In this document: positions 1 through 51,303 of the stretch, piece by piece | Numbering within the stretch: position 1 is the first letter of the stretch | How the letters are laid out: each line of letters begins with the position of its first letter | From: a virus | Taxonomy: Duplodnaviria; Caudoviricetes | IMG/VR virus record: IMGVR_UViG_3300050011_000546 | Span: 1 to 51,303 of that record | Reading direction: 5' to 3' (one strand) | Length of the DNA: 51,303 bases | Notes under the pieces: model-generated | What the model saw: only the letters and a program-made list of their open reading frames with translations | Databases searched by the model: none | Told to the model about the DNA's origin: nothing | Translations under genes and position numbers: made by a program

Positions 1-429
1 TCACTTGATGGATTTGCGCCAATACAGCGTATTCGGCCAGGCCCATGGCGTTTGCGGTTGGTACAACCGATAACCGGCCCGGATAAAGTTGTTCGCGGAC
101 GCGATGTTTTCGGTGGTATCGGAAACGATGCTGTTCCATCCATTATGTCGCGCACGCGATTCCAGCGCACGCATCAGGCGCAATTGAAGGCCGTTACCAC
201 AGTGTTTTTTCAGCACACCGACCCGGGAGAGATATCCCGCGTTGAAGGCGCGCGTGGACGGAATGACCCCGGCAAACGCGACCGGCATGGTCTCGTGATA
301 CGCCAGCCACCAATGCCCCCGATCGAATGCCGGAACCGATGCGCCGTCAAAGAATGTCAGGCGGTGAAGGTCTGCCAGCGTGTCCGCGATGTCGTCGTCA
401 TAACCATCGACCTCGCGAATCCCGTACAT
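1..429 (-). CDS. GNAT family N-acetyltransferase
   Basis: Motif A RVGVLKKHCGNGLQLRLM and NxxSxNNFIRAGY; likely start MYGIREV at 429. Confidence 0.85.
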   Translation of the reverse strand: MYGIREVDGYDDDIADTLADLHRLTFFDGASVPAFDRGHWWLAYHETMPVAFAGVIPSTRAFNAGYLSRVGVLKKHCGNGLQLRLMRALESRARHNGWNSIVSDTTENIASANNFIRAGYRLYQPQTPWAWPNTLYWRKSIK

Positions 430-573
430 CGGCCAGGCCCTTAAAATCACGCCTTCAAAAATCGCGGCCTCTGCACGGCAGAGGTTTTTCGTCACACGCA
501 GAAGGTCGCTGCGAATCAAGACGCCCGTTATCACGGGCTTGTCCACTGATGACGCCTGGGGAATAGTGCAGGA

Positions 574-1041
574 ATGAAAATTCGGGATGCCGTTCCGGAA
601 GACGCGTCAGCCGCCTGCCAAATCATGCGGCGGTCGATCGTGGAACTGTGCATCGCCGACCACAAAAACGACCCGGCCATTCTGGAGCGATGGTTGAGCA
701 ACAAGACGCCTGAGATATTCAAATTGTGGATCCGACCCGGTAACTCGCTGCTTATCGCCGTCGAGGACGACAGCATCCTTGCCGTGGGTGCTGTCACCGA
801 CATGGGAGAGATCACACTCAACTACGTGTCACCGGATGCGAGATTTCGCGGTGTCAGTAGAGCATTGCTGGACGCTCTCGAAGCGCGCGCGATGGAACGA
901 GGAAACCAGCGATGCACGCTCACCAGCACCGAAACGGCGCGGCGCTTCTACCTCGCCAGAGAGTATTCTGAAGACGGACCCGCGGCCGGCAACTTCGGCA
1001 CACCTTCCGGCTACCCCATGTCAAAGCGCCTGGTAGTCTGA
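574..1041 (+). CDS. GNAT family N-acetyltransferase
   Basis: YVSPDARFRGVSRALL and ARRFYLAR motifs. Confidence 0.88.
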   Translation: MKIRDAVPEDASAACQIMRRSIVELCIADHKNDPAILERWLSNKTPEIFKLWIRPGNSLLIAVEDDSILAVGAVTDMGEITLNYVSPDARFRGVSRALLDALEARAMERGNQRCTLTSTETARRFYLAREYSEDGPAAGNFGTPSGYPMSKRLVV

Positions 1042-1252
1042 AAATGCTTAATCGTGAGCATCCAGCATCAGCGGAATCACCTAAGGCATCGTTTCGCCTT
1101 CTCGATTTCCTTGTCTGAAATACCTTTTGCTCGCGCCCAGGATTCCACTGCTGCTTCGCCATATTGGGCGACAGCTTTCCTGACGACCCAGCAGGGGATG
1201 GCTTGCGCTGGAAATGGAAGCATAAGTGCTGAAACCACAACGAGGGTGCGGA

Positions 1253-1579
1253 TCATTTCTGCGGAACGAACCCTGACCGCTCCAGAACGCGGTCCAGCCG
1301 GTCGCCAAGCCTCTCGATGGCCTGGGTCAGCCGATCCTCAACCTCTCGCATGACTTCGCGATGGATGTATTCCCGCGCGATCTGCTCACGATAAAGCGCG
1401 AATGAGGCCGACAGCAGCGTCGCCTTTTCGTTGGCTTCCTTGGCGTCATCCTCGGCCTCCGACGCGGTGACTTCCGCTTTGGTCAGTCGCGACGAAAGCG
1501 ACATCCAGAAACCGAGAATGGCGAGGGCCGGGACGATGAGAGCGGCGGCAAAGCTGGCCCATTGCGGTATTTCGTTCAT
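1253..1579 (-). CDS. Phage lysis-module membrane protein (N-terminal TM plus coiled coil)
   Basis: One TM helix then coiled coil; last gene of the lysis cassette, overlapping the upstream gene. Confidence 0.6.
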   Translation of the reverse strand: MNEIPQWASFAAALIVPALAILGFWMSLSSRLTKAEVTASEAEDDAKEANEKATLLSASFALYREQIAREYIHREVMREVEDRLTQAIERLGDRLDRVLERSGFVPQK

Positions 1580-1959
1580 CGCTTGATGATCCGCGCGACG
1601 TTTTCAAATCCGCGCTTTACGAAGTAGAAGGAAACAACGAGGTTGGCGGTGGTCGCCGCAAAACCGCCGAGCGCTTCGGTCACGCCGAGCCCCATTACCT
1701 TGTCCCAGATCAGCAGCTTGCCGAAATAGAGTGCGACGAAATATCCCATCAGCTTGTCGGGCTCATACCAGTGCCCGATCTCCGCGACGCGATATTGCAT
1801 GATCGCGTTGGTCTCCGCGACCTGCGCTGCGATTTCGCCCGCTGCCAAATCGGCGGCGATTTTGCTTTCGACGTTGCCCGCTTTCAGCTTTGCATTGTAG
1901 GCGTCGATCAACCCCTTGATGACGGGGCCGCCGAGAAAACTTAAGATAGCCATCCACAT
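1576..1959 (-). CDS. Putative holin (3TM-holin-like)
   Basis: Hydrophobic segments and C-terminal FYFVKRGFE; downstream of endolysin. Confidence 0.6.
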   Translation of the reverse strand: MWMAILSFLGGPVIKGLIDAYNAKLKAGNVESKIAADLAAGEIAAQVAETNAIMQYRVAEIGHWYEPDKLMGYFVALYFGKLLIWDKVMGLGVTEALGGFAATTANLVVSFYFVKRGFENVARIIKR

Positions 1960-1960
1960 T

Positions 1961-2203
1961 TCAAGGTGCTTTCCTGAGAGAACGCAGACGGGCGACGATG
2001 GTCACAATCGATATGCCCAGGAGGACGCGGCCGGCGGTCTTTGCATCGCCGATCGACGCGCTGATTTGATCCTTCAAGCCCGGGTCACCCAAGGCATCCG
2101 CGATGGAATCCAGACCCTGCAAGACAGCCCCGGCGAATGCGAGGAAGTAACCCCACGCAATCGTCAGGGAGTTCAGGCAGAAGGTTTTAGCCTTGGCCCA
2201 CAT
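1961..2203 (-). CDS. Small 2-TM holin-like protein
   Basis: MWAKAKTFCLNSLTIAWGYFL...VARLRSLRKAP; two TM segments; lysis cassette. Confidence 0.55.
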   Translation of the reverse strand: MWAKAKTFCLNSLTIAWGYFLAFAGAVLQGLDSIADALGDPGLKDQISASIGDAKTAGRVLLGISIVTIVARLRSLRKAP

Positions 2204-2205
2204 TT

Positions 2206-2370
2206 TTAGACCTTCTTGGCGACGGCCACGAGGGCATCCGCCTTGGCGTGAAGCTTGGCGGAAAGCGCATTGGCGCCAATCACCATTTGCTGGATTTTGT
2301 CTTTTCCGAACCAAATCAGCGCGCCGCCGCACCCGAAACCAAATGCGAAACCGATGGTGTAAATAGTCAT
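2206..2370 (-). CDS. Small membrane protein (54 aa, absent from the ORF track)
   Basis: Translated by hand: MTIYTIGFAFGFGCGGALIWFGKDKIQQMV...AKKV*; fills the gap between endolysin and holin. Confidence 0.65.
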   Translation of the reverse strand: MTIYTIGFAFGFGCGGALIWFGKDKIQQMVIGANALSAKLHAKADALVAVAKKV

Positions 2371-2373
2371 GGG

Positions 2374-3096
2374 TTATTTCCTTTTGAAAGTTGCCAGGAT
2401 GGCAGACAGAACGGACGCGATAGCCGCGCCAATCGAACCCTTTGACGGATTCGAAATCGAGGGTTTTGGAATGTCGGGAGGCGACGGATTGGGCGTGGAC
2501 GGCAGGATGACGATGGGCGGCATCTTGCCGTCGAAGCTGATGGTGCGGTCGAGCGCCATCATTGCCAGCAGCAGACCGGCGCAGCCGAGCTGCTGATCTA
2601 TCGCATTCGGATCGAATACGCCGTCACGGACGTATTTGCCGGACCTGTACTGATCGGTCCCCGACCAAATGTAGGGCGACGGCATCCCTCGCGAAGCGTA
2701 GCCAAGCCCGTTATATTGCTCCAGCATGGTTAGCGTGCCGCCGATGCTCCAGTCCTTGTTACGCGCGGCATAGGGAGCGCAGTTGACAAGAGCATCGATC
2801 GCCGCCTTTTCCCATGAATTGAACGGGCCACGTCCTGCGGGGACGTGAACGGAAACCCTGTTCCAGGGATCGCCCTGCGCCAGCGAAGCGGTCCAGTCCT
2901 GTGAAGATTCCCGCTCGTGGGCAACTGCGATGAAAGCCCACGGCACGCCGGTCTTGGCCGAAACCGTCTGATAGCGGCCCTTGGCATTCGGCAGGATCAG
3001 ATATTTCGCGACGGCGGTAAAACTTCCCGCTCGCAATGACCTGGCATTTGTCCAGCGGGAGGTGTTCGCTGCCTTTAGCGCTACGAGATCGGTCAT
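2374..3096 (-). CDS. Endolysin, lysozyme family (COG5526-like)
   Basis: IAVAHERES, VPAGRGPF, LEQYNGLGY, SPYIWSGT, GKYVRDG and QLGCAG motifs; start MTDLVALK. Confidence 0.85.
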   Translation of the reverse strand: MTDLVALKAANTSRWTNARSLRAGSFTAVAKYLILPNAKGRYQTVSAKTGVPWAFIAVAHERESSQDWTASLAQGDPWNRVSVHVPAGRGPFNSWEKAAIDALVNCAPYAARNKDWSIGGTLTMLEQYNGLGYASRGMPSPYIWSGTDQYRSGKYVRDGVFDPNAIDQQLGCAGLLLAMMALDRTISFDGKMPPIVILPSTPNPSPPDIPKPSISNPSKGSIGAAIASVLSAILATFKRK

Positions 3097-3108
3097 TGAT
3101 GCTCCAAG

Positions 3109-3130
3109 AAAAAACCGCCCGAAGGCGGCT
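3109..3130 (-). terminator. Rho-independent terminator-like hairpin upstream of the endolysin
   Basis: Minus strand ccgcc-ttcg-ggcgg followed by a T-tract. Confidence 0.6.
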
Positions 3131-3175
3131 GAAGTAGCTATGCGACGTGGGGTTGTGGTGGTAGAGGTCGCGTCG

Positions 3176-4024
3176 ATGTCAAGGATCAGAGACTTTCTAT
3201 ATCTCCGGGATGCATTCGGGACCGACAGAGCCATCATTGGCGCCGGCAGATCTTTATTGCGTCGGCTGTCTGCTGAGCCCCCTCACGCTGATAAAGCCGA
3301 TCCTACGCCAGCCTTGGTGCAAGGCCAACCTGCGATGAGCAGCGATGTCGCGAGTCTGGCTGGGTCAACCTTCTTGGTGCGCGAGGGAACATGGGACGCC
3401 GCCATAGCTGGCGAAACTCTGAACTATCTACGGCTTCTGAAAGAACGAAACTTGGTGACATTCGCCAACGTCATCGATATCGGCGGCCACATTGGCAGTT
3501 TCAGTATTCACCTCGCACGGCAGGCCAAGATCACTGGCAAGATCTATGCATTAGAGCCATTGAAATCCAATTTCGATTTGATCCGAAAGAACATTGAGTT
3601 GAACGGATTCGCCGAGAAAATCATTCCCATCAATGCCGCAGCATCGTTCCGCGTTGGCACCTCGATTTTGAAGATTAGTTCGGAAAATACTGGAGGAAAT
3701 CATCTGTCAACCTCACGATCTGGCAATGACGAAGAGGTCAAAACGCTAGATATCGCCAAACTGTTCGACAGCATCGAAGGCCCTATCGATTTAATAAAAA
3801 TCGACTGCGAGGGATGGGAGTTTCCGATCTTCAAACGGCTAAAGACCAGGCTTCACAAGGTCAAAGCAATAGTGGGCGAATCCCATCGAACGATCTTTTC
3901 CGATCCCGCCCATCAACGTCACTTTCTTGAGAAGCAAGGATTCAAAGTCGAGATGTTTTCAGACGGCGCCGGGTTTTCCGATTTTTTCGCGACGAATATC
4001 ACTCGGCCGGTCGTTATTAGATAA
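3176..4024 (+). CDS. FkbM family SAM-dependent methyltransferase (moron)
   Basis: VIDIGGHIGSF, ALEP, IDLIKIDCEGWE; antisense to phage genes; lower GC. Confidence 0.88.
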   Translation: MSRIRDFLYLRDAFGTDRAIIGAGRSLLRRLSAEPPHADKADPTPALVQGQPAMSSDVASLAGSTFLVREGTWDAAIAGETLNYLRLLKERNLVTFANVIDIGGHIGSFSIHLARQAKITGKIYALEPLKSNFDLIRKNIELNGFAEKIIPINAAASFRVGTSILKISSENTGGNHLSTSRSGNDEEVKTLDIAKLFDSIEGPIDLIKIDCEGWEFPIFKRLKTRLHKVKAIVGESHRTIFSDPAHQRHFLEKQGFKVEMFSDGAGFSDFFATNITRPVVIR

Positions 4025-5006
4025 TCCTCAAGATGTAATTGCAGACGATGGTCGGCTGCACGAGTTTGAATGCCGTTCCAGAGCCACCCAACGCCGTTGA
4101 TGCTGTGATTCCGGTTGCTGCGGTAGCTGTCTGCGTCGCGATGGTGCTGTTGGCTTGCGGATTACTAGTGCCGACCGCTCCGCCGAATTGGTTTGTCCAC
4201 AATCCGTTCAATCCGAACCCGTGAAGATGACCCGGATCAGTGATAGTCGTCGTTAGAGTTGCAGCCGGCAAGTTGGCTTGCAGAATTGTTCCGTTCTGGC
4301 CGCCGCCGACAGCGCCTAACGTGGCACCATCAACACCACCCCCAGCAGTCGTCAGCCGCGTTGCCACCGCTTCTTTCATCACGGAAGCGCGGCCGGTCTT
4401 GTCCGGCAGATTGAACGTGGTCGACCCGTCCCCAATCCCGTATGTCGTTCCCAGGATCGCAAATGCGGTTGCGTAAGTGGATCGTGAAACAGCCTGTCCC
4501 GCAGGAAATACGAAGCCGCTGTTAGGCGCAGTCGTTCCCCAATAATCCAGTCCGGAGCAAAGCGGCACATTGTACGGGTTGCCGTAAAATCCATGAAGGT
4601 AGAATGCCCCATCAGAATTATTATAGGTTGCGATATAGGGCGTTCCTTGAATGATCGTTCCTGCCAAAAGTTCAACGCCCGGCGCGGAACGCAACGGCTT
4701 CGCGCCCAGCGAGTCCACGTTCAACGTCACCGTCGCAGCATTCGTGGTGTGCGGCGTGAACGCGATCATTTGACCGCCGAGATGAGCGAGTGTGTCGAAT
4801 ACCTCGTAAGACGAAACCGTATAGGCCGTGCTTGAACCGCTGGTGACGATCGCGCCGGCGATGTCATCGCGGTATTTCGCGGTCGCGGCCATCATGGCGC
4901 GGGCGCTGTCGTTCACGGTTGAGGGCGCCTGACCTTCCTGCCAGTTGATCGTCGCGTCCGCCGTCGCGTCGGAAGCGGCCGTCTGTGACCATTTGTAAAG
5001 TGTCAT
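4017..5006 (-). CDS. Tail fibre protein with tail-collar domain
   Basis: GQAVSRSTYATAF...GTTYGIGDGSTTFNLPD collar motif; ends QPTIVCNYILRII. Confidence 0.85.
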   Translation of the reverse strand: MTLYKWSQTAASDATADATINWQEGQAPSTVNDSARAMMAATAKYRDDIAGAIVTSGSSTAYTVSSYEVFDTLAHLGGQMIAFTPHTTNAATVTLNVDSLGAKPLRSAPGVELLAGTIIQGTPYIATYNNSDGAFYLHGFYGNPYNVPLCSGLDYWGTTAPNSGFVFPAGQAVSRSTYATAFAILGTTYGIGDGSTTFNLPDKTGRASVMKEAVATRLTTAGGGVDGATLGAVGGGQNGTILQANLPAATLTTTITDPGHLHGFGLNGLWTNQFGGAVGTSNPQANSTIATQTATAATGITASTALGGSGTAFKLVQPTIVCNYILRII

Positions 5007-5025
5007 GTTGGTTTCCCTTGAAATG

Positions 5026-5050
5026 AAAACGGCGACCTCCGGGGTCGCCG
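5026..5050 (-). terminator. Rho-independent terminator-like hairpin
   Basis: Minus strand cggcgacc-ccgga-ggtcgccg followed by tttt. Confidence 0.55.
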
Positions 5051-5138
5051 ATCGCGGCTGTTCGTCTTTTTGAGATAAAAATGGCGGGTTCTTAACAGGC
5101 TCAAAATGCCCGCGCGCAGCCTCCGATGCCGTCGGACC

Positions 5139-5372
5139 TTACCCGGCCTCGCCGCCAGTGATCTCGAGATATTGCGCACAGGGACATGCCGGCGCGCGGG
5201 CGGTCAGGAGGTTGCGGATCACGCCCAAGGGCACGCCCGGACTTTGCTTCGCCACGGCTTCGGCCTTCGCATCGATGATGGCGTCGATATCGGCGCGGAT
5301 CTGTTTGATTCGGTCTTCAAGCGGCGGCGTGCTTGTCGCCGACGTATCCTTTAATGTCATGTTCAATGCCAT
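5139..5372 (-). CDS. Small hypothetical phage protein
   Basis: High-GC codon usage, coiled coil, CPC motif; co-oriented. Confidence 0.65.
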   Translation of the reverse strand: MALNMTLKDTSATSTPPLEDRIKQIRADIDAIIDAKAEAVAKQSPGVPLGVIRNLLTARAPACPCAQYLEITGGEAG

Positions 5373-5446
5373 CTGTTCCCTGCTGTGTGGGTTATTGGAA
5401 GACGGATAGTTTGCCGAGCGACCGCGACTACGCCGCCCAGGTCAGG

Positions 5447-6676
5447 TCAACGCCGATAGAGCGGACTGAAGATCGACGGCACAAGCTGCGTGGGATGCTC
5501 AGGGTCGACGCCGGCCAGGGAGCGTATCCAATTGCCGATGCTGCCGCTGGCGAGTGGTGCGTAAGGATTCGAAGGGTCAAAGGGCGGCGGCGGCTTGGTC
5601 GGATCGAACATAGGCGCCTGCGGCTGGTTGCCGTTCAGCTGGCGCTGGTATTGATCGTATTCGTCGGCATAGGGAAGCGCCGAGCCCTGGGAGTTCTGCG
5701 GCTCAGGCGCCGGTGGAGCGGGAATATCGGTCGAACCGCTTGCCGGAGGAAAGCTCCCGCTTCCAAAGCGGTTGTCGAACGTCGCGGAATTATCCGAAAA
5801 ACCCCAGACCGGCGGATCGGTCCATGGCTGTACCGACCTGTCGCTATACTTCTCGAGCGTTCCGCCGGTTTGCGGCGGCTGCACGGATCGCAACGGATTG
5901 GAAGGGTCGATGCCGGCGAGCGGAAACCGCCAGTCCCCGACACCGAGGCCGTTTCCATCGCCGATCTGGCCTGCTGGGTACTGAGCCTGCGGCCGGTAAC
6001 CGAAGTCACTGATCGGCGATGCCCCGTTGCGCGCTACATCTGCGTTGGCATAACCCTTGGAAAAGTTGTCGTAGTTTTGCTGAGAAAGAAAATGAGGCCC
6101 GCTTGTATCAATTGAGTCCCACTTACCACTAGTCAAATATTTAAAGGGTTGTTTAATATAACGGTTTTCCAGGTTCGCCATTCCCCCACCGATCTCCGCC
6201 CACTCCCGTGGTATTCCGGACCAGCGGGTTACGGATCCTAGATGGTAGGAGGCACTACCAACAAACGCTGGAACGACAGAACCCTCCGGAATTCCCCACT
6301 GCGGGTTTCGCTGCAAATCTTGCGAACCGCCTTGGCTGAAAGCATCGATCATCTGCGCCCGCGCTCGCATCGATCCCATGATGCCCGTTGCATCTTTCGG
6401 ATAAACCTGGTTCAGGGTATTTGCGACATCGGCTGCGAAGGCCCGGGCTTGCTGCTCGGTGTAGTTAGCGGGAACGATGAGGTAATTATTTGGATTTGCG
6501 ATCTCTCCCCTCGTCTTATATTTGTCCGAACCATCAGCATAAATATACGCGTTCTGAGAACCACCCGGTGTCGGGTCGACGACAGGCTGACCGTTAAGCG
6601 TGATAAATTTGGCTGGGACATAACCCGTAAATTTTCGGTCTTTCTCGGAGCCAACATAAAATATTCGGTCTGACAT
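5447..6676 (-). CDS. Class A cargo: divergent Ntox44-like N-terminal domain plus IFSPLYRR tail
   Basis: GGSQDLQR...ASYHLG...SGIP domain; ends WIRSLAGVDPEHPTQLVPSIFSPLYRR. Confidence 0.65.
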   Translation of the reverse strand: MSDRIFYVGSEKDRKFTGYVPAKFITLNGQPVVDPTPGGSQNAYIYADGSDKYKTRGEIANPNNYLIVPANYTEQQARAFAADVANTLNQVYPKDATGIMGSMRARAQMIDAFSQGGSQDLQRNPQWGIPEGSVVPAFVGSASYHLGSVTRWSGIPREWAEIGGGMANLENRYIKQPFKYLTSGKWDSIDTSGPHFLSQQNYDNFSKGYANADVARNGASPISDFGYRPQAQYPAGQIGDGNGLGVGDWRFPLAGIDPSNPLRSVQPPQTGGTLEKYSDRSVQPWTDPPVWGFSDNSATFDNRFGSGSFPPASGSTDIPAPPAPEPQNSQGSALPYADEYDQYQRQLNGNQPQAPMFDPTKPPPPFDPSNPYAPLASGSIGNWIRSLAGVDPEHPTQLVPSIFSPLYRR

Positions 6677-6778
6677 TTTGTGTCCCCTCTCCTAAGAAAT
6701 AGCTGTAATGATAGTGGTGCTAATCGTCGAGCAATCAACGTTTAATAAATGCAATCTGCTTGGGATGAGAATTGTGGT

Positions 6779-7339
6779 TTAGCCGCCTTGCAATTCATCA
6801 ATGCGGACGCCGATGACGTAAAAGTCTCCGAAAATATGCGAGGCGCGGCCTTCAGATTCAATGTATACGTCGGGCGAAGAAAGCATCCCCATGGCGCTTT
6901 TCCAACCCTGCGTTCTCTGAGCTGGTGGTAAAACAAACTGCCCTGTTGTGTCGTAGATAACAGTGTCCCAGGTAATATCCGAAGTTGGAACGCCTTGGCA
7001 CTCACCGACCTGCTGCTTCTTGCCGTCTTCCACAAATGTGACCAGCCTGCATTGGGCCAGATACTTTTCGATTGGCGAGGCGTGGATACGAAATCCCGTC
7101 GATTGAAGCCATTGGCCTGGCTGGTGCAGCAAGATAATGACAAAGGCAACGCAAAAAATCGCGAGCGTATTCCACTTTCTTCTGATCAACGCCAACAGGG
7201 CGCAGACAAATAAGATGTTGATGCATCCAACGCAAACCAAGAACGACCAATCCGAAAAGCCGGGAACGTACATGAGCAGTTGGTGGGTCACCCAGCTTAC
7301 GAGCGTCGCCGCGACCAAAAGATATTTTAGCAACTTCAT
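6779..7339 (-). CDS. Putative membrane immunity protein, paralog 1 (YDTTG family)
   Basis: About 3 TM helices then CRLxxFVExG, YDTTG, GxFY; directly upstream of the class A cargo. Confidence 0.65.
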   Translation of the reverse strand: MKLLKYLLVAATLVSWVTHQLLMYVPGFSDWSFLVCVGCINILFVCALLALIRRKWNTLAIFCVAFVIILLHQPGQWLQSTGFRIHASPIEKYLAQCRLVTFVEDGKKQQVGECQGVPTSDITWDTVIYDTTGQFVLPPAQRTQGWKSAMGMLSSPDVYIESEGRASHIFGDFYVIGVRIDELQGG

Positions 7340-7535
7340 GGTGACCATCCAGCGAAAACCGACGACCGGGCCGTTACCACAAACAGGCGGTTTTCTGATT
7401 ATTGGTCGGCTCGTTGCATTCTTTTCTGCGTTCCGTGAGGACTTTTCGTGCACCTCCCCGTTACCTGTTGCAGATAATTTCAGGATATTTTGCGCGGGAG
7501 CGATGGGACCGGCGTGGCGCGCGCGTCAGCGCCGC

Positions 7536-7790
7536 GCATCCTACCATTTTGGCTATGTGACTCGTCTAGCCGGTGTACCAAGGGAGCTGGCGGAGCGGGG
7601 TGGAGGAGCATACAATTGGCTCAACGCTCATTTTTGGCAACCTCTGCAAGAATGGCACGAGAATGGTTCCCGTCTTGATTCGGTCCGAACCGTCAGCATA
7701 GATATAGGTATCCTGAGATACCTCCCGGTGTCGGGTCCACGACAGGCTTGCCGTTGATTGTGAGGAATTTTGCGGGCAACGCAATCTGCC
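7536..7790. pseudogene. Scrambled remnant of a paralog of the 5447-6676 toxin
   Basis: 7671-7790 matches 6512-6630 (YIYADGSD) in the same orientation; 7536-7665 encodes ASYHFGYVTRLAGVPRELAERGGG on the opposite strand. Confidence 0.75.
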
Positions 7791-7810
7791 AACAGCGAAG
7801 CTAGAGAGAC

Positions 7811-8395
7811 CTAGTGGGCGCTGTCCCCGTCAAATTCCGTTGCAAGAATGCCGACCCTGTAAAAATTTCCAGAAAGATGAATTGCGCGGTCTTCCGAGTC
7901 TCTGAGCACCCCTTTCGGAGGATAATGCCACATCGCGTCCTTCCACTCAGGTGTTCTCTCGCGCAAGGGCAAAACGAGCTCTCCCGTTGTATCGTAGAAT
8001 ACAACGTAAGAGACGAGGGCATCTCCGGAGTCTTCACAAACTCCGACCGTTTGCTTGACGTCCTTCTCAACAAATTCTGTCAATCGGCATCGGGCCAAAT
8101 ATTCTTGAATTGGCGAGGTATGGATGCGGAAGCCCAGTACATGAACCCAGTACAATTGCCTTGTAATTCCAAGATAGGGAAGAGAAACCACGAGCCACGC
8201 GGCAGCGAAAATCGCTAGTGCCCTCCATCGGAACCGAAACAAGGCGTCTACAGAAAAAAATAACAGAGGAATCCAACAGGCGAAGCCTATCCAGAGAAGC
8301 CAAACGAAAACAGTTGGAAGGAGGTAATAAAAAAAATGCGCGGCGTACTGACTTATCGGAGCGAAGAGGGCCAGGATATACTTTGGCGACGTCAT
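7811..8395 (-). CDS. Putative membrane immunity protein, paralog 2 (orphan)
   Basis: MTSPKYIL; CRLTEFVEK; FYDTTGEL; GNFY. Confidence 0.65.
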   Translation of the reverse strand: MTSPKYILALFAPISQYAAHFFYYLLPTVFVWLLWIGFACWIPLLFFSVDALFRFRWRALAIFAAAWLVVSLPYLGITRQLYWVHVLGFRIHTSPIQEYLARCRLTEFVEKDVKQTVGVCEDSGDALVSYVVFYDTTGELVLPLRERTPEWKDAMWHYPPKGVLRDSEDRAIHLSGNFYRVGILATEFDGDSAH

Positions 8396-9060
8396 GAGAG
8401 ACATCCAGCAAAACGGGGCCACTGGCTCGCTAGTACGAAGCAGGCTGCGCGAATTTTCTCCGTTCCATGAGGATTTTTCGTGCACTTACGACTACCTGTC
8501 GCCGGTAATTTCAGGATATTTTGTGCAGGCGCGATGGGACCGGCGTGGCGTGCGCCTCAGTGCCGCGTTCTTTGCGGCCAGTTCGATCAGCTTCCGTTAT
8601 GATTGGAGAATTCAAAGGCGCCAAATAGCGCTTTTCAATCGTAGCCAATTCTGCACCTCCTGGGCTCATTACTTTTTGTAGATATCGTCAAGCAAGCACG
8701 GTCGGGGCGACCGAAGACGCGCCCGGAATTGGTCCGGGATTATTGCAAGACTTGCCGCCAGTTCACGACTCTGTGGGTGTCTTCAAAGTCACTTCACGTC
8801 CAAAAACTGAAGATATAAAACGCCGAGCAATGGATTTTGAATAAATTCATTCCCCTTCCGTCTTCGTCCTTCGAAAACATGAAGCCGAATCAAGGAGTCT
8901 CTTGCATTGCGACGAACTGTGTGGTTGCCATCGAAGAAATAGCAGCAAGCTGGCCGTCCCTTATTTCCGTAGACGTGAACATGAACCTCGTCGGCTGTAG
9001 CGCTAATCGCCAAGCCATCATCGTTGCAGGCGGTGAAACCCCTGCGAACGGTGAAGAATA

Positions 9061-9642
9061 TTAGCCGCCGTCAAATTCGTCGTGATCAATGCTCACTCTG
9101 TAAAAATCCCCAGAAAGGCGCTCTGCGCGACCTTCCGAATCCCTTAGCACCTTTTTCGGAGAGTAATCATACATCGCGTCCTTCCACTCCGGCGTTCGCT
9201 GGGACACAGGTAATGCGATCTCTCCGGTCGTGTCATAGAATACGATATAAGCAGTGCTCTCATACACTACGCCCCAGTCTTCACATGAGCCGACTGTTTG
9301 TTTGACGCCCTTCTCTACAAACTCAGTCAACCGGCATCCGGACAGATACTCTTTCGCCGGGAATGCGTGGATGCGGAATCCCTGCCTACGAAGCCAGCTG
9401 AATGGCTCCGTGACTTCGAGAAAGGAGAGAGTAACCGCGACCCACGCGACGACAAAAATCGCTACCGCCTTCCATCGCCGCCGAAACAAGGCGCTCAAAG
9501 AGAAGAAAAACATCGGAAAGCAGCAGGCCAATCCTATCCACGGAAGCCGGGCTGCTAAGGTTGGCATAAGGTAAGTTAGAAATGCCGACGCATACCAACT
9601 CCCCGCGGCAAAAATAGCCAAAAGATACTTTGGTCGTGTCAT
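9061..9642 (-). CDS. Putative membrane immunity protein, paralog 3 (orphan)
   Basis: MTRPKYLL; CRLTEFVEKG; FYDTTGEI; GDFY. Confidence 0.65.
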   Translation of the reverse strand: MTRPKYLLAIFAAGSWYASAFLTYLMPTLAARLPWIGLACCFPMFFFSLSALFRRRWKAVAIFVVAWVAVTLSFLEVTEPFSWLRRQGFRIHAFPAKEYLSGCRLTEFVEKGVKQTVGSCEDWGVVYESTAYIVFYDTTGEIALPVSQRTPEWKDAMYDYSPKKVLRDSEGRAERLSGDFYRVSIDHDEFDGG

Positions 9643-9696
9643 TGAGGCATCCAGCGAAGCGTGGCTCGGCGATCTGCTTGCGATGAGAATTGTGTT

Positions 9697-10271
9697 TTAG
9701 CCGCCCTGATCTTCGTCAATGCGAATAACGATGGAGTAGAATTGTCCGACAATGTGCGATCCGCGCCCCTCGGATTCAGCGAACACCTTTGGCGAAGAAA
9801 GCATTCCCATGGCGTTCTTCCACGCTTGTGTTCTCCGCGCCAGCGGCAACATAAACTGTCCCGTCGTATCGTAGATCACGACCTCCCAGGTGATGCCCGA
9901 TGTCGCAAGGCCTTGGCATTCGCCGACCTGCTGCTGCGCGCCGTCTTCCACAAACGTGATAAGTCTGCATCTGGATAGATATTCTTCAATTGGCCAAGCG
10001 TGTAAGTGAAATCCTGTCGCAACAAGCCATCGACTTGGCTGTGTGACGCCCAATCCAGGAAGACAAATGACCAGCAGGGTGAGAGAAAAGATTGCGAACG
10101 TATTCCACTTTTTCTAAACAACGCCGATAGGGCACAGACAAGCACCGCAAAGCTGCATCCAAATCCGAAATAAAAAGACCACTCTGAATAACCTGGAACA
10201 TATTCCAACAGGAGTTCGGCAACCCAGCTAACGAGCGTGACGGCGACCAAAAGATATTTTAGAAACCTCAT
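9697..10271 (-). pseudogene. Immunity paralog 4, frameshifted
   Basis: MRFLKYLL start and YDTTG C-terminal half lie in different frames; shift near 10110. Confidence 0.7.
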
Positions 10272-10469
10272 TGCAAGCATCCAGCAAGGGCTGACGATCG
10301 AGCTGTTACCACAGGCAGGAAGCTTTCCGATTATTGGGCCGCCGGTCGCATCCCTTTTCTCCGTTCCGTGAGGACTTTTCGTGCGCCTCCTGGGTACCTG
10401 TTGCAGATAATTTCAAGATATTTTGTGCAGGCGCGATGGGACCGGCGTGGCGTGCGCGTCAGCGCCGCG

Positions 10470-10539
10470 TTCTTGCAAAATCCGACCCATAACAACTCCC
10501 CGCGACGAAAATGGCCAAAAGATACTTAGGGCGCATCAT
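10470..10539 (-). pseudogene. Truncated immunity paralog 5 (MMRPKYLLAIF...)
   Basis: Only the first ~20 codons remain before the next repeat unit. Confidence 0.6.
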
Positions 10540-10636
10540 CGTCGGTATCCAGCGAAACGGGGGCACAGGCTCCGCGAATTTCCTCCGTTCTGTGAGGATT
10601 TTTGGTGCACCTTCCGACTACCTGTCGTCGGTAATT

Positions 10637-11173
10637 TCAGGATATTTTGTGCAGAAGTGATGGGGCCGGCGTGGCGTGCGCCTCCGCTCCGCGTTCTTCT
10701 CGGTCGCGTCCTTGAGTTTGATCTGTTGCCTCCGCAGCGTTCTGCTTAAGCGCAGCCAGTTTCTGCCGCGCTGCCGCCGCTTCATTCTGCGCGCGGCGAA
10801 TTTCCTTTTCACGCCGCGCCTCATGGGCCGCGACATAGACCTGCAGATCGTAGGGCAGCGACTTGAAACGCTGCTTGCGGTCGTCCGGCCAGGCGCGCGG
10901 CGGATCGATGCCGGCGACGTCGTTGATGGCTGCTGCAGCCGCGCCGCCGAGCGTCGGGTCGGCGAGGCCGAACGAGACGTGCGCGGTAGAGATTTCCTGC
11001 ACCGCTGGCCACAACCGTTCGATGCCGAGCGAAGCGCAATCGGCAACGAACTTCGCCACCGCCGCGGGCGCCGCCGGACACGATGCGATGCCGTTAAGCT
11101 CGCACCAGTTTCCAAACATCGAATTATCGCGCCGACGTGCTTGCGCCAGCGCCGCCAGCAGCGGGCTGGTCAC
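10637..11173 (-). CDS. Hypothetical protein: recombinase core-binding-like N-terminus plus scaffold-like helix
   Basis: FGNWC...PAAPAAVAKFVAD...I...H...GLADPT, then PPRAW...LPYDLQ...RRAQNEAA; GTGA overlap with the upstream gene. Confidence 0.55.
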   Translation of the reverse strand: MTSPLLAALAQARRRDNSMFGNWCELNGIASCPAAPAAVAKFVADCASLGIERLWPAVQEISTAHVSFGLADPTLGGAAAAAINDVAGIDPPRAWPDDRKQRFKSLPYDLQVYVAAHEARREKEIRRAQNEAAAARQKLAALKQNAAEATDQTQGRDREERGAEAHATPAPSLLHKIS

Positions 11174-11433
11174 CTGCCGGCTTTTTTCAGCGCCTCGTGA
11201 ATGTCGCCGAGCGCACGGCGGCGGACCACGGCGTCGGCAAGCCGGCGCGCACCATTGAGCGTCAGCGGCTCGTCGCATGCGATCTCAGCGCCAAGCTGGT
11301 CCAGCGACAGAACCCGCCACGCCGGATCGTATCCGGCAAATTCGCGTACCATTGCATCCACCGTCGCTGCGCTGCCGTGCATCTTTTCAGCCATCGACTG
11401 CGAGCGCGCGATAAAATCCCGATCGTCTGCCAT
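11170..11433 (-). CDS. Hypothetical phage protein
   Basis: Co-oriented, tightly packed ORF starting MADDRDF. Confidence 0.55.
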   Translation of the reverse strand: MADDRDFIARSQSMAEKMHGSAATVDAMVREFAGYDPAWRVLSLDQLGAEIACDEPLTLNGARRLADAVVRRRALGDIHEALKKAGR

Positions 11434-11437
11434 CGAA

Positions 11438-12622
11438 CTACCCTTTTGCATTGGCGCGCCGCTGTGCGGCGAGCAAGGCCTGCGCGTCCCTGAGACTGCC
11501 GGTGCGGTCGAGTTTCGCGGTCAGCGCGCTGATGGTGGCCGCATTGGCGGATGTCCGGGAGGCAGCGACGCCGGGCCGCTGCACCGGCGGCACATCCCTG
11601 GCCGCGGCTTTCGACGCGGTCTTCTGCGCCAGCCGGTATTTTCCGGCGTCGTACATCATCTTTTGAAAATGGGCATTGCGCATCAGGGGATCGCTGTGGA
11701 ACAGCCGCATGAACTCGGCACGTTCGACACCGGCCTCTCTGGCGCCGGCCATAATTTCATTCGCCACCGCACGCTGGGTCTGTTTGCTTTCGCCCTTCAG
11801 CATGGTGTCGAGACGCACGTCTTCCGCTTTTGCAAAGCTTTCGAATTGCTGCCGGGCCGCCGCGGTCTGGTGCTGCTGCTGCTGTTGCTGCGCCGCCTGC
11901 AGCTGCGCCACCCGATCGAGCGCCGCCATCGCCTTGCTAAATCGCTCCGGTTGCCGCTGCGCCATCATCTCGAGCGCCGGCTGCAATTGCTGCAGCGGCA
12001 CCCCGGCAAGCTCCGGAAAGTTTTCCAGGAAACTGGCGCGGGCAAAATCATGGGCGACGCCAAGCGCCTCGGCGTAGGATTTTCGCGTGGTCTCCGCGGC
12101 GCCGAGGCGCTGTTCGATGGCCTGGACCACCTGCGGATGCTTCAGTGCTTCCTCGAGTTTCGAGTCGAATTTGCCATTCGCGGCGGTTTCCGCCGCGGGC
12201 TTTTCGTTCGCATCCCGTGCTGGTTTGGCTTCCGGCTTGGCCGGGTCGTTTTCCGGATCGTCCGCGTCATTCTTCGGGATGTGATTGCCGCGCAGCCTGT
12301 CCAGCTCATCCCTGAATTGCGCAGCGGCCTCTTCGCGCGCCGCGTCGCTCTCATCGTTGCGCAACGCCGTCAGATCGCGCGCACCGCGTTCCAGCGTGAT
12401 GGCTTCGGCGCCATCGGCCGCCTCGTCATCTCGGTCGACATAATTCCGCGCGATCGTCGGCGCCGGCTCGCCGCGTTGGGCGCTTAATTCAGCAGCGGCG
12501 TCCCGCGCGCGCTCAAACCCGCTTTCCTTCTTTTTAGCGAGCGGGTCCGGCATCTCGGCGAAGCCGCCGCTTGCGAGATCGGCGGCGCGGCCGGTCGGAA
12601 TGTTTTCATCGGCTTCCGTCAT
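11438..12622 (-). CDS. Scaffolding-protein-like protein
   Basis: Acidic N-terminus, long helical coiled coil, C-terminal PPVQRPGVA...ISALTAKLDRTGSLRDAQALLAAQRR. Confidence 0.6.
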   Translation of the reverse strand: MTEADENIPTGRAADLASGGFAEMPDPLAKKKESGFERARDAAAELSAQRGEPAPTIARNYVDRDDEAADGAEAITLERGARDLTALRNDESDAAREEAAAQFRDELDRLRGNHIPKNDADDPENDPAKPEAKPARDANEKPAAETAANGKFDSKLEEALKHPQVVQAIEQRLGAAETTRKSYAEALGVAHDFARASFLENFPELAGVPLQQLQPALEMMAQRQPERFSKAMAALDRVAQLQAAQQQQQQHQTAAARQQFESFAKAEDVRLDTMLKGESKQTQRAVANEIMAGAREAGVERAEFMRLFHSDPLMRNAHFQKMMYDAGKYRLAQKTASKAAARDVPPVQRPGVAASRTSANAATISALTAKLDRTGSLRDAQALLAAQRRANAKG

Positions 12623-12813
12623 AGGCGTCTCCCGACCAGCCGTCGCAACGGCTTTTTCGCTGCCGACGCATCAATCATTGCAGGATACCGATATTTGTCC
12701 AGGTTCAATGAAGCTGCGATTTCGTTCACCTTCGCCTGCTGCTGTTCCGGCGAGAGCTTCAGAAAGCTGTCGTCAACGGTGACGGTCTGGCCATCGATTT
12801 CAAGCGTTGCCAT
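12619..12813 (-). CDS. Small protein resembling the N-terminus of a large virion ejection protein
   Basis: MATLEIDGQTVTVDDSFLKLSPEQQQAKVNEIAASL; ends RRLVGRRL. Confidence 0.5.
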   Translation of the reverse strand: MATLEIDGQTVTVDDSFLKLSPEQQQAKVNEIAASLNLDKYRYPAMIDASAAKKPLRRLVGRRL

Positions 12814-13619
12814 TATTTGATGCTCCAGGGTGGGACACTAGGTTTGAGGCTCCAGGGCACGTTGACTCTGGTCCTGCGCGAGACAGTGGCCGGCGGTAGC
12901 GCGGCATAACCGGGCGGCCTACCATTGGCCGACTGGCGCGCCAGCGCTTGCGCCATCAGTGGATTTCCAGCCAGGGGATCGGTCGCCGCGCTGGTAGCAT
13001 CCTGATCGCCGCCGAGAATGGATTTCAGTGCTGCGAACCGGGCTTGCGAAATTTGCGACGGATCGGTGGTCCGCTGTCCCGAGCCAAGACCGGTAATGCC
13101 GTTGGCAATCGCGGCTATGGGGTTACCGACCGGCGTATGGGCCCAGTTTTGAAAGCCGGCACTCAAGCGGTCGCCGATAGCCGGTGTTGGTGAAGGCGTT
13201 TGCGGGGGCGCAACACCAGCAGGATCGGTGCGCTGTCCCGAGCCAAGGCCGGCAATGCCATTGGCAATCGCCGCCATGGGATTACCGACCGGGGTATGGG
13301 CCCAGTTTTGCAAGCCGGCGCTCAGGCGATCACCAAGATCCGGCGTTTGCTGCACCGGCTGCGGAACATCCGCCCTTCCGAATTGCGGCATCTGATAGCC
13401 GCCGACAGCGATGTTTTGCGTCTGCCCGTAGTCCGGCGTCTGCGGAAGTGAGGGCGTTGTTGCGGTCAAGGGTGTCTGCGGAACGGAGGGTGTCTGATCA
13501 AATCCCGGACCCGGCTGATACTGCCCTTGCTCCTGCTGCAGCGAGAGCAACCGGCCAAGCAAGCCGCCGCTCTGGTCCGAAAAAGTCTGCGGATCAAAAT
13601 AGCTGTCGAAGAGACCCAT
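12813..13619 (-). CDS. Class C protein (MGLFD/GGLLGRL), internal-virion-like, with an internal tandem repeat
   Basis: N-terminus nearly identical to 14339-15217; two copies of GDRLSAGxQNWAHTPVGNPxAAIANGIxGLGSGQRT. Confidence 0.6.
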   Translation of the reverse strand: MGLFDSYFDPQTFSDQSGGLLGRLLSLQQEQGQYQPGPGFDQTPSVPQTPLTATTPSLPQTPDYGQTQNIAVGGYQMPQFGRADVPQPVQQTPDLGDRLSAGLQNWAHTPVGNPMAAIANGIAGLGSGQRTDPAGVAPPQTPSPTPAIGDRLSAGFQNWAHTPVGNPIAAIANGITGLGSGQRTTDPSQISQARFAALKSILGGDQDATSAATDPLAGNPLMAQALARQSANGRPPGYAALPPATVSRRTRVNVPWSLKPSVPPWSIK

Positions 13620-14051
13620 GCTTTTGCTCTTTCATTTTCGGGGCGATTGGTTTGTTCGTCGGCGCGCCAAATCGCGCGGTAAATTTCGCGTTCGCAACGT
13701 CACGATCAATGGGTTTGATGGCCAGCGATCGAATTGCTGCTGGTTACGCGCCGAGGGCGATGATGTTCAGCTAATCCGAACAGGCACTTCTTCCAGATCG
13801 CAGTGCTTGAGGCTCAAAAACTATAACGCGCGATATGGCAGGGCCGTCTGGAGCTCGACCTGTGACGATGTCTAGTCTCAAATGCAAAGACGCTTTTGTT
13901 TACTGTCCTTGAGCCTCACTTGCCAAAGGCATTCACCCACTGCCCATTCGAGTAGAGCTCTTTGTTGATGAAAATTCGAAGGGCGGCTTCCGGATTGTCG
14001 GCTTTCGAAAGTGTCATCGATCTCTCTTAGCGCCGAACTGACGACAACTAA

Positions 14052-14339
14052 CTAGTCTGAGTGTGAAGAATATGTCTCTGTCTTGGCAATGATCTCATTG
14101 ACGGCACGGTCAACGGCCAACTTTCCCTTCGCTTCGAAATCGTAATCCGCCATGAAAGTGTGCGCATTGGCGTATTCAAGAGCAAATAAAGCATCAGCAA
14201 GCTCGCGGCTCAAGGCGGTGTCCTCTATGACAGCCAAAAGACCCTCAACCTTATGAATGAGCGTCTGCAGGGACATAAGGCCGTCCTGATAATCCCTGGC
14301 CGCGCCCGTGATAAGACTAATTTGATAAGCTACGTCCAT
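14052..14339 (-). CDS. Putative cognate immunity protein (cytoplasmic, acidic, helical)
   Basis: Start overlaps the stop of the toxin-bearing ORF; lower GC. Confidence 0.65.
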   Translation of the reverse strand: MDVAYQISLITGAARDYQDGLMSLQTLIHKVEGLLAVIEDTALSRELADALFALEYANAHTFMADYDFEAKGKLAVDRAVNEIIAKTETYSSHSD

Positions 14340-15217
14340 TATCGCTCGACCGTTATTACTGTTATAACCTGACCATCAGCGCCGGTCACGACTTTCACTC
14401 CGTTCGTTCCGATGTGTTCGGTTTCGCCAGGCGCATTGCCAGGGCTGGTTTGACCATTTTGTATGGTTTCTTCGACCGCTGACGGGGTAATACCTCGCCC
14501 CTGCATCTGGTCAGCGGCATGGCCGGTGTAGACACGACCGCCAATAGTGGTCGGCTGATTTGTACCTCGTTTTACGTCAATCGGGTTGCCTCTTCGACCA
14601 ATCGGCGTGCTCGCCGGCTTGTCGCCTGAATCCGAGGAATTATCCTGACTTTTCAGGATGATCGCGCCGAGGCCGCCCCCCAGCACCGCCCCACCCAAGA
14701 TCGCTTGGCCTGCCGTCAGCCCTGCACCCACGGCGCATCCCGCTGGCCCCGCGGCACAAAGCCCCATGGCGCCTTGAGCGTATTGCGAGCCAGGCCTGAC
14801 CGGGTCTGGAGACGCGTCGGAGACAGCGGGCTGTTCGTAGCCGGCCGACATGGCGTCGCCAAGATTGCCGGGCTGTTGCTGGTTCGCCAGCGCTTGCGCG
14901 ATCAGCGTTTTTCCCATTTCGGGATTGACGGTCGCAATCATCGCGTTGTGATCGCCGAGAATTGGCAGCAGCGCGGCGTATTGTGATTTCAGATCTTGTA
15001 TACCCATCGGTGGGACAGCTGACGGCTGCACTTTGTTCAGCAACATCGGCGACGGCATTGACAGGGCCGCCGGCGCTTGCGCAACGGAAGACGCCCGATC
15101 GAAGCCCGTGCCGGGCAGATATTGCCCCTGCTCCTGCTGCAGGGAGCGCAGCCGGCCAAGCAAGCCGCCGCTGTCCCGGAACTGGTCCGGATCAAAATAT
15201 CCGTCGAACAGGCCCAT
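14339..15217 (-). CDS. Class C cargo with C-terminal DUF4258/BECR-like RNase toxin domain
   Basis: PIGRRG...YTGHAADQMQGRGITPSAVEETIQNG...VITV is typical of Rhs toxin tips; TGATG-coupled to the ejection protein. Confidence 0.7.
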   Translation of the reverse strand: MGLFDGYFDPDQFRDSGGLLGRLRSLQQEQGQYLPGTGFDRASSVAQAPAALSMPSPMLLNKVQPSAVPPMGIQDLKSQYAALLPILGDHNAMIATVNPEMGKTLIAQALANQQQPGNLGDAMSAGYEQPAVSDASPDPVRPGSQYAQGAMGLCAAGPAGCAVGAGLTAGQAILGGAVLGGGLGAIILKSQDNSSDSGDKPASTPIGRRGNPIDVKRGTNQPTTIGGRVYTGHAADQMQGRGITPSAVEETIQNGQTSPGNAPGETEHIGTNGVKVVTGADGQVITVITVER

Positions 15218-16287
15218 CAGCCGGCTTGATTTATTCTGCGGGATGCTTCGGTGGCGGCGTGATAGTTCACGGCTTTGTAGCCGTTGATTTCGATCACTGC
15301 ATTGGGGGTCGTTTTCTCCACGTCCTGCGCCATGAGTCCGATGTGATAGGCTGGCGCGCCCTTGTAGCGATAGCCGTAGACCGGCGTGCCGTCGAACAGC
15401 GTTCCAACCGGCTCGATATCCTGCTTCAGGCGCATATCGGAAGGCATGAATTTGGCGAGACTGCCAAGGCCTCCGGCGATCTGCGCGAACTGCTGCGCAC
15501 CTGACTCCGTCTGCGTGCCCTGGGATTGGCCGGTGGACTGAGACCCGAGGCCCGCGATCGGCACCCCGATCTGCGCCAGCAGCCCGAGATTTTGCGCCGG
15601 AATGCTCTGCGTCAGCTGGGCGAGCGCCAGTTGCTGCTGTGGGGTATAATTCTGCGCGTTGAGCGCATCCTGCGATGAGGTGACGCCCTGCTGTTGATTG
15701 GCGAGACCCTGCTGGTTAAGGCCCGACAGCAATCCGCTTGTCGAGTTCTGCGCACCGTAAAGCGAATTCGCGGCACTCAACTGATTGGCAACATCCTGAT
15801 TGTATTGCCCGGCGATGACAGGGGCTTCGCCCTGCGCAATACCCCGCGCCAGCGTCTGCTGGTTCATGCCGGACATATCCCGGCCCGCCGCGGCGAATTG
15901 GCCGTTGACCTGGTTTGTCGTGTCGCTCGCAATCTGCGCCAGCTGGGCCTGAAGCGCAGGATTGTTTCCGATCATGCTGCCGTTGGCATAGGGCGTGAGC
16001 TGGCTCTGCAGCGTTGAAAGACCAGTTTGGAGATTGGGAGCCTGCTGAGCCGCTCCGCCCCCGTTTAATAGATTGCCGGCAAAGCTGCTGATCTGGCTCG
16101 CATAGGGATTGCCCTGCGCGGCATTCTGCGAAAGCTGGTTGATCGCGCCGCTCTCAGTCGGATTCAACCCGCTGCTCTGGATCAGGGGGTTGAGCTGTCC
16201 GAGAATGCCGGAAAGATCCGGCTGTGCCGCCGCCCACGGCACCGTGGTCGACTGCTGGGTTTGCGATGTCGTTGACGTACCGCCCAT
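15217..16287 (-). CDS. DNA-transfer/ejection-type virion protein with C-terminal peptidase S74 chaperone domain
   Basis: MGG...T/Q/G/N-rich body; SDMRLKQDI...YRYKG...IGLMAQDVE. Confidence 0.75.
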   Translation of the reverse strand: MGGTSTTSQTQQSTTVPWAAAQPDLSGILGQLNPLIQSSGLNPTESGAINQLSQNAAQGNPYASQISSFAGNLLNGGGAAQQAPNLQTGLSTLQSQLTPYANGSMIGNNPALQAQLAQIASDTTNQVNGQFAAAGRDMSGMNQQTLARGIAQGEAPVIAGQYNQDVANQLSAANSLYGAQNSTSGLLSGLNQQGLANQQQGVTSSQDALNAQNYTPQQQLALAQLTQSIPAQNLGLLAQIGVPIAGLGSQSTGQSQGTQTESGAQQFAQIAGGLGSLAKFMPSDMRLKQDIEPVGTLFDGTPVYGYRYKGAPAYHIGLMAQDVEKTTPNAVIEINGYKAVNYHAATEASRRINQAG

Positions 16288-16511
16288 TATCTTGATTCCT
16301 TATCCATGATCACTTGGTCCTCAGTTTTTATCGAATGCGCGTAGGTGAGATTTTTCTTGTATCTCCCCGTCGCAGGTCGCCGATAATTTCAGGATATTTT
16401 GTGCAGAGGCAGCGGACCGTCGTATCTGCGCTGCGTCTGTAAAGACGCGAGCATCTCAAGCAAGCGGCCGTTCTGCCGTCACATACTTCGGGATCGCAGC
16501 AAGACGCGAAT

Positions 16512-17238
16512 TCATTGATCGTCGGATTGTTCGGAAAGAATTCTCGCAACTAACGATCGGATCGGACGGCGAGCCTGCGAAGATTGCATATCGTCCCAAG
16601 CTTCTGGCGTTTGTCCGTTACTCTCTGCCATCGGTTGAACTTGGTTCTGCTGCATTTGTAGCGCGAGCAGCCTGCCGAGCAAGCCGCCCTGCAGACGATA
16701 TTCGGGTGCGCCGTTCAGAGTAGAAACGGAATCGATGGCCGGCTGAAACCGGCCCTGCTGAGACAGCATGCTGAGCCTGCCGAGTAAGCCGCCGCCAGGT
16801 TCGTCTGTCGCCTGGCCTGAGAGATTCTTCGTTACAATAAAGGAGCGGTCGTACGGGGACTCAAAATAGCCCGGCTCATCATAAGGGTTTCCCCTCGGGG
16901 GATCCACCTCATGCAGTGGACGTTCAGGCGGCGGAAAGGGATTTTCATTTCTCGGAGGTGAAAGCGATGGCGGAAGCCACGTGGGTAGCGCGCGTGGAAT
17001 ATCCTTCGAACTTGGTGCTGCAGGAATTGGTGGATCCCATATATGAAGATACAGGCAGCTGTTGCTGCGGCTGATTTTGCGGCGGATTGCCAAATGTATT
17101 TGGACTTTCCGGAGGTGGGATCCACCAAGGGAGGCGCGGAGGAGGTGGAGTTGGTGGTTTCCGGAAATCGGGTATTGTCGAATCCCGCAATTGCGAATTA
17201 GGTGATTCAGGGAAATAGTCTCTGAAGGAATAGGCCAC
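16512..17238 (-). pseudogene. Proline-rich class C protein, frameshifted; paralog of 22053-22595
   Basis: HEVDPPRGNPY.EPG.FE.PYDRSFIVT and two GGLLGRL motifs; N-terminus in a different frame (shift near 17050). Confidence 0.6.
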
Positions 17239-17379
17239 GTGTTTGCTCTCCAATAGGTCTATCGTTTGACGTGCAGCTCGTTTGATTAGGTTGCTTTGAT
17301 TCAATTCTTCGAGCTCTGTGCGACGAGCAGTATTGCTCCAGGATTCGTGCCCGCGAAGCCTCAGGCGCTTGAGAGCCCA

Positions 17380-18282
17380 TTACGGATCGTAGATCACGTG
17401 GGGCAGAGACAGCTTCGACACCATGGCATCGAGCTCGGCCTGGTTATTTGGATACGCTTCATAAACGATCTCCGTCTTGAGCGAGCTGGCGTAATACCTC
17501 GGATTCCAAGTCCACAAAACGTCCGGATATGTGCCCGTCCCCTCAAACATGCTTCTTAATTTTTTTCTGATGATGAAACTTTCCGGAGGGTCGTCGAACC
17601 AGGGATCGATGGCCCTACCGCTGTAAAATTTGTAATTCAGATACCGACGATATTTGTCTCCATCCTGAACCTCAGGCGGAGCATCGGAGCATGGCGATTT
17701 CTCCAGGCGTTTGGGGCTATCATCTCTCGACACGACCAGTGACGGACACCAGAACGGATCGACCGTATAGTGCCATGCGACTACGGTGTCCTTCAGCACA
17801 AAGGTCTTCGTTGATGCCAGAAGGACGTAACTGGCACAGGCGGAAAAGCAATAATCGTAGACGACGACGGTTGCACGACGGTCTCGCAGCAAATCGGCGA
17901 GCGTGATAGCAACGGCTATATCGCCACCGGGGCTTCGAACCACGAAAAGACCTCCTTCTTCAAGGTCGTTAGCTAGCGAAACATCCTGTTTGGCAAAAAT
18001 CTGACCGTCAAAACACAAGACCCGCTTGTCGAGATCGAGTGCCATGGGACGCTTCACATTGCCGCGACAAAATTCGACGGCGCGAGCATAAACGCTGAAG
18101 TCGGGCTGTTGGGCGCGCGAAGTCTCCGGGTCCCAGCAAACAAGGAATGATGCGCTCAGCGCTGCAAAATTTGCGACGCGGAAAATGAAAGAGCGTCGAC
18201 GGCTAAAGCTAGCACGATAAAACGTATTCGCTCCACACTCAGCGGCGCTAAGCTTCAAGCGTGACATGTTCCACGTCCACAC
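17380..18282 (-). CDS. Exported ClpP/crotonase-fold-like protein, paralog 1 (start uncertain)
   Basis: VVRSPGGD, YDYCFSACASY, VAWH; signal-like segment. Confidence 0.6.
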   Translation of the reverse strand: MWTWNMSRLKLSAAECGANTFYRASFSRRRSFIFRVANFAALSASFLVCWDPETSRAQQPDFSVYARAVEFCRGNVKRPMALDLDKRVLCFDGQIFAKQDVSLANDLEEGGLFVVRSPGGDIAVAITLADLLRDRRATVVVYDYCFSACASYVLLASTKTFVLKDTVVAWHYTVDPFWCPSLVVSRDDSPKRLEKSPCSDAPPEVQDGDKYRRYLNYKFYSGRAIDPWFDDPPESFIIRKKLRSMFEGTGTYPDVLWTWNPRYYASSLKTEIVYEAYPNNQAELDAMVSKLSLPHVIYDP

Positions 18283-18348
18283 TTCGCTACAAAGACGCCA
18301 TCGTGTTAGCGTAGGTCACGATTTGAGCGATCACGGGCAGCTTGACGA

Positions 18349-18753
18349 CTAAGTCGATTTCCGGAGGCCTAGCCGCCGCCTGGAGAGCTGCCTTTCTTTC
18401 TTTTTGATCTCAGCGTCGAGGATTTTGCATAGTTTCCGATGAAACTCGAGTCCGTGGCAAAAAGGCAGGTATCTCGGAAAAACAACTTCGTGCGGCACAA
18501 CATCTGAACTAATACTTTTTAGTCGATCGAGTGACTTTCGAATTACGGTACTCGCAATCGTCAGCGCTTGAAGTCCGTCGACACCGCGCGCCAAACGAAT
18601 CCGATTATCCTTCAGGCCATGGGTTTCAAACGCACACGACCATTCGCGATCCCCTTCCCGCAAACGTGGAAATCCCAAGCGAGCCAGCCCCGGGCGCTGT
18701 TTCACACCAAATCGGAACTCATATTCCACCAGAGAAGGCTCACTCCATTTCAC
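18349..18753 (-). CDS. Hypothetical protein (DUF6968-like, possible immunity)
   Basis: WSCAFE...GVDGLQAL motif. Confidence 0.5.
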   Translation of the reverse strand: MKWSEPSLVEYEFRFGVKQRPGLARLGFPRLREGDREWSCAFETHGLKDNRIRLARGVDGLQALTIASTVIRKSLDRLKSISSDVVPHEVVFPRYLPFCHGLEFHRKLCKILDAEIKKKERQLSRRRLGLRKST

Positions 18754-18860
18754 TTGGCTACTCCGGTTTTTCCTTCAGCCAAAAAAAGACCAACGTGGTC
18801 ATTTTCCCTCGGCCAGCGCGCCATCTCGGAGCCGCTTGCGAGCAATATGCAGCGAGGTCA

Positions 18861-19517
18861 TCATCCCATGTCGTCGGGAGGTTCATATTCCGGAGGCTCG
18901 TTCGATCTGGTATCACCTGCTCGCTTCGGGCGGAACTCATTATATCGGGCAACAACGTCATCTGAAATAAGTCCTGGTGGTGCACGATCAACAAAGTCAC
19001 GCTCGCGTCCGACATCAGGAACGTCCTTCATCATTTGCAGAGACATGATTTCTTCAAGGACCCGCGACAGCGCTTCACCGCGACCCAGCTGCAAAAGTAT
19101 CCGTGCCTTGACACCAAGTGCCTCTCTTCGGAAAAAGCCAGTGCGATGGGCTCTGCGCAGAGCCAGATCGATACATTTCAACGCTTCTTCGGGATCATCC
19201 AAAAAATCGAGATACTGTGTTGCCTTTCCGATCGGGAAACGAACATCGTCAGGAAACTGCTCGATCATCTCGTCTTGAATCTGCAGAGCTTCGCGATCCC
19301 TTTCGGCTTCAGACAGAAGCCATACAAGATTTAGAGCTAAATCATAGCGATCTTTGCCACTCTCCGCGCGCATCCGCGCTGATACGGCGTCAATCACCAG
19401 ATTAAGCGGAAAGTCCTGGCGTAGCTCTTTGATCCATCGATCAAGCTTCACGTATGAATCGACAGACCTGATAACAACCTCCCATCGGTCCGAGTGGAAG
19501 TAATGCCTGCTGAGCAA
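18861..19517 (-). CDS. TPR-like protein, candidate immunity
   Basis: Helical repeats (EEALKCIDLAL, ALGVKARILLQLGRGEAL); downstream of the 19801 cargo. Confidence 0.55.
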   Translation of the reverse strand: MLSRHYFHSDRWEVVIRSVDSYVKLDRWIKELRQDFPLNLVIDAVSARMRAESGKDRYDLALNLVWLLSEAERDREALQIQDEMIEQFPDDVRFPIGKATQYLDFLDDPEEALKCIDLALRRAHRTGFFRREALGVKARILLQLGRGEALSRVLEEIMSLQMMKDVPDVGRERDFVDRAPPGLISDDVVARYNEFRPKRAGDTRSNEPPEYEPPDDMG

Positions 19518-19656
19518 CGAAGACTATCGTTGCGATCTTACGCTTCCGGCCGGAACCGGTAACATGAGCGCGAGTGGCTACGCCGCGCGCCCTCGGCACA
19601 ATTTTTAAGGCGGCCTATTATCGCTCCGACGCAGATTGGCTACCGTCGCCAACTTG

Positions 19657-19671
19657 GAACAAATAGAGAAC
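19657..19671. promoter_or_regulatory. Alphaproteobacterial LexA (SOS) box
   Basis: GAAC-aaataga-GAAC, intergenic, upstream of 18861-19517. Confidence 0.7.
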
Positions 19672-19800
19672 GATGTCAAGATGACTCCGCTTAAAGATCT
19701 GCATCCGTCCCTACGCTGTCGATACGATTGCCAAACCGTTCGCTGCTCGCCGATCCCACTACAAGACCATCGAAAATTGGCTAACTTTGAAGTTAGCCTA

Positions 19801-21222
19801 CTATCGACTCACGTTGATCCATTCGTCCTCGTCACGGGTACTCCATTCTGGCGGTTCAAACCGAGGGATTCGGCCGCCGTTCCGATTGCACAAGTCCCAT
19901 CGACGTATTGCGCGGTTTATGCAAGCTTGCAGCATGCCTTCTGCAGCGTAGTCATCTTCACGTTCATAACACCTCCCTATCTCATCCGATTTTCGCTGCT
20001 CGCACACATCGTCATCATCGCCGCCACCTCTTCCGATAGAATAGGCTTTACGTGATTGTATGCGGGAGGTGTTCCGGCTACGAGGATTAGCCTGCATGTA
20101 GATTGGCGGTAGGGGCGCGGGCGTCATTGGGGGGATCGATATCCCTCGTCCCGGCGATCCCGATTGAACTGCATTCATCGTAGGTGAAGCAGCGAACCAC
20201 TCTGGTAGTGACTTCTCGCCGGAGGGCCCAAAGAATCTACCGCCCGTCATTGGCGGCAAACTCATTGGATTCTGAAGGTTGAGGGTCGCTGCACCGACTT
20301 GGGATGTGGATGGATGCGACATAACACCGGGAAGATCGCCGTTCCCTGCGTCACGGAGCAACTTCATGGCGGAAGGAAAGCGCTCTTCAAGGCCAGCAGC
20401 AATCGGTCGGCTGACACCGTATCCTGCGGCCCCCGCGCTCGCCGGCAGCGAAGGCAAGCCATTGCGCAGCGCGTTGACGAGCGGCCGCGCAAAAATTCCA
20501 CCGGCCGCCGCGGGCGTCGTAGGCGCCAGCAAAGACACGGCATTAAATGCGCCGCTCGGACCGAGTTCACGCGCCTGATTTTGTCTGAATGCTTCCTCTT
20601 CCGTCGAGAGGACGCTCGTCGCGTCGATCGAGCCTTGTACTGCTTGTGCGATTCCGTTCAGCGCGCCTTTGAGCCCCGAAACCATGCCAAAAGGCTGGGG
20701 ATGATCCCAGTAGGCCTGCATGCGACCGGAGAGTGTGCTCGCCGGTTCCGAAGCACGATCAATCGGCGGAGCGGTACGGACTGGGCCGAGCGAGCCATCG
20801 CGTCCAACGAGAGTCCCCACAAGTCGTCTGAAATTCGGATCCGGCGGCTGGGATGGCACCTGTCCGTTGGCTCCCGCAAACGGCTGATATGGGTGCGCTT
20901 GCAGCGCGACCAACCGGCCGAGCAGGCCGCCTTGCGGAGCGCCGTACCCGTCGGAATCAAGCTGGGGGGCGCCGTTTGGAGTCAAACTTGAATCAACAGC
21001 TGGCTGATTGCGGCTCTCCTGCATTCCCCGGAGCGAAATACCGAGCAGACCGCCAACGGGACTATTATCGCTTCCGGGATAGTTCGGGGAAGTAGATTGC
21101 AATTGATCGTCAGGTAACTGGGAAAGACCGGTGTTAGCCGGCGGCCAAAAGCGGTTTGTAGCGGCGCCATCGTCTTGTTGCATTGGCGGATAGATATAAA
21201 CGCGTCGCAGGTTGTCACCCAT
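19801..21222 (-). CDS. Class C cargo with Cys-rich C-terminal domain
   Basis: GGLLGRLVALQ, FRRLVG; C-terminal 4-Cys acidic domain; coupled to the upstream GNAT-like gene. Confidence 0.55.
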   Translation of the reverse strand: MGDNLRRVYIYPPMQQDDGAATNRFWPPANTGLSQLPDDQLQSTSPNYPGSDNSPVGGLLGISLRGMQESRNQPAVDSSLTPNGAPQLDSDGYGAPQGGLLGRLVALQAHPYQPFAGANGQVPSQPPDPNFRRLVGTLVGRDGSLGPVRTAPPIDRASEPASTLSGRMQAYWDHPQPFGMVSGLKGALNGIAQAVQGSIDATSVLSTEEEAFRQNQARELGPSGAFNAVSLLAPTTPAAAGGIFARPLVNALRNGLPSLPASAGAAGYGVSRPIAAGLEERFPSAMKLLRDAGNGDLPGVMSHPSTSQVGAATLNLQNPMSLPPMTGGRFFGPSGEKSLPEWFAASPTMNAVQSGSPGRGISIPPMTPAPLPPIYMQANPRSRNTSRIQSRKAYSIGRGGGDDDDVCEQRKSDEIGRCYEREDDYAAEGMLQACINRAIRRWDLCNRNGGRIPRFEPPEWSTRDEDEWINVSR

Positions 21223-21635
21223 CAGTTCAAATCCTTGTCCATGATGATGTGCTTTTCCTCAAAGCCGTCGAGCATATGCAGCCAGCCCTTGCGCCCGTAG
21301 ATGCGGACGCGCTTGCAGCCCTCGCGCTTGGCGTAAGTCTCGATCTGACCGATCAGCGGCAGCCAACGCTTCATGTCGCTGCCGCCGCATACCGTGATGA
21401 TGCAGACCTTGCCGATCTCGGAATTGATCAGGATGGTCGCTGCCGCGGACTCCACCGTTCGCCCGTTCCAGGCCATCCACAACAGACTGCGGCTGGAAAG
21501 AATATCAGCCTCGATATCCGCAAAGGCGTTGAGTTTGGTCCGATAGCAGGCCGCTTTCAGCAAAGCGCTGACATGCGGCCAAACTTCATGAACCCGATTG
21601 GGATCGACACAGACAAGCTCAGCCGTGGATGGCAT
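21222..21635 (-). CDS. Virion-assembly GNAT-like protein (P22 gp14/T7 gp13 position)
   Basis: CGGSDMKRW...AKREGCKRVRIYGRKGW; lies between nozzle and ejection genes. Confidence 0.65.
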   Translation of the reverse strand: MPSTAELVCVDPNRVHEVWPHVSALLKAACYRTKLNAFADIEADILSSRSLLWMAWNGRTVESAAATILINSEIGKVCIITVCGGSDMKRWLPLIGQIETYAKREGCKRVRIYGRKGWLHMLDGFEEKHIIMDKDLN

Positions 21636-21933
21636 AGAGAAAGGTTCGGCCCGTGGTGGCGGAGTTGGCATGCATAATCGTGAACGACCCGTTCGCCACC
21701 GCGGAGATGTAGATTGTGCCGCTGCCGAATTCCGCCGAAGCGTTGGCGGTGGCCGGCATCAGGATCGGCGTGGATCCGGCGGCGCAATTATTGTCGGATA
21801 CAACGGTTGATGCGGCGCCAGTCGCGAGTGTGACGGTTCCCGTCGCGTTCGATCGTCCCGCCGCCAGTTGCTGGATGGCGAGAACGATCTTCTTCAGGTC
21901 GGTCTCCGTGATGCCGGGAACGTAGGCCGTCAT
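21619..21933 (-). CDS. Small virion structural protein
   Basis: T/A/G-rich; follows the nozzle gene; overlaps the next core gene. Confidence 0.6.
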   Translation of the reverse strand: MTAYVPGITETDLKKIVLAIQQLAAGRSNATGTVTLATGAASTVVSDNNCAAGSTPILMPATANASAEFGSGTIYISAVANGSFTIMHANSATTGRTFLYAIHG

Positions 21934-22052
21934 AGCATGCACTCCTGCCCGCACTCACAAGTCTGCGGTCTATTGTTCGCGGCACTCCATCTCCGCGTCG
22001 CGAGAAGCGGATTGCAATTAGTCGCGAGATAGATCGGAAAGAATTCCCGTAG

Positions 22053-22595
22053 CTAACGCTCGAACCGAGCGACGAGCCTGCGGGATGGCACAACGTCGGG
22101 CGTTTGCGGAGGCCGTCCGTTGCTTTCCGGCTGAACCTGGCTCTGCTGCATCTGCAGCGCAAGCAGCCTTCCGAGCAAGCCGCCGTGCAGGCTTCCGGAT
22201 GTTTCGGGATGATATTCAGATGCGCCGTCCGGAATAGAAGCGGAACCGGCAGCCGGTTGAATCTGCCGTTCCAGCATCAGCGCATTCAGCCTGCCAAGCA
22301 AGCCGCCGCTAGGCTCGTCTCCTGTCTGGCGAGAGAGATTATTCGTTACAATGAACGATCGGTCGTACGGGTGCTCAAAGCAACCCGGCTCATTATAAGG
22401 ATTGCCCCTCGGAGGATCCACTTCATGCGGTGGTTTCGGCGGATCACCAAAGGGATTGTCAGGATTTGCGGGTGGAACGACTGGTGGATTGTCCGTCCAT
22501 GCAGGACGACGGCGTATCAAGCGTTCGGGTATTTCAGTTCCCATTGTTGCCAAACGAGGCCATCGGTAAAGATCATCTCTGAAAAAAGAAACCAT
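22053..22595 (-). CDS. Proline-rich class C protein
   Basis: Two GGLLGRL motifs; ends SRRLVARFER. Confidence 0.55.
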   Translation of the reverse strand: MVSFFRDDLYRWPRLATMGTEIPERLIRRRPAWTDNPPVVPPANPDNPFGDPPKPPHEVDPPRGNPYNEPGCFEHPYDRSFIVTNNLSRQTGDEPSGGLLGRLNALMLERQIQPAAGSASIPDGASEYHPETSGSLHGGLLGRLLALQMQQSQVQPESNGRPPQTPDVVPSRRLVARFER

Positions 22596-22729
22596 GTGCT
22601 TTCCCCGTGGCAGGTTAGAAGAACGCCGCGCAACGCATTCGCTGGGAGCGCTAACAAACTATGACAGGCGCGAAACATTCCTGTTTCGGCGTCAATGGAT
22701 GTCCCTGTTAAATCTAATTTTTGGAATAG

Positions 22730-23728
22730 TTACGGATCGTAGACGACTTGGTAGCGCAAGTGCAGGCGCACCGCGATCGCGTCTACCTCACTCTGACTGT
22801 TTGGGTATGCCTCATAAACAATTTTCGTTTTAATCATGCTTGCATGATATCTCGGGTTCCAGGTCCACATGACATTTGGATATTCGCCTGTCCCCTTGAA
22901 AATATTTTTCAGAGTTCTTCTAACAGTGAAGCTCTCTGGAGGAAATTCAAAAAGAGGATCAACAAACCTTTCCCCATAAAATCGCTCTTTGAGTCTTTCC
23001 AATTCTTCGGATTCGCTTCTAAATTCAAAGGGAGGATTGGGGCACAACCCCACCTCTAGACGGAGTGGGCCCCCGTCTTTCGCCCTCGCAAATCCGGAAC
23101 AATCATTTGAGCCGGCGCCAAAGTGACGCCACGCAACGAGGGCGTCCCTCAGGATGAAGGTTCTCGACGATGCGACAAGGAGGTAGCTAGCGCAGGCAAA
23201 CAAGCAGTAATCGTAAACGACGACGGTTGCGCGCCGGTCTCGGAGCAAATCGGCCAGGGCGATGGCACTGACCACGTCATTGCCGAAACTTCGAATTACG
23301 AAAAGACTTTCTTCTTCGAGATCCTTGCCTAACGAGATATCCTGTCCAGAGGATATCTCGCCATCAAAACACAAAACCCTCTTATCTTTCGCGAGTGCCA
23401 TGGGACGGTTCACATTGCCGCGGCAAAATTCAACCGCACGAGCGTAAAGACCGAAGTCGGGCTGCTCGGCGCAGGAAGCTTCCGGTCCACAACAAACAAG
23501 GAATAATGCGCTCAGAGCTGCAACTTTTGCGATGCGGAAAATGAAAGAGCGAGGACCGAATGATACCAGGCTCAGGCGCTCGCCTGTGGGCGCGCCATGG
23601 GAACGCTGACGAGTGGCGTGAGCGAGATGAACCGTATCCCCTTGACGTTCACCCCGGCCGAACTTCCGGCGTAACATGTTCAATGCCCGCATTTCGCTAC
23701 AAAGACACGCTAAGTACTTATAGAACAA
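22730..23728 (-). CDS. Exported ClpP/crotonase-fold-like protein, paralog 2 (true start probably downstream of 23720)
   Basis: Clear paralog of 17380-18282 (YARAVEFCRGNV, YDYCLFACASY, WTWNPRY). Confidence 0.6.
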   Translation of the reverse strand: MFYKYLACLCSEMRALNMLRRKFGRGERQGDTVHLAHATRQRSHGAPTGERLSLVSFGPRSFIFRIAKVAALSALFLVCCGPEASCAEQPDFGLYARAVEFCRGNVNRPMALAKDKRVLCFDGEISSGQDISLGKDLEEESLFVIRSFGNDVVSAIALADLLRDRRATVVVYDYCLFACASYLLVASSRTFILRDALVAWRHFGAGSNDCSGFARAKDGGPLRLEVGLCPNPPFEFRSESEELERLKERFYGERFVDPLFEFPPESFTVRRTLKNIFKGTGEYPNVMWTWNPRYHASMIKTKIVYEAYPNSQSEVDAIAVRLHLRYQVVYDP

Positions 23729-23737
23729 AATAGGAAC
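23723..23737. promoter_or_regulatory. Alphaproteobacterial LexA (SOS) box
   Basis: GAAC-aaaatag-GAAC, upstream of the 22730 cassette. Confidence 0.7.
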
Positions 23738-23776
23738 ATCGTCAATTGTCTCGGTGATCGCTTAAAACGCAAGCCG

Positions 23777-25252
23777 TCACAGCGCGCCCTCCGGCGTAAC
23801 ATCGGGCTCAACTCCTGCAATATAGGTCCACGTCGTGGCGGCAGGAATGCGAACCTTGAAGCGCGAATACCGCGTGGCGCGCCGCATATCGCAGCGTCCG
23901 GTTCTGGAATTGACAAGCACTTCCGTTCCCGCCGTCGCCATTGCGATCTGAGTATCGCGATAAGATGCAGAGCCGTAAAACGCGGAAGCATCGGTTACAG
24001 GCCGGAAGCCGCGAATGAATATCTTCGTTCCATCCGTGCCCTGCTCTGCGCTTTCAAGCGTGGCCTCAAGATTGGTGCCGCGGAAAAAGCCCAGCACATG
24101 CGCGCTTGAGAACTGCGCGATTTCCGGCTGCACCGCCGTGGCATAGGCATCGAGGCTCAGCGTCAGCGCATCCAGCGAGGCGGAAATGCTGTCGAGATTT
24201 TCCAGCGTCAATCCGGTTTGGGAAATACCGAGCAGATATTCGCCGGTCACCGCTACCGGGAAGAACCGATCGAGCAGAAAATCATAGCCGAGCAGCTTGT
24301 CGAAAGTCCCGACCGTGCCGGAGACAGACTTGTATGCCCAATAGACCCGCGTGCTTCGCGGATCCGCGGCGCCCATAAATAGTTGCAGATTGCTCTTGTC
24401 CAGATCCGCCAGGAATGTCCGGTCAACCTTTTCTCGCCCGATCTGCTCGGGCACGCCGCCGGGCTCGATCTTGTGAAAGCCCTGACCGGCGTAGAAAAAG
24501 ATTCGCTCGCCCGCCCGGATGATCGAATATGGCGCATAGAGACCCTTGTCCTGCGTGATACGGTCGATCTGAAAGATGATCGGCGAGCCCGGCACATAGG
24601 ACATGCTGCGGATCGCCAAATCCTGAAAGATGATTCCGGATTGCGAACCGCCGGCCACGCCACGGACAAGACCTCCGTCAGGAAAATCCTGAAAGTCCGA
24701 AGAATTGACTCCCGACGCCCAGCTTGTGGACGCGTTGAAGCTATCCAACCCCGACCATTGGATTCTAAACGGCGCAGAGAGCAGCCCGGACAGAACCAGA
24801 AAACTGCCGACGACGGTGATGTAGGCTGCCTGAGGTGGTGATCCCAACGCGTTTACAAATGTCGTCGCCGATGACAGATCGAACACTTGCAACAGAGCAT
24901 TGGCTTGCGTTGCAAACACCAAATTCCCGGTCTGGGCGAGTTGCCAATTGGCCGTCGAAGTCAGGGCGCTGTAGGATCCTCCACTTAACGAAACATCGGT
25001 CCACGTGAAATTGGTATTGTTGAGCTGGTAAAGCTTGGTGCTTGTGCCGGCGAAGGTGATGACCGTGCCGTCGGATTTCAGTGCGTAGAAGGCGCCTCGG
25101 CAGCCTGCGGGAAGCGCCGACGTATAGGCCGAGAACGATGGAAACGGGCCATAGCCATCGCCGCGCGGAACCGCGTTCAGGATATTCCGGCTGGCGTGGC
25201 CTTCATAGTCCGATACGTCGGGCTTGTATTCACCGAACGGGAGTAAGGGCAT
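23777..25252 (-). CDS. Tail nozzle / packaged-DNA stabilisation protein (P22 gp10-like)
   Basis: 491 aa, beta-rich, MPLLPFGEYKPD, IQWSG, IGREKVDRTF; position after adaptor. Confidence 0.7.
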   Translation of the reverse strand: MPLLPFGEYKPDVSDYEGHASRNILNAVPRGDGYGPFPSFSAYTSALPAGCRGAFYALKSDGTVITFAGTSTKLYQLNNTNFTWTDVSLSGGSYSALTSTANWQLAQTGNLVFATQANALLQVFDLSSATTFVNALGSPPQAAYITVVGSFLVLSGLLSAPFRIQWSGLDSFNASTSWASGVNSSDFQDFPDGGLVRGVAGGSQSGIIFQDLAIRSMSYVPGSPIIFQIDRITQDKGLYAPYSIIRAGERIFFYAGQGFHKIEPGGVPEQIGREKVDRTFLADLDKSNLQLFMGAADPRSTRVYWAYKSVSGTVGTFDKLLGYDFLLDRFFPVAVTGEYLLGISQTGLTLENLDSISASLDALTLSLDAYATAVQPEIAQFSSAHVLGFFRGTNLEATLESAEQGTDGTKIFIRGFRPVTDASAFYGSASYRDTQIAMATAGTEVLVNSRTGRCDMRRATRYSRFKVRIPAATTWTYIAGVEPDVTPEGAL

Positions 25253-25857
25253 TATTCAGTTGTCCAGGTCTCGGGCTGCTTGATGGCCGGCGTCCATGTT
25301 TGATCTGCCTCGGTTTTTGAGGTCCATGCGCCGGACGGCATTGCTTTTGGCGTCCACGCTTCCGATTGAATGGCCTGCGCCGTCCAGTTGTCGGTATCGA
25401 ACGGGCGAGGCAACCAGGCTTCGAAATCGCGCGTTAGTGTCGCGGCGTCTCCGGAGACGGTGTATGCGCCTGGATTGACGCGCGTCGACAATATGAACGC
25501 GGTCGCACTTCCCGTCACCGAGTAAGAACCGCTGGCCGACAACGACCCTGTCGCGAAGGTTGCTGCGTTGCACCTGACCGAATAGCTGCCCGCGCCGACC
25601 GGAAAAAGAAACGGGAAAGTCGAAGCATTCCCTGCAACCGAATAGGTTCTGGTTGTGGCAGACAAACCAGGACGAAACGTCACATTGAGCCCGGCCACTA
25701 CATAGGAGGTCGCGGACAATGACTGGGATATCAGGAACAGCCCATTCGACGCGGTGACCGCGAATGCGCCGGTTACGGCTGACAGGATAACCGTCGTCGC
25801 ACCTTGATTGGCGCCCTGCCCTAAGGCGAGCCTGCCTAGCGCATCAAATCCGAGCAT
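25252..25857 (-). CDS. Phage structural protein (S/T/A-rich)
   Basis: MLGFDALGRLALG N-terminus, repeated beta motifs, W-spaced tail. Confidence 0.6.
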   Translation of the reverse strand: MLGFDALGRLALGQGANQGATTVILSAVTGAFAVTASNGLFLISQSLSATSYVVAGLNVTFRPGLSATTRTYSVAGNASTFPFLFPVGAGSYSVRCNAATFATGSLSASGSYSVTGSATAFILSTRVNPGAYTVSGDAATLTRDFEAWLPRPFDTDNWTAQAIQSEAWTPKAMPSGAWTSKTEADQTWTPAIKQPETWTTE

Positions 25858-25858
25858 C

Positions 25859-26140
25859 TTACTTCGGCGCGATCTTTAGAAAATTCGCGATCCGCGCGTT
25901 GTCGGTGAGCGCGATGAATTCATGATCGACACCGGACGCCCAATCAATGAACGCGCCTGCTTCATATTCTCTATCGCCTAGCTTCGGATCAGGCCCGTGG
26001 ATGCGAAACCGGCCGCGCATCACGCAGGTGATATGCACGTCGGCTTCGGTATGCCGGTGCATCGGCAACACGTCGCCTGTCTTCTCGAAAGTGTAGATCG
26101 TGCCCTTTGGAGCTACGACCTGATGACTAAGCAAGGACAC
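25859..26140 (-). CDS. Cupin domain protein
   Basis: LPMHRH...HIT...G...HEFIAL. Confidence 0.75.
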   Translation of the reverse strand: MSLLSHQVVAPKGTIYTFEKTGDVLPMHRHTEADVHITCVMRGRFRIHGPDPKLGDREYEAGAFIDWASGVDHEFIALTDNARIANFLKIAPK

Positions 26141-26363
26141 TCATGGCCTCCCCCCTCATGGGTTGCGGCGCTTCTTGGGCGGCGCTCGGCGCCGGGTTCG
26201 GATCGACAATCTTTCCACCATCGAACACACCGCCCGAATGAAATACGCCATCGTATTGCACAAGGCTGACAACGCCTTCGCCCATGACATGCTCTGATAT
26301 GGCATCCCATTCGATGACGTTGATCGCCTTGCGATCCTTGTCCAGCAACAGGTAGGCGGCCAT
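26127..26363 (-). CDS. Small tail-fibre-associated protein
   Basis: MAAYLLLDKDRKAINVIEWD; follows the fibre-like gene. Confidence 0.55.
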   Translation of the reverse strand: MAAYLLLDKDRKAINVIEWDAISEHVMGEGVVSLVQYDGVFHSGGVFDGGKIVDPNPAPSAAQEAPQPMRGEAMSVLA

Positions 26364-26374
26364 CGTCGATCTCC

Positions 26375-27337
26375 TTATGATGTGTACCAGCGGATGAGGA
26401 GGACACCGGCTTGGCCGGCTGTGGCGGAGGCGCTTGCGCCTTGTGTGATGTTGGCAAACCCGGAGACGCCGCCGACACCATTTATGCTCACCGTGGTGCA
26501 TGCGACGGTGATGCTGAGGCCGTCGCCTCCCTTTTGTCCCGCCGAATTTATATCACCGGAGCTTGGTGCCGCGCCGCCCGCGCCGCCAGCAACCGAACCA
26601 GCGCCGCTGCCGATAACCCCTCCACCAGAACCTCCGAGAGAAGTCAGGGTTGAAATTGTCTGAGTGCCGGACGCGAGTGTGCTGGTGCCCCCCGCGCCAC
26701 CGCTGGAAGAACCCGCAGCGCCAGCGGTAAAAGCAAGGGTGTTGCCCGGCGTTAGTCCTGTAAGAGTCTTGAGTTGCCCAGCGCCGCCGCCGGGGCCGGA
26801 AATTGCCCCGCTGACAGTTTTTGTGCCTCCAGTGCCGCCCAACAGAATGAACTCGCCCTTGGTGGCGCTGGCTGGGATGGTGATTGTCGCGGACGAATTG
26901 TGAAACTCGCTGCTGAGAAACTGACCCGCGTTTGAGATCGTCTTGTAGGTCTGGTCGCCGAACAGCGCCGTAGTCGAATTTGCCGTGCCCGATCCAAGTC
27001 GCGCAGTCGCCATCGTGCCAGTTGTAATCAGCGACGCATCGTTCAGGGTCTCGGCGCGGGGGGAGATAAAGACCTCGGCAGTGCCTGACAGACTTATCGC
27101 CGAATTTGAATTGGTCGATTTGGTGACCGTTCGCGTCAGTGTAGTACCGGATGAGGTATAAGTTCCGGTGCCGTTCTCGCTGTTGGAACCGTCTTTGATG
27201 GCATAATCGAGAATGTCGGCGTTTGCCACACCGGCAAGCGCAAATGTCAAATAGCCCGAAACCGCGCTACCAAGCGTGATCGTTCCCGTCCCGGTCGTCG
27301 CCGTCGTCATGCGAGCAAGGTTGTAGAGCTTTGCCAT
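26375..27337 (-). CDS. Gly-rich tail fibre/spike-like protein
   Basis: TTATTGTGTITLG...GTGTY...LTRT N-terminus; Gly-rich C-terminus. Confidence 0.7.
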   Translation of the reverse strand: MAKLYNLARMTTATTGTGTITLGSAVSGYLTFALAGVANADILDYAIKDGSNSENGTGTYTSSGTTLTRTVTKSTNSNSAISLSGTAEVFISPRAETLNDASLITTGTMATARLGSGTANSTTALFGDQTYKTISNAGQFLSSEFHNSSATITIPASATKGEFILLGGTGGTKTVSGAISGPGGGAGQLKTLTGLTPGNTLAFTAGAAGSSSGGAGGTSTLASGTQTISTLTSLGGSGGGVIGSGAGSVAGGAGGAAPSSGDINSAGQKGGDGLSITVACTTVSINGVGGVSGFANITQGASASATAGQAGVLLIRWYTS

Positions 27338-27769
27338 TTACGTGATCGTCAAAATGCCGTTGGTCAGATCGGTCGTCACCGTGAAGGTATTGCCGTTTGT
27401 CAGCGTGATCGCTGTGCCGTAATCCCACCAGCCAATCAGGGGCTGCGTTCCCGATGTTGAATTGTAAAGGACGGCATACTCGAACGGACCTATCGATCCT
27501 CCGGATGCCGTCCATGACGGCTGTGTGCCGGCCGTGAATTTGAAAACGCCCGACGCCTGGGCGCCTGTCGTGGTCCCGATCGTCGTTCCGCCTGCGGTGT
27601 AACCGTTGGCGGTCGAAAGATCCGCCGGCGTATTGTAAACCGTGTTAGTGGCTACAGGAGCGGTGTTGGTCAGATAAACCTTGTAGACTTGCGACGTGCC
27701 GGTTTTCATATCGTGCAGCGCGTGCGCCACGTCACCAACGAAGCAATTGAATTTGTTGAACGATGCCAT
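27338..27769 (-). CDS. Virion structural protein
   Basis: MASFNKFNCF, NGYTAGG, SIGPFEYAVLYN, LIGWWDYG. Confidence 0.7.
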   Translation of the reverse strand: MASFNKFNCFVGDVAHALHDMKTGTSQVYKVYLTNTAPVATNTVYNTPADLSTANGYTAGGTTIGTTTGAQASGVFKFTAGTQPSWTASGGSIGPFEYAVLYNSTSGTQPLIGWWDYGTAITLTNGNTFTVTTDLTNGILTIT

Positions 27770-27781
27770 CTACTTGTTCCC

Positions 27782-28432
27782 TTAGAAAACTTGCCCGGAG
27801 ACGCGAACCGTCATCGGCCCGGCATTGAACGCCGATGTCATGCCAAGACTGTTCAAATCGTTCAGCGCGGCCGTGAAGCCGAGGCCCCAGGTTTGAATGC
27901 GGCTGTCTTCCTTGATGTAAGGAGCGGATTCCAGCAGAGCGCCGTAGAGGTACAAATCGGGCGCCAGAGCGAGCAGCCAATTCGGTGAGTTTGAAGCCAG
28001 CGGTGGAATATTCTGCCGGTACACCATTTCGATGGTGTAGGCCTGGTCCGGAGTTGGCACCAATTCGATCTCATCGCCGAAGACAGTGAAGTAGCGCGGC
28101 TGCGCTGCCACATCTGATGTGCAGAACCGATATTCATCCATCTGCGTGCCGGACTTGAACTCAAGGCACGGCTTGCCGGTGACGCTGGACAATCTCACTC
28201 TGCGCATCGACTGGAAATCTGATGGAAGCGAAATGAATTCGGGCTCGGTCGAGGTCATATCGACCAAAGCCGTGGAACGCGCTTCCATCTGCCGCACGAA
28301 CAGTTCGCGATTGAATTTCGCCTCCGCCAATACGATGAAATCCGGAATGCGCGCGATCAGGGTCGCGTCCTGATCGCGCGCCAGCCATTCCGTGACGGCG
28401 GTGACCAGCGTGGCATAGGTGTTAATCGCCAT
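27782..28432 (-). CDS. Head-tail adaptor protein
   Basis: IPDFIVLAEA, LPSDF, PTPD, NWLL..APDLYLYGAL motifs. Confidence 0.75.
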   Translation of the reverse strand: MAINTYATLVTAVTEWLARDQDATLIARIPDFIVLAEAKFNRELFVRQMEARSTALVDMTSTEPEFISLPSDFQSMRRVRLSSVTGKPCLEFKSGTQMDEYRFCTSDVAAQPRYFTVFGDEIELVPTPDQAYTIEMVYRQNIPPLASNSPNWLLALAPDLYLYGALLESAPYIKEDSRIQTWGLGFTAALNDLNSLGMTSAFNAGPMTVRVSGQVF

Positions 28433-28755
28433 TAGCTTGACCCCGCCGACCAGCCGGCCTGAAGCGCCGGCCTATCCGTTCTCAGATAAGCCCATTCCGG
28501 ATCTTGCAATTTGTTCTGCACCACCAGATCGAACTCGGGCGTAAACATGCGCAAGGAGATGTTGCCTCTGGCATGTTCTTCATCGAACCAGCGCACATAG
28601 ATGACATTGGGGATGCGTGCGACATGACGTCCCCAATCGCTGCGCTGATCTTTGCTACGTGAAGCCTTGTTCCATTCAAGGATGGTCTCGACGTCCTGCA
28701 CATGCTGGATGGTCAGATCCCGGCCATTACTGTCGAACAGGACACGAGCTTGCAT
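28432..28755 (-). CDS. Conserved phage protein
   Basis: QDVETILEWNK...HVARIP...LQDPEWAYLRT; start at 28755. Confidence 0.65.
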   Translation of the reverse strand: MQARVLFDSNGRDLTIQHVQDVETILEWNKASRSKDQRSDWGRHVARIPNVIYVRWFDEEHARGNISLRMFTPEFDLVVQNKLQDPEWAYLRTDRPALQAGWSAGSS

Positions 28756-29069
28756 CACGAGACTTCCGTGATCCACAACGTGCCGGCAGTCGCCGTGACG
28801 AGGCCATTGGTTGCTGCCTTGATCGCGGCGATATACTGGCCCGGCGTGACGATGACATACTCGACAACATTGGCCGGCAGATACGGGCTTGCAATTGTCG
28901 CAGTCTGGGCGCCGTCGCCGATCTGGTAGCAACAACCGGAATCGCTGACGAGCCTGACCTGATAGGTCTCGGTCCCGAACGCGTTGGTGGCCGCCACCGA
29001 CGCATCATAGGCGATGGTCTGCGTGGTCCCGGGCCGTGAGGCCTGCTGTTTTGGAAAGAAGTTTGCCAT
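28755..29069 (-). CDS. Small virion protein
   Basis: Start MANFFPK at 29069; coupled to neighbours. Confidence 0.65.
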   Translation of the reverse strand: MANFFPKQQASRPGTTQTIAYDASVAATNAFGTETYQVRLVSDSGCCYQIGDGAQTATIASPYLPANVVEYVIVTPGQYIAAIKAATNGLVTATAGTLWITEVS

Positions 29070-29070
29070 G

Positions 29071-29433
29071 TTACGCCGCCCGCACGACGACGGAGAAGTG
29101 CATCGGGATGGTCGAACCCGACGCGCCCGAGGGTGACAGCACAATGACGTCGTCCTCGTTCAAATAGGCCGGCGACGCCGGCATGCCGCTAAAGAGCTGA
29201 CCGGCGGCCGAACCGGACTGCGTCACCGTGAATGTCAGCAGCGTGTTTGAGTTGCCGGAAACCGTGATGGTTCCGTCCGTAGTGGTGATGGCGCCGCCGA
29301 GTATTCCGGTCGCCTTCAACAGACGACAACGGAAGGGAGCGCGGACATAGGCTGCGACAGGCGTGCCGCCACATGACGGCGTATAGGCCGTGAGATCGAT
29401 GGTATTGAGAGTATGATTGCCGGGAAGTGGCAT
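29071..29433 (-). CDS. Possible capsid decoration protein
   Basis: Start MPLPGNH at 29433; directly after the capsid gene. Confidence 0.55.
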   Translation of the reverse strand: MPLPGNHTLNTIDLTAYTPSCGGTPVAAYVRAPFRCRLLKATGILGGAITTTDGTITVSGNSNTLLTFTVTQSGSAAGQLFSGMPASPAYLNEDDVIVLSPSGASGSTIPMHFSVVVRAA

Positions 29434-29456
29434 TGAAAAGCCTCCGAAGAGATCCG

Positions 29457-29487
29457 AAAAGAAAAGAGGCGACCCGAGGGCCGCCTC
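29457..29487 (-). terminator. Terminator after the major capsid gene
   Basis: Minus strand gaggcggccc-tc-gggtcgcctc followed by ttttctttt. Confidence 0.7.
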
Positions 29488-29510
29488 AGGGGTTAAGTGG
29501 ATGACGAGGC

Positions 29511-30473
29511 TTACGACGTCGTCAGGTCGAACACGCCGCCGGACGATTTCTCGTTGCGCGCGACCAGCGCATATTCCGAGAGAATCTGCCGCCGGTCGGA
29601 GTCGCCGGTTTTCGCCAGCGGCAGCGAGACCATCTTTCTGCCGTTGAGATAGGCCACCGCCCACTTGTCCATTTCCAGAACCAGCACGTCGCGGGCCCGC
29701 TGGAAGCGGTTGGCAACGACCTTGAGCGTTCCGAAATCGGATTCGTAGGCATCGACCGACGCCACAATTTTCTTCGACTTGGCTTCTTCGAAAGCGGTGG
29801 CGCGGCCGGTGAAAGTCGAGAACACCTGCTTGTTGAAGGCGCCGGTGAAGATCACGCCCGGCTTGCCACCATTGGTCCAGATCGAGGACAGTACGGTCTT
29901 GAGCGAAGCCTCGGTGAAGGCGCGCTGGGTGCCGTCGGTACGCGAACTGGTGCCGTCGCTCGGTGACGGGTTGGCCGGCGAACCGGCGGTACCCATGCTG
30001 GTATTGCTCGCGATCCAGGACAGGATCGACGCCGTCTGCCGCGCCGTCGTGGTATTGCCGGCGACCTTGGCCTGGTTGGTGCCGACCAGCGTGGTTTCCA
30101 TGTCGCGTTTCAACTCAAGGCCCTTGAGCATTTCCTGATACGCCAGTTCGTTGTCGCGGCCGGCATGATCGACCGCCTGCTGGGTGCCGGTTACGCGCGC
30201 CACCTTGTAGGAGATCTGGCAGAGATTGCCCAAACGAACCGTCGGCGTGGTGGTGTTGGTGGTGGGATCGTCGCCTTCGAGCTGGGCATTGGAGCCGGAA
30301 GCCGCCGCCAGCGCCTGGGTTTGCCATTCATGATTGACGGCGGTGGCTTTTTCCTTCTCCGCGCCGGTCATGAAGGGGGTATCGGTCGGATCGATGCGAT
30401 AGATCATATCGCTGAGGTCTTCGCGGTTGCCAATCGCCTGATAGGTGGCAAAGGTGGAAGTCGGGAGAGTCAT
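29511..30473 (-). CDS. Major capsid protein (DUF5309/SU10-type)
   Basis: GNREDLSDMI, HEWQT, NxCQI, ELKRDME, YESDFG, LAKTGD. Confidence 0.88.
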   Translation of the reverse strand: MTLPTSTFATYQAIGNREDLSDMIYRIDPTDTPFMTGAEKEKATAVNHEWQTQALAAASGSNAQLEGDDPTTNTTTPTVRLGNLCQISYKVARVTGTQQAVDHAGRDNELAYQEMLKGLELKRDMETTLVGTNQAKVAGNTTTARQTASILSWIASNTSMGTAGSPANPSPSDGTSSRTDGTQRAFTEASLKTVLSSIWTNGGKPGVIFTGAFNKQVFSTFTGRATAFEEAKSKKIVASVDAYESDFGTLKVVANRFQRARDVLVLEMDKWAVAYLNGRKMVSLPLAKTGDSDRRQILSEYALVARNEKSSGGVFDLTTS

Positions 30474-30475
30474 AT

Positions 30476-30830
30476 TCTCTGTGTCCTTGATGATGGCCGG
30501 CGCCGTATGGCTTCAAGCTGCGCTGCGCGCAACTGTTCGGCCGTGCCTTGAGCAAGCCGGCATGTACGCTCTCGCGGTGAGAGCTTGAATGGGTTCTGAC
30601 TTCGGATAACTGCGATTCTCGTTCCTGTTCGCGGATGCAGTTTCTTGCAGCAGGGCGCGAGGCAAGGCTTTGAAATCGCTGTTGACGTCCTTTGTCCAGG
30701 ACCTCGGGTGCGCGATGGGCGGAAGGGTCTCTTCCGGTTCGGCTTCTCCCGTGGGGGTATTTCGCCGGGCGCCTGTCTTGCAGGGTCGGCGTTTGGCATA
30801 TTGCCAATTCGGGTGTTCTGCGGTCGCTTG
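30476..30830 (-). pseudogene. Degraded scaffold gene remnant
   Basis: Canonical scaffold position; frame-broken IQALTAR...LRAAQL..RRR resembles the C-terminus of 11438-12622. Confidence 0.45.
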
Positions 30831-30984
30831 TGTCAGCGCGCTCTCAACAGATTATTGTTCGGGTTGTAACGCAATGCCGCAAGACCGACTGCCGACGGAT
30901 CGCTTCAGTCTTCGTTGCCATTGGCGTCGCGCGGGATGACGCGCCCGATCAAAGTGCGGACCTTTCGGGTGTCGTCTCTACGCG

Positions 30985-31246
30985 TCGAGAGGCTTACAGC
31001 CTTGACGGTGCCTGCACGAACCAAGCTGAGGAATATTTCAGCCGCTTGCGTCAGGCTGAAATCGGCATCCATCACCATATCGCTGGCGCATATTTACTTC
31101 GCTACGCGCAGGAGTCGTCATGGCGGGAAGATAACCGCCGCGTCTCCAATGGCGATCAGGTGAACCGCGTAGCAGCGCTGGCAATGAAGCGAGGCAAGAG
31201 CGTTGATCTTACCGGGTACTGGCAGCGGCACGTAGAAACCGCATAG
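30985..31246 (+). mobile_element. IS1595-family transposase, C-terminal fragment
   Basis: TNQAEEYFSRLRQAEIGIHHHIAGAYLLRYAQESSWRED...GYWQRH. Confidence 0.8.
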
Positions 31247-31251
31247 CCAAA

Positions 31252-31524
31252 TCATTTTTTCTTTGGTTTTTGAATCGGATTTACGACCGCAGCATCGACG
31301 ATCAAATTAGGCGGCGATCCCGGCTCGGTCGCTCTTTGAAGTTGCAGATTATTCGCTAGAATCATCACGCCGGGTTTAACGTCAGTCGGGACAAGCCCTA
31401 TCATTCCTATATTCAGGCCGAATTCGATAGCAAGCACCCATTTACCTTCGTGTATGCCATGCTGCTTAAGTAGAGATTCGGTGACCTCTTTTAGACTAAA
31501 AGTAAATGATGTCGTTTCAACCAT
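31252..31524 (-). CDS. Hypothetical protein
   Basis: Low-GC ORF overlapping the end of hicB. Confidence 0.6.
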   Translation of the reverse strand: MVETTSFTFSLKEVTESLLKQHGIHEGKWVLAIEFGLNIGMIGLVPTDVKPGVMILANNLQLQRATEPGSPPNLIVDAAVVNPIQKPKKK

Positions 31525-32077
31525 GGGCCACGCTCCCAGTATGGGAGTACTCGATTAATTTGGGTGATAGATTGTTGGCGCTCGACTGATGCCAATTTGT
31601 ACCCATTCCTTGTGCTGAGGTAGGAATAAGCACAAGATTACCTGCGCCGTGATTGAAGGGAATTAAGTTCACGACCGCCACGCTGCCTGACCACATCTCG
31701 CGGGAGTTCATAACGGCATTTCTTATACCTGCGGAAGAGGTGCTCGCAGTCAGCACAAATACCAAGTGCTGATTTAAGCTGACATTTTCATACTTTGCGC
31801 GCTCGATGAGCTGTGCATGAAGGGTGCGGGGTAATCTAAGGAGAATCTTCCCGCTCGGGAGATCGTCGAGTTGGGGCTTTGACGGATCGGGGATAGGGTT
31901 GCCAGCATTGCTGGCCGCTAGTTGCCAAGCATCGATAGCATCGCGCAATTCTGCTACGGCTTCCTCTTGGGTTTCGCCGAAAGCGGAGCAGCCCGGCAAA
32001 TCTGTAGCGACGGCAATAAATCCTTCGTCCTCGTCGCTGTAAAATACCTGAGCCGGATATCGTTGTGCGTCGATCAC
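31517..32077 (-). CDS. hicB: HicB family antitoxin
   Basis: DLPGCSAFGETQEEAV plus RHH-type SGKILLRLPRTLH...VSLNQ. Confidence 0.88.
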   Translation of the reverse strand: MIDAQRYPAQVFYSDEDEGFIAVATDLPGCSAFGETQEEAVAELRDAIDAWQLAASNAGNPIPDPSKPQLDDLPSGKILLRLPRTLHAQLIERAKYENVSLNQHLVFVLTASTSSAGIRNAVMNSREMWSGSVAVVNLIPFNHGAGNLVLIPTSAQGMGTNWHQSSANNLSPKLIEYSHTGSVAHG

Positions 32078-32343
32078 TTTTTACTCTCTGCTTCCGTTTC
32101 GTTTTCGGGCCAGTACTTCGCAATCATTTTTTGCAGTTGCTTGGCTTGATATGGCTTAATCATACCGTTCCTGTTCTGAAAATTCAGAAGGTCTGACTCC
32201 CCAGATTTTGAGTATGCTGCATGTGAACCCTTTTGGCCCTTGGCATTGAAGCCGAGCCACCCAGCGACCTTGCAAGCATCGTCGTAGCGAACATTTTTCG
32301 CGCTTTCCCGGATCGATGCGATGAGTGTTTCACGGGTTGACAC
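32074..32343 (-). CDS. hicA: HicA family toxin
   Basis: GF...KGSH...KPYQAKQ; overlaps hicB. Confidence 0.82.
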   Translation of the reverse strand: MSTRETLIASIRESAKNVRYDDACKVAGWLGFNAKGQKGSHAAYSKSGESDLLNFQNRNGMIKPYQAKQLQKMIAKYWPENETEAESKK

Positions 32344-32541
32344 TATTTGCTACTACAGATGATATCACTATACAAATGGTTGGGTTCAAACGCCTTTTAA
32401 CGGCTGAATCGTGAGATTACGCAACTTTAACGTGATTTGAGACCGAATGGAACCCAATTCGGCCCGATTATTGGGCAATTTCTTGGTCCTATATACCTCG
32501 CATGTGCCTTTTCAGCCGTTAGTTGTCGTTATCTTTGAATA

Positions 32542-32556
32542 GAACAAAACGAGAAT
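32542..32556. promoter_or_regulatory. Degenerate LexA box
   Basis: GAAC-aaaacga-GAAT (one mismatch), upstream of hicAB. Confidence 0.45.
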
Positions 32557-32584
32557 AACGTCACTCTCTTCCCAGGCTATCGCC

Positions 32585-32884
32585 TCACACGATCCCGAAC
32601 CGCCTCCTCCGCTCGGCGGTCTGCGCCAACTCCTTCAACTCAGCCTGCGCCAGTTTGCCGTTGGCGATGATGGCGGCGAGGTGGTCGCGGACCTTGCCGA
32701 CGATATTGATGGCGAGAAACAGTTTCTCGCGAGCACCAGCGTCGTCGATCGTGCTGGCGCGCCATGCCGCGGTGTAGTTTTCCTCCAGTCCGCGAAAGGC
32801 TTCGGTCAGCAGTTCGTTGTCGATCAACTCCTGCGCGCGGAGCGCTTTGACGGCGGCCTGGTCCAGACGGTTTTCGTCATTCAT
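32585..32884 (-). CDS. Conserved small phage protein normally following the portal
   Basis: RAQELIDNELL..AF...W......AREKL...GKLA; start MNDENRL. Confidence 0.75.
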   Translation of the reverse strand: MNDENRLDQAAVKALRAQELIDNELLTEAFRGLEENYTAAWRASTIDDAGAREKLFLAINIVGKVRDHLAAIIANGKLAQAELKELAQTAERRRRFGIV

Positions 32885-33018
32885 CGGCTTTTGTCCTTTT
32901 GCATTCTTGTTCGTCTTCAGATCATGACTGTGTGCGGTTGCCTCCATGACCAAGGCGGTTTCGTCCACATCCATCTGATGCTGCGCTTGTCGTCTCAGTT
33001 TCGCTCGATGCGCGATCG

Positions 33019-33837
33019 TCACTTCGACGGGTAGGATGGATCAATGGGCAGCGGGACCCAGGATCCTTCACGCAAGGTGGAGGCGCTGATGGTGAACCCA
33101 ACCCGGCAAGAGCCACGCGAGAGATAGAGCGTGCTGTGGTCGGCATCGACATCCACCCGCTCGATGAAGAACCGGTTGAGTTCTCCCTCCAGGCCGGCTG
33201 GAAACAACAGCGTCACGCCACTCCGATCGATCTGAAAAATGCCAATGGCATCGAAGCAGTCCTTCGCTCCCTCAAATCCCACGTAACTCTTGATTGTACC
33301 GTTCGTGCCCTGACGTAGGCTACCGGCATGCGCACTCGCCCTACGGTCACGATCTAATGTTTCCCTTTCGGCGGGCGACATAGGAAGGGGTTCGTCTTCC
33401 TTGCGAAGGCGAGTAATCTTGTTCAGGATCGCCTCCGGCCCTCTAGCGAACGCGTACACCAGCGGCACCCACTCGCCATTCCTTTGCTGTTGTTCGCTGA
33501 TGTCGATATCGATCCGGCAGGACTCCGCTTCGAGACGTCGTCGGAAGGTAAAGTCATCGGGGCCGGCCGTCGGGTCCATGTGGTAACCTGGACCGGTGCC
33601 CTTCATCATCGCCACGATGTCCGTCACGTTGCCAAGGGGACGGATTCGAAATAGTCCGGTTTGTTGCGGGCATATCGCGTCCGTCGCGGAGAACATAACG
33701 CGGAAGATGGCAAGCCGTGTGCCGAAAACGCTGGTCAAGTCATTGAGGTCCATATGCCCGCTTGATTTCTGGGCCAGCGCTGCCGGCGACAGCGCCATTA
33801 TCAAAAGTGCTGCAATGGCGTGAGCGGCGCGCAACAT
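33019..33837 (-). CDS. Sec-exported putative immunity protein (two-repeat), paralog 1
   Basis: Signal peptide ending ALA-QK; two CRxxxxIS...GxWVPL repeats. Confidence 0.6.
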   Translation of the reverse strand: MLRAAHAIAALLIMALSPAALAQKSSGHMDLNDLTSVFGTRLAIFRVMFSATDAICPQQTGLFRIRPLGNVTDIVAMMKGTGPGYHMDPTAGPDDFTFRRRLEAESCRIDIDISEQQQRNGEWVPLVYAFARGPEAILNKITRLRKEDEPLPMSPAERETLDRDRRASAHAGSLRQGTNGTIKSYVGFEGAKDCFDAIGIFQIDRSGVTLLFPAGLEGELNRFFIERVDVDADHSTLYLSRGSCRVGFTISASTLREGSWVPLPIDPSYPSK

Positions 33838-33898
33838 CCGTTTTCCATCTTCGGTTGAAAGCAGCCCATCTAACCGGGCCGGCCATCCTTACGCAACA

Positions 33899-34537
33899 CT
33901 ATCGAGGCCTGCTAATGGTAAATTTACCGTCGCCTCCCACCGTGACCGTCAATGGCCGCGCTGGACTGGCTTCGATCAAAGCGTAGCGTATACCGTCGAA
34001 TGCATAGAACGGACTGGTCGCTGTAAACATTAGTCCGGTATGATCGGCGGTCAGATACCGATGCGTTGGTTCAGTGGTCACCAACCCGTACAGATCTCCT
34101 CCATCGCTTATGGCCCCTGAATTTCCTGTTCGGTCTGCCTCGACTAACTTCCACTGATCATCCATCTTTTGCTTGTTGACAAGAGACTCTGCCGGTGTCG
34201 GATTGGCAAAGCCGTTGAAGGGAGGAGGTTCGGCGCCGCCTTGATCCGAACTTGGGTTCGGACCACCTCCGACATCGCCGCCCACAGAACTGAGACCATC
34301 GCCGCCTTGCGATCCGCCGGGGCCCGGTGCGCCGACATCGGATTGACCTGTTCCCGTTGCCGGCTGTTGCGGTGGGCTCTGCGGCTGAGGCTGCGCCTGC
34401 TCCGTCTGTATCTGAGCAGGTTGAGCCTGCGCTTGCTGAGCTATGCCATCGGCGAACGGATCGTAGTCAACCGGAACGAGTGAAACGTCGGAAAAATCCG
34501 GCTGATAGTCTACCGGCACCAATGAAAAATCAGGCAT
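33899..34537 (-). CDS. Class B cargo (SLVPVDYQPDF leader) with beta-rich C-terminal domain
   Basis: Start MPDFSLVPVDYQPDFSDVSLVPVD overlaps the third portal-end copy. Confidence 0.65.
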   Translation of the reverse strand: MPDFSLVPVDYQPDFSDVSLVPVDYDPFADGIAQQAQAQPAQIQTEQAQPQPQSPPQQPATGTGQSDVGAPGPGGSQGGDGLSSVGGDVGGGPNPSSDQGGAEPPPFNGFANPTPAESLVNKQKMDDQWKLVEADRTGNSGAISDGGDLYGLVTTEPTHRYLTADHTGLMFTATSPFYAFDGIRYALIEASPARPLTVTVGGDGKFTISRPR

Positions 34538-34615
34538 GATGAACCACCAACATGTATTTGCCGCGCCGCTTCGGGTCCGGAACATAATGGTGGCCGTCCC
34601 GGGCTTTCCGCGAGT
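34530..34615 (-). repeat. Third copy of the portal 3' end
   Basis: Encodes SRKARDGHHYVPDPKRRGKYMLVVHHA*. Confidence 0.85.
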
Positions 34616-34679
34616 GGGCCAAAGTGCAGCACCGTCACCGTATTTCTTCTTCCGCTACCAAAAATGACTTCCGAATTCC

Positions 34680-34916
34680 TCATTGCTGCTTTCCCAATTT
34701 GCGAAGCTCGGGATAGTCGCCATAAATCGATTCATACAGCAACCCGTCTATACGTGCGATGATTTCGCCCATCAACTTCTTAACAGCCAGGATCTCCTCC
34801 TCTGAACTCGTAGCTTTTGCAAGAAGCAATGCGGAATTTAGCTCCTTTATTGCTTGTTCGGCGTGTGTTTGGAATCGTTTGGCTGTTTGAATATCCATCA
34901 GAGACGTCCCATGCAT
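34680..34916 (-). CDS. Orphan immunity-like protein resembling 38126-38350
   Basis: MDxxxA...SSEE...G...I...P pattern shared with 38126-38350. Confidence 0.5.
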   Translation of the reverse strand: MHGTSLMDIQTAKRFQTHAEQAIKELNSALLLAKATSSEEEILAVKKLMGEIIARIDGLLYESIYGDYPELRKLGKQQ

Positions 34917-35011
34917 TATGCTACGCTGCGCGTTGTGCGGGGTTCATCTTCTGCGCTTCCGTTACATCCATCGGACGACTAACCTTCTCAGTTTCGTTCG
35001 ATGCGCAGTCG

Positions 35012-35818
35012 TCACTTCGACGGGTTGATTGGCGCGATGGCCAGCGGGACCCAGGATCCTTCACGCAAGATCGAGGCGCTAATGGTGAACCCAACCCGGC
35101 AAGAGCCACGCGAGAGATAGAGCGTGCTGTGGTCGGCATCGACATCCACGCGCTCGATCGCAAAGCGGTTAAGTTCTCCGCCTAGACCGGTCGGGAATAA
35201 CAACGTCACGCCTCCCTGATCGATTAGGTAAGTCCCGACGGCCTCGAAGCAGTCTTGCATTCCCTCAAATCCCACGACGCTCTTGAAAGTTCCGCCTACT
35301 CCCTGACGCAAACTGCCGGCATGCAATCTCGCCCGGTCGTTGCGACCATGTGCTTCGAGTTCGGCCGGCGACAACGCGGGGCTATCATCGATTTTGCGAG
35401 TGAGACCACCCGAGGTGGCATTCGGCCGGCTAGCGGACGGCAGCAACAGCGGCACCCACTCGCCATTTCTTTGCTGTTGCTCGCTGATGTCGATATCTAT
35501 TCGGCAAGAATCCGTCGAGACACGCCGCCTTTCGGTAAAGTCATCGGGACCTGTCGTTTCGTCCATTCGCCAATCCCGACCGCCCGGAAGAACGGTCACG
35601 ATGTCCGTCACGCTGTCATTTGCCCTGATCCGAAATGTTCCGATTTGCTGAGGGCAAATCGCATCCGTCTTGGAGATCGCAACACGAAAGACCGCAAGCT
35701 GCGAGCCAGGTACGCCGCTCATGTCCTCAAGGTCCATATGCCCGCTTGATTTCTGGGCCAGCGCAGCCGGCGAAAGTGCCACCATCAAAAGTGCCGCAAT
35801 GATGTGAGAGACGCGCAA
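35012..35818 (-). CDS. Sec-exported putative immunity protein, paralog 2
   Basis: Paralog of 33019-33837 with near-identical C-terminus. Confidence 0.6.
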   Translation of the reverse strand: MRVSHIIAALLMVALSPAALAQKSSGHMDLEDMSGVPGSQLAVFRVAISKTDAICPQQIGTFRIRANDSVTDIVTVLPGGRDWRMDETTGPDDFTERRRVSTDSCRIDIDISEQQQRNGEWVPLLLPSASRPNATSGGLTRKIDDSPALSPAELEAHGRNDRARLHAGSLRQGVGGTFKSVVGFEGMQDCFEAVGTYLIDQGGVTLLFPTGLGGELNRFAIERVDVDADHSTLYLSRGSCRVGFTISASILREGSWVPLAIAPINPSK

Positions 35819-35900
35819 TGTCTATTTGTCCTGGTGGATATCAAATCGGAAAAAAGTCGCCGCCAAATGTAATCGCACCGACTATTTTTACGCAACTACA

Positions 35901-36527
35901 TTAAGGCGGACTTATGGTAAGCTTGTTGTCGCTCGTGACTGTAACTCTAACTGGGTGCTCTGGACTGGCATCAAAAGTCGCGTAGTGCGTACCATCGAAG
36001 CCATAAAACGGACTAGTTGCTATAAATGTTACTCCAGTGTCGGCGTCGGTCCGGGCCACGAACGATGGTCCTGTGGTTACGAAGTGGTACGTCTTGCCTC
36101 CTTCGATGACGTTAGCTTTCGCTTCCCTGGCATCGATCGCCCTTTCCTGATCCTTCATCTTGCCCTGGGCAACAAAAGCCTCCGTTGGCGTCGGATTAGC
36201 GTAGCCGTCAAAGGGAGCAGGCTCGGATCCACCTTGATCCGAAGTCGGGTTGAGATCACCTCCAGCATCGCCGCCACTGGGACTGAGACCATCGCCGCCT
36301 TGCGATCCGCCGGGGGCGCTCCCGCCTACAGCCGGCGTGCCGACATTGGGTTGACCGACTCCCGTTGCCGACTGTTGCGGCGGATTTTCCGGTTGAGGCT
36401 GTGCCAGTTGAGCCTGCGCCTGCTGAACCGCGTCATCAGCACCGAACGAATCGTGGTCAACCGGAACGAGCGAAACGTCGGAAAAATCCAGTTGATAGTC
36501 TACCGGCACCAAAGAGTAGTCAGACAT
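35901..36527 (-). CDS. Class B cargo, paralog of 33899-34537
   Basis: MSDYSLVPVDYQLDFSDVSLVPVD; ANPTP and ATSPFYxFDG motifs. Confidence 0.65.
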   Translation of the reverse strand: MSDYSLVPVDYQLDFSDVSLVPVDHDSFGADDAVQQAQAQLAQPQPENPPQQSATGVGQPNVGTPAVGGSAPGGSQGGDGLSPSGGDAGGDLNPTSDQGGSEPAPFDGYANPTPTEAFVAQGKMKDQERAIDAREAKANVIEGGKTYHFVTTGPSFVARTDADTGVTFIATSPFYGFDGTHYATFDASPEHPVRVTVTSDNKLTISPP

Positions 36528-36930
36528 GATGAACAACCAACAGGAATTTGCCGGGCCGCTTCGGGTCCGGAACATAATGGTGGCCGTCCCTGACTTTCCG
36601 CGAGCCTGGTACGGGGGAACGCTGCATCTTCTGCGCTTCTGTCGCCTTCAGATGCGCGTCGAATAGCGCCATCTTGGCGTCGAGGTCGGCTTTGATCCTC
36701 GCAAGCTCGATCTCAGCCTGGGCTTTGACCTGCAAATGGATGGCGTCGTTTTGCGCTTTCTGTTGCGCGATCTGCGCCTGATGCGCGGCTGTCGCCTGAT
36801 CGATCTGCGCCTTGGCCTGAATCTGCAGCAATTTTGGGTCCGGCGGCGGCGCGGGCGGTGGCGCCGGCGGATGCAAGAGCTGCCCGGCCTGCGGATTGAT
36901 CGCGTAGGGATCGTTAAAAAACTTGTCGGG
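36520..36930 (-). repeat. Second copy of the portal 3' end (~410 bp)
   Basis: PDKFFNDP...PPPDPKLL...QNDAIHLQVK...DGHHYV...VVHHV* matches 38697-39110. Confidence 0.9.
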
Positions 36931-36954
36931 CCCTCGTTATTTATGCAGCTCTTG

Positions 36955-37341
36955 TCATACGGCTTCAATAATCTTCGCCGAGGCGTCGTCGGGAACACAT
37001 CGGAAGCCACATGCCGAAAGTATCAATTTTTCATTTCCTCGCCAAAGACCGTACCGGTTACGTACCCACAATCCGAGACCGAAATGCATAGAATTTAAGT
37101 GATCCTTGTTCGTGACCATCATTTCGAGCTTTTCGTACGGAGTAATCCGCGGCAGAATATCGCGTACGACTTCTTCTACTGTTACGGGCCAGTTTTCTTG
37201 ATTGAGCAAAAATGGGTCCGTTTTAATCTCAGGGGTCGTCATCCACATAGTTATCAGGAAGACCGCGATAAGGACTAGAATGCTACCGCATGCAAATTTC
37301 GCTCGGCGGCTCCACGATCCATCATTTTCCAGACTGAGCAT
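36955..37341 (-). CDS. Membrane-anchored DUF6794-like protein, possibly truncated
   Basis: N-terminal TM; HFGLGLWVRNRYGLWRGN. Confidence 0.55.
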   Translation of the reverse strand: MLSLENDGSWSRRAKFACGSILVLIAVFLITMWMTTPEIKTDPFLLNQENWPVTVEEVVRDILPRITPYEKLEMMVTNKDHLNSMHFGLGLWVRNRYGLWRGNEKLILSACGFRCVPDDASAKIIEAV

Positions 37342-37502
37342 TCGAAAATTCCTCTCTCTTTGGCGACCTTAGCTTGGGACTAAAATGGCCCGGGGGAATT
37401 TAGGGCTGTCCAGGAGACTTCTTGGAGGGGCCGTTGGTGTTACCAAGTACAGAAACGTCGCGCCGTCAAAGGCGGCGGCTTACGCTATGCCAATCCGCTC
37501 TT

Positions 37503-38003
37503 CTATGATCTGCGCCGGAACGACAGTGCGAGGAGTTCTTCGCGCGTCAGCCTCTCTTGTGGCTCTTTTAGCACGATGGCTGTAAGTGCTGCAGGATCTC
37601 TCCGAACGTATCGCCGAACGTCCACGGTAATTGGGAATACATCGTCAACGCCCAGACCAAGGAAGCGAGCAAGCGCCTCTGGACCTCGAGACGTAACTTC
37701 GGCATCTTGATAGCGCGCAAGGTGAAACCATTTGCCACTGCGTTCAATCGAGAGAGCCAGGAAGTGTCGGGTGGCGCGCGGATGTTTGACGTCGAAATTT
37801 CCGAAAAGCCCCCATACCTCTAAGCCATTCGCGAGGCAAACCTGGGTACCTACTATCCTGTTGTCGAGGGTCTCAACCGGGAGCTTCTCGACCGGCCGGG
37901 CCATTGTCTCGCCAATTTCATCGTCGTTCAAAAACTCCCAGACAGGATGAGCCTTGAAGTCGGCCACCATCAGCGATTCAGCAGGCTTGATGTTCTCGAT
38001 CAT
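37503..38003 (-). CDS. Hypothetical protein, orphan immunity candidate
   Basis: Low-GC ORF within the cassette array. Confidence 0.5.
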   Translation of the reverse strand: MIENIKPAESLMVADFKAHPVWEFLNDDEIGETMARPVEKLPVETLDNRIVGTQVCLANGLEVWGLFGNFDVKHPRATRHFLALSIERSGKWFHLARYQDAEVTSRGPEALARFLGLGVDDVFPITVDVRRYVRRDPAALTAIVLKEPQERLTREELLALSFRRRS

Positions 38004-38125
38004 GGCGCTGGAAACCCGTTTTTGAGTAACGCATCATAGAGCTTCGTGCCGTGCTCTGCATCGAAATCTTTCGTGTACGCCGCAAGTTCTTGGAGTGCCT
38101 GCTGCCTCTCCGTCGGACCAAGGCT

Positions 38126-38350
38126 TCAATTCCCAGGTGGCAGTAATTCCTTTGGAGTAATATCGATAAATTTTGAATGCAAAGAGGCAGAGATATCTAT
38201 CAGGGCGGACAGCGATTTTCCAAGTGATAACACGACCTCTGAAAATTCTTCAGAAGAAAGATTGTTTTTCATGTAATGCGCTATGCCATCTAAATTGGCT
38301 CGCGCTCCTATTAACATTCCATCAATCCTGATCGCTGCATCTCGGTCCAT
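38126..38350 (-). CDS. Putative cognate immunity for 38372-38704
   Basis: Small helical ORF just downstream of the cargo. Confidence 0.55.
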   Translation of the reverse strand: MDRDAAIRIDGMLIGARANLDGIAHYMKNNLSSEEFSEVVLSLGKSLSALIDISASLHSKFIDITPKELLPPGN

Positions 38351-38371
38351 TTTACGCTCCAGGTTCGTTTG

Positions 38372-38704
38372 CTAAAAGTGTCTGTCCCATCTTCGGAAGC
38401 CGGAGGACCCACCTGACATACATGCGAGCATGCACCGATGAAAGCTGATTCCATAGTCGGTGGTCGGCAAGGCCAATACGACGCATTTGCTAATGCAATC
38501 ATCCTTGTTCAGAACTGGAGTTGGAGCAGCTAGAGTTGGAGCGCGGGCAGATCCAGTACTTGGCACTGGGGTAAACGCCCCGAGAGCCGTTAAATCAGTG
38601 GGAGTTGCGCCGTCGTTGCTGAACTGATCGTGGTCTACGGGAACCAACGAAGCATCTCCGAAATCCGGCTGATAGTCTACCGGCACCAAAGAGTAGTCAG
38701 GCAT
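38372..38704 (-). CDS. Class B cargo with short Cys-rich C-terminal domain
   Basis: MPDYSLVPVDYQPDF start overlaps the portal stop; CISKC...FHRCMLAC. Confidence 0.65.
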   Translation of the reverse strand: MPDYSLVPVDYQPDFGDASLVPVDHDQFSNDGATPTDLTALGAFTPVPSTGSARAPTLAAPTPVLNKDDCISKCVVLALPTTDYGISFHRCMLACMSGGSSGFRRWDRHF

Positions 38705-40376
38705 GATGAACCACCAACATGTATTTGCCGGACCGTTTCGAGTCAGCGACGTAATGATGACCGTCCCTCGCCTTCCGCGCACCCGGCGGATATGAGCGCG
38801 GCGTCTTCCGCGCTTCCGTCGCGGCTTTGAGATGCGCGTCGAGCACCGCCATCTTGGCATCGAGCTCGGCCTTGATCCTGGCGAGCTCGATCTCGGCCTG
38901 GTTCTTGACTTGCAGATGGATGGCGTCGTTCTGCGCCTTCTGTTGCTGCGCCTGCATCTGATGCGCGGCGATCGCTTGATCGGACTGCGCCTTCGCCTGC
39001 GCGATTAGCAGTTTCGGATCGGGCGGCGGCGATGGCGGCGCAGGCGGCGGATGCAGCAGTTGTCCGGTCTGCGGGTTGATCGCGCTGGGATCGTTAAAGA
39101 ACTTGTCCGGATTCTTGTGCCCCATGATTCTCGTGATCTCGGCCGCGGTGTTATAAAGCTGGGGATCGCCGACCAGATTGGCCTTGCCGCCCGAAACCAG
39201 CTTCTCCTGGATATTGGCCAGCGCCATCACTTGCGCGAACTGCTGCGCCTTGCCGCCGGAGCCCAGGCCCACATTGATGGTCATGTCGTTGCGGGTTTTC
39301 CAGTTGCGCGGATCGACATTGATCCACGCATTGCGCAGGCGAACCGTCTGCTGCTGCTGGCCGTGCTTGCGGATGGTGCCGTGCAGCAGCGCAAAAATAT
39401 CGCGCACGCCCTCCGCCATGATGCGGGCGATCAACTTCATGCGCATTTGCGAGGCGTTGAAGACCTGCGCCACCGCGGTCGCGGATTGATTCTGCAAGGC
39501 GTCGGCGTCGATGCCCTGGGTTTGCTTGCTGACGCCGGTCCGGCTTTCCAGCTCGGCATCGAGATATTGCATCATCGGATAAACCGACGTCGTGATATCC
39601 GGCACCACCTGCCAGTTCAGCCCGCCCGCGGTCTTGGTGCGGACCACGCCGCCCGGGCGCGACACCAGCAGGTCGTCGAGCGTATTGGGCCCGGCATTGC
39701 TTTCGGCCACTTCCACCCGCGGGTTGTTGTGCAGATAGAGATTATCCAGCGCACCGCGCTTGAGCGCGGGTTTCTCCCGCTGCAGCGGCATCACCAGATC
39801 GGCCATCGAGCGGCCGAAAAAGCGATGCGTCATCGGTACCGGCGTGGTCGTCGCGAACGGGATCGCGTCGAACGGCTCGACGCAGTCCTTACCGTCCTTG
39901 CGCAGGATTTCGCCCTGATCGCCGCCGGTGATGACCTGATAGAGACAGGCGCGGCCGTTGCCGTCGTAATCCATCCGCACATAGTGCTCGGTAATGCGAA
40001 CAAGACGCGCCGCCGAATTGACGCCGCCGGCCGAGGTGCTGTAATGCTCCTCCACGGTATCGCGGGCCAGCGTTTCGATCTCGGTATTGCCGGTGTAATC
40101 GCCAAGCGATTTGATTTGATCTTCGTCGAATCCTTCCGCGATCAGCTGACTTTCGGTTTTGGTCACGACTTCATGGAAACAGTAGTTGCAGGTCTTGACG
40201 TCCCGCGCGCCGCGCTCGATGCCGAATTCTTCCGGGGGCACGCCCAGCACCCTGGCCTGGGCGAGTTTCCTCGTCGTGACGATGGTGACGTCGTGGGTGA
40301 CGGGCGTGGCCATCGGAGGCATTGCCTGCATAAGGGGAACAGTCGCCTGCGTGGCGTAATTTCCGGCGGCTTTCAT
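38697..40376 (-). CDS. Portal protein, C-terminal part
   Basis: VPPEEF, PF...P.P.THRFFGRS, LDNLYLHNNP, ESRTGVS, TINVGLG. Confidence 0.85.
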   Translation of the reverse strand: MKAAGNYATQATVPLMQAMPPMATPVTHDVTIVTTRKLAQARVLGVPPEEFGIERGARDVKTCNYCFHEVVTKTESQLIAEGFDEDQIKSLGDYTGNTEIETLARDTVEEHYSTSAGGVNSAARLVRITEHYVRMDYDGNGRACLYQVITGGDQGEILRKDGKDCVEPFDAIPFATTTPVPMTHRFFGRSMADLVMPLQREKPALKRGALDNLYLHNNPRVEVAESNAGPNTLDDLLVSRPGGVVRTKTAGGLNWQVVPDITTSVYPMMQYLDAELESRTGVSKQTQGIDADALQNQSATAVAQVFNASQMRMKLIARIMAEGVRDIFALLHGTIRKHGQQQQTVRLRNAWINVDPRNWKTRNDMTINVGLGSGGKAQQFAQVMALANIQEKLVSGGKANLVGDPQLYNTAAEITRIMGHKNPDKFFNDPSAINPQTGQLLHPPPAPPSPPPDPKLLIAQAKAQSDQAIAAHQMQAQQQKAQNDAIHLQVKNQAEIELARIKAELDAKMAVLDAHLKAATEARKTPRSYPPGARKARDGHHYVADSKRSGKYMLVVHHA

Positions 40377-40951
40377 CAGCTCGTCGCCTCCGACTCTTGT
40401 GCGGTGTCCAGCGCGTTGTGGATGGTATGCGCGATAATTTTCATGGCGCCGTCCGACATCTCGACCGCCTGCGCCAGCAGGGCGAACTGGTCATCCGTCA
40501 GATCGTAATAGGTTTCGCGTTCTTCCTCTTCGCGCTCTTCCCACCAGACCTTGACGATGCCGACCTTCGACAACAACGCGTCCTTGATGAAGGAATACAG
40601 GATCATGAAGCCGGGATTCTGCTGCATGAAGACGTGATTGACATAATCTGTCTCCTGCGCGGCCGCCGCTTCATCCTCGGGACCAACCGGCTCGAAGCGG
40701 ACCACTTCATCGGAGCCGGCAAAGATATCCATCAAGTTCGGCATCAGGCCTTCGATGGTATCGGCCACGTCGGTCGAAACCGCGCGCGAGCGCCCGTCCT
40801 GCGCCGGCATGTCGCTGGACATGTCGCCGAGATAGTAATCCATCGCATCGGCGCACTCTTCAGCGAGTTGTGCTGCCGAGATCGCCGCCAAGGCGTTGGC
40901 CTTTTCCGAGGCCAGCATGGATTTGAGATCGAGAACGGACATTTTGGGCAT
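40376..40951 (-). CDS. Portal protein, N-terminal part
   Basis: DYYLG...GRSRAVSTDVADTIE...F.P...ED...A.QETDYVN...KDALL.K.GIVKVWW. Confidence 0.85.
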   Translation of the reverse strand: MPKMSVLDLKSMLASEKANALAAISAAQLAEECADAMDYYLGDMSSDMPAQDGRSRAVSTDVADTIEGLMPNLMDIFAGSDEVVRFEPVGPEDEAAAAQETDYVNHVFMQQNPGFMILYSFIKDALLSKVGIVKVWWEEREEEERETYYDLTDDQFALLAQAVEMSDGAMKIIAHTIHNALDTAQESEATS

Positions 40952-41155
40952 CGGGTGAGGTCTCGGTTTGAAGGAGATTTAGGTTTCAGACACTCGTCAT
41001 TCCGGGGCGCGGGCGGCGCGAACCCGGAATCTCAAGATCCGTGGCTGGGCTTTATGAGCCGTCCGGGATGATGCCCCTGGCTCTGTTATGCACAGCGCAA
41101 AGCCAAGGTTCTCGTTGCCCGACCAAAATCAGGCGCCACGCCATTCAAGATTGGA

Positions 41156-41975
41156 TCAGCGCCTATAAAGCGGACTGAAGATCGGCGGCACCTGAAATTC
41201 GGTGGGATTCTCAGGCTCTACGCCCGCCAGGGAAGCGATCCATTTATTGATGTTGCCGTAGGCCGAAGCGTAGTTTGACAGTGTGAAGGGCGGCGGCGGT
41301 TTGGCAGGATCAAAAACGTACGCCGGCGAATTGTCGGCGTTGGATGGCGACGGTGTCGGCGCTGCAGGCGCGGATGCCGGACCATCGGGGGCCGCCGAGT
41401 TCCTGTATTTCTCCAGCGCACGCAAGAGCGCAGAATCGGCATCGTCCAAACTACCTGCCGGTTAGGTATTCACTCGTGCCGCTCCAAACGGAATTTCCTG
41501 CCAACGGATGGGGTGAGGTCTCAAGACTAGGATCGTAACTAACGACTACTTCGTGAGACGGTTCTTTCGTAGAGCGCACTGCGTCAAAATGGGCCTTTTC
41601 ATTCGGCCCCAAATCGATACATCCAGCTGATCCCGGGGTAAAGCCGCCGTGGATGAAGAAGTTTTTTCGACCATTGGTCGACGTTGAATCCGGCACAAGC
41701 GCTGCGCGTTCCGTGCCCCAAGCAGCCATCGATCCCGGAAACCGCCCATGCTTCGGTACCAACCCTGCCACCGCATCAAACGTAGTTAGAGGCTGGATGT
41801 CATCTGTCGAAAAAGAATATCTTCCTTCGGTAAGCGGTCCCCTGAACGGCAAATTCTGATCGCTAGGCCTTTGATTTCTACTCCTGCCCGAGATGGCTGG
41901 CCAAGATCCCACAATCGAGCCATCAGGACGATAGAGCGTCAGGGAGTATCCATCAAAAACGCTTCGATCAGCCAT
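41156..41975 (-). pseudogene. Class A cargo with Tlde1/DUF2778 L,D-transpeptidase-like domain; tail disconnected
   Basis: WG.ERAAL.P...GRKNFFIHGGFTPGSAGCIDL; stop at 41451 separates it from the IFSPLYRR tail (41156-41449). Confidence 0.75.
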
Positions 41976-41995
41976 CGTTTGTTCTACCACTCGGG

Positions 41996-42334
41996 TTAGC
42001 AATAACTCATATCAAAAAATGACAGCAACGGTTCACCAAGCAACCAGGCAGCCCAGGCAATCAAGTAGACAAGCAAATAGTTTCGTTGCGCGAGCCAATA
42101 TAAGCCCAGCAGCACGGCTATATCCACGCAGATTAACGTGAGATGAGTGAATAGGTATCGCTCAAAACTTCCGTACATCCAGCAATATTCAACGCCTCTT
42201 TCGCCAATGAACTCACGCGTCGCGTTCAAAGTTAAGAGAAGAACCATCGCGCCTAGACCAACCAAAGCAGCCGCGGCATAAATTGGATAGAACATCCATC
42301 GCTGGCGAGACGTAGATATGTTTTTGTTGGACAT
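41996..42334 (-). CDS. 3-TM membrane protein, candidate immunity for the Tlde1-like cargo
   Basis: Hydrophobic; directly upstream of the cargo and downstream of a 24-bp motif. Confidence 0.55.
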   Translation of the reverse strand: MSNKNISTSRQRWMFYPIYAAAALVGLGAMVLLLTLNATREFIGERGVEYCWMYGSFERYLFTHLTLICVDIAVLLGLYWLAQRNYLLVYLIAWAAWLLGEPLLSFFDMSYC

Positions 42335-42517
42335 GGGCTCGACCAGGACCTGAAATACATATTACGCCAACTGTGCTCGTTGGAAGAACAAGACTACGTC
42401 AATTCTTGCCATGCTGCAGGAACGTTGCGTGTAGCTCCTATTATTTATCGCGGATAATTTCAGGATATTTTGTGCAGTTTCCTCCCCGCGGTTGCGACTA
42501 CGTCGCGCTGGATCGGA

Positions 42518-43546
42518 TCAGCGCCGATAGAACGGACTGAAGATCGGTGGCGGCGAAAACTCCGTGGGGTCGTCGGGATCGATGCCTGTCAAAGAAGCTA
42601 TCCATTTATCAATGTTGCTGAGCGCCGAAGCGTAGTTTGACGGCGTGAAGGCCGGCGGCGGCTTGGTCGGATCGAATACGAGTGCTGGCGAATTATCGGG
42701 GCTGGATGGCGCGAGCGTTGGCTCCGCTGCAACAGACGCCGGATCAGGAACCGCTGATCTCCTGTACTTCTCCAGCGCACGCAAGAGCGGAGAATTGGCA
42801 TCGCTGGCGCCGCTTGCGGGAGCGGAGCCCCAGTTTCCGAAGCGGTTGTCAAACGATTCGGGACGATCGGAGGGGGCTGGCGCGGAAATGCCTACCGGAG
42901 CGGAGCCCCATTTTTCAAAGCGATCGCCGAACGAATTTTGACGATCGGGAGAAAGAACATCATTATGCGGAACGAACGGCACGGCGGGCGCTCTTGCCAC
43001 GTCCGGTGCGTTACCAAATCCGTTGCCTGCATTGACGCCGAGACCCTGCAAGTATTGTTGGTATTCTTGAAGATAAGCCGGCGGACTTGGATTGGGGTCG
43101 ACGGGGCCTTGTCGATCCCAGAAGGCGGTTGGATTTACTATATTTCCTGCAGGATCCTTCAATTGATAGTGAACGTGTTGTTGCTCGGTGCCGGTGTTGC
43201 CCATCGTACCGATCAACTGGCCTGCGGCAACCGGGTCGCCTGCCGTCAGAAACTGAGTATGGGTATGCAATATTTCGTGAGAAAAGCCATTCTTGTCCCG
43301 TATGGCTATTCTTCCAAAAGTGCCCTCTCCCGGTTTTGTTGTCACGATTCCGGAGACTGGCGAGCGCAGCGCCGGGTGCGTGAGATTGATTCCCGTCGGT
43401 CCAACCGAATAGTTGAAATCTACGCCGCCGTGAGGAATCGATGAGGGCGGCGTTCTACCCTTTACCGCTCCATACGGACTGGTGATTTCGGGCGAAACGC
43501 CGCCGATCGGAGGCAACACTCGCCGCATGATGCCTTTCCACGACAT
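42518..43546 (-). CDS. Class A cargo with M23 metallopeptidase domain
   Basis: ITSPYG, HGGVD (HxxxD), GQLIGTMGNTG, HVHY (HxH); ends PPIFSPFYRR; no signal peptide. Confidence 0.85.
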   Translation of the reverse strand: MSWKGIMRRVLPPIGGVSPEITSPYGAVKGRTPPSSIPHGGVDFNYSVGPTGINLTHPALRSPVSGIVTTKPGEGTFGRIAIRDKNGFSHEILHTHTQFLTAGDPVAAGQLIGTMGNTGTEQQHVHYQLKDPAGNIVNPTAFWDRQGPVDPNPSPPAYLQEYQQYLQGLGVNAGNGFGNAPDVARAPAVPFVPHNDVLSPDRQNSFGDRFEKWGSAPVGISAPAPSDRPESFDNRFGNWGSAPASGASDANSPLLRALEKYRRSAVPDPASVAAEPTLAPSSPDNSPALVFDPTKPPPAFTPSNYASALSNIDKWIASLTGIDPDDPTEFSPPPIFSPFYRR

Positions 43547-43849
43547 TTCTGATCTCCTTTGTGCGTGACTTTCTGCAATGACGCAGAATGCTGCCGCGTT
43601 AAATCGATTTCCTGTGCCAAATTATCGCGGCCACCGAGCGCGAGGTATCGGCGCGTTTGAGTGATCGATATTGCACGGCCTCAATCTTGGGCACCCCCTC
43701 GGCGGGCACTCAACCAAAAACTGATAAAGTTTTATTCGTTGGAAATTGCGGTCATCCCGGCATAAACCGTAAGCTGCCAGCGATCGGCTATTAGTCTAAT
43801 TGAATTACAAACCGAAGGGCCGTCGCATCGTCATGTTTATCAACGAGTG

Positions 43850-44536
43850 TTACGTCGACCGATCGGATATACCGTAGAGAAACCAGCAACCTTGCGTCTT
43901 CCGAAAACTATAGAATACTATCACTCCAGTGTCCGGCAACGTTACTAAAACAGTCACGCGTGAGGGGTCGGTTATCGTCTCTTCCGGAAAAACGTTTTCA
44001 CCGGTCTTGGAGTTTTTGATCGTCGTAATTTCGGTTCTAAGTCCCTGTTTTTTCATCTGCAACAAAGTCGGATAAACCGTGCCACTCTTCGGATAATAGT
44101 TTGGTATCTTTTCGAACTTGTTGACCATGCTCGACTTGAAAGCGTCGTTTTCCTTGTCCGCGCCGATTAGACTCACGTCTAAAAGTCCGAATTCGAGCGG
44201 CAGGTGCGTGTATTTCCGTTGCAACACGGGGCTATTTGAAAAGGCGCGCAAGAATAGGGTAAAATCCGCAGACGGACATTTATCGCTCTTGCCTGCTACC
44301 GTGACGTTTGGCGTCGCAGGACGTCCATCCGGATCTGCCAAGGCGGGACCAGATACGGACACCATCCCGGCAAGGAGGAGCGACCTGAAGCCGTAGCCCA
44401 ACCCGGTTGTCGATCCGATACAGCCCGAGGTAGCCTTCAGGATACTTATTATGACAGCAAAATCTGCTCGAACCCGCGGCCGAGCGCACGGCACCTCGCC
44501 GATATACTGCAAACCATTCAGCAGATTCTCGCCCAT
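43850..44536 (-). CDS. Exported protein, candidate M23 immunity (DUF4348-like; start uncertain)
   Basis: ALA signal cleavage; CPSADFTLFLRAFS...YSFRKTQGCWFL. Confidence 0.6.
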   Translation of the reverse strand: MGENLLNGLQYIGEVPCARPRVRADFAVIISILKATSGCIGSTTGLGYGFRSLLLAGMVSVSGPALADPDGRPATPNVTVAGKSDKCPSADFTLFLRAFSNSPVLQRKYTHLPLEFGLLDVSLIGADKENDAFKSSMVNKFEKIPNYYPKSGTVYPTLLQMKKQGLRTEITTIKNSKTGENVFPEETITDPSRVTVLVTLPDTGVIVFYSFRKTQGCWFLYGISDRST

Positions 44537-44767
44537 AAATCACCCACCCGACGGGAGAAGCTTTTCAGTACGACATAGCCGTGCATACTAGAAAATCTTG
44601 TGTTAGGTGTAAATTGAAGAAATACAGCAAGCTCTCTGTGGGTAGGCTGTTAGAGGCTTGAAATGGCCGCCGTAAGGCGCATTTTCGTCCAGCTGATTTT
44701 TTGAGTCATTTGAACCTATCGAAGAATATTGCCCCGTTGTGACGACCTGATAGCGAACAATATCCCC

Positions 44768-46054
44768 TCACACCCACCCCTGCTCCGCATACCGGATCGC
44801 CCGGTTGAAATTTCCCGCCCGGCCCGGCTCCTCATAACAAATCGCCATCAGACCCAGCGCGTCGGCGGCGTGGCTGGACCAATCGTGCTCCGGCCCAAGC
44901 CCGACGTTGCGGGTCTCGTCCTTGCGTTCGTGATAGAAGCCGATGGCGTCGCGGCCCGGTTCGGTGGTTTCCTCGTTCCACCAGATCTGCGCGCCCAGCC
45001 GGCGCAGCGCCTCGATGCGCATCATCGCGGCGCCCTTGCCCTGGTTCCTCACCGGCGGCTCGACCCTGAAGCCGGCTTCGCGCAGATGATCTTCATAGCG
45101 CTTGCCGGTGATGTTGTTTTCGTTGACGCCGTCATGCGGCAGGTGGACGATGACATCGTGATAGCCGCGCGAGCGCAACCAATTGACGTGAAACGCCAGC
45201 ACCTGGCCGACCGCCTCGTAGTAATCGAGCACGCGGATTTCCTGCCCCACCCATTGCACGATCCAGATCGTGAAGGCATCGGCAAAAGCGCCGGCGCCGC
45301 CGATGTCGACAAAGGCGCGCAGCGGCAACAGCGGATCGGCGGTGACTTTGCCGATCCGGCCCTTGGCTCGCGCCTCCGACAGCATCGCTGCAAAATATGC
45401 GCCCTCGAAGGCGCTGACGTAGTCGCCCTCCCATATGTGGTCGTAGCGATCGGGATAGAGCTGCAGATCGGTTTTGCGTTCGTCTTCCAGCACGGAAGGA
45501 AACCACGGATTGTCGCGCCAGTTGGCCTTGACGACGATCGATCCCTGCGGCTCGCGCCGCCGGAAAAAATCGTCAATCGCATCGCTCTTCCGTCGGGGAT
45601 TCCAGCTCGCCCACAGCTCTGATTGGTTGGCGCGGATGGTGGGGCGAAGCAGCGAGAGACTGCGTGCGCTCAAGGTTTGCGCTTCATCGACCCAGGCGAT
45701 CCGAAAGCCCTCCAGCGACTTGATCGACTCCGAAGTGTGATCCTGCATGCCGCGAAAGATGATCATGCCGTCGCCGGGCGTTTCGATCCGGTCGGCGAAA
45801 CTCTTGAAGCGGTGGCCGAGGCCGAGTGAACCGATCTTGCTCTCGATCAGCCGCTTGGAGGATTGCGCCAGTGTCTTCTGCGCCTCGCGAATGCAAACCG
45901 CCAGCATGCCCTTCTCGGCCTGGCAGGCCTCAACCAGCATCTCTCCGAAAAAATGCGACTTGCCTGAACCGCGTCCCCCCCAAGCCCCTTTGTAGCGCGA
46001 TGGCTGCAGCAGCGGTTCAAAGATCTTGGCTGTCGGGATTTTCAGGGTGGACAA
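44768..46054 (-). CDS. terL: Terminase large subunit (PBSX-like)
   Basis: Walker A GGRGSGKS, Walker B AWVDEA, SWNP, nuclease DIG...D and HDWSSHAADA; TTG start. Confidence 0.93.
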   Translation of the reverse strand: MSTLKIPTAKIFEPLLQPSRYKGAWGGRGSGKSHFFGEMLVEACQAEKGMLAVCIREAQKTLAQSSKRLIESKIGSLGLGHRFKSFADRIETPGDGMIIFRGMQDHTSESIKSLEGFRIAWVDEAQTLSARSLSLLRPTIRANQSELWASWNPRRKSDAIDDFFRRREPQGSIVVKANWRDNPWFPSVLEDERKTDLQLYPDRYDHIWEGDYVSAFEGAYFAAMLSEARAKGRIGKVTADPLLPLRAFVDIGGAGAFADAFTIWIVQWVGQEIRVLDYYEAVGQVLAFHVNWLRSRGYHDVIVHLPHDGVNENNITGKRYEDHLREAGFRVEPPVRNQGKGAAMMRIEALRRLGAQIWWNEETTEPGRDAIGFYHERKDETRNVGLGPEHDWSSHAADALGLMAICYEEPGRAGNFNRAIRYAEQGWV

Positions 46055-46550
46055 TGACGCGCTCGATTCTGTAGGCCACCTCCGCGTCCATTCAGCGCCG
46101 ATAGAGCGGACTGAAGACCGGCGGCACCTGAAACCGCGTGGGATCGTCGGGGTCGACGCTTGCCAGCGAAGCGATCCATTTTTCGATGCTGCCGTTGCCG
46201 GTTGCGGAAGAATAGTCAGGAGGAGCGAACATCGGCAGCACGGACTGGTATGGATTTGGTGCGTTGATGCCCGGAGAGGATGCAGGTGCTTGCGATTGGT
46301 CGGCGGTTAGCTGGTTCAGGTATTGAAGAAACATCTTGCTGTAGGAAGGCGCCGAATCCTGGGATTGCTGCGGAGTGTCCCCTGCCTCGGTTGAAGCCCA
46401 GTTTCCGAAGCGGTCGCCGAACGACTCCCCACGATCGGAAACGAGAAAACCGTTGGACGGAGATGGCGCTGCCGGTGCGCCGCTATCGAATGCGGATGTT
46501 CGCGGATCGTCGACGATTTGCCCGACCAAACGTCGCACTGGCAGTGGAGG
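46030..46550. repeat. ~520-bp direct repeat (cargo tail plus terS/terL junction); second copy at about 47865-48380
   Basis: Near-identical nucleotide sequence in both copies. Confidence 0.85.
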
Positions 46551-47174
46551 CTGACCGGGGGCGCGAACTCCGTCAGGCGCAACCGACCCGCTCAAAGGGA
46601 AAGGCATCGGCGTCGCGGTGTTGATAGGATTTGCTAACTGCTTTTCAAAACCAGGGACGTAGAAGGACCGGGTTTCGCCACTAACGGGATCGAACACCAG
46701 CTGACGATCAAATCTTTCCGGAAACCTGGTTCCCGGCCCAAAAAATCCCGCACGTTGCAGCGCCCCACCCGCAAAAGAGTTACTGTTTTGAGAGACCGGA
46801 CGATATTCATATCCGGTCGAATTCACCTCGTCGGCAAAGTCTTTCATCAGCGCCCAGCGGGAACTCAAATCATCGCCTTCGGCGACCATCGTATGCGTTT
46901 GATTCAGAGGAACATCGATATCTTCACCTGGCAAGGCTCGCAATCGCTGAAACGGCGAATCTCGATTGTTCGCGCCGTCTGAAAATATCTCTTCACGAAC
47001 AAATGCCCCCAGTTTATCGATATTGTGATCAAACTTGGTTTCCGGCACGCCCTGAAGCGTGTGGTGATAACCATCGGAGTCGACATAGTTCAGTACAATA
47101 TGATGCCCAAGCACAGAGCCTTGGTAAGGTACAGCGGTCGCATTGGCGTAGGTAAGAAAAATTCTTTCAGGCAT
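46092..47174 (-). CDS. Class A cargo with permuted papain-like (H...QNSNSF) domain
   Basis: GHHIVLNY ... YEYRPVSQNSNSF; ends VPPVFSPLYRR. Confidence 0.6.
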   Translation of the reverse strand: MPERIFLTYANATAVPYQGSVLGHHIVLNYVDSDGYHHTLQGVPETKFDHNIDKLGAFVREEIFSDGANNRDSPFQRLRALPGEDIDVPLNQTHTMVAEGDDLSSRWALMKDFADEVNSTGYEYRPVSQNSNSFAGGALQRAGFFGPGTRFPERFDRQLVFDPVSGETRSFYVPGFEKQLANPINTATPMPFPLSGSVAPDGVRAPGQPPLPVRRLVGQIVDDPRTSAFDSGAPAAPSPSNGFLVSDRGESFGDRFGNWASTEAGDTPQQSQDSAPSYSKMFLQYLNQLTADQSQAPASSPGINAPNPYQSVLPMFAPPDYSSATGNGSIEKWIASLASVDPDDPTRFQVPPVFSPLYRR

Positions 47175-47186
47175 CTGGTAAATCCG

Positions 47187-47693
47187 CTACTTGTGGACCC
47201 ATCCGGCAGTGTAGATGTCGGGGCCCGCCTTTTTCTTGGAAACGTTGTATGTAAAGCCAACCAACACGTCATCGCTTGAGAAATGTATTAAATACTCTGT
47301 CGTGCGAGGCATATAAGATATTGAACGAATAAAATTCGATTTTCTGACCGCGTCCAGCAAGGCATCCACCTCACAATCCCGAAACGGGAAATATTTTTCA
47401 TTGAGATCATTATACGGAGTGATCCAATTTCTCTCTTTCGAAAGTAATTGGTCAAGTTCGGCGACATACGAAGAAACCTTCGCAATACACGAAGCGGAAT
47501 CGGCGCGGGCGCTCGGTGCTTGCGCCAAACACAAAAAGATCACACTAGCCGCTGCGACGCGACGTAGTCTTCGCTGCCTTCCCGTGGAAGCACGCATTTT
47601 TTCTTCTATGGAGATTTTGGTCATTTGAGCCATCGAAACGACGACGAAAACGGCGATCGAACCGTCACCACGAGTAGAAAGCTCGCCGATCAT
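47187..47693 (-). CDS. Exported protein, candidate immunity (start uncertain)
   Basis: Signal peptide ending ARA-DS; two Cys; upstream of the cargo. Confidence 0.6.
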   Translation of the reverse strand: MIGELSTRGDGSIAVFVVVSMAQMTKISIEEKMRASTGRQRRLRRVAAASVIFLCLAQAPSARADSASCIAKVSSYVAELDQLLSKERNWITPYNDLNEKYFPFRDCEVDALLDAVRKSNFIRSISYMPRTTEYLIHFSSDDVLVGFTYNVSKKKAGPDIYTAGWVHK

Positions 47694-47719
47694 CCGGTCC
47701 TCGCGAGCGCTTTTCGTGA

Positions 47720-47905
47720 AGCTCCCTGTTATTTATCGCCAATGATTTCAGGATTTTTTGTGCAGTCCCGCCGCACGGCTGCCACATCGCCCAATCGGAT
47801 CCGCGCCTATAGAGCGGACTGAAGATCGGCGGCACCGGAAACCGCGGGGGCTCGGAAATTTTAGCTGTCGGGATTCTCAGGGTGGACAATGACGCGCTCG
47901 ATTCT
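47720..47905. repeat. terS/terL junction, PLYR remnant and 24-bp motif; second copy at about 50910-51100
   Basis: Near-identical ~190-bp blocks. Confidence 0.85.
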
Positions 47906-47926
47906 GTAGGTCACCTCCGCGTCCAT

Positions 47927-49567
47927 TCAACGCCGATAGAGCGGACTGAAGACCGGCGGCACCTGAAACTGCGTGGGATCGTCGGGATCGACGCCTGCCA
48001 GCGAAGCGATCCATTTGTCGATGCTGCCGTTGCCGGTTGCGGAAGAGTAATCAGGCGGAGCGACGATTGGCGGAACAGACTGATATGGATTCGGGGCGTT
48101 GATGCCCGGAGAGGATGCAGGTGCTTGCGGCTGGCCGGCGGTCAGCTGGTTCAGATATTGACGAAACATCTCGCTGTAGGAAGGCGCCGAATCCTGGGAT
48201 TGCTGCGGAGTGTCCCCTGTCTCGGTTGAAGCCCAGTTTCCGAAGCGGTCGCCGAACGAATCCCCACGATCGGAAACTGGAAACCCGTTAGATGGCGCTA
48301 CCGGCGCGCCGCTCTCGAATGCGGACGTTCGCGAGTCATCGACGATTCGCCCGACCAGACGTCGCACTGGCAGTGGAGGCGGAGATCCATCCGCATCTGT
48401 CGTCGCGCTGCCGTACAGAGGCGGCGACGGGGATGCGGCCTGTGCGGAGGGGATCAGGCTATTCTCAATGTAACCCCCGGCGCCGCCCAGTAACCGTGCG
48501 GCCCGGCTTCTGGCAGCATACAGTCCGTCGGCGAGCTGAGAACCAAAGCCGGGCTCGGACGCGTTGGACGGTACGAGCGACGGCGCTGCGGCAACGGACG
48601 ATAGGCCGTCGGGAGCCTCCGATCGCCTGTATTTCTCCAGCGCACGCAGGAGCGGTGAATCCGTATCGCCGGAGTCGCCTGCCGGGACAGAGCCCCAGTT
48701 TCCGAAGCGGCTGTCGAACGTTCCGGAACTATCTGTTGACCCCCCGATTAGCGGCGAAGTAATCGCGCTATTTCCTATGATCCGCTCGAGCTCGCGGTTA
48801 CGAACCATCGAGGACAACCAGCCATCAGGCCCTGGGGATGGTACGATTTTATCCAATGCCTGCGGAAAGGACCCTGCGTGGGGATCGGCGTTCGTGGGAT
48901 CGGTAAATCCGACTGAGGGTGTGATGTTCCCGATAGTTGTCGATGCGACCAACCGACGAATGTCGCCGTTAAACGAACGGCCGAACGCAGTTTTAAATTG
49001 GTCGCCCGACGCGAATGCCTGACTTCCCTGAAGCGAATTACCCGGAACAGTCGCTGGCGGTCCATATGTAGAATCAAAATAATCCCGAACGCCCTTTGCG
49101 ATGAACGGAGGGTTTTTTGGATTGCTGCCGAAGTTCGGGCCGGCCGTCTTGGGGTTGACCAACATATTATATCCACCGGCGGCGGCCATAAGGGTGGTCG
49201 GCGAAAAGCCCGCGGCAGCTCCAATAAGACCGTAGGCGTAGGAAGCCGCTGGCGCGAATAAGCTCGCGAAGAGAGCATTCGACTGTCCATTATAGTTACG
49301 TTGGAGATCCCATGGACCTCCGTCCTTAACATTGCGACCAAAATCTAGGAAGGCGGCCGCAGTCGATTTAGAAGCGAGCGACTTGCCGAAGGCAATCGCG
49401 GCGGCCGGATCGAACGTTACCGGAAACCATATCTTGTTTCCTTGGGAGTCTACGACGTCATTGCCGAATCGGTCGACGATCGTCTTTGCCTGAACATTAA
49501 AAATTCGCGTTCTTTCGTTGGGTTCATCGGTGAGCCGCTGGGTAAAGGTTCGGAATTCCTGGGTCAT
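47927..49567 (-). CDS. Class A cargo with Ntox44-like domain
   Basis: NVKDGGPWDLQR...ASYAYGLIGAAAGF...FGSNPKN...IAKG; ends VPPVFSPLYRR. Confidence 0.7.
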   Translation of the reverse strand: MTQEFRTFTQRLTDEPNERTRIFNVQAKTIVDRFGNDVVDSQGNKIWFPVTFDPAAAIAFGKSLASKSTAAAFLDFGRNVKDGGPWDLQRNYNGQSNALFASLFAPAASYAYGLIGAAAGFSPTTLMAAAGGYNMLVNPKTAGPNFGSNPKNPPFIAKGVRDYFDSTYGPPATVPGNSLQGSQAFASGDQFKTAFGRSFNGDIRRLVASTTIGNITPSVGFTDPTNADPHAGSFPQALDKIVPSPGPDGWLSSMVRNRELERIIGNSAITSPLIGGSTDSSGTFDSRFGNWGSVPAGDSGDTDSPLLRALEKYRRSEAPDGLSSVAAAPSLVPSNASEPGFGSQLADGLYAARSRAARLLGGAGGYIENSLIPSAQAASPSPPLYGSATTDADGSPPPLPVRRLVGRIVDDSRTSAFESGAPVAPSNGFPVSDRGDSFGDRFGNWASTETGDTPQQSQDSAPSYSEMFRQYLNQLTAGQPQAPASSPGINAPNPYQSVPPIVAPPDYSSATGNGSIDKWIASLAGVDPDDPTQFQVPPVFSPLYRR

Positions 49568-50190
49568 TTAAAGTCGCAATAAACGGTTGTTGAATAGAAG
49601 CTTCCATACAGCGGAACCACCGAGGTGCTACATTTGACCGGTTCGTTCGGTAGCGGCATGTCCATCGGATCTTGCAAGCCTCTCGCTATGCTGTTGTTTT
49701 CGTCGAAGACAAGAAAGTAATTGGTGCGCCAAGCCACAAACCCGCTGCTACCCCAGTCAAAAACCACAAATTTCGGCGAGCTATCGCTCTCTTCAACTTT
49801 GGTGACATAGAAGCTCTTATTCATTTGAAAGCGAAATTGATCGATAACGTAGAAGGCTGCTTCTGGTCCTATAAAGGGATAGATCGCTAATAGCGTGACA
49901 CAGGCAGGCAGGGCTGGCGATGCCAGCCAGCTTTTTCTGAAAAGGCGAAAAAATATCAGTACGGCGATACGAACGAAGACGATTATCGCGAGAGCGCCCC
50001 CGACAAAAAACAGCAAAAGATTTACAATTATCGTCTCGAATCCGTCACTGTGCGCCGAAACATAATAAGCCACTGCATGCGAGAGCAGGAATACTGACGT
50101 AACAATAACCAGCGTTCTGTCGAGAATGACGAACTTTCGCGAATCATCGACGTATGCGGCAACTGGCATGGATACCTCAAAAAAATGCAT
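49564..50190 (-). CDS. Membrane immunity candidate, distantly related to the YDTTG family
   Basis: About 3 TM helices, LVFDE, YGSFY; overlaps the cargo start. Confidence 0.6.
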   Translation of the reverse strand: MHFFEVSMPVAAYVDDSRKFVILDRTLVIVTSVFLLSHAVAYYVSAHSDGFETIIVNLLLFFVGGALAIIVFVRIAVLIFFRLFRKSWLASPALPACVTLLAIYPFIGPEAAFYVIDQFRFQMNKSFYVTKVEESDSSPKFVVFDWGSSGFVAWRTNYFLVFDENNSIARGLQDPMDMPLPNEPVKCSTSVVPLYGSFYSTTVYCDFK

Positions 50191-50470
50191 GCGATGCCTC
50201 TTTGACGAAGCAGTGCCGCGCTAATTACTCCCCTCCGTCTGGATTTTTGTGCTCCTCAGCGTTAGTTATCGCCTACAATTTCAGGATATTTTGTGCAAAA
50301 GCTATGTACACTGGATTCAGGAATCACGCTGCGGTGCATTGAGTATGCGGACGGAAGCTCACCGGCCCTCAAGGCCCCGCTTGCGAAAGTATTGCTGTTC
50401 TGACGAGCGCCTCTGTAGGACATCGTTCAATATCGCGTTTTTCGATCTTCCTCGCCTCGTAAATACTCGG

Positions 50471-50860
50471 TCACTGATTTCTCCTACGTAAATCTTCAAC
50501 CACTCGAATCAGTGCGATGAGAAGGGCTGCAGTAGTTATTATTGCGTAGAACTCCAGCGAAATCCTCGCTAAGCCGATAACGAAACTCGGTATGTGATGC
50601 CTGAAAGCGTCGAGCGATAGGCAATCATCAAAGATGCTGCAAAGGTTGCGGTATTTCATCTCATGAACGATTATCGCCACGGGAAAACATCGCCGCTAAG
50701 GCAGGTGGCCAATACAGCAGGAATTGACGTTCGAGTTCGAACGTCAACTCCTCTATCCTCCTTCGCCAAACTAACGCCGATAGCGCCAGAAGAAGTACCG
50801 CCAACGAATATGCAGCGGCCACGAACAAAAGCGCGTACCTGACAAAACGGTAATCACAGA
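50471..50860 (-). pseudogene. Degraded membrane-protein gene
   Basis: Hydrophobic low-GC fragments downstream of a 24-bp motif. Confidence 0.35.
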
Positions 50861-50933
50861 GAAAGAACGTCGACTCCTATATTTTGCAAACTACTGCCAG
50901 CGCTTTTTGTGAAACTTCCTGTTATTTATCGCC

Positions 50934-50957
50934 AATAATTTCGGGATTTTTTGTGCA
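50934..50957 (-). promoter_or_regulatory. 24-bp motif TGCACAAAA(T/A)ATCCTGAAATT; other copies at 7473, 8504, 10406, 10630, 16382, 42453, 47741, 50274
   Basis: Nine copies, all in the same orientation, each upstream of a cassette or ejection gene. Confidence 0.7.
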
Positions 50958-51000
50958 GTCCCGCCGCACGGCTGCCCCATCGCCCAAATCGGATCTGCGC

Positions 51001-51303
51001 CTATAGAGCGGACTGAAGATCGGCGGCATCGGAAACCGCGTGGGGCTCGAGAATTTTAGCTGTCGGATTTCCAGGGTGGACAATGACGCGCTCGATTCTG
51101 TGGATCAATTCCAGCGCGCCGTCATTGCCGTTCTCGATCGCCTGCGTGGCCTTGCCCCAGCCGCGATCCAGGATCGCATTGGCTGCGGCCACTCTTGCCG
51201 CCGGCGTCGCCTGGGGATGCCGCATCACACCGACCAGGACATTGATCGCGGTCCTGGTGTGGCTTCGCGCCAGCGAGCGGATTTCGGTGACGGCCTTGGG
51301 CAT
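51001..51303 (-). CDS. terS: Probable terminase small subunit
   Basis: ARVAAANAILDRGWGKA motif; its 3' end overlaps a copy of the terL start. Confidence 0.7.
   Translation of the reverse strand: MPKAVTEIRSLARSHTRTAINVLVGVMRHPQATPAARVAAANAILDRGWGKATQAIENGNDGALELIHRIERVIVHPGNPTAKILEPHAVSDAADLQSAL

Follow-up and report, generated by a model that had tools for sequence, protein, structure and literature searches.

The 51,303-nucleotide stretch analysed here in full (the window; IMG/VR record IMGVR_UViG_3300050011_000546) comprises the late operon of an SU10-type podovirus, with genes for the small and large terminases (TerS and TerL), a split portal, the capsid, an adaptor, an ejection protein and fibres (Table 1). 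Pfam annotation of 60 window proteins recovered Terminase_3 together with SU10_portal (E = 1.4e-129 and 7.8e-55 for the two halves), SU10_MCP (8.6e-98) and SU10_adaptor (1.1e-35), the latter three in operon order, which is the layout of an SU10/Kuravirus-type morphogenesis module and bears out the podovirus-type operon of the original prediction. The portal is also split in close relatives, where the halves lie 1.4-5.4 kb apart in five genomes; in distant relatives it is a single ORF of 713-826 aa. TerL has at least 599 relatives in IMG/VR, and residues 1-79 of TerS are kept in 30 of 80 viral and 11 of 79 genome loci (tblastn). The holin lead at 1576-1959 failed the Pfam model, and no lysis gene was confirmed in the window; nor does the window, which ends exactly at TerS, contain a replication, lysogeny or integrase gene. 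Early genes may exist beyond this TerS end.

Table 1. Features of the window in descending order of position
Feature	Position	Strand	Basis or remark
Small terminase TerS (core)	51001..51303	-	3' end continues into junction copy and class A tag remnant
Four-segment membrane protein, immunity candidate for Ntox44 cargo	49564..50190	-	Hydrophobic segments
Class A cargo, Ntox44 domain (aa 76-163), C-terminal region ending PPVFSPLYRR	47927..49567	-	Pfam and tag alignment
Small exported-looking protein, immunity candidate for 46092-47174	47187..47693	-	Position; N-terminal signal-like stretch by eye
Class A cargo, unnamed N-domain and constant C-terminal region	46092..47174	-	Leads to TseH-like, DUF3750, Lnb_N
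Large terminase TerL (core)	44768..46054	-	Pfam Terminase_3, E 1.8e-24
Immunity candidate upstream of M23 cargo	43850..44536	-	Position only
Class A cargo, M23 peptidase and constant C-terminal region	42518..43546	-	Pfam M23, E 1.5e-11
Three-segment membrane protein, immunity candidate for Tlde1-like cargo	41996..42334	-	Hydrophobic segments
Tlde1/YkuD-like cargo (41451-42002) parted from its class A tag (tag-only remnant ORF 41156-41449)	41156..42002	-	
Portal, two ORFs	40376-40951; 38697-40376	-	SU10_portal profile 2-169 and 165-588; stop/start overlap of one base
Three class B units, leader proteins 38372-38704, 35901-36527, 33899-34537	32585..38704	-	Each with portal 3'-end copy
Genes downstream of class B leaders	37503-38003; 36955-37341; 35012-35818; 33019-33837	-	
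Core gene after class B units	32585-33022	-	tblastn comparison
HicA-like and HicB pair, junction ahead of capsid gene	31517..32343	-	Pfam: HicB above cut-off, HicA below
Core head-tail block: capsid SU10_MCP 29511-30473; 28432-28935; SU10_adaptor 27782-28432; 27338-27769	27338..30473	-	
Core 25252-25857; virion structural protein 23777-25252; core 21222-21671	within 21222..25857	-	PHROG and tblastn comparison
Cassette insert: 22730-23728; class C 22053-22595; 21788-22162	within 21222..25857	-	
Cassette block: class C 19801-21222 (Cys-rich end); 18861-19517; 18349-18753 (DUF6968); 17380-18282; class C 16512-17093	16328..21222	-	
Ejection-protein homologue	15217-16287	-	Pfam Peptidase_S74; PHROGs name, DNA ejection protein
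Predicted class C toxin, MGLFD/GGLLGRL N-terminus and DUF4258	14339-15217	-	Follows ejection-protein homologue; within 12619..16287
Small ORF	14052-14339	-	Within 12619..16287
Class C paralogue without toxin	12813-13619	-	Within 12619..16287
Core gene	10637-11278	-	Heads 5447..11278 segment
Four membrane-protein paralogues, each headed by ~116-nt repeat	9876-10280; 9061-9642; 7811-8485; 6779-7453	-	Array before class A 5447-6676
Class A cargo	5447-6676	-	Downstream of membrane-paralogue array
Tail-collar fibre	4017-5006	-	Pfam Tail Collar
Distal conserved genes: 2374-3237; 1961-2332; 1576-1959 (holin lead only)	within 1253..5006	-	

A tblastn comparison with 79 genome loci centred on the capsid gene set the core genes apart from the cassette genes. 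Core genes matched 41-79 of these loci, with 11438-12622 matching 29, and most cassette genes matched 0-3; the more recurrent cassette genes were 22730-23728/17380-18282 (20 loci), the class B leader ORFs (17), 19801-21222 (11) and 26375-27337 (9). The core genes are under purifying selection, with dN/dS of 0.08-0.19 overall and 0.08-0.16 in the head-tail block. The operon is interrupted at approximately nine junctions, rather than the "about six" first counted, by 13 tagged cargo genes (at least a dozen had been counted), along with small genes next to them, orphan copies and scars of recombination.

The cargo proteins are small, about 170-550 aa, with disordered linkers rich in Gln and Pro. 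That they share tags was correctly foreseen, but the tags proved to be sets of short motifs, DRFGxW and RRLVGR among them, and not three clean tags. Of the variable domains proposed earlier, M23 was matched at E = 1.5e-11, Ntox44 (26.7 bits against a cut-off of 24) and DUF4258 (25.6 against 25) exceeded the Pfam thresholds, whereas Tlde1 (26.4 against 30.1) fell short and the "papain-like" label traces solely to an Atlas lead to TseH-like proteins. In line with the original prediction, the 60 window proteins gave no match to MuF, Rhs, PAAR, VgrG or CdiA, and no cargo has an N-terminal hydrophobic segment. Phage_Mu_F also had no match among 53 aligned tag-family proteins, no receptor-binding or translocation domain was recognised, and the class B leader and the linkers gave no Pfam domain.

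Class A cargo is rare and consists mostly of cell-wall enzymes. Its C-terminal tag, ending in PP[IV]FSP[LF]YRR, is present on five window ORFs and belongs to a family of 27 proteins with approximately 160 common C-terminal residues and at least seven different N-domains, including M23 in 7 of the 27 and Ntox44, Tlde1 and SLT in one each. Intact fusions of a Tlde1-like domain to the tag occur in two proteins of 371-373 aa (P0012 and P0013). Neither the 159 related loci nor the five complete genomes contained the exact tag; only diverged forms of it were seen, in 4 loci.

The class B tag is an N-terminal leader of about 45 aa, found in the window on three ORFs, each overlapping a portal 3'-end copy, and common to 26 aligned and 60 database proteins. 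The tips borne by relatives include WHH (5 of 26), Colicin-DNase (5), Tox-ART-HYD1 (2) and CHAP (1), with AHH, DUF4329 and DUF4951 among further database or aligned proteins, so that by domain architecture class B is a true polymorphic toxin family. The original prediction named tagged proteins lying mostly apart from the phage cluster as evidence against it, and class B is such a case: among 151 Bradyrhizobium genomes the leader was found at 13 loci, all representing one host locus, without a phage gene within 10 kb. The SU10 portal was absent from 8 of 8 tested genomes with a stand-alone leader (positive controls gave matches), and the window's capsid had no match in 12 stand-alone-leader genomes lacking the element. 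Given that the leader occupies a host locus in genomes without this capsid or portal, the class B tag does not need the particle. Most of these stand-alone copies encode the same conserved type of toxin, next to a gene for an exported protein.

The class C motif GGLLG[RM] occurs eight times on the operon strand and not at all on the antisense strand. The class C N-terminus aligns with that of a 497-aa phage late protein (E = 6.7e-4 and 1.7e-6) at a weak 29-38% identity; this protein, whose presence in the virion is suggested by gene order, is encoded beside the ejection-protein gene in an actual podophage of Bradyrhizobium. In the 151 genomes, five of six class C matches lie inside the element. 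Because the tag matches a late protein encoded near an ejection-protein gene and stays inside the element, packaging of class C is plausible.

The immunity-like neighbours of the original prediction are present, but the window's own protective candidates matched no known immunity family and, beyond the 5447/6779 pair, their role is proposed solely from where they lie, how large they are and which membrane or export features they have. The product of 49564..50190 gave no Pfam or PHROG match, and a homologue of 43850..44536 adjoins an M23 homologue in 1 of 14 loci. A 24-nt motif lies upstream of most protective genes (copies at 50257-50298, 47724-47765 and 42436-42477); it is not a sigma-70-type promoter by simple scan and was not found in relatives. 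The mitomycin induction suggested earlier presumes an SOS link, and the count of LexA-type boxes was not above chance.

A polymorphic toxin system in the sense of Zhang et al. 2012 (PMC3482391) joins a constant part to exchangeable toxin domains, as classes A and B do, with cognate immunity at the variable end. Here a SUKH-1 immunity ORF follows the WHH toxin in 4 of 4 cases tested, and a 6779-type membrane gene stands directly upstream of the 5447-type toxin domain in 9 of 9 loci, the latter pair also occurring at another operon site (e.g. in locus L004). The orphan or displaced cassettes and constant-part fragments typical of such systems are seen in the three copies each of the TerS/TerL junction and the portal 3' end, in the toxin remnant 38003-38203 beside the intact 37503-38003, and in the tag-only ORF 41156-41449. 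The polymorphic-toxin layout, orphans and remnants included, thus stands as originally described, and the analysis supports the view that the cargo genes behave as toxin/immunity cassettes with predicted toxicity and neutralisation.

Relatives of the element are patchily distributed in Bradyrhizobium: it was found in 20 of the 151 sampled species, in some of them as a broken or decayed copy. Five complete genomes carry a late-gene-only version: no tyrosine integrase lies within hundreds of kb of the element in any of the five, and 19 of 20 early-region phage proteins tested had no homologue in 80-kb stretches of these genomes, one matching 12 kb upstream of TerS in genome G005. In one genome (G003), the genes upstream of TerS appear host-like when read by eye. 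The downstream flank is syntenic in three of the five genomes (84-85% nucleotide identity over 18-20 kb), and the element core, at 87-90%, shows similar divergence. The Bradyrhizobium phage ppBeUSDA76-2, reported as a podophage by electron microscopy (PMC10127595), shares the core order of the window and has a capsid 73% identical to the window's; its portal is likewise split, it encodes an integrase and early genes, and it has none of the tag motifs.

The reading we favour, at a probability of roughly 45%, is that the late operon of a temperate podophage of the SU10/ppBeUSDA76-2 type has been turned into a cassette platform, with classes C and A loaded into the head and class B soluble or delivered otherwise. 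The window would be the particle-building operon of such a phage of Bradyrhizobium-like bacteria, serving the lineage as its platform for toxin/immunity cassettes. The scars suggest that cassettes enter and are swapped by recombination between the constant toxin tag and repeated core-gene ends (the TerS/TerL junction, the portal 3' end and the end of 10637-11278), a variable enzyme and its neighbouring protective gene probably moving as one unit. Toxin genes, free of secretion signals, would be read with the late genes, most protective genes would use their own conserved 24-nt upstream motif, and the toxins would exit the producer upon element-driven lysis.

Delivery is probably class-dependent. 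The N-terminus of class C bears the signature of a true late protein of the ejection-protein region, so class C is probably head-loaded and injected with the DNA; similar loading may apply to class A, whose enzymes are attached to a C-terminal tail rich in proline. Class B is probably a soluble, lysis-released bacteriocin-like toxin, or takes another route, its leader also serving conserved toxin/immunity pairs in genomes without such a particle. Packaging and ejection are hypothetical for all three classes. The element may be a weapon against rival bacteria, one of whose tags also works without the particle. A bolder version, which we consider rather unlikely, is that Bradyrhizobium domesticated a replication-less SU10-type particle as a chromosomally inherited "capsid-type bacteriocin", its toxins head-loaded on tags from ejection-region proteins and injected through the phage nozzle into rivals without matching immunity.

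The original prediction, taken in full, would make all three tag classes capsid-loading signals, so that a phage or domesticated particle injects head-borne toxins into competitors while immunity protects kin. All of the cargo is encoded within the head/tail operon, the class B reading frames begin in overlap with the portal stop, neither secretion signals nor other trafficking domains turned up, and cytoplasm-acting nuclease tips with cytoplasmic SUKH immunity require an injection route; MuF toxins offer a predicted precedent (PMC3482391, PMC11699363), and SU10 heads hold ejection proteins (PMC9509320). The stand-alone class B loci in genomes without portal or capsid, mostly of a single conserved type of toxin beside an exported protein, and the lack of any tag in ppBeUSDA76-2 nevertheless leave this proposal improbable.

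Equally doubtful is the converse, that no cargo is packaged and that the element only provides co-expression and lysis-dependent release for cell-wall toxins and for soluble bacteriocins resembling colicins or S-pyocins, the tags acting as import or export signals. Stand-alone class B loci in genomes without the element, Colicin-DNase or HNH tips with an immunity gene directly downstream, the Gln- and Pro-rich linkers, and the exported or membrane protective candidates adjoining cell-wall enzymes would all fit. Against this stand the likeness of the class C tag to the beginning of a late protein encoded next to an ejection-protein gene, its confinement to the element, the lack of any recognised receptor-binding or translocation domain, the small size of the proteins, and the lack of a confirmed lysis gene in the window.

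The T4 Spackle protein inhibits the gp5 lysozyme, a parallel for a phage arms race in which the cargo would be virion entry enzymes and early-acting injected proteins, and the neighbours superinfection-exclusion factors against the same enzymes of related phages. In its favour, peptidoglycan enzymes (M23, SLT, L,D-transpeptidase-like) make up most class A tips, SU10 ejects a transglycosylase, gp20 (PMC9509320), and the protective candidates are periplasmic or membrane proteins, including the four-paralogue array at 6779-10280. This reading is nonetheless very unlikely: proteins with WHH, AHH, Colicin-DNase or ADP-ribosyltransferase tips and SUKH immunity are classic examples of toxins used between bacteria, no cassettes are present in the active phage relative, and the five complete-genome versions lack early genes and a nearby integrase and are therefore not infecting phages.

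[quoted passage not shown] In both cases the toxins are encoded beside the portal gene within the head-morphogenesis region, each toxin combines a variable tip with a constant part derived from the phage, and there are adjacent immunity genes and poly-immunity loci. Unlike MuF toxins, the element has no MuF domain in 60 proteins, uses at least three unrelated short tags (one C-terminal, and one also found away from phage genes), carries cassettes at approximately nine sites of one operon, and lacks early genes in five complete genomes. The internal proteins and Alt of phage T4 carry a capsid-targeting sequence, ride in the head and are injected; they resemble the element's cargo in that a short shared peptide is borne by otherwise unrelated, fast-evolving proteins. 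T4 is a different phage type, and the element, unlike T4, has no identified prohead protease or cleavage site and carries toxin domains with immunity genes. Colicins and S-type pyocins share with class B the C-terminal DNase or HNH tip, the immunity gene directly downstream and the absence of a signal peptide, and are released by lysis, as we propose for the element; S-pyocins are co-regulated with phage-derived particles. The element's cargo differs in lacking recognised receptor-binding or translocation domains, in the reversed polarity of class A, and in having its genes inside a capsid operon.

Capsid delivery of MuF toxins is predicted, not shown, in the available text of the reports concerned (PMC3482391; Bxa/Apk2, PMC11699363). 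SU10 shares the portal, capsid and adaptor families of the element, and its head holds five ejection proteins, gp20-24, that are released with the DNA, the transglycosylase being one of them; this coliphage is lytic, its portal model is unsplit, and the accessible part of its description reports no polymorphic tips or immunity genes (PMC9509320). The one hint of random host DNA packaging comes from B. japonicum strain S06B, not tied to the element, for which podophage-like particles are reported with DNA that maps uniformly across the host genome (PMC10127595). Compared with gene transfer agents such as RcGTA, the element is podovirus-type, patchy and in part decayed, and random DNA packaging would be hypothetical for it; like them, it forms in the five complete genomes a late-gene-only cluster under purifying selection without a nearby integrase, with a downstream flank common to three species.

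The window is an entire IMG/VR provirus record of 51,303 bases, with a GC content of 52-61% across its length, and nearly all of its genes lie on the minus strand. Domains were called with Pfam on 60 window proteins and with PHROGs on 30, and the core genes, as judged from their sequences, define the late operon of an SU10-type podovirus. No integrase or replication genes were seen in the window, which ends at TerS, no tRNAs were found in it, and neither half gave a megablast match to a cultured phage. As originally noted, Pfam revealed no MuF, Rhs, PAAR, VgrG or CdiA domain among the 60 proteins. At least 599 relatives of TerL are present in IMG/VR. For the capsid protein the species-genome collection gave 107, and 79 of these loci were retained for comparison; capsid-bearing loci are mostly from Bradyrhizobium, with some from Xanthobacteraceae and unnamed Alphaproteobacteria. 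Three peat metagenome runs contain the stretch nearly whole, one of them from a separate study and with the same arrangement; no RNA dataset was among the listed holders.

Coordinates of core genes, repeats and leader loci (window coordinates unless a related locus, L###, is named)
Feature	Position	Strand	Remark
TerS	51001-51303	minus	core, first in operon order
TerL	44768-46054	minus	core, after TerS
Portal, two adjoining ORFs	40376-40951 and 38697-40376	minus	Pfam
Capsid	29511-30473	minus	core
Adaptor	27782-28432	minus	core, after capsid
Virion structural protein	23777-25252	minus	PHROGs/Pfam set
DNA-ejection-protein homologue, S74 chaperone end	15217-16287	minus	
Collar-domain fibre	4017-5006	minus	last of core listed
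Split portal	38697-40951; L197 19031-21087		
24-nt core copies	7456-7497, 8487-8528, 10389-10430, 10613-10654, 16365-16406, 42436-42477, 47724-47765, 50257-50298, 50917-50958		
Host leader locus	L183-L191, L193-L196		13 loci, Bradyrhizobium

Core was separated from cassettes by tblastn of all window proteins against the 79 capsid-centred genome loci. Core genes are present in 41-79 of these, with the exception of 11438-12622 (29/79), and most cassette genes in 0-3, the more recurrent ones being 22730-23728/17380-18282 (20/79) and 19801-21222 (11/79). In five complete Bradyrhizobium genomes the element, by which we mean the late operon with its cassettes, spans just 22-40 kb; cassette DNA therefore accounts for about 30 kb of the window. 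The prediction of an operon interrupted at about six sites by at least a dozen cargo genes was right as to the interruption and the cargo, of which there are 13 in the operon in three tag families, and low as to the sites, since about nine junctions were counted (TerS/TerL, TerL/portal, portal/32585, 32585/capsid, 27338/25252, 23777/21222, 21222/15217, 15217/11438 and 10637/4017). Between the capsid gene and 32585-33022, at 31517-32343, lie a HicB antitoxin and a weakly HicA-like partner.

The nearest cultured relative is ppBeUSDA76-2 (capsid 73% identical), described as a temperate podophage of Bradyrhizobium seen by electron microscopy and sequenced from particles (PMC10127595). It has integrase, recombination and early genes, and its late region is compact, with the core order of the window and none of the tag motifs. 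In the five complete genomes no tyrosine integrase was found within hundreds of kb of the element, and 19 of 20 early-region proteins tested lacked a homologue in 80-kb stretches, the sole match being in genome G005, 12 kb upstream of TerS; in G003, the one genome listed, the genes upstream of TerS look host-like by eye. Comparison of orthologous loci, proposed earlier as a check for a conserved core at a fixed chromosomal site with variable cassettes, gave the core and the variable cassettes, and a common downstream flank in three of the five genomes (84-85% nucleotide identity over 18-20 kb), whose element cores are 87-90% identical. Core dN/dS relative to the window is 0.08-0.19. Of the 151 species sampled, only 20 gave a match for the capsid gene, and not every copy is intact. 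For the five complete genomes the data fit an element of late genes alone, resident for a long time, retained by selection and often lost. Decaying copies, in which a portal, capsid or adaptor gene contains a frameshift or stop, were observed in Bradyrhizobium genomes G004 (loci L179-L182), G019, G006 and G032. B. japonicum strain S06B is described as making particles that resemble podophages and contain DNA mapping evenly across the host genome (PMC10127595); we found no tie between these and the element.

The cassettes show signs of exchange by unit. The domain typified by ORF 5447-6676 has a gene of the 6779-7453 type directly upstream in 9/9 loci, and in locus L004 this pair is located not near the fibre but in the 32585/capsid junction; variable domain and neighbour gene thus move as a unit, although the neighbour of the M23 cargo, a contrary case, recurs in only 1 of 14 loci. 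The end of TerS with the start of TerL is present three times (near 51070, 47880 and 46050), and three more units, of a membrane-protein array, are headed by the 3' end of 10637-11278. A 24-nt core (operon strand CTGCACAAAATATCCTGAAATTAT), set within a conserved leader of about 60 nt, is present in nine copies, mostly 40-110 nt ahead of the starts of protective genes, the immunity candidates next to toxin cargo. As an exact pattern this core occurs in 0/182 loci; a simple scan called no sigma-70-type promoter at it, and Rfam gave no family, the core included. Contigs from other peat and soil runs break off at the junction repeats or are rejoined there, and a single joint, a weak one, would delete the Tlde1 cassette; these breaks and joints may be assembly effects. 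LexA-type boxes are not above chance (4 in the window vs 1.73 expected, with 9 of 100 shuffles reaching 4). Two similar GTTC-N7-GTTC boxes (19657-19671 and 23723-23737, minus strand) are intergenic and ahead of accessory cassettes.

The cargo of class B carries an N-terminal leader. Three window ORFs start M-x-D-[YF]-SLVPVD-x-QPDF...SLVPVDHDPF, each start overlapping one copy of the portal 3' end. ORFs of this kind, 27 in all, come after the portal in 4 of 80 viral loci centred on TerL and in 17 of the 79 capsid-centred genome loci (also 17/79 for leader ORFs by tblastn). The variable ends (26 aligned) include WHH (5), Colicin-DNase (5), Tox-ART-HYD1 (2), CHAP and DUF4951, to which a database search adds AHH and DUF4329. 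Because these ends vary, and because the next ORF after a WHH end encodes a SUKH-1 immunity protein in 4/4 cases, class B is a genuine polymorphic toxin family. With the 5447/6779 pairing, this makes the polymorphic toxin nature of the cassettes, as first proposed, well supported. The first class B unit of the window holds a toxin remnant of the type in locus L151 (38003-38203) beside an intact neighbour (37503-38003), and the other two pair with exported proteins of 268-272 aa, as in locus L146. The C-domain of ORF 35901, a domain with no name, was found to have 23 relatives in a set of 1.84 billion representatives.

The leader also occurs away from phage genes. Matches were found in 18 of 151 Bradyrhizobium genomes, of which only 5 have the capsid gene and one more a decayed element (L192). 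Thirteen leader loci share one conserved host neighbourhood. Its borders are a gene of 518 aa next to an Lrp-like regulator and one of 183 aa that precedes an HrpB-like helicase. None of these loci has a window phage protein within 10 kb or a portal scar, and most contain a single conserved toxin type, which ends in ...LLSVREYKGY and has an exported protein after it. A 522-aa ORF upstream of stand-alone leaders was considered as a second portal and rejected, its codon-position GC being that of the antisense of a host gene. The expectation that tagged proteins would be tied to the phage cluster therefore fails for class B. Since the SU10 portal was absent from 8/8 host-locus genomes tested (two positive controls were detected), the leader works without this capsid; judged from these loci, class B is unlikely to need capsid delivery and may instead leave the cell as soluble toxin at lysis. 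A shared tag and a place in a head operon are thus no proof of packaging.

Class C differs in this respect. The operon strand of the window has 8 copies of the motif GGLLG[RM], and five relatives have 1-4 copies each, with no antisense copy in any. In the relatives, cargo encoded between the portal halves terminates in ...GGLLGMIQDYMRNNAY; in the window it is carried by five ORFs, all in the ejection-protein region. Two of the five start MGLFD-x-YFDP, and one of these two has a DUF4258 end with a small acidic ORF next. The class C N-terminus gave 6 matches, in 5 of 151 genomes, and all but one of the matches are inside the element. Class C also resembles the start (AGLLDYIFDP...GLLSRL) of a 497-aa late protein of ppBeUSDA76-2, encoded directly after its ejection-protein homologue. 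On this resemblance and placement, class C is likely to be delivered through the capsid. The portal of the window and close relatives is split into ORFs of about 190 and 555 aa, separated by 1.4-5.4 kb of cassette DNA in five genomes; in distant relatives it is one ORF (713-826 aa). The split is compatible with particle formation, because particle-forming ppBeUSDA76-2 shares it (its larger half is unannotated in the record).

Capsid delivery of class A, which has a C-terminal tag, is possible. Five window ORFs end in ...PP[IV]FSP[LF]YRR, preceded by DRFGNW repeats and PLPVRRLVGR, and proteins with this tag are rare (24 among the 5.8 billion searched). M23 is found on 7 of 27 aligned members, Ntox44, Tlde1, SLT and YkuD on one each, and unnamed domains on the others. 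Two family members, P0012 and P0013, are intact Tlde1-tag fusions, which shows that in the window the pair has been broken into the Tlde1-like gene and the tag-only ORF 41156-41449. The exact tag was found in 0/159 related loci and a relaxed form in none of the five complete genomes; the 151 Bradyrhizobium genomes gave only 5 weak partial matches. In 4 loci, toxins of the 5447 type have a diverged tag, ...SLAG[VI]DP...RYLGRR, at their end. The N-domains of 5447-6676 and 47927-49567 show a weak motif-level match only (E 0.8), a lead. PDB sequence searches gave nothing usable for 46092-47174, 5447-6676, 35901-36527, 33899-34585, 1576-1959, 2374-3237 or two ORFs of locus L186.

SU10 heads are described as holding five ejection proteins, one a transglycosylase (PMC9509320), and MuF toxins have been a predicted precedent for phage-head toxin delivery since 2012 (PMC3482391), their biological role still being called unknown in a 2024 account (PMC11699363). 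The literature searched yielded no description of the present system. With three tag families and 13 cargo genes in one operon, the element offers a sharper test bed for head delivery; cassette-rich versions are present in cultured Bradyrhizobium strains, the B. betae P42-type locus (G002) being an intact example, and the cassette-free, particle-forming ppBeUSDA76-2 is usable as a control. The leader, GGLLG and DRFGxW motifs are new search handles for toxins that Pfam misses, and the system is relevant to competition between nitrogen-fixing inoculant strains in soil.

CHAP-type class B toxins of loci L187, L188, L196 and L109 end ...PGGLLVYRRYEP, which joins GGLL and YRR motifs and so resembles the class C and class A tags. 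The holin identity of 1576-1959 was an Atlas lead only, to which the Pfam model gives no match. Core gene 21222-21671 is GNAT-like by eye, a GNAT acetyltransferase lies at 574-1041 on the plus strand, and an acetyltransferase-like ORF (1-546 in the window) marks the end of the element in 5/5 complete genomes.

Follow-up and report, generated by a model that had tools for sequence, protein, structure and literature searches.

The 51,303-nt stretch of DNA analysed here (the window) harbors five minus-strand ORFs, at 5447, 41156, 42518, 46092 and 47927, which share the C-terminal motif I.KWIxSLxGxDPxxPT..PP(I/V)FSP(L/F)YRR and are best explained as a polymorphic toxin family that belongs exclusively to an island of podophage origin in the chromosome of soil Bradyrhizobium. 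The shared tail is read here as a new trafficking tag of this polymorphic toxin system. The explanation as a whole, with particle loading as the leading mechanism, is offered tentatively, its chances being put a little below even.

The five ORFs lie where the preliminary description had placed them, all ending in FSP(L/F)YRR, and the architecture proposed there, namely a swapped N-terminal toxin domain, a linker modelled with low confidence and a conserved C-terminal tail, is supported, as is the polarity, which is reversed relative to MuF-type and other polymorphic toxins. The tailed toxin of 546 aa (47927-49567, minus strand, as are the other toxin genes, the immunity candidates and the terminase, portal, capsid and scaffold-like genes given below) contains an Ntox44-like domain (aa 76-163), a long linker with two FGNW motifs, LLRALEKYR and PVRRLVG, and the tail. 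The N-terminal domain of the 360-aa toxin (46092-47174), which carries a QNSNSFA motif, has no match in Pfam, and the weak AF2 model of this protein bears only a faint resemblance to permuted NlpC/P60-LRAT-PPPDE folds. The 342-aa toxin (42518-43546) consists of an M23 peptidase domain (aa 59-139), a linker and a tail ending in FSPFYRR. The 409-aa toxin (5447-6676) has an N-terminal domain of the Ntox44-like cluster and, after the remains of a further tail core of another type inside the protein (aa 241-268, GDWRFPLAGIDPSNP), the type-1 linker and tail. The fifth ORF (41156-41449, 97 aa), initially credited with an N-terminal domain of its own, turned out to encode only the linker and tail (matched by the tail profile) of a Tlde1-like gene, the Tlde1/YkuD-like N-terminal domain being located in a separate ORF of 183 aa (41451-42002), one base out of frame with its tail. 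The region 40300-42400 is covered with zero differences by contigs of all three public runs, which may include the source sample, and an intact fusion of this type exists elsewhere (P0006, 371 aa).

Single-linkage clustering of the N-terminal domains puts the 5447 protein together with that of 47927, and the N-termini represent four families: M23 peptidase, Ntox44-like (two proteins), Tlde1-like and one without an assigned family. Two matches alone exceed the Pfam cut-offs, those to M23 (E 1.5e-11) and to Ntox44 (E 7.6e-6), the Tlde1/YkuD-like match scoring 26.4 bits against a cut-off of 30.1 bits. The earlier count of four families of unrelated N-terminal enzymes therefore stands as to the families, with enzyme status shown for M23 only. 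The linker blocks reported at that stage are all present: F..RFGNW in the 42518, 46092 and 47927 ORFs, LLRALEKYR in 41156, 42518 and 47927, FDP.KPPP in 5447, 41156 and 42518, and PVRRLVG in 46092 and 47927. For the M23 protein, AF2 gives the linker (aa 169-287) pLDDT values below 50 over nearly its whole length, and the tail (aa 290-342) scores best, with 53-76 by 10-residue blocks and helices at 302-309 and 312-320.

A gene coding for a membrane or secreted-looking protein is located 5′ of each toxin gene, on the side where the preliminary description had put the immunity candidate, and its product may serve as the immunity protein. These candidates are 49564-50190 (208 aa, a membrane protein with three hydrophobic 19-mers), 47187-47693 (168 aa) and 43850-44536 (228 aa), in which a signal-peptide-like N-terminus and a signal-peptide-like stretch, respectively, were read by eye, 41996-42334 (112 aa, three hydrophobic 19-mers) and 6779-7453 (224 aa, a membrane protein), the last having paralogues as orphan copies at 7811-8485, 9061-9642 and 9876-10280. 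At least two hydrophobic 19-mers are found in three of the five upstream proteins and none in any of the five toxins, which fits envelope-targeting toxins acting from outside.

The last 50 residues of the five ORFs include 16 invariant columns, with a mean column identity of 76%. A profile of the tail finds the five copies in the window with E values from 1.3e-34 to 5.9e-30, together with a weak internal match in P0001 and two further short copies that cover just the final 17 residues. The first extra copy (47803-47853, minus strand, E 6.9e-6), where no long ORF ends, has upstream of it a duplicate of the 3′ end of the small gene 51001-51303 and is read here as a recombination scar; the second (50997-51047, minus strand, E 1.6e-6) overlaps the 3′ end of that same small ORF in another frame. 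In the seven type-1 tails dN/dS is about 0.25, core and ending alike, and together with the profile E values this identifies the tail as a selected peptide and not a chance similarity. The tail of the window is one subtype of a wider family with the core GGLxxWIAxLAGIDPxxP and exchangeable endings, tails having been replaced by recombination. As the same ending is found on all five window toxins whatever their N-terminal domain, and the 5447 protein retains a relic of another type, the tag tracks the element and not the toxin.

The toxin genes of the window sit among the terminase, two-piece portal and capsid genes of an SU10-like podophage late region. The terminase large subunit (TerL) gene (44768-46054) has tailed-toxin modules on both flanks, the SU10-type portal is encoded by two ORFs (40376-40951 and 38697-40376, together 38697-40951), the SU10-type major capsid protein (MCP) by 29511-30473 and a scaffold-like protein of 394 aa by 11438-12622; a tail fibre gene is found at 4017-5006. 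Close relatives of this late region occupy one fixed chromosomal locus in many species of Bradyrhizobium, with dS similar to that of flanking host genes, and integrase and replication genes were not seen in them. Phage ppBeUSDA76-2, the closest isolate (MCP 73% identical), makes virions and possesses none of these motifs or cargo genes, so the tag is dispensable for assembly.

Judging from the searches made, the tail family is apparently rare and bound to this lineage, with no copy found outside this phage lineage and the remnants it has left. Among 1.84 billion representative proteins 31 matched at E ≤ 1e-3, of which 17 also reached E ≤ 1e-10; two peptide patterns gave nothing confirmed in 185,579 species genomes, a tblastn search of 50,697 phage records gave zero matches, and no Pfam or NCBIfam model matched the tail. 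With a wider profile (A5) built from 42 tails, the family was detected in 20 of 61 unique portal loci flanked on either side by 5 kb or more. The 48 tailed ORFs of these loci all share the orientation of the portal, 15 of them lying between TerL and portal and 16 between portal and MCP, while the remaining 17 are upstream or downstream of the portal with TerL or MCP out of view; some are even located between the two portal ORFs. The tie to the phage head-gene neighbourhood implied by the preliminary description is thus borne out. In 401 Bradyrhizobium genomes, tails were found in 38, the portal in 60 and both in 15, and in each of these 15, as read from the two result tables, a tail is at most 7 kb from the portal on the same contig. 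In the 8.5-Mb isolate genome G005 all three tail matches are inside the element.

The idea that the tail mimics a scaffolding protein is directly supported for a sister subtype, found in loci L165, L082, L021 and L025, where the final ~35 residues of the tails are homologous to a scaffold-like C-terminus: pairwise E values against a fusion protein from L153 range from 3e-11 to 3e-8, and the C-terminus of the window scaffold-like protein matches the same fusion with E 1.3e-17 and the L165 tail with E 0.003, a direct BLASTP of it against the L025 tail giving nothing. The scaffold-like assignment follows from a match to PHROG 3927 (E 4e-5) and from ppBeUSDA76-2, in which the gene just upstream of MCP ends in a homologue of the C-terminal ~70 aa of the window protein. 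The similarity does not extend to the FSPLYRR ending of the window, which has no homology to a capsid-related protein, this being a property of the scaffold-type ending alone.

Tails without a portal match were found in 23 genomes, 20 of which were taken in (G021, G115 and G237 were left out). In these 20 loci nothing matched a portal, MCP or adaptor; 17 possess a small terminase-like gene, and TerL is truncated in most. In five of the genomes, of which three have megabase contigs, SU10-type MCP and portal are absent genome-wide, the same MCP search being positive in four of five portal-bearing genomes used as a control. Many tailed toxins of these loci are long open frames of 304-550 aa and the tails show dN/dS of 0.22 (six sequences) and 0.34 (five sequences) at dS 0.5-0.8, so the tag stays useful where the element has no capsid of its own. 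The remnants also retain an endolysin (dN/dS 0.098), a holin-like gene and the tail fibre (0.19), compared with 0.04-0.08 in the host flanks; endolysin, fibre and tails are under purifying selection, with dS as in the flanking host genes. A fusion of TerL residues 1-105 to the C-terminal 70 aa of the scaffold is kept as well (dN/dS 0.09). The tail thus does occur in genomes lacking the capsid and portal genes of this phage, which answers in part to what the preliminary description had named as evidence against its reading, the tail in genomes without the phage cluster; yet the loci derive from the same element and are not unrelated DNA, and capsid loading is weakened but not refuted. It retains the scaffold-like sister endings and the head-gene context in its favor, with the selected tails that persist without capsid or portal against it.

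Each protein begins with a swappable toxin domain, which is an M23 peptidase, Tlde1-like, Ntox44-like or of one of many folds without a family. A probably disordered linker of 120-250 residues, built from reusable short motifs, connects it to a C-terminal address module of ~35 residues, in which a short helix of amphipathic character (WIAxLAG) is followed by a DPxxP turn and by an ending that is specific to the element and finishes with Arg, here PPIFSPLYRR. For what the module binds, and for packaging, delivery, toxicity and immunity, we infer the following scheme. The module would dock the toxin to the particle-assembly machinery of the island, most likely in the procapsid interior in the manner of a scaffolding-protein C-terminus. 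At lysis the particle would carry the toxin out of the producer and, on ejection, bring it to the envelope of a rival, while siblings would be protected by the product of the gene just upstream, a membrane or periplasmic protein.

The main rival to particle loading is that the toxins are particle-independent bacteriocins, released on lysis of the producer by the holin-endolysin cassette of the island, with the linker motifs and tail forming a receptor-binding or translocation module, that is, colicins or S-pyocins in reverse order. This reading, a real possibility even if an unlikely one, agrees with the set of genes kept under selection in capsid-less remnants, with toxins that have no signal peptides next to membrane or secreted-looking partners, and with one tail common to several toxins per element, like the uptake domains of colicins. 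However, it leaves unexplained the co-oriented position inside TerL-portal-MCP, the copy of a scaffold-like C-terminus in one ending and the retention of the small terminase-like gene and the TerL-scaffold fusion, and no known uptake box, Tol or Ton, was identified in the tailed toxins, nor does any family model cover the tail.

Particle loading also has to be weighed against docking to a protein kept by every island derivative, be it the fibre, the small terminase-like protein or the N-terminal fragment of TerL. The fibre is the obvious candidate and might form a complex with the toxin outside the particle or free: it is full length in at least seven remnants that have no phage tail to carry it (58-63% identity, aa 1-329), and a tailed toxin is located a few genes upstream of it both in the window (5447-6676) and in the remnants. 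Such docking is nevertheless considered improbable, as there is no sequence or structural support for a contact, long flexible linkers are unusual in fibre-borne enzymes and two positions within one remnant carry differing endings. Very improbable is a C-terminal signal for a host type I or type IV secretion system, although the C-terminal position, basic end, preceding unstructured region, N-terminal toxin and upstream immunity candidate all fit one, and the tailed toxins may resemble in layout the Xanthomonas T4SS effectors (X-Tfe/XVIPCD), with a C-terminal recognition domain and an upstream immunity gene; the tails were found only within this phage-derived island or its remnants, and a vertically kept island would hardly rely on a sporadic secretion system. 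A decoy role for the tailed proteins and the TerL-scaffold fusion, in which they would enter or jam the capsids of related infecting phages as a defence by assembly interference and not an antibacterial weapon, is highly improbable: true phages of this lineage do circulate in Bradyrhizobium, and scaffold-like endings and the conserved fusion look like possible dominant-negative parts, but membrane or secreted partners paired with peptidoglycan-directed domains (M23, Tlde1-like) are a hallmark of interbacterial toxins, and an AHH nuclease with an Imm11 immunity gene is found in the same island (L172). The already disfavoured reading of the conserved 3′ end as a DNA-level recombination handle for cassette swaps with a functionless peptide, suggested by the final ~45 nt being near-identical in all seven copies, two of them away from long-ORF ends, and by dS of 0.23 in the ending against 0.57 in the core, is extremely improbable, given that synonymous changes exceed the expectation for pure DNA constraint, dN/dS is low in both window-type and remnant tails and the core motif is kept as protein between subtypes with diverged DNA.

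Several known systems offer comparison. Gene transfer agents and tailocins are domesticated phage parts, and the island relatives resemble them as a late region without integrase or replication genes at one locus in many species; the island differs in being podovirus-derived, rich in toxin cassettes and often pared down to a core without capsid. Colicins and S-pyocins are likewise modular, come with immunity genes, share uptake modules, carry short binding boxes within unstructured regions and are set free by lysis, whereas here the module order is reversed and the genes are embedded among phage head genes. The encapsulin cargo-loading peptide is a short C-terminal peptide, preceded by a flexible linker, which loads unrelated enzymes into the interior of an HK97-fold shell. 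Some sister endings (GGLLGLYLSGRR) resemble its consensus, but here a genuine phage capsid, with portal and terminase, takes the place of the shell, and the tag also persists in loci without a shell gene. The basic C-terminal helix-turn-helix of the P22 scaffold binds coat protein and can be borrowed by other proteins, and CpmB of SaPI copies the end of the 80alpha scaffold; the sister subtype with the scaffold-like ending is comparable, with the difference that the borrowers here are toxins and that the window ending is of another kind. Podophage ejection proteins leave the head through the tail into the envelope, and the SU10 head carries five of them (gp20-24), one a peptidoglycan hydrolase (PMC9509320). 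Such ejection proteins are essential and single-copy and are not known to have an immunity partner, unlike the tailed toxins, which are polymorphic, dispensable (absent in ppBeUSDA76-2) and paired with immunity candidates. MuF-type polymorphic toxins of temperate phages, whose cassettes lie beside terminase, portal and capsid genes, were predicted to be packaged in the head and delivered to other bacteria (Zhang et al. 2012, PMC3482391; Jamet et al. 2017, PMC5576092). As outlined in those sources, they share with the present system the toxin-immunity cassettes by head genes and the many exchangeable toxin domains on one trafficking part. The MuF domain itself was found in none of the five window toxins and, in a separate scan, in none of 67, and where the MuF-type systems of those descriptions have a folded N-terminal trafficking domain, the tailed toxins have a C-terminal peptide of ~35 residues, with a reversed polarity and the immunity gene on the opposite side.

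The 51,303-base IMG/VR provirus record carries almost all of its long ORFs on the minus strand, and Pfam and PHROG scans identify in it the late region of a SU10-like short-tailed phage. It has genes coding for the terminase large subunit (TerL, 44768-46054), a two-ORF portal (40376-40951 and 38697-40376), a SU10-type major capsid protein (MCP, 29511-30473), an adaptor (27782-28432), a virion structural protein (23777-25252), two fibres (15217-16287 and 4017-5006) and a scaffold-like protein (11438-12622). The closest isolated phage is Bradyrhizobium phage ppBeUSDA76-2 (73% MCP identity), described as a podovirus-like temperate phage produced spontaneously (bioRxiv 10.1101/2022.05.06.490963). 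Related portal genes were found at 57 loci in the species-genome collection, the titles of most of which name Bradyrhizobium or Xanthobacteraceae; of 279 viral stretches with such a gene, 80 were kept.

The portal of the window is split into ORFs of about 190 and 560 aa (38697-40951), as is that of ppBeUSDA76-2, where the second part is unannotated (entry coordinates 19031-21243 of L149); in two related loci (L019 and L024) the halves are separated by 2.5-5.5 kb of cargo genes. A HicA/HicB-like pair and a transposase-like fragment, both read by eye (31252-32343 and 30692-31246), separate the portal-side genes from the MCP gene at the position of the scaffold gene in ppBeUSDA76-2, the scaffold-like gene of the window being located far from that position.

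The five ORFs starting at 5447, 41156, 42518, 46092 and 47927 translate as the preliminary description had claimed, all five ending in I.KWIxSLxGxDPxxPT..PP(I/V)FSP(L/F)YRR, with 16 invariant columns among the last 50, and a tail profile recovers the five tails with E-values from 1e-34 to 6e-30. The N-terminus of the 42518 protein is an M23 peptidase (E 1.5e-11) and that of 47927 an Ntox44-like domain (E 7.6e-6), the 5447 protein being a second member of the Ntox44-like cluster. A Tlde1/YkuD-like domain, below the Pfam cut-off, occupies an ORF of its own (41451-42002), and a one-base frame offset divides it from ORF 41156-41449, which holds only the tail; this offset is matched by contigs of three public runs, which may include the source of the window, and the protein library holds an intact fusion of the Tlde1-like domain with a tail (P0006). 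The N-terminal domain of 46092 has no Pfam match, its profile gave no match at E≤1 among PDB sequences, and a fold search with its AF2 model (mean pLDDT 60.7) returned nothing at E≤1e-3. The top fold matches, weak at E 0.1-2.6, were permuted NlpC/P60, LRAT and PPPDE-type proteins, namely Aichivirus 2A, CLN5, TseH, PLAAT4 and DeSI, and this modelled likeness is to be taken as a lead only.

When the M23 protein is modelled with AF2, nearly the whole linker has a pLDDT below 50; the best-scoring segment is the tail, in which there are two short helices. No Pfam or NCBIfam model matches the tail, Pfam presumably including a model for XVIPCD, the C-terminal recognition domain of T4SS effectors, for which linkage to VirD4 would be expected. 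The NCBIfam scan covered the tails of 10 proteins and found neither a sorting signal nor any other family. The idea of a PEP-CTERM-like sorting signal was considered and dropped, as hydrophobic 19-mers are absent from all five toxins and no NCBIfam model matched.

Directly upstream of each of the five toxins there is a small gene for a membrane or secreted-looking protein (6779-7453, 41996-42334, 43850-44536, 47187-47693 and 49564-50190), three of them with at least two hydrophobic 19-mers and the other two with signal-peptide-like N-termini, read by eye. They are putative immunity genes. None of the five has a Pfam or PHROG match. Of the toxin ORFs scanned against PHROGs, the M23 protein alone matched a family; the Tlde1-like ORF and the proteins at 5447, 46092 and 47927 did not.

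The strict tail, i.e. the subtype of the window, gave 31 matches at E≤1e-3 in 1.84 billion representative proteins and is also found in two other viral contigs (L009 and L010/L070); its patterns had no confirmed match in 185,579 species genomes, and a search of 50,697 phage records likewise gave no hit. It is one subtype of a larger family in which a constant core, GGLxxWIAxLAGIDPxxPxQ..PP, is followed by exchangeable endings, including PPIFSPLYRR, GGLLGLYLSGRR, LRGFYRDDPAWFLQLRR, WPPxxDxPIRYLGRR, GGLLGLIQDYMRN..., PxRRLVGR, QRLLPPWVFFGSR and a scaffold-like ending. At least one tailed ORF is present in 20 of the 61 unique, well-flanked portal loci, and all 48 tailed ORFs at such loci are co-oriented with the portal, 15 lying in the TerL-portal interval and 16 in the portal-MCP interval. 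In ppBeUSDA76-2 TerL is directly followed by the portal and none of the motifs is present.

The catalogue of N-terminal domains proposed in the preliminary description comprises 67 tailed proteins which fall into 20 N-domain clusters and share one tail family. Only ten of them received a Pfam name: M23 (8), Ntox44 (1) and Tlde1 (1). The N-domains of the other 57 are without one, which makes the tag a route to new antibacterial domains. No description of the tag or of the island was found in the literature searched, where the toxin lists in the supplements of PMC3482391 and PMC5576092 could hold members.

The last ~45 nt of the tail occur in seven copies in the window. Two of the copies do not terminate a long ORF, and each of these two is preceded by the duplicated 3′ end of a small gene (51001-51303). 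Three orphan paralogues of the 5447 immunity candidate are present, and a fragment of a 46092-type toxin domain is located at 50262-50423. Residues 241-268 of the 5447 protein are an internal relic of another tail type (GDWRFPLAGIDPSNP) which stands ahead of the type-1 linker and tail, so the tail of this protein has evidently been replaced. Orphan cassettes and recombination at a conserved junction are thus present, as in polymorphic toxin systems. It could be suggested that the tail end is a pure DNA handle for such exchange; a tail dN/dS of about 0.25 shows that the peptide is selected and makes this less likely.

A 42-63-nt repeat, the minus strand of which reads CTGCACAAAATATCCTGAAATTAT..., is found in nine copies just upstream of the immunity-toxin modules (plus-strand starts 7443, 8474, 10376, 10600, 16352, 42436, 47711, 50244 and 50904). 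Within 41100-51303 the sigma-70 promoter scan gave 6 hits vs 6.0 in shuffles, so the repeat is not a consensus promoter; the terminator scan of the same stretch gave 13 vs 12.4. The repeat may be an element-specific promoter or operator.

Two further kinds of reusable motif were observed in the window. A second toxin class with a conserved N-terminal tag (MPDYSLVPVDYQPDF...; 38372-38860, 35901-36575 and 33899-34585) has its start within the portal gene's 3′ end, and every extra copy of the tag bears a duplicated portal 3′ end (repeat family D4 at 34453, 36443 and 38620); this motif was found in 41 portal loci vs none of the 20 tail-bearing loci lacking a portal. Among the tail genes of the phage, the motif GGLLGRLxALQ (repeat family D18) is N-terminal in two proteins (MGLFDxYFDP...GGLLGRL) and internal in three (the five being 12813-13619, 14339-15217, 16512-17093, 19801-21222 and 22053-22595) and is absent from ppBeUSDA76-2. 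The same region contains a duplicated two-gene module (16512-18282 and 22053-23728; repeat families D9 and D16) coding for a GGLLGRL-motif protein and a protein of ~300-330 aa with a signal-peptide-like N-terminus.

The element has a fixed place in the host chromosome. Among 20 tail-bearing Bradyrhizobium loci without a portal (hereafter remnants), the same two host genes flank it in 14 and 13 loci, and portal-bearing elements share this locus, the whole element being 25 kb between two host genes in one genome (G004) and 16.9 kb in another (G001), with an acyl-CoA-dehydrogenase-like flank 28-36 kb beyond the portal in three isolates (G005, G002 and G003), of which G005 has 3 tailed ORFs beside its portal. 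The GNAT gene at the left end of the window is 77% identical to the one adjoining that flank. Element genes have dS values of 0.89-1.45 vs 0.76-0.78 for the host flanks, with positive rank correlations between pairs that are not independent. A fixed locus and co-divergence with the host are as for a gene-transfer-agent-like domesticated element.

The 20 kb upstream of the G005, G002 and G003 loci contain host genes or more toxin pairs (AHH with Imm11; an Ivy-like inhibitor). No homologues of the ppBeUSDA76-2 integrase, ERF or YqaJ were found there, and none of 10 ORFs scanned in these stretches has an integrase or replication Pfam domain. In the relatives, host genes or further toxin pairs lie within a few kb of the small terminase-like gene. 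From the shared locus and the lack of integrase and replication genes in the stretches scanned, the relatives look more like a late region that has been domesticated than like a free phage; we infer the same for the window, where the record stops at the small terminase-like gene. A named toxin-immunity pair occurs in the same island, an AHH toxin with Imm11 upstream. It was observed at the island edge of an isolate relative (L172, 11113-13762), the Imm11 gene coming first and then the gene for a protein that begins with an AHH nuclease domain, again in reversed polarity; elsewhere (L170, 13816-15731) an Ivy-like lysozyme inhibitor stands beside a 413-aa ORF.

In 401 Bradyrhizobium genomes tails were detected in 38, including the unpublished G021, and the portal in 60; in the 15 genomes with both, a tail lies within 7 kb of the portal. 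The 20 remnants were fetched out of 23 tail-bearing genomes without a portal; G173 and G340 are examples of complete genomes with a remnant only. None of them has a portal, MCP or adaptor, and 17 have the small terminase-like gene. In eight, an in-frame fusion joins TerL residues 1-105 to the C-terminal 70 residues of the scaffold-like protein (L153 11196-11714, with equivalents in L154, L155, L158, L159, L161, L163 and L167); this fusion, with a dN/dS of ~0.09 at a dS of ~0.9, precedes a small conserved gene and then a fibre gene of full length. Further downstream in the compared remnants are an endolysin, a holin-like gene and a GNAT gene. In three others (L150, L157 and L164) the TerL 1-105 fragment was seen to end in a hydrophobic helix instead of the scaffold end. 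No SU10-type MCP or portal was found anywhere in five tail-bearing, portal-less genomes (positive control 4 of 5).

The remnants are not decaying: in the seven compared, dN/dS lies at 0.09-0.19 (dS 0.9-1.4) for the fusion, fibre, endolysin and GNAT genes, the tailed toxins are often long open frames, and the tails have dN/dS values of 0.22 and 0.34 with an invariant core and ending. To judge from these substitution patterns, the capsid-less remnants show that the tag would also work without the element's own capsid, which sharpens the question of what reads it there.

The preliminary description had taken the tail for a capsid-loading signal, possibly mimicking the C-terminus of scaffold proteins. 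The mimicry has gained ground through four sister tails (L165, L082, L021 and L025), whose last ~35 residues share homology with the very end of the scaffold-like protein's C-terminus. The link came via the L153 fusion protein with composition adjustment off: the four endings match the fusion with pairwise E-values of 3e-11 to 3e-8, and the fusion matches the scaffold C-terminus of the window with E 1.3e-17. The window scaffold matches L165 with E 0.003, and BLASTP gave no alignment between its C-terminus and the L025 tail. In ppBeUSDA76-2 the homologous gene is located directly upstream of the MCP gene. Scaffold C-termini of P22-like phages bind the coat protein, and by analogy those of the SU10-like island phage may do so too. 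A complex prediction of one MCP monomer with the C-terminal 50 residues of the M23 protein (score 0.15, mark 0.32) speaks neither for nor against binding. Capsid loading as such is favoured by the sister endings and weakened by the purifying selection on tails in remnants without portal and MCP.

Taken together, these findings make it most plausible that the tail serves as a trafficking module, that of a new family of polymorphic toxins bound to the Bradyrhizobium island. As for its mechanism, loading into the particle head is tentatively the single most likely one, since it accounts at once for three features: the location of the genes in the head module, an ending derived from the scaffold, and the pattern of one tag per element. 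If true, this would make the tag the first natural signal at a C-terminus for loading exchangeable cargo into the head of a short-tailed phage particle. We also put forward a wider scenario, which is on the whole doubtful: a vertically inherited podovirus late region would serve as a toxin delivery agent, with C-terminal peptides, some of them copied from the scaffold, addressing the toxins and the particles injecting rivals, and a version stripped of capsid, portal and tail would keep the tag, fibre, lysis genes and TerL-scaffold fusion and still export. If the stripped-down version does export, something other than the capsid would have to read the tag, which would amount to a new route of protein export assembled from the packaging parts of a phage.

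That the tailed toxins are a bacteriocin released by lysis would account for a tag working in capsid-less remnants; this reading is rather unlikely. Docking of the toxin by its tail to the fibre or another retained protein, which would also let the tag work without the element's own capsid, is quite improbable, and loading into the capsids of helper phages, which would account for the same remnants, is possible. The tail as a host secretion signal and the tailed proteins as a defence decoy are less likely readings.

Returning to the tail as a trafficking module, a portable tag of 35 residues would be a practical handle for placing chosen proteins in phage particles. For rhizobial ecology the family suggests that bacteria of soil and nodules possess a system of strain competition, seemingly not described before and widespread, given tails in 38 and the portal-bearing element in 60 of the 401 genomes of the genus.

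Several known systems resemble the tailed toxins in part. Like MuF-type phage toxins, they have a terminase, portal and capsid neighbourhood; unlike these, they lack an N-terminal MuF domain, as Pfam gave nothing beyond M23 and Ntox44 at E≤0.1 in the five tailed proteins, and nothing beyond M23, Ntox44 and Tlde1 at E≤1e-3 in the 67, and thus no MuF (SPP1 gp7-like) domain in either set. Encapsulin cargo adjoins an encapsulin shell gene, whereas the shell gene here is that of a SU10-type MCP, accompanied by the portal and terminase. Colicins and S-pyocins have N-terminal translocation and receptor domains and a C-terminal toxin, whereas the toxin domains of the tailed proteins are N-terminal. 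With polymorphic toxin systems (sensu Zhang et al. 2012) the family shares one trafficking part combined with many unrelated toxin domains. A capsid-packaging secretion route was predicted from genomics in 2012 (PMC3482391); there is little direct evidence for it so far, and loading by the tag, if true, would give this predicted route an experimental footing.

Follow-up and report, generated by a model that had tools for sequence, protein, structure and literature searches.

The window (the whole stretch of 51,303 nucleotides that was analysed) carries a podophage-derived gene cluster that is vertically inherited at one site in related Bradyrhizobium genomes. We consider it probable that this cluster builds short-tailed particles which eject polymorphic toxins, and that a protein starting with MGLFD is one predicted RNase cargo, encoded next to its likely immunity protein. 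The evidence consists of the gene anatomy, the homologies, the swapping of toxin tips, the linkage of tips to partner genes, the fixed locus, the congruence of gene trees and the purifying selection that we observed.

A three-gene unit in the ejection block

The unit at 14052-16287 and the two genes that follow it contain these features:

15217-16287, minus strand: ejection protein 1, first gene of the ejection block, with a C-terminal S74 domain (PHROG 4287, PF13884); 50% identical to the same-slot protein of phage ppBeUSDA76-2
14834-15217, minus strand: MGLFD N-terminal region, about residues 1-128; two block profiles lead to phage ejection-2 proteins
14648-14833, minus strand: Gly/Ala-rich hydrophobic hairpin with C-x-x-x-P-x-x-C, about residues 129-190 (identity to the end of an Rhs protein; hydropathy)
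14339-14620, minus strand: predicted toxin tip, DUF4258/Ntox49, colicin-like BECR RNase fold, residues 200-292 (Pfam, model, structure matches)
14052-14339, minus strand: likely cognate immunity protein, 95 aa (linkage to the tip; model; no Pfam family)
12813-13619, minus strand: second MGLFD gene, read as a truncated remnant of ancestral ejection protein 2 (partial identity to the phage protein)
12619-12813, minus strand: ejection protein 3 stub, 64 aa (start matches the third-slot protein of phage RHph_N3_2)

A preliminary description of this DNA had seen an S74-bearing ejection gene, an MGLFD protein with an Rhs-tip-like motif and a small acidic ORF, chained by stop/start overlaps, and all of this was confirmed. 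The first gene encodes a protein of 356 aa (PHROG 4287 'DNA ejection protein', E 7e-23) with a Peptidase_S74 match (PF13884) at residues 283-331; by analogy to T7 gp14 and P22 gp7 it is likely an outer-membrane pore. The second encodes 292 aa, starts with MGLFD and carries HAADQMQGRGI, and the third has 95 aa, a pI of 4.5 and a net charge of -9. The TGA of 15217-16287 and the ATG of 14339-15217 overlap as TGATG, the TAA of the latter gene and the ATG of 14052-14339 as TAATG. The same type of overlap also joins 12813-13619 to 12619-12813 as well as ejection genes 2 and 3 of ppBeUSDA76-2, and since such overlaps are common in the cluster they prove nothing by themselves. GC content falls from 0.64 in the N-terminal part of the toxin to 0.55 in the tip and 0.50 in the 95-aa gene, with flanking core genes at 0.61-0.65.

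The S74-bearing gene had been taken as what couples the toxin to ejection. This had to be given up: the link appears to be the toxin's own N-terminus, a piece of phage ejection protein 2. A role of S74 in processing the toxin was likewise rejected because its presence does not co-vary with the toxin; the domain is absent from many related elements and present in a toxin-free phage.

Exchangeable tips on a conserved start

Among 95 homologues of the 292-aa protein, 60 share the N-terminus only, 10 both ends, 23 the tip only and two neither. The 64 MGLFD-like proteins comprise at least eight tip groups, with an HNH nuclease and a nucleotidyltransferase-like domain among the tips, in addition to tip-less forms, and 22 of them have the hairpin. 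The tip is also found on Rhs and PT-HINT proteins, and no match to it was found in 50,697 phage records. An Rhs protein (P0016) ends in a region that shares 69% identity with residues 129-288; since these match as one piece, hairpin and tip travel together. The protein thus combines what characterises polymorphic toxins: a conserved trafficking region with exchangeable tips, a downstream partner, and a tip common to unrelated delivery systems. The hairpin, with hydropathy peaks of 1.68 and 1.34, is a candidate inner-membrane entry segment. In a strain that is about 97% identical, about 1.9 kb of extra DNA, including another MGLFD start, lies behind the immunity gene, and in one contig of a close strain the MGLFD toxin gene has a 1-base insertion.

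When the two conserved blocks of the MGLFD region were used as profiles, phage ejection-2 proteins came first among 2,179 frames (E 4e-4 and 1.5e-6). The region is therefore likely a piece of the start of phage ejection protein 2 and might act as a capsid-loading or ejection signal. In the 36 genomes examined, MGLFD was located directly behind ejection gene 1 in all seven genomes with a match and was absent from all 19 genomes that do not have ejection gene 1. The slot is dispensable, because only six of the 15 genomes carrying the element's ejection gene 1 have an MGLFD start.

The tip is a predicted RNase

The RNase-like identity proposed earlier for the tip is supported. DUF4258 matches residues 230-290 of the 292-aa protein at 25.6 bits, just above the curated Pfam cut-off of 25 (the profile gave 25.6 and 29.2 bits), and was found in 30 of 34 aligned tips. 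An AlphaFold model built from the 34 sequences (pLDDT 80) has two helices followed by a beta-meander. With this model, Foldseek returned the CdiA-CT of E. coli NC101 first (E 4e-4) and colicin D second; VIA-align superposed tip and CdiA-CT over 74 residues with Z 7.6 and rmsd 3.1, which are moderate scores, and placed other BECR RNases next. Sequence searches of solved structures with tip or immunity profiles returned nothing meaningful. Conservation points to the same fold: H233 is present in 33 of 34 tips and D236, Q239, R241 and T286 in all 34, which gives the His and Arg near the first helix (H233, R241) and the Ser/Thr in the last strand (T286) of the colicin-like BECR group.

CdiA-CT NC101 is described as an EF-Tu-dependent tRNase that requires Arg200 and His248 (PMC5737660). 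It is the best structural match of the tip, the Q-x-R spacing of the tip resembles its Gln198/Arg200, and its immunity protein has four helices. The two toxins differ in that the tip is only about 20% identical and has its conserved His in the first helix; by motif rather than by residue-level superposition, the catalytic His248 of NC101 has no His counterpart in the tip, whose last strand has a Thr. No sequence link was found between the NC101 immunity protein and the 95-aa protein. A 2026 preprint places DUF4258 and Ntox49 in the colicin-like BECR group and describes the members tested as mostly cutting tRNA (10.64898/2026.08.28.747851). Thus, the tip adds one more member to an RNase group that is already known; it is predicted to cut RNA, and by analogy to this group its target would most likely be tRNA.

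The partner gene and its likely function in immunity

A search for tip loci in metagenomes returned 15, from which two short spurious matches and one locus ending at a contig edge were dropped. In 11 of the remaining 12 loci, about seven of them independent, a homologue of the 95-aa gene starts at most 10 bases from the stop of the tip, and in four loci (L049-L052) tips and partners form tandem arrays. In the twelfth locus (L048) an Rhs gene has a different partner, perhaps remotely related: against the profile of the close family its ORF scored no better than shuffled sequences, and it reached 32.8 bits with a widened profile, for which the rows had been collected using a seed that included this ORF. 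It is a probable remote member of the family and was not counted in the 11.

The 95-aa protein was modelled as a four-helix bundle (pLDDT 94). Signal and membrane segments are absent from it, hydrophobicity does not exceed 1.25 in any segment, and it matches no named Pfam family. Fold searches returned generic helical (four-helix) bundles only; for the colicin D-type immunity protein (PF09204, ImmD) there was an atlas lead of 0.83 only, with generic bundle fold matches. A complex prediction of tip and 95-aa protein scored 0.24 against a mark of 0.32, which speaks neither way. Taken on its own, the pair adds a toxin to a known family and combines it with an immunity protein whose family has no name, and the gene linkage makes the 95-aa protein the likely cognate immunity protein of the tip. 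Of the toxin-immunity pair claimed in the preliminary description, the RNase-like polymorphic tip and its dedicated downstream partner are supported, whereas toxicity and rescue are predictions.

Only N-terminal pieces of ejection proteins 2 and 3 were found

After a gap of 432 bp the unit is followed by the second MGLFD gene (12813-13619), which has no recognised toxin tip. It had been seen as a toxin-less paralog; its presence is confirmed, and it is best read as a truncated ancestral ejection-2 gene, since residues 2-230 of its product align with the N-terminal part of phage ejection protein 2 (496 aa) at 30% identity. Similar short forms are present in two further loci (L005, L006). Residues 1-38 of the next product (12619-12813) are 60% identical to the start of a 552-aa third-slot structural protein of Rhizobium phage RHph_N3_2. 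In another locus (L007) one gene begins like protein 2 and ends, as judged by eye, like a phage virion lysozyme.

In T7/P22-type phages the gp14/gp15/gp16-type trio is described as outer-membrane pore, periplasmic tunnel and inner-membrane part (PMC8954989), and the ejection genes of ppBeUSDA76-2 would fit such a trio by order and size. The C-terminal 296 aa of phage ejection protein 2 were found neither in the window nor in any of four element genomes. Beyond its start, phage ejection protein 3 was not found in the window either, and one of the four element genomes has only its residues 19-159, located in a cargo gene; a lysogen used as positive control matched in both searches. The ejection slot contains no unexplained large ORF. 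The three full-length ejection proteins of an autonomous prophage are thus not present, and because the tunnel-building parts were not found, toxins would have to enter in some other way. A sequence search may have missed a tunnel that is diverged or supplied by the host. Cytoplasmic delivery, which the preliminary description considered to be implied, is an inference.

A podophage virion cluster interrupted by cargo-like cassettes

Pfam and PHROG comparisons of the 66 ORFs show that the window is a podophage virion cluster, running from terminase to lysis genes. Its core genes outside the ejection block are:

51001-51303, minus strand: likely terminase small subunit, start of the element (first gene in related copies; weak match to the gene before the phage terminase, from which it is named)
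44768-46054, minus strand: terminase large subunit (PF04466, PHROG 3717)
38697-40951, minus strand: portal in two genes, 40376-40951 and 38697-40376 (PF23899 on both)
29511-30473, minus strand: major capsid protein (PF17236, E 9e-98)
27782-28432, minus strand: head-tail adaptor (PF24175)
23777-25252, minus strand: likely tail nozzle (PHROG 3287 virion structural protein; named from slot and size)
11438-12622, minus strand: head scaffolding protein, relocated behind the ejection block (PHROG 3927, E 4e-5; matches the phage gene preceding the capsid gene)
4017-5006, minus strand: tail-collar fibre protein (PF07484)
1-3237, minus strand: likely lysis genes, with a GNAT gene in last place, closing the element (order conserved in relatives; GNAT by Pfam; one weak spanin match)

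We rejected the split portal as a sign of decay, since the portal is split in the active phage ppBeUSDA76-2 too. About a dozen cargo-like genes with partner genes break up the cluster. Four recurrent cargo motifs occur in the window, never on the opposite strand, and the cassettes apart from the MGLFD genes are:

46092-50190, minus strand: two PLYRR cassettes that vary in the N-terminal domain (Ntox44 in 47927-49567) and share the PLYRR motif at the C-terminus; the partner gene in front of each has hydrophobic segments
41156-44536, minus strand: two more PLYRR-class cassettes, with an M23 peptidase gene at 42518-43546 and a Tlde1-like gene with a broken frame at 41156-42002, each preceded by a partner gene
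33019-38701, minus strand: three cargo genes starting with the repeated LVPVD motif (motif recurrence), with downstream partner genes
16512-23728, minus strand: three GGLLG-motif cargo genes (19801-21222, 22053-22595 and the broken 16512-17304) and partners, between core genes
5447-10280, minus strand: PLYRR-class cargo gene (5447-6676) behind an orphan-immunity-like array of four related membrane proteins

Several cassettes are frame-broken, and a HicAB pair is also located within the cluster. The LVPVD motif profile matches the start of the third-slot protein of phage Pam5, a target picked post hoc. By eye the PLYRR tail had seemed to derive from the end of a phage virion lysozyme; we dropped this idea when the motif profile gave no match to phage proteins.

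A fixed and vertically inherited host locus

Bradyrhizobium species and soil MAGs contain related clusters, whose capsid, adaptor and nozzle proteins are about 70-90% identical; among named cultured species, close capsid proteins are found in B. betae, amphicarpaeae, oligotrophicum, pachyrhizi and jicamae. In cultured carriers a cI-like repressor lies close by. Among the sequencing runs listed as containing this DNA none was an RNA data set, and those covering it fully were metagenomes from peat, which may be its source. Among 12 loci, eight have caiB as the gene after the cluster, two the next host gene and the other two a different gene. All five fully read elements run from terminase through GNAT to caiB and contain none of the early genes of the phage; a sixth (G227) is truncated and another (G001) rearranged. 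In the five, no tyrosine integrase was found within about 0.5 Mb and no serine recombinase within 140 kb, and the window's 66 ORFs include no integrase and no early or replication genes.

In a comparison of TerL and rpoB tree distances in 16 genomes the Mantel correlation was 0.60 (p=0.0002); four of seven supported TerL splits recur in rpoB and none conflicts. The set was drawn from 22 genomes, leaving out two that lack TerL, one with a partial rpoB and three prophage-type copies; for one genome with two terminases (G237) the closer one was used. Adding the three prophage-type TerL drops the correlation to 0.16. With dN/dS at 0.055-0.14 in eight pairs, TerL is under purifying selection. The element is patchy: of 151 sampled genomes of the genus, 15 have a capsid gene that is at least 82% identical and 26 have any match, so that losses must be frequent. 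The TerL of the window groups with the element clade in the tree, and judging by its relatives this copy, too, would have the fixed position. The view of the unit as a cassette of a phage thus does not hold, as related copies behave like a fixed, vertically inherited host locus.

Proposed mechanism and alternative explanations

The fixed inherited site, the lack of an integrase nearby and the presence of only stubs of two likely DNA-injection proteins suggest that the likely use of the cluster is a toxin-loaded particle directed against competitors. Induced cells would assemble heads, pack DNA and lyse. By homology, cargo would enter the head via N-terminal pieces of the phage's ejection proteins, with MGLFD as the start of ejection protein 2. 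After binding of the fibre, ejection protein 1 would open the outer membrane and cargo would be freed into the periplasm; DNA would not be delivered efficiently, because the parts of proteins 2 and 3 that would form the tunnel appear to be lost. Wall-acting cargo (M23, Tlde1-like), which has membrane-linked partners, would act in the periplasm. The MGLFD RNase, whose partner is cytoplasmic, would probably cross the inner membrane by its hydrophobic hairpin, and the tip, as predicted from its fold, would then cut RNA, most likely tRNA. Gene linkage suggests that the cytoplasmic 95-aa protein would protect kin. It is about an even chance that this represents a new class of toxin-delivery machine: a capsid weapon without a DNA tunnel, with DNA packaging perhaps as the pressure source and many swappable toxins loaded by short ejection-protein signals.

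The main rival is a podovirus-like gene transfer agent that mainly moves host DNA, in which the toxin cassettes ride along or arm a few particles. Two points speak for considering it: the conservation of the terminase, and the precedent of Faecalibacterium, whose FpGTA is described as a likely podovirus-like particle that packs DNA (PMC12946183). Terminase, portal and capsid are intact under purifying selection without replication or integrase genes, so that, as in a gene transfer agent, head and packaging genes are host-owned and vertically inherited. For B. japonicum S06B, podovirus-like particles with DNA spread evenly over the host genome are described (10.1101/2022.05.06.490963), and these could possibly be connected to the element. 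However, the DNA-tunnel parts of ejection proteins 2 and 3 were not found, and DNA transfer does not explain a dozen variable cassettes with partner genes; we regard this explanation as unlikely.

The particle genes might instead have been domesticated for another purpose (as a decoy, for PBSX-like cargo-free killing or for lysis), the cassettes then being addiction or abortive modules that act inside the producing cell, or an archive of immunity genes. The many broken cassettes, the orphan partner arrays, the dispensable MGLFD slot and the HicAB pair would all agree with this. Nevertheless, the tips are joined to fragments of ejection proteins from the virion, none of 12 proteins tested had a PADLOC match, and the M23 cargo has no signal-like start and neighbours with hydrophobic segments, which fits an attack from outside. 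Producer-internal cassettes are therefore an improbable explanation. A decaying prophage that collected toxin cassettes by chance would explain the classification of the record as provirus, the core proteins 50-80% identical to those of an active temperate podophage, the patchy presence and the truncated copies. It is very improbable, since distant clades share the same host neighbour, TerL and rpoB trees agree, dN/dS is about 0.1, core genes are intact and an integrase is missing; the TerL/rpoB and dN/dS analysis has already largely refuted it.

Comparison with known systems

Toxin-loaded particles would resemble, in their logic, the MuF polymorphic toxins of temperate phages, for which capsid delivery has been proposed (PMC5576092; PMC3482391): there, too, a tip is fused to an internal virion protein and an immunity gene lies downstream. 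The carriers differ, being pieces of podophage ejection proteins here; a Phage_Mu_F domain had no match in six frames, while the control matched in five of 14 genomes. Moreover, the locus studied here is a host cluster at a fixed site whose cassettes, about a dozen, have several architectures, whereas MuF toxins are described as belonging to mobile, mostly siphoviral prophages.

The closest isolated phage is Bradyrhizobium phage ppBeUSDA76-2 (OP596614), whose particles have been seen by TEM (10.1101/2022.05.06.490963). It shares with the element core virion proteins that are 50-80% identical, their order, the split portal and S74 on ejection protein 1. Unlike the element, it encodes an integrase along with recombination and further early functions, and the cargo motifs are absent from it; it also has full ejection proteins 2 (496 aa) and 3 (561 aa) followed by a lysozyme, where the element keeps protein 1 and N-terminal pieces of 2 and 3.

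Gene transfer agents such as FpGTA (PMC12946183) and PBSX likewise consist of vertically inherited genes for head, packaging, tail and lysis that belong to the host and lack replication and integration functions. The element differs from them in its Gram-negative podophage type, its eroded ejection proteins and its many toxin-immunity cassettes; the word 'toxin' is absent from the main text of the FpGTA paper. In the main texts of the open-access literature we found neither this element described nor toxins that are fused to ejection proteins of podophages.

The cargo fusions would map the ends of podophage ejection proteins that are enough for a protein to be loaded and ejected, a poorly understood matter. 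If the proposed function is true, they would also belong to a new antagonism system in an abundant genus of soil and root nodules. Tailocins, eCIS/PVC and T6SS are capsid-free weapons derived from long tails of domesticated phages, with polymorphic cargo and immunity genes. Pfam and PHROG detected neither a sheath nor a tube family in the window's 66 ORFs, and unlike in these systems capsid, portal and terminase are present, so that cargo would leave the head through a short tail. A head and short-tail particle that ejects polymorphic toxins would, if true, be a delivery route unlike the known long-tail-derived phage weapons.

Family of the putative immunity protein

The putative immunity protein (14052-14339), encoded behind the DUF4258 toxin tip, belongs to an unnamed family of about 100-amino acid helical proteins. 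Used as seed, it retrieved 188 representatives at E values up to 0.001, and none of the 72 family members scanned against Pfam reached a Pfam cut-off.

Possible gain of cassettes, and genes of related loci

Short copies of the junction between the small and large terminase genes and of PLYRR, the C-terminal motif of one cargo class, recur at the cassette borders in the window (46092-46110, 47829-47956 and 51023). Because these copies recur at the borders, the sequence suggests that cassettes may be gained by duplicating the ends of neighbouring core genes.

In the related locus L014, a cargo gene (9042-9908) encodes a wall-hydrolase-like domain. Locus L018 holds an intact prophage, and the domain is 67% identical to the virion protein of that prophage. 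In locus L007, a single gene (11116-12111) starts like ejection protein 2 and, judged by eye, ends like the virion lysozyme of the phage, as though everything in between had been deleted.

Low GC stretches of the window include:

31517-32343, an inserted HicA/HicB toxin-antitoxin pair that precedes the capsid gene
2981-4024, plus strand, the sole long plus-strand ORF of the window, low GC, between the fibre and lysis genes

By motif, the latter resembles a SAM-dependent methyltransferase.

Partial clusters and regulatory genes

The related cluster of genome G172 (C1:4572972-4590944; loci L039 and L040) includes the portal, the capsid and a homologue of ejection protein 3; this genome gave no terminase match. 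In genome G208, which gave no capsid match, ejection gene 1 and an MGLFD start broken by a stop (C55:176149-177368) form a decayed remnant.

A phage-type regulatory cassette was located in genome G005:

L037:14973-16921, HTH and S24 peptidase repressor, GcrA, DUF6456

Such a cassette precedes the terminase genes at about 10-25 kb in genomes G002, G005 and G227 and likewise lies near the element in G001. It is a candidate DNA-damage switch of the element.

Comparison with the active phage

In relatives (G004, G005, G299 and G322), the two portal halves are separated by cassettes, the longest of about 6 kb. The portal is split over two genes in the window (38697-40951) and in the active Bradyrhizobium phage ppBeUSDA76-2 alike.

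Follow-up and report, generated by a model that had tools for sequence, protein, structure and literature searches.

A hypervariable island in the portal 3' end of a SU10-like Bradyrhizobium podovirus that probably carries toxin/immunity cassettes with a proposed portal-docking leader

In the CDI (cdiA-CT/cdiI) and Rhs systems, orphan toxin/immunity modules lie serially downstream, and copies of upstream sequence let recombination bring in a new toxin. In phage T4, an N-terminal capsid-targeting sequence loads the variable internal proteins, which are encoded at a polymorphic locus, into the head; this tag acts through the scaffolding core, and the prohead protease removes it. Temperate phages also encode the MuF polymorphic toxins (Jamet et al. 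2017, PMC5576092; Zhang et al. 2012, PMC3482391; Bxa/Apk2, PMC11699363), for which the available text of these sources proposes packaging into the head and gives the biological role as still unknown. The accessible part of PMC3482391 likewise states the recombination principle of orphan toxin modules. As far as the available text of Iyer et al. 2017 (PMC5512222) goes, portal- and MuF-fused effectors and large polyvalent proteins are predicted to be taken up into the head and to enter the cell together with the injected DNA.

Here we analyzed a stretch of viral DNA of 51,303 nucleotides (hereafter the window), which derives from a SU10-like temperate podovirus of Bradyrhizobium. Positions 33019-38804 probably represent a hypervariable island of toxin/immunity cassettes in the portal 3' end, in which a leader "plug" would dock on a portal tail "dock". 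All features described here lie on the minus strand (Table 1). The portal, which the original prediction had regarded as intact, covers the SU10_portal profile by means of two overlapping ORFs (40376-40951 and 38697-40376), the stop of the N-terminal piece overlapping the start of the C-terminal piece, and no single polypeptide matches the profile over its whole length (the two ORFs cover positions 2-169 and 165-588). This split is common to all relatives examined, including the cultured phage ppBeUSDA76-2; the solved relatives are single chains of 705-747 aa.

Table 1. Features of the portal gene and the cassette array in the window.
Feature	Position	Strand	Evidence
Portal N-terminal piece, 191 aa	40376..40951	-	Pfam SU10_portal E 7.8e-55, profile positions 2-169
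Portal C-terminal piece, 559 aa	38697..40376	-	Pfam SU10_portal E 1.4e-129, profile positions 165-588
Swapped "dock" tail, last 35 portal residues, end ..GHHYV.D..R.GKY.LVVHH	38700-38804	-	
Leader protein A, 110 aa	38372..38704	-	Twin SLVPVD leader, linker, small twin CxxxC C-terminal domain; leader HMM 68.6 bits
Immunity-type gene after leader A, 74 aa	38126..38350	-	Co-occurrence with Cys-rich domain
Orphan immunity-type gene, 166 aa	37503..38003	-	Toxin partner in L005, L016
DUF6794 membrane protein, 128 aa, array accessory gene	36955..37341	-	Pfam E 5e-10
Portal 3' fragment 2 (~residues 421-559, with tail), heads module B	36520..36936	-	blastn 79.1%; tblastn 77% over 421-552
Leader protein B, 208 aa	35901..36527	-	Leader, Q/P/G-rich linker, ~110-aa helix-plus-beta cargo domain
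Exported partner of cargo domain B, 268 aa	35012..35818	-	Signal-peptide-like N-terminus
Immunity-type gene, 78 aa, orphan in window	34680..34916	-	Homologues after other leader toxins
Portal 3' fragment 3 (residues 533-559 only), heads module C	34530..34614	-	blastn 81.1%; tblastn 85% identity
Leader protein C, 212 aa, paralogue of B	33899..34537	-	
Exported partner of cargo domain C, 272 aa	33019..33837	-	
Remnant of ancestral ("native") portal tail, far end of insertion	32885..33022	-	Matches tails of leader-less relatives
p99, conserved 99-aa gene, right border of array	32585..32884	-	Overlaps portal stop in empty-site relatives

The portal 3' end is present three times, as the full gene end, a piece of ~410 nt and a piece of ~85 nt. 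Self-blastn of the window aligned 36444-36930 with 38621-39110 (79.1% identity, 493 nt, E 1.9e-116), 34454-34612 with 38621-38779 (81.1%, 159 nt, E 8e-39, covering the leader start as well), and modules C and B as wholes (32993-34614 with 34986-36604; 72.8%, 1664 nt, E 0), and a repeat search returned the same three-copy family (162 nt, at 34453, 36443 and 38620). The portal ends lie, as predicted, at 38697, 36520 and 34530, and each overlaps, as claimed, the ATG of an ORF with a twin SLVPVD leader: the ATGs lie at 38704, 36527 and 34537, with an 8-nt overlap (ATG..TGA) with the portal stop at every junction. The copies are serial, as had been proposed, but very unequal in length; by tblastn, copy 2 corresponds to portal residues ~421-552 and copy 3 to residues 533-559 only. 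The longest exact matches among the three copies (31-36 nt) fall exactly at the tail/leader junction, and a Shine-Dalgarno-like GGTGG of the leader gene sits in the last codons of the tail upstream of all three ATGs, accounting in part for the local conservation. Each of the three leader genes is complete, with its own ATG, GGTGG and full leader. Within the array, no promoter-like site was found on the coding strand and two weak terminator-like sites were found, which fits co-transcription with the head genes. Other accessory genes near the array in the window include HicA/HicB.

Comparison with relatives defines the insertion as a 5.8-kb stretch in the portal 3' end. In empty-site relatives the portal runs directly into p99; this form, in which a native tail overlaps p99 and leaders are absent, was found at 46 of 80 portal loci, and also in ppBeUSDA76-2, a cultured Bradyrhizobium podophage according to the accessible part of its report (PMC10127595). 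The other 34 loci carry leader genes, with 52 leader starts, at least two of them at 16 loci, and 29 distinct sets; here the portal tail of 35 residues is replaced, followed by 1-3 leader genes. By a strict pattern the special tail is present at 33 of these 34 loci, the last (L048) having a tail variant, and at none of the 46 leader-less loci (0/46). Immediately downstream of the portal, the relatives carry widely differing genes, as the original prediction requires. Furthermore, a contig from an independent metagenome run (X4) joins 36858 to 39046 in register, so that module A is absent and the full portal ends in the sequence of fragment 2 with module B directly behind it. This natural variant agrees with the prediction that recombination between portal ends would place a different toxin behind the portal. 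The arrays of the relatives and of the window are mosaics with orphan immunity genes. Comparison between genomes, as opposed to within this strain, shows exchange of cassettes. An incoming cassette brings its own portal-end copy, including the special 35-residue tail, and a toxin gene that overlaps the stop codon of the portal with its ATG; the exchange proceeds by homologous recombination, on one side in the portal end or leader and on the other in p99 or in other shared cassette DNA. Older cassettes and the ancestral tail are pushed downstream, so that serial portal-end copies remain.

This arrangement bears out part of the predicted likeness to CDI and Rhs loci, as each module is headed by a portal-end copy (identity 79-81%, including perfect matches of 31-36 nt) usable as a recombination site. 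The modules are diverged, suggesting acquisition from other strains as in those systems. However, what is repeated here belongs partly to another gene, as it consists of the portal end together with the leader of the toxin itself, and the modules are not headless orphans; with ATG, GGTGG and leader all present in the downstream genes, these could be expressed, unlike those of CDI and Rhs. It is hardly credible that the serial copies and downstream leader genes are decaying duplication leftovers, functionless now. The truncated portal fragments, which frame shifts break in several relatives, are indeed scars, and some downstream leader genes of relatives are cut short (e.g. L028, L012 and L020). 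Nevertheless, leader genes A, B and C of the window are intact, as are their partners, modules B and C keep open frames at 73% nucleotide identity, the pairing of cargo and partner is conserved across loci, and the leader is under purifying selection.

In alignment A1 of 43 leader proteins only the first ~30 residues are conserved, while the Pfam matches comprise WHH (4), Colicin-DNase (3), DUF4329 (3), NucA/NucB (2), Tox-ART-HYD1 (1) and HNH (1), in agreement with the predicted shared leader and variable C-terminus. Leader-bearing protein clusters amount to 533 plus 16. Regarding the immunity candidate expected after each leader, the relatives have SUKH-1 after WHH (E 1e-24), ComJ after NucA/B (E 4e-21) and DUF6881 after HYD1; in the window, co-occurrence is what points to the downstream immunity gene, and three small genes, instead of one, come after module A. 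A conserved N-terminus with exchangeable C-terminus and a downstream immunity gene, by which polymorphic toxins are recognized sensu Zhang et al. 2012, are both found, and these data support a putative polymorphic toxin family. Judged by the available text on MuF toxins, this family resembles them in its place right behind the portal gene in a temperate tailed phage, in combining a conserved N-terminus with variable C-terminal nucleases or ADP-ribosyltransferases, and in its adjoining and orphan immunity genes. Yet no MuF-type Pfam domain (Phage_Mu_F, Phage_min_cap2 or related) was detected in the 43 leader proteins (0/43) or in the three of the window. Unlike in MuF toxins, the conserved part spans only ~30 residues and is paired with a swapped portal tail, the leader genes overlap the portal translationally, the arrays hold up to three cassettes with portal-end copies between them, and the carrier is a SU10-like podovirus with Bradyrhizobium hosts.

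Leader C is 61% identical to leader B over residues 1-211, whereas its identity to leader A (72%) is confined to residues 1-32. Leader A gave no match in Pfam, PHROG or NCBIfam, but its twin CxxxC domain recurs in two relatives (L011 and L094), where, as in the window, it is followed by the 74-aa gene; the latter is also present in L005 and L006 and has no family match. In L005 and L016 a 291-aa leader toxin, which the window lacks, ends at the start of the homologue of the 166-aa gene; homologues of the 78-aa gene come after other leader toxins (L009, L051/L052, L016 and L095), and DUF6794 homologues lie within the arrays of L005, L014 and L015. An exported partner of ~270 aa follows every copy of cargo domain B/C found (twice in the window, and in L007/8, L020/47, L039, L088 and L089), the partners of B and C being 68% identical. 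An AF2 model of leader C residues 100-212 (pLDDT 83, pTM 0.76) had no fold match in PDB or BFVD; the 272-aa partner of C, with no match in Pfam or NCBIfam, was modelled poorly (pLDDT 59). Altogether, the three cargo domains of the window matched no known toxin family (Pfam, NCBIfam) and no recognised fold, and it is the family context that suggests they may be toxic. The signal peptides of the partners point to cargo action in the periplasm, which fits podovirus ejection but also attack from outside.

Selection appears to act on the tail and leader as proteins, not on DNA alone: dN/dS is 0.18 for the tail and 0.16 for the leader at a dS of ~1.1, from pairs that are not independent, so that the peptides are conserved although synonymous sites are saturated. 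This bears on the idea that tail and leader are kept only for translational coupling and flanking homology, with toxin and immunity acting in the lysogen (addiction or exclusion) and unpackaged. The exact matches at the junction, the ribosome-binding site within the tail codons, the mosaic arrays with orphan immunity genes and the accessory genes nearby, such as HicA/HicB, would fit such a scaffold. We nonetheless consider it quite improbable, because the saturated synonymous sites contrast with the conserved peptides, coupling needs no conserved leader of ~30 residues, and the pair is kept across portal families, ejection proteins and neighbours in phages without DNA similarity. Among 73 viral loci found by the motif, it stands at the start of an ORF in 55, and in 47 the upstream ORF ends at that start; the dock motif ends the upstream protein in 42 of these 47, and four of the other five are visible variants. 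Ten upstream proteins sampled comprise three portals (two SU10-type, one P22-type), two matching "DNA ejection protein", one transglycosylase-like and four of unknown type. In the cultured cyanophage Pam5, the pair occurs at the tail lysozyme and the next gene. A further 17 giant proteins (1074-2666 aa) begin with 2-4 motif copies, several with polyvalent-protein domains (LPD38 in L140, and precomputed PF18857 matches), a likeness to the systems in the accessible text of PMC5512222; in contrast to portal-fused effectors, the window encodes a separate small protein, for which the peptide pair is the proposed joiner. These comparisons support a widespread, matched pair of tail and leader that may serve as a head-loading tag.

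According to the docking model, the ~30-residue leader, with its two units (SLVPVD-x-x-PDF and SLVPVDHDPF), would act as the plug and dock on the tail ..DGHHYVPDPxRPGKYLLVVHH. In this model the tail points into the capsid, so that the toxins would stay at the portal within the head and exit through it with the DNA, and lysogens would be protected by the immunity genes of the prophage. As all three leader genes are complete, a mixture per particle is possible.

Leader toxins also occur outside the phage. One orthologous locus on the chromosome, flanked by a phosphoglucomutase and an HrpB helicase gene, contains 1-3 leader-toxin genes in about 30 Bradyrhizobium genomes, with no phage structural gene within 7 kb and a decayed portal-tail remnant. 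In two complete genomes with this locus, no SU10-type portal was found at E<=1e-10, and the tail profile gave no significant match (best E 0.026). The chromosomal leaders are constrained, less strongly (dN/dS 0.43 at dS 0.15). Thus the predicted loading tag, strongly favoured by the comparison of viral loci (42/47), is complicated by a leader that is kept without this portal. Such a locus, in genomes lacking the phage, would suit a bacteriocin-like role, in which leader toxins are freed at lysis, the leader, which is acidic, repeated and unstructured, serves as a signal for import into neighbours, and the position merely gives late expression. Tol/TonB-binding boxes and translocation domains of colicins serve import, and the two short motifs with a Q/P-rich linker behind them may resemble such domains; the signal peptides on the partners of B and C also suggest a periplasmic target. 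This role is unlikely, given that there is no receptor-binding domain, many members have only 100-350 aa, and the leader is always accompanied by the special tail, conserved at the protein level, on the preceding protein. Moreover, the motif heads proteins of 1000-2700 aa that lie in virion or ejection modules, directly after portals or ejection proteins of unrelated phages, including a cyanophage, where an import box is unexpected.

A broader reading of the docking model is tentative and perhaps somewhat less than an even chance: the twin SLVPVD(H/Y)DPF and the tail ..DG(H/W)(H/Y)YVPDPxRPGKYLxV may form an undescribed "plug and dock", whose dock SU10-like Bradyrhizobium prophages would have grafted onto the portal and whose plug onto small interchangeable toxins, and host toxins may ride phage heads. 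The pair is not mentioned in the available part of Iyer et al. 2017 (PMC5512222). If true, capsid-internal ejection proteins of many podovirus-like phages, from those of Bradyrhizobium to those of cyanobacteria, would be linked through the pair to one another or to the portal, and the cassette system would load as many as twelve toxins into each particle, to be injected. Toxins from the plug-tagged locus of the host, which lies under a phage-type late-gene upstream sequence, could then ride in phage heads. The window locus would resemble that of the T4 internal proteins in its short N-terminal tag, variable cargo and variation between related phages, whereas the tag here is proposed to pair with the tail of a portal or of an ejection protein. 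A different N-terminal tag, one used in the ejection-gene region of the window (P0122), is likewise found in front of the same cargo domain.

The 51.3-kb provirus record carries structural genes of the SU10 podovirus type, including the portal, the major capsid protein, the adaptor, and the large terminase, and every gene discussed here lies on the minus strand. The original prediction stated that the coding end of the portal occurs three times, each time overlapping the ATG of a gene for a leader protein, which begins with a ~30-residue peptide bearing a twin SLVPVD motif. By comparing the window with itself, we found three repeat matches with 72.8-81.1% identity. Specifically, 36444-36930 matches the real portal end at 38621-39110 (79.1% over 493 nt), 34454-34612 matches 38621-38779 (81.1% over 159 nt), and 32993-34614 matches 34986-36604 (72.8% over 1664 nt). 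The portal stop and its copies end at 38697, 36520, and 34530, while the ATGs at 38704, 36527, and 34537 sit 8 nt inside them and open proteins of 110, 208, and 212 aa (leaders A, B, and C) with their first ~32 residues in common. The three overlapping ends are thus correctly described, but the copies are unequal in length, copy 2 spanning residues ~421-559 of the portal and copy 3 no more than 533-559; module A, the leader A gene with its partners, has three small downstream genes; and the portal itself is split between overlapping ORFs of ~190 aa and ~555 aa. The split is common to the window, to all relatives in which both pieces were seen, and to the cultured phage ppBeUSDA76-2; the solved relatives of the portal are single chains of 705-747 aa. 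Many relatives, such as L010, L014, L046, and L063, carry 0.1-7 kb of variable genes between the two portal pieces.

Positions of the features in the window and in related loci (L numbers)
Feature	Position	Strand or content
Split-portal sites	window 40376 (junction of 40376-40951 and 38697-40376); relatives L004-L083; L142:5423-7638	
Major capsid protein	29511-30473	minus strand
Stretch between p99 and the capsid gene	30692-32343	HicA-like gene (weak, below the Pfam cut-off), HicB-like antitoxin gene, 90-aa ORF
Chromosomal leader-toxin locus	L090:6600-9800 and about 30 orthologous genome loci (L088-L139)	Bradyrhizobium
Capsid-upstream homologous stretch	window 30709-30843; L115:6600-7000; L029:10174-10438 and other places	

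A search of viral contigs with the portal returned 279 relatives, and loci were counted in the best 80 of these 279. Among these 80, 46 loci have a portal with a different tail, whose stop overlaps the conserved 99-aa gene p99, and have no leader. The remaining 34 loci carry a conserved tail in place of the final 35 portal residues; one to three leader genes come next, and p99 lies 1-8 kb further on. The strict tail pattern is found within 110 nt upstream of 42 of the 52 leader starts and in none of the 46 leader-less loci, and 16 loci hold two or more leaders. The region behind the portal varies as the original prediction expected; the leader-bearing loci amount to 29 distinct sets once five duplicate locus pairs are merged, beside the 46 empty loci. 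Ahead of p99, a piece of the ancestral tail survives in the window (32885-33022). Judged from these gene arrangements, the array region is an insertion into the 3' end of the portal gene. The empty-site form is represented by ppBeUSDA76-2, a cultured, spontaneously produced podophage (morphology in the available part of PMC10127595), with the order terminase, portal N piece (184 aa), portal C piece (553 aa), p99, scaffold, and capsid. A scaffold gene was sought at the same place, between p99 and the capsid gene, in close relatives including the window, and a non-coding stretch was found there.

The leader proteins form a large family, as a search with leader residues 1-40 collected 533 clusters of 116-371 aa and 16 clusters of 372-502 aa, for which Bradyrhizobium is the sole organism name given by the sources. 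An alignment of 43 distinct leader proteins extends over the first ~30 residues only. Behind these residues, Pfam recognizes WHH (4 proteins), Colicin-DNase (3), DUF4329 (3), NucA/NucB (2), Tox-ART-HYD1 (1, E 9e-30), HNH (1), and other domains. Directly 3' in the relatives lie genes of known immunity types, with SUKH-1 after WHH, ComJ after NucA/B, DUF6881 after HYD1, and DUF4265 after HNH. Toxin domains at variable C-termini and known immunity genes next to them bear out the proposed toxin-immunity pairing in the relatives, and the reading of the leader proteins as polymorphic toxins that are exchanged as cassettes is well supported. Leader C gave no tblastn match in cultured phages, and the leader profile gave none in a PDB sequence search at E<=10. 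One relative (L019:2128-4518) encodes a 796-aa leader protein with two tandem HExxH-containing modules; a degenerate leader-like motif of its own stands in front of the second, and the protein therefore looks like two fused cassettes.

The cargo of the window itself is less familiar, and ten window proteins gave no match in an NCBIfam search. The C-terminus of leader A is a small twin-CxxxC domain that recurs in two relatives (L011 and L094), each time followed by a 74-aa gene. The toxin that partners homologs of module A's 166-aa gene is present in L005 and L016 and absent from the window, which marks the 166-aa gene as an orphan immunity gene. The C-terminal part of leaders B and C is a ~110-aa domain, which was modeled confidently as one helix and eight strands (pLDDT 83), had no fold match at E<=0.001 in PDB and BFVD, and belongs to only 23 representative clusters, all of short proteins. 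Behind every copy of this domain comes a ~270-aa protein that carries a signal peptide, and we read the two as a cognate pair that would act outside the cytoplasm. The model of the 272-aa partner is too poor for a fold search (pLDDT 59), and for this protein the atlas offered no match above TM 0.32. In L020:11840-12784 and L089:7771-8715, the exported ~270-aa partner has ~40 extra C-terminal residues that look like the beginning of the cargo domain and were probably left by recombination with the following module. Additionally, the related protein P0122 carries the B/C cargo domain behind another N-terminus, of the MGLFD...GGLPGRL type, the tag that the 'class C' genes of the window's ejection-gene region carry. 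The occurrence of one cargo domain behind two N-termini indicates that cargo domains are shuffled between two tags.

The repeated copies differ by 19-27% in sequence and are therefore not recent in-place duplications; from this divergence, the modules look like acquisitions from different phages. The longest exact stretches common to the three junctions, 31-36 nt, lie at the tail/leader junction and are of about the minimum length for RecA-type recombination. The portal fragments of the relatives are scars, as shown by their many lengths and frequent splitting between frames. Recombination was proposed to place another toxin directly behind the intact portal. Consistent with this, a 1039-nt contig from an independent metagenome run (X4) joins window position 36858 to 39046, skipping 2187 nt; 7 other letters stand between the two sides, and the joint fits the register of the 2180-nt repeat offset. 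Module A is uncovered in this run, so module B stands directly behind the full portal in that relative. However, X4 is a related sequence with ~91-96% identity and not a recombinant of the window's strain; the exchange is seen by comparing genomes and not inside one strain. A second X4 joint, from 34548 to 34679 with 39 other letters, is read as a replaced spacer only. The contigs of three further runs (X1-X3, of which X1 and X2 may be the source sample) break at the repeats and show the window's form only, without alternative joints; as contigs drop rare variants, this result does not bear on recombinants within the strain. The locus illustrates clearly how cassettes are exchanged at the junction with a structural gene.

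Next, we considered what the swapped tail and the leader are for. Both are conserved as peptides, as indicated by low dN/dS (0.18 for the tail and 0.16 for the leader) with synonymous sites saturated at dS about 1.1, the pairs compared being not independent. Co-variation between tail and leader was not used, because the codon of the final tail residue overlaps that of leader residue 2 and the remaining positions are on linked DNA. Two distant genome loci encode proteins of 665 and 420 aa with a similar C-terminal tail, and the next genes, for 1091 and 1929 aa, carry the motif two or three times at their start. The 1929-aa protein carries the polyvalent-protein domain LPD38, and seventeen more giant proteins (1074-2666 aa) begin likewise. 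A motif scan of viral contigs found 73 loci, with the motif at an ORF start in 55. The upstream ORF ends at that start in 47 of the 55, in 28 cases with one base in common with the start codon. The tail motif (the dock) ends 42 of these 47 upstream proteins, 27 in a long and 15 in a shorter form, and four of the remaining five have visible variants of it. Ten sampled dock-bearing proteins include three portals, one of them of the P22 type (E 8e-75), two members of the 'DNA ejection protein' family, one with a tail-lysozyme domain, one transglycosylase-like protein, and four without identity. In Pam5 (Pseudanabaena phage, ON014757; L218:4876-5180), a cultured short-tailed cyanophage according to the available text of PMC9382816, the dock forms the C-terminus of the annotated tail lysozyme, and the gene after it opens with two copies of the leader motif (the plug), the two genes overlapping by one stop/start base.

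These portal and ejection identities, in phages unrelated in DNA, suggest that the pair links consecutive proteins of the head interior or ejection apparatus. The leader would then be a docking peptide, with which Bradyrhizobium phages would hang small toxins on the portal. A function of the doubled SLVPVD as a loading tag, proposed originally, gains from the 42 of 47 viral loci and from Pam5, but has to be set against leader toxins in chromosomes that have no portal. Docking or loading is the best explanation of the leader, although unproven, with binding predicted from the peptides' pairing. Complex prediction with the portal tail (60 aa) and the leader (45 aa), as originally suggested, gave a score of 0.20 against a mark of 0.32, run without controls, and gives no verdict either way. 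The literature search, including the motif strings, found no paper describing this tag or tail, and the dock-and-plug pair is possibly a general, undescribed system.

The leader was found in 54 genome loci, about 30 of them without a portal. Of 31 portal-less loci compared, 30 align with one neighborhood containing phosphoglucomutase, a chemoreceptor, an aspartyl protease, and an HrpB helicase. This chromosomal locus lies between the phosphoglucomutase and HrpB helicase genes and holds 1-3 leader genes with differing C-termini, and phage structural genes are absent nearby. Ahead of the leader genes, ~65 nt remain of a decayed portal tail, and the region upstream is homologous to the non-coding phage stretch before the capsid gene (70-75% over ~270 nt). 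The first ~90 nt of that stretch, an element also present upstream at the chromosomal locus, contain a hairpin followed by a T run, occur in several copies per phage locus with 80-91% identity, and possibly correspond to the repeated motif already noted at other places of the window. Two complete genomes with the chromosomal locus have no SU10-type portal, and the tail profile finds nothing significant in them. Constraint on the chromosomal leader nevertheless persists (dN/dS 0.43). Either the chromosomal toxins ride in incoming phages, or the leader also serves another purpose that does not depend on the portal. The locus suggests that an agriculturally important genus keeps a reservoir of these cassettes in its chromosome.

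To our knowledge, phage-borne polymorphic toxins are known only via the MuF domain, which is absent from the leader proteins here. We class the present system as a variant among phage-borne polymorphic toxin systems. The MuF toxin family is the nearest described system; in the available portions of the reports, it has in common the position after the portal and the logic, and the delivery and role of phage-borne MuF toxins are still open (PMC5576092, PMC3482391, PMC11699363). Iyer et al. (PMC5512222), in the part available, cover fusions of effectors to portal or MuF domains as well as polyvalent proteins for which injection is predicted, and that part makes no mention of the peptide pair found here. 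The originally suggested likeness to CDI/Rhs orphan arrays holds for the recombination logic, but the orphans of those arrays are headless whereas the downstream genes here are complete. The tag here is far smaller, with ~30 residues, and its candidate receptor is defined as a portal segment of about 35 residues, which makes the loading hypothesis directly testable. If the pair were a general link of portal, ejection, and giant injected proteins, it would explain their placement in podovirus heads, make injected cargo recognizable by sequence alone, and provide a simple handle to load chosen proteins into phage particles of laboratory strains.

The window carries further accessory genes. An IS1595-type transposase fragment lies on the other strand within the stretch between p99 and the capsid gene. 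Cargo-like genes at 41451-42002, 42518-43546, and 47927-49567 flank the terminase and the portal, with Pfam matches to Tlde1/YkuD-like (below cut-off), Peptidase_M23, and Ntox44 domains.
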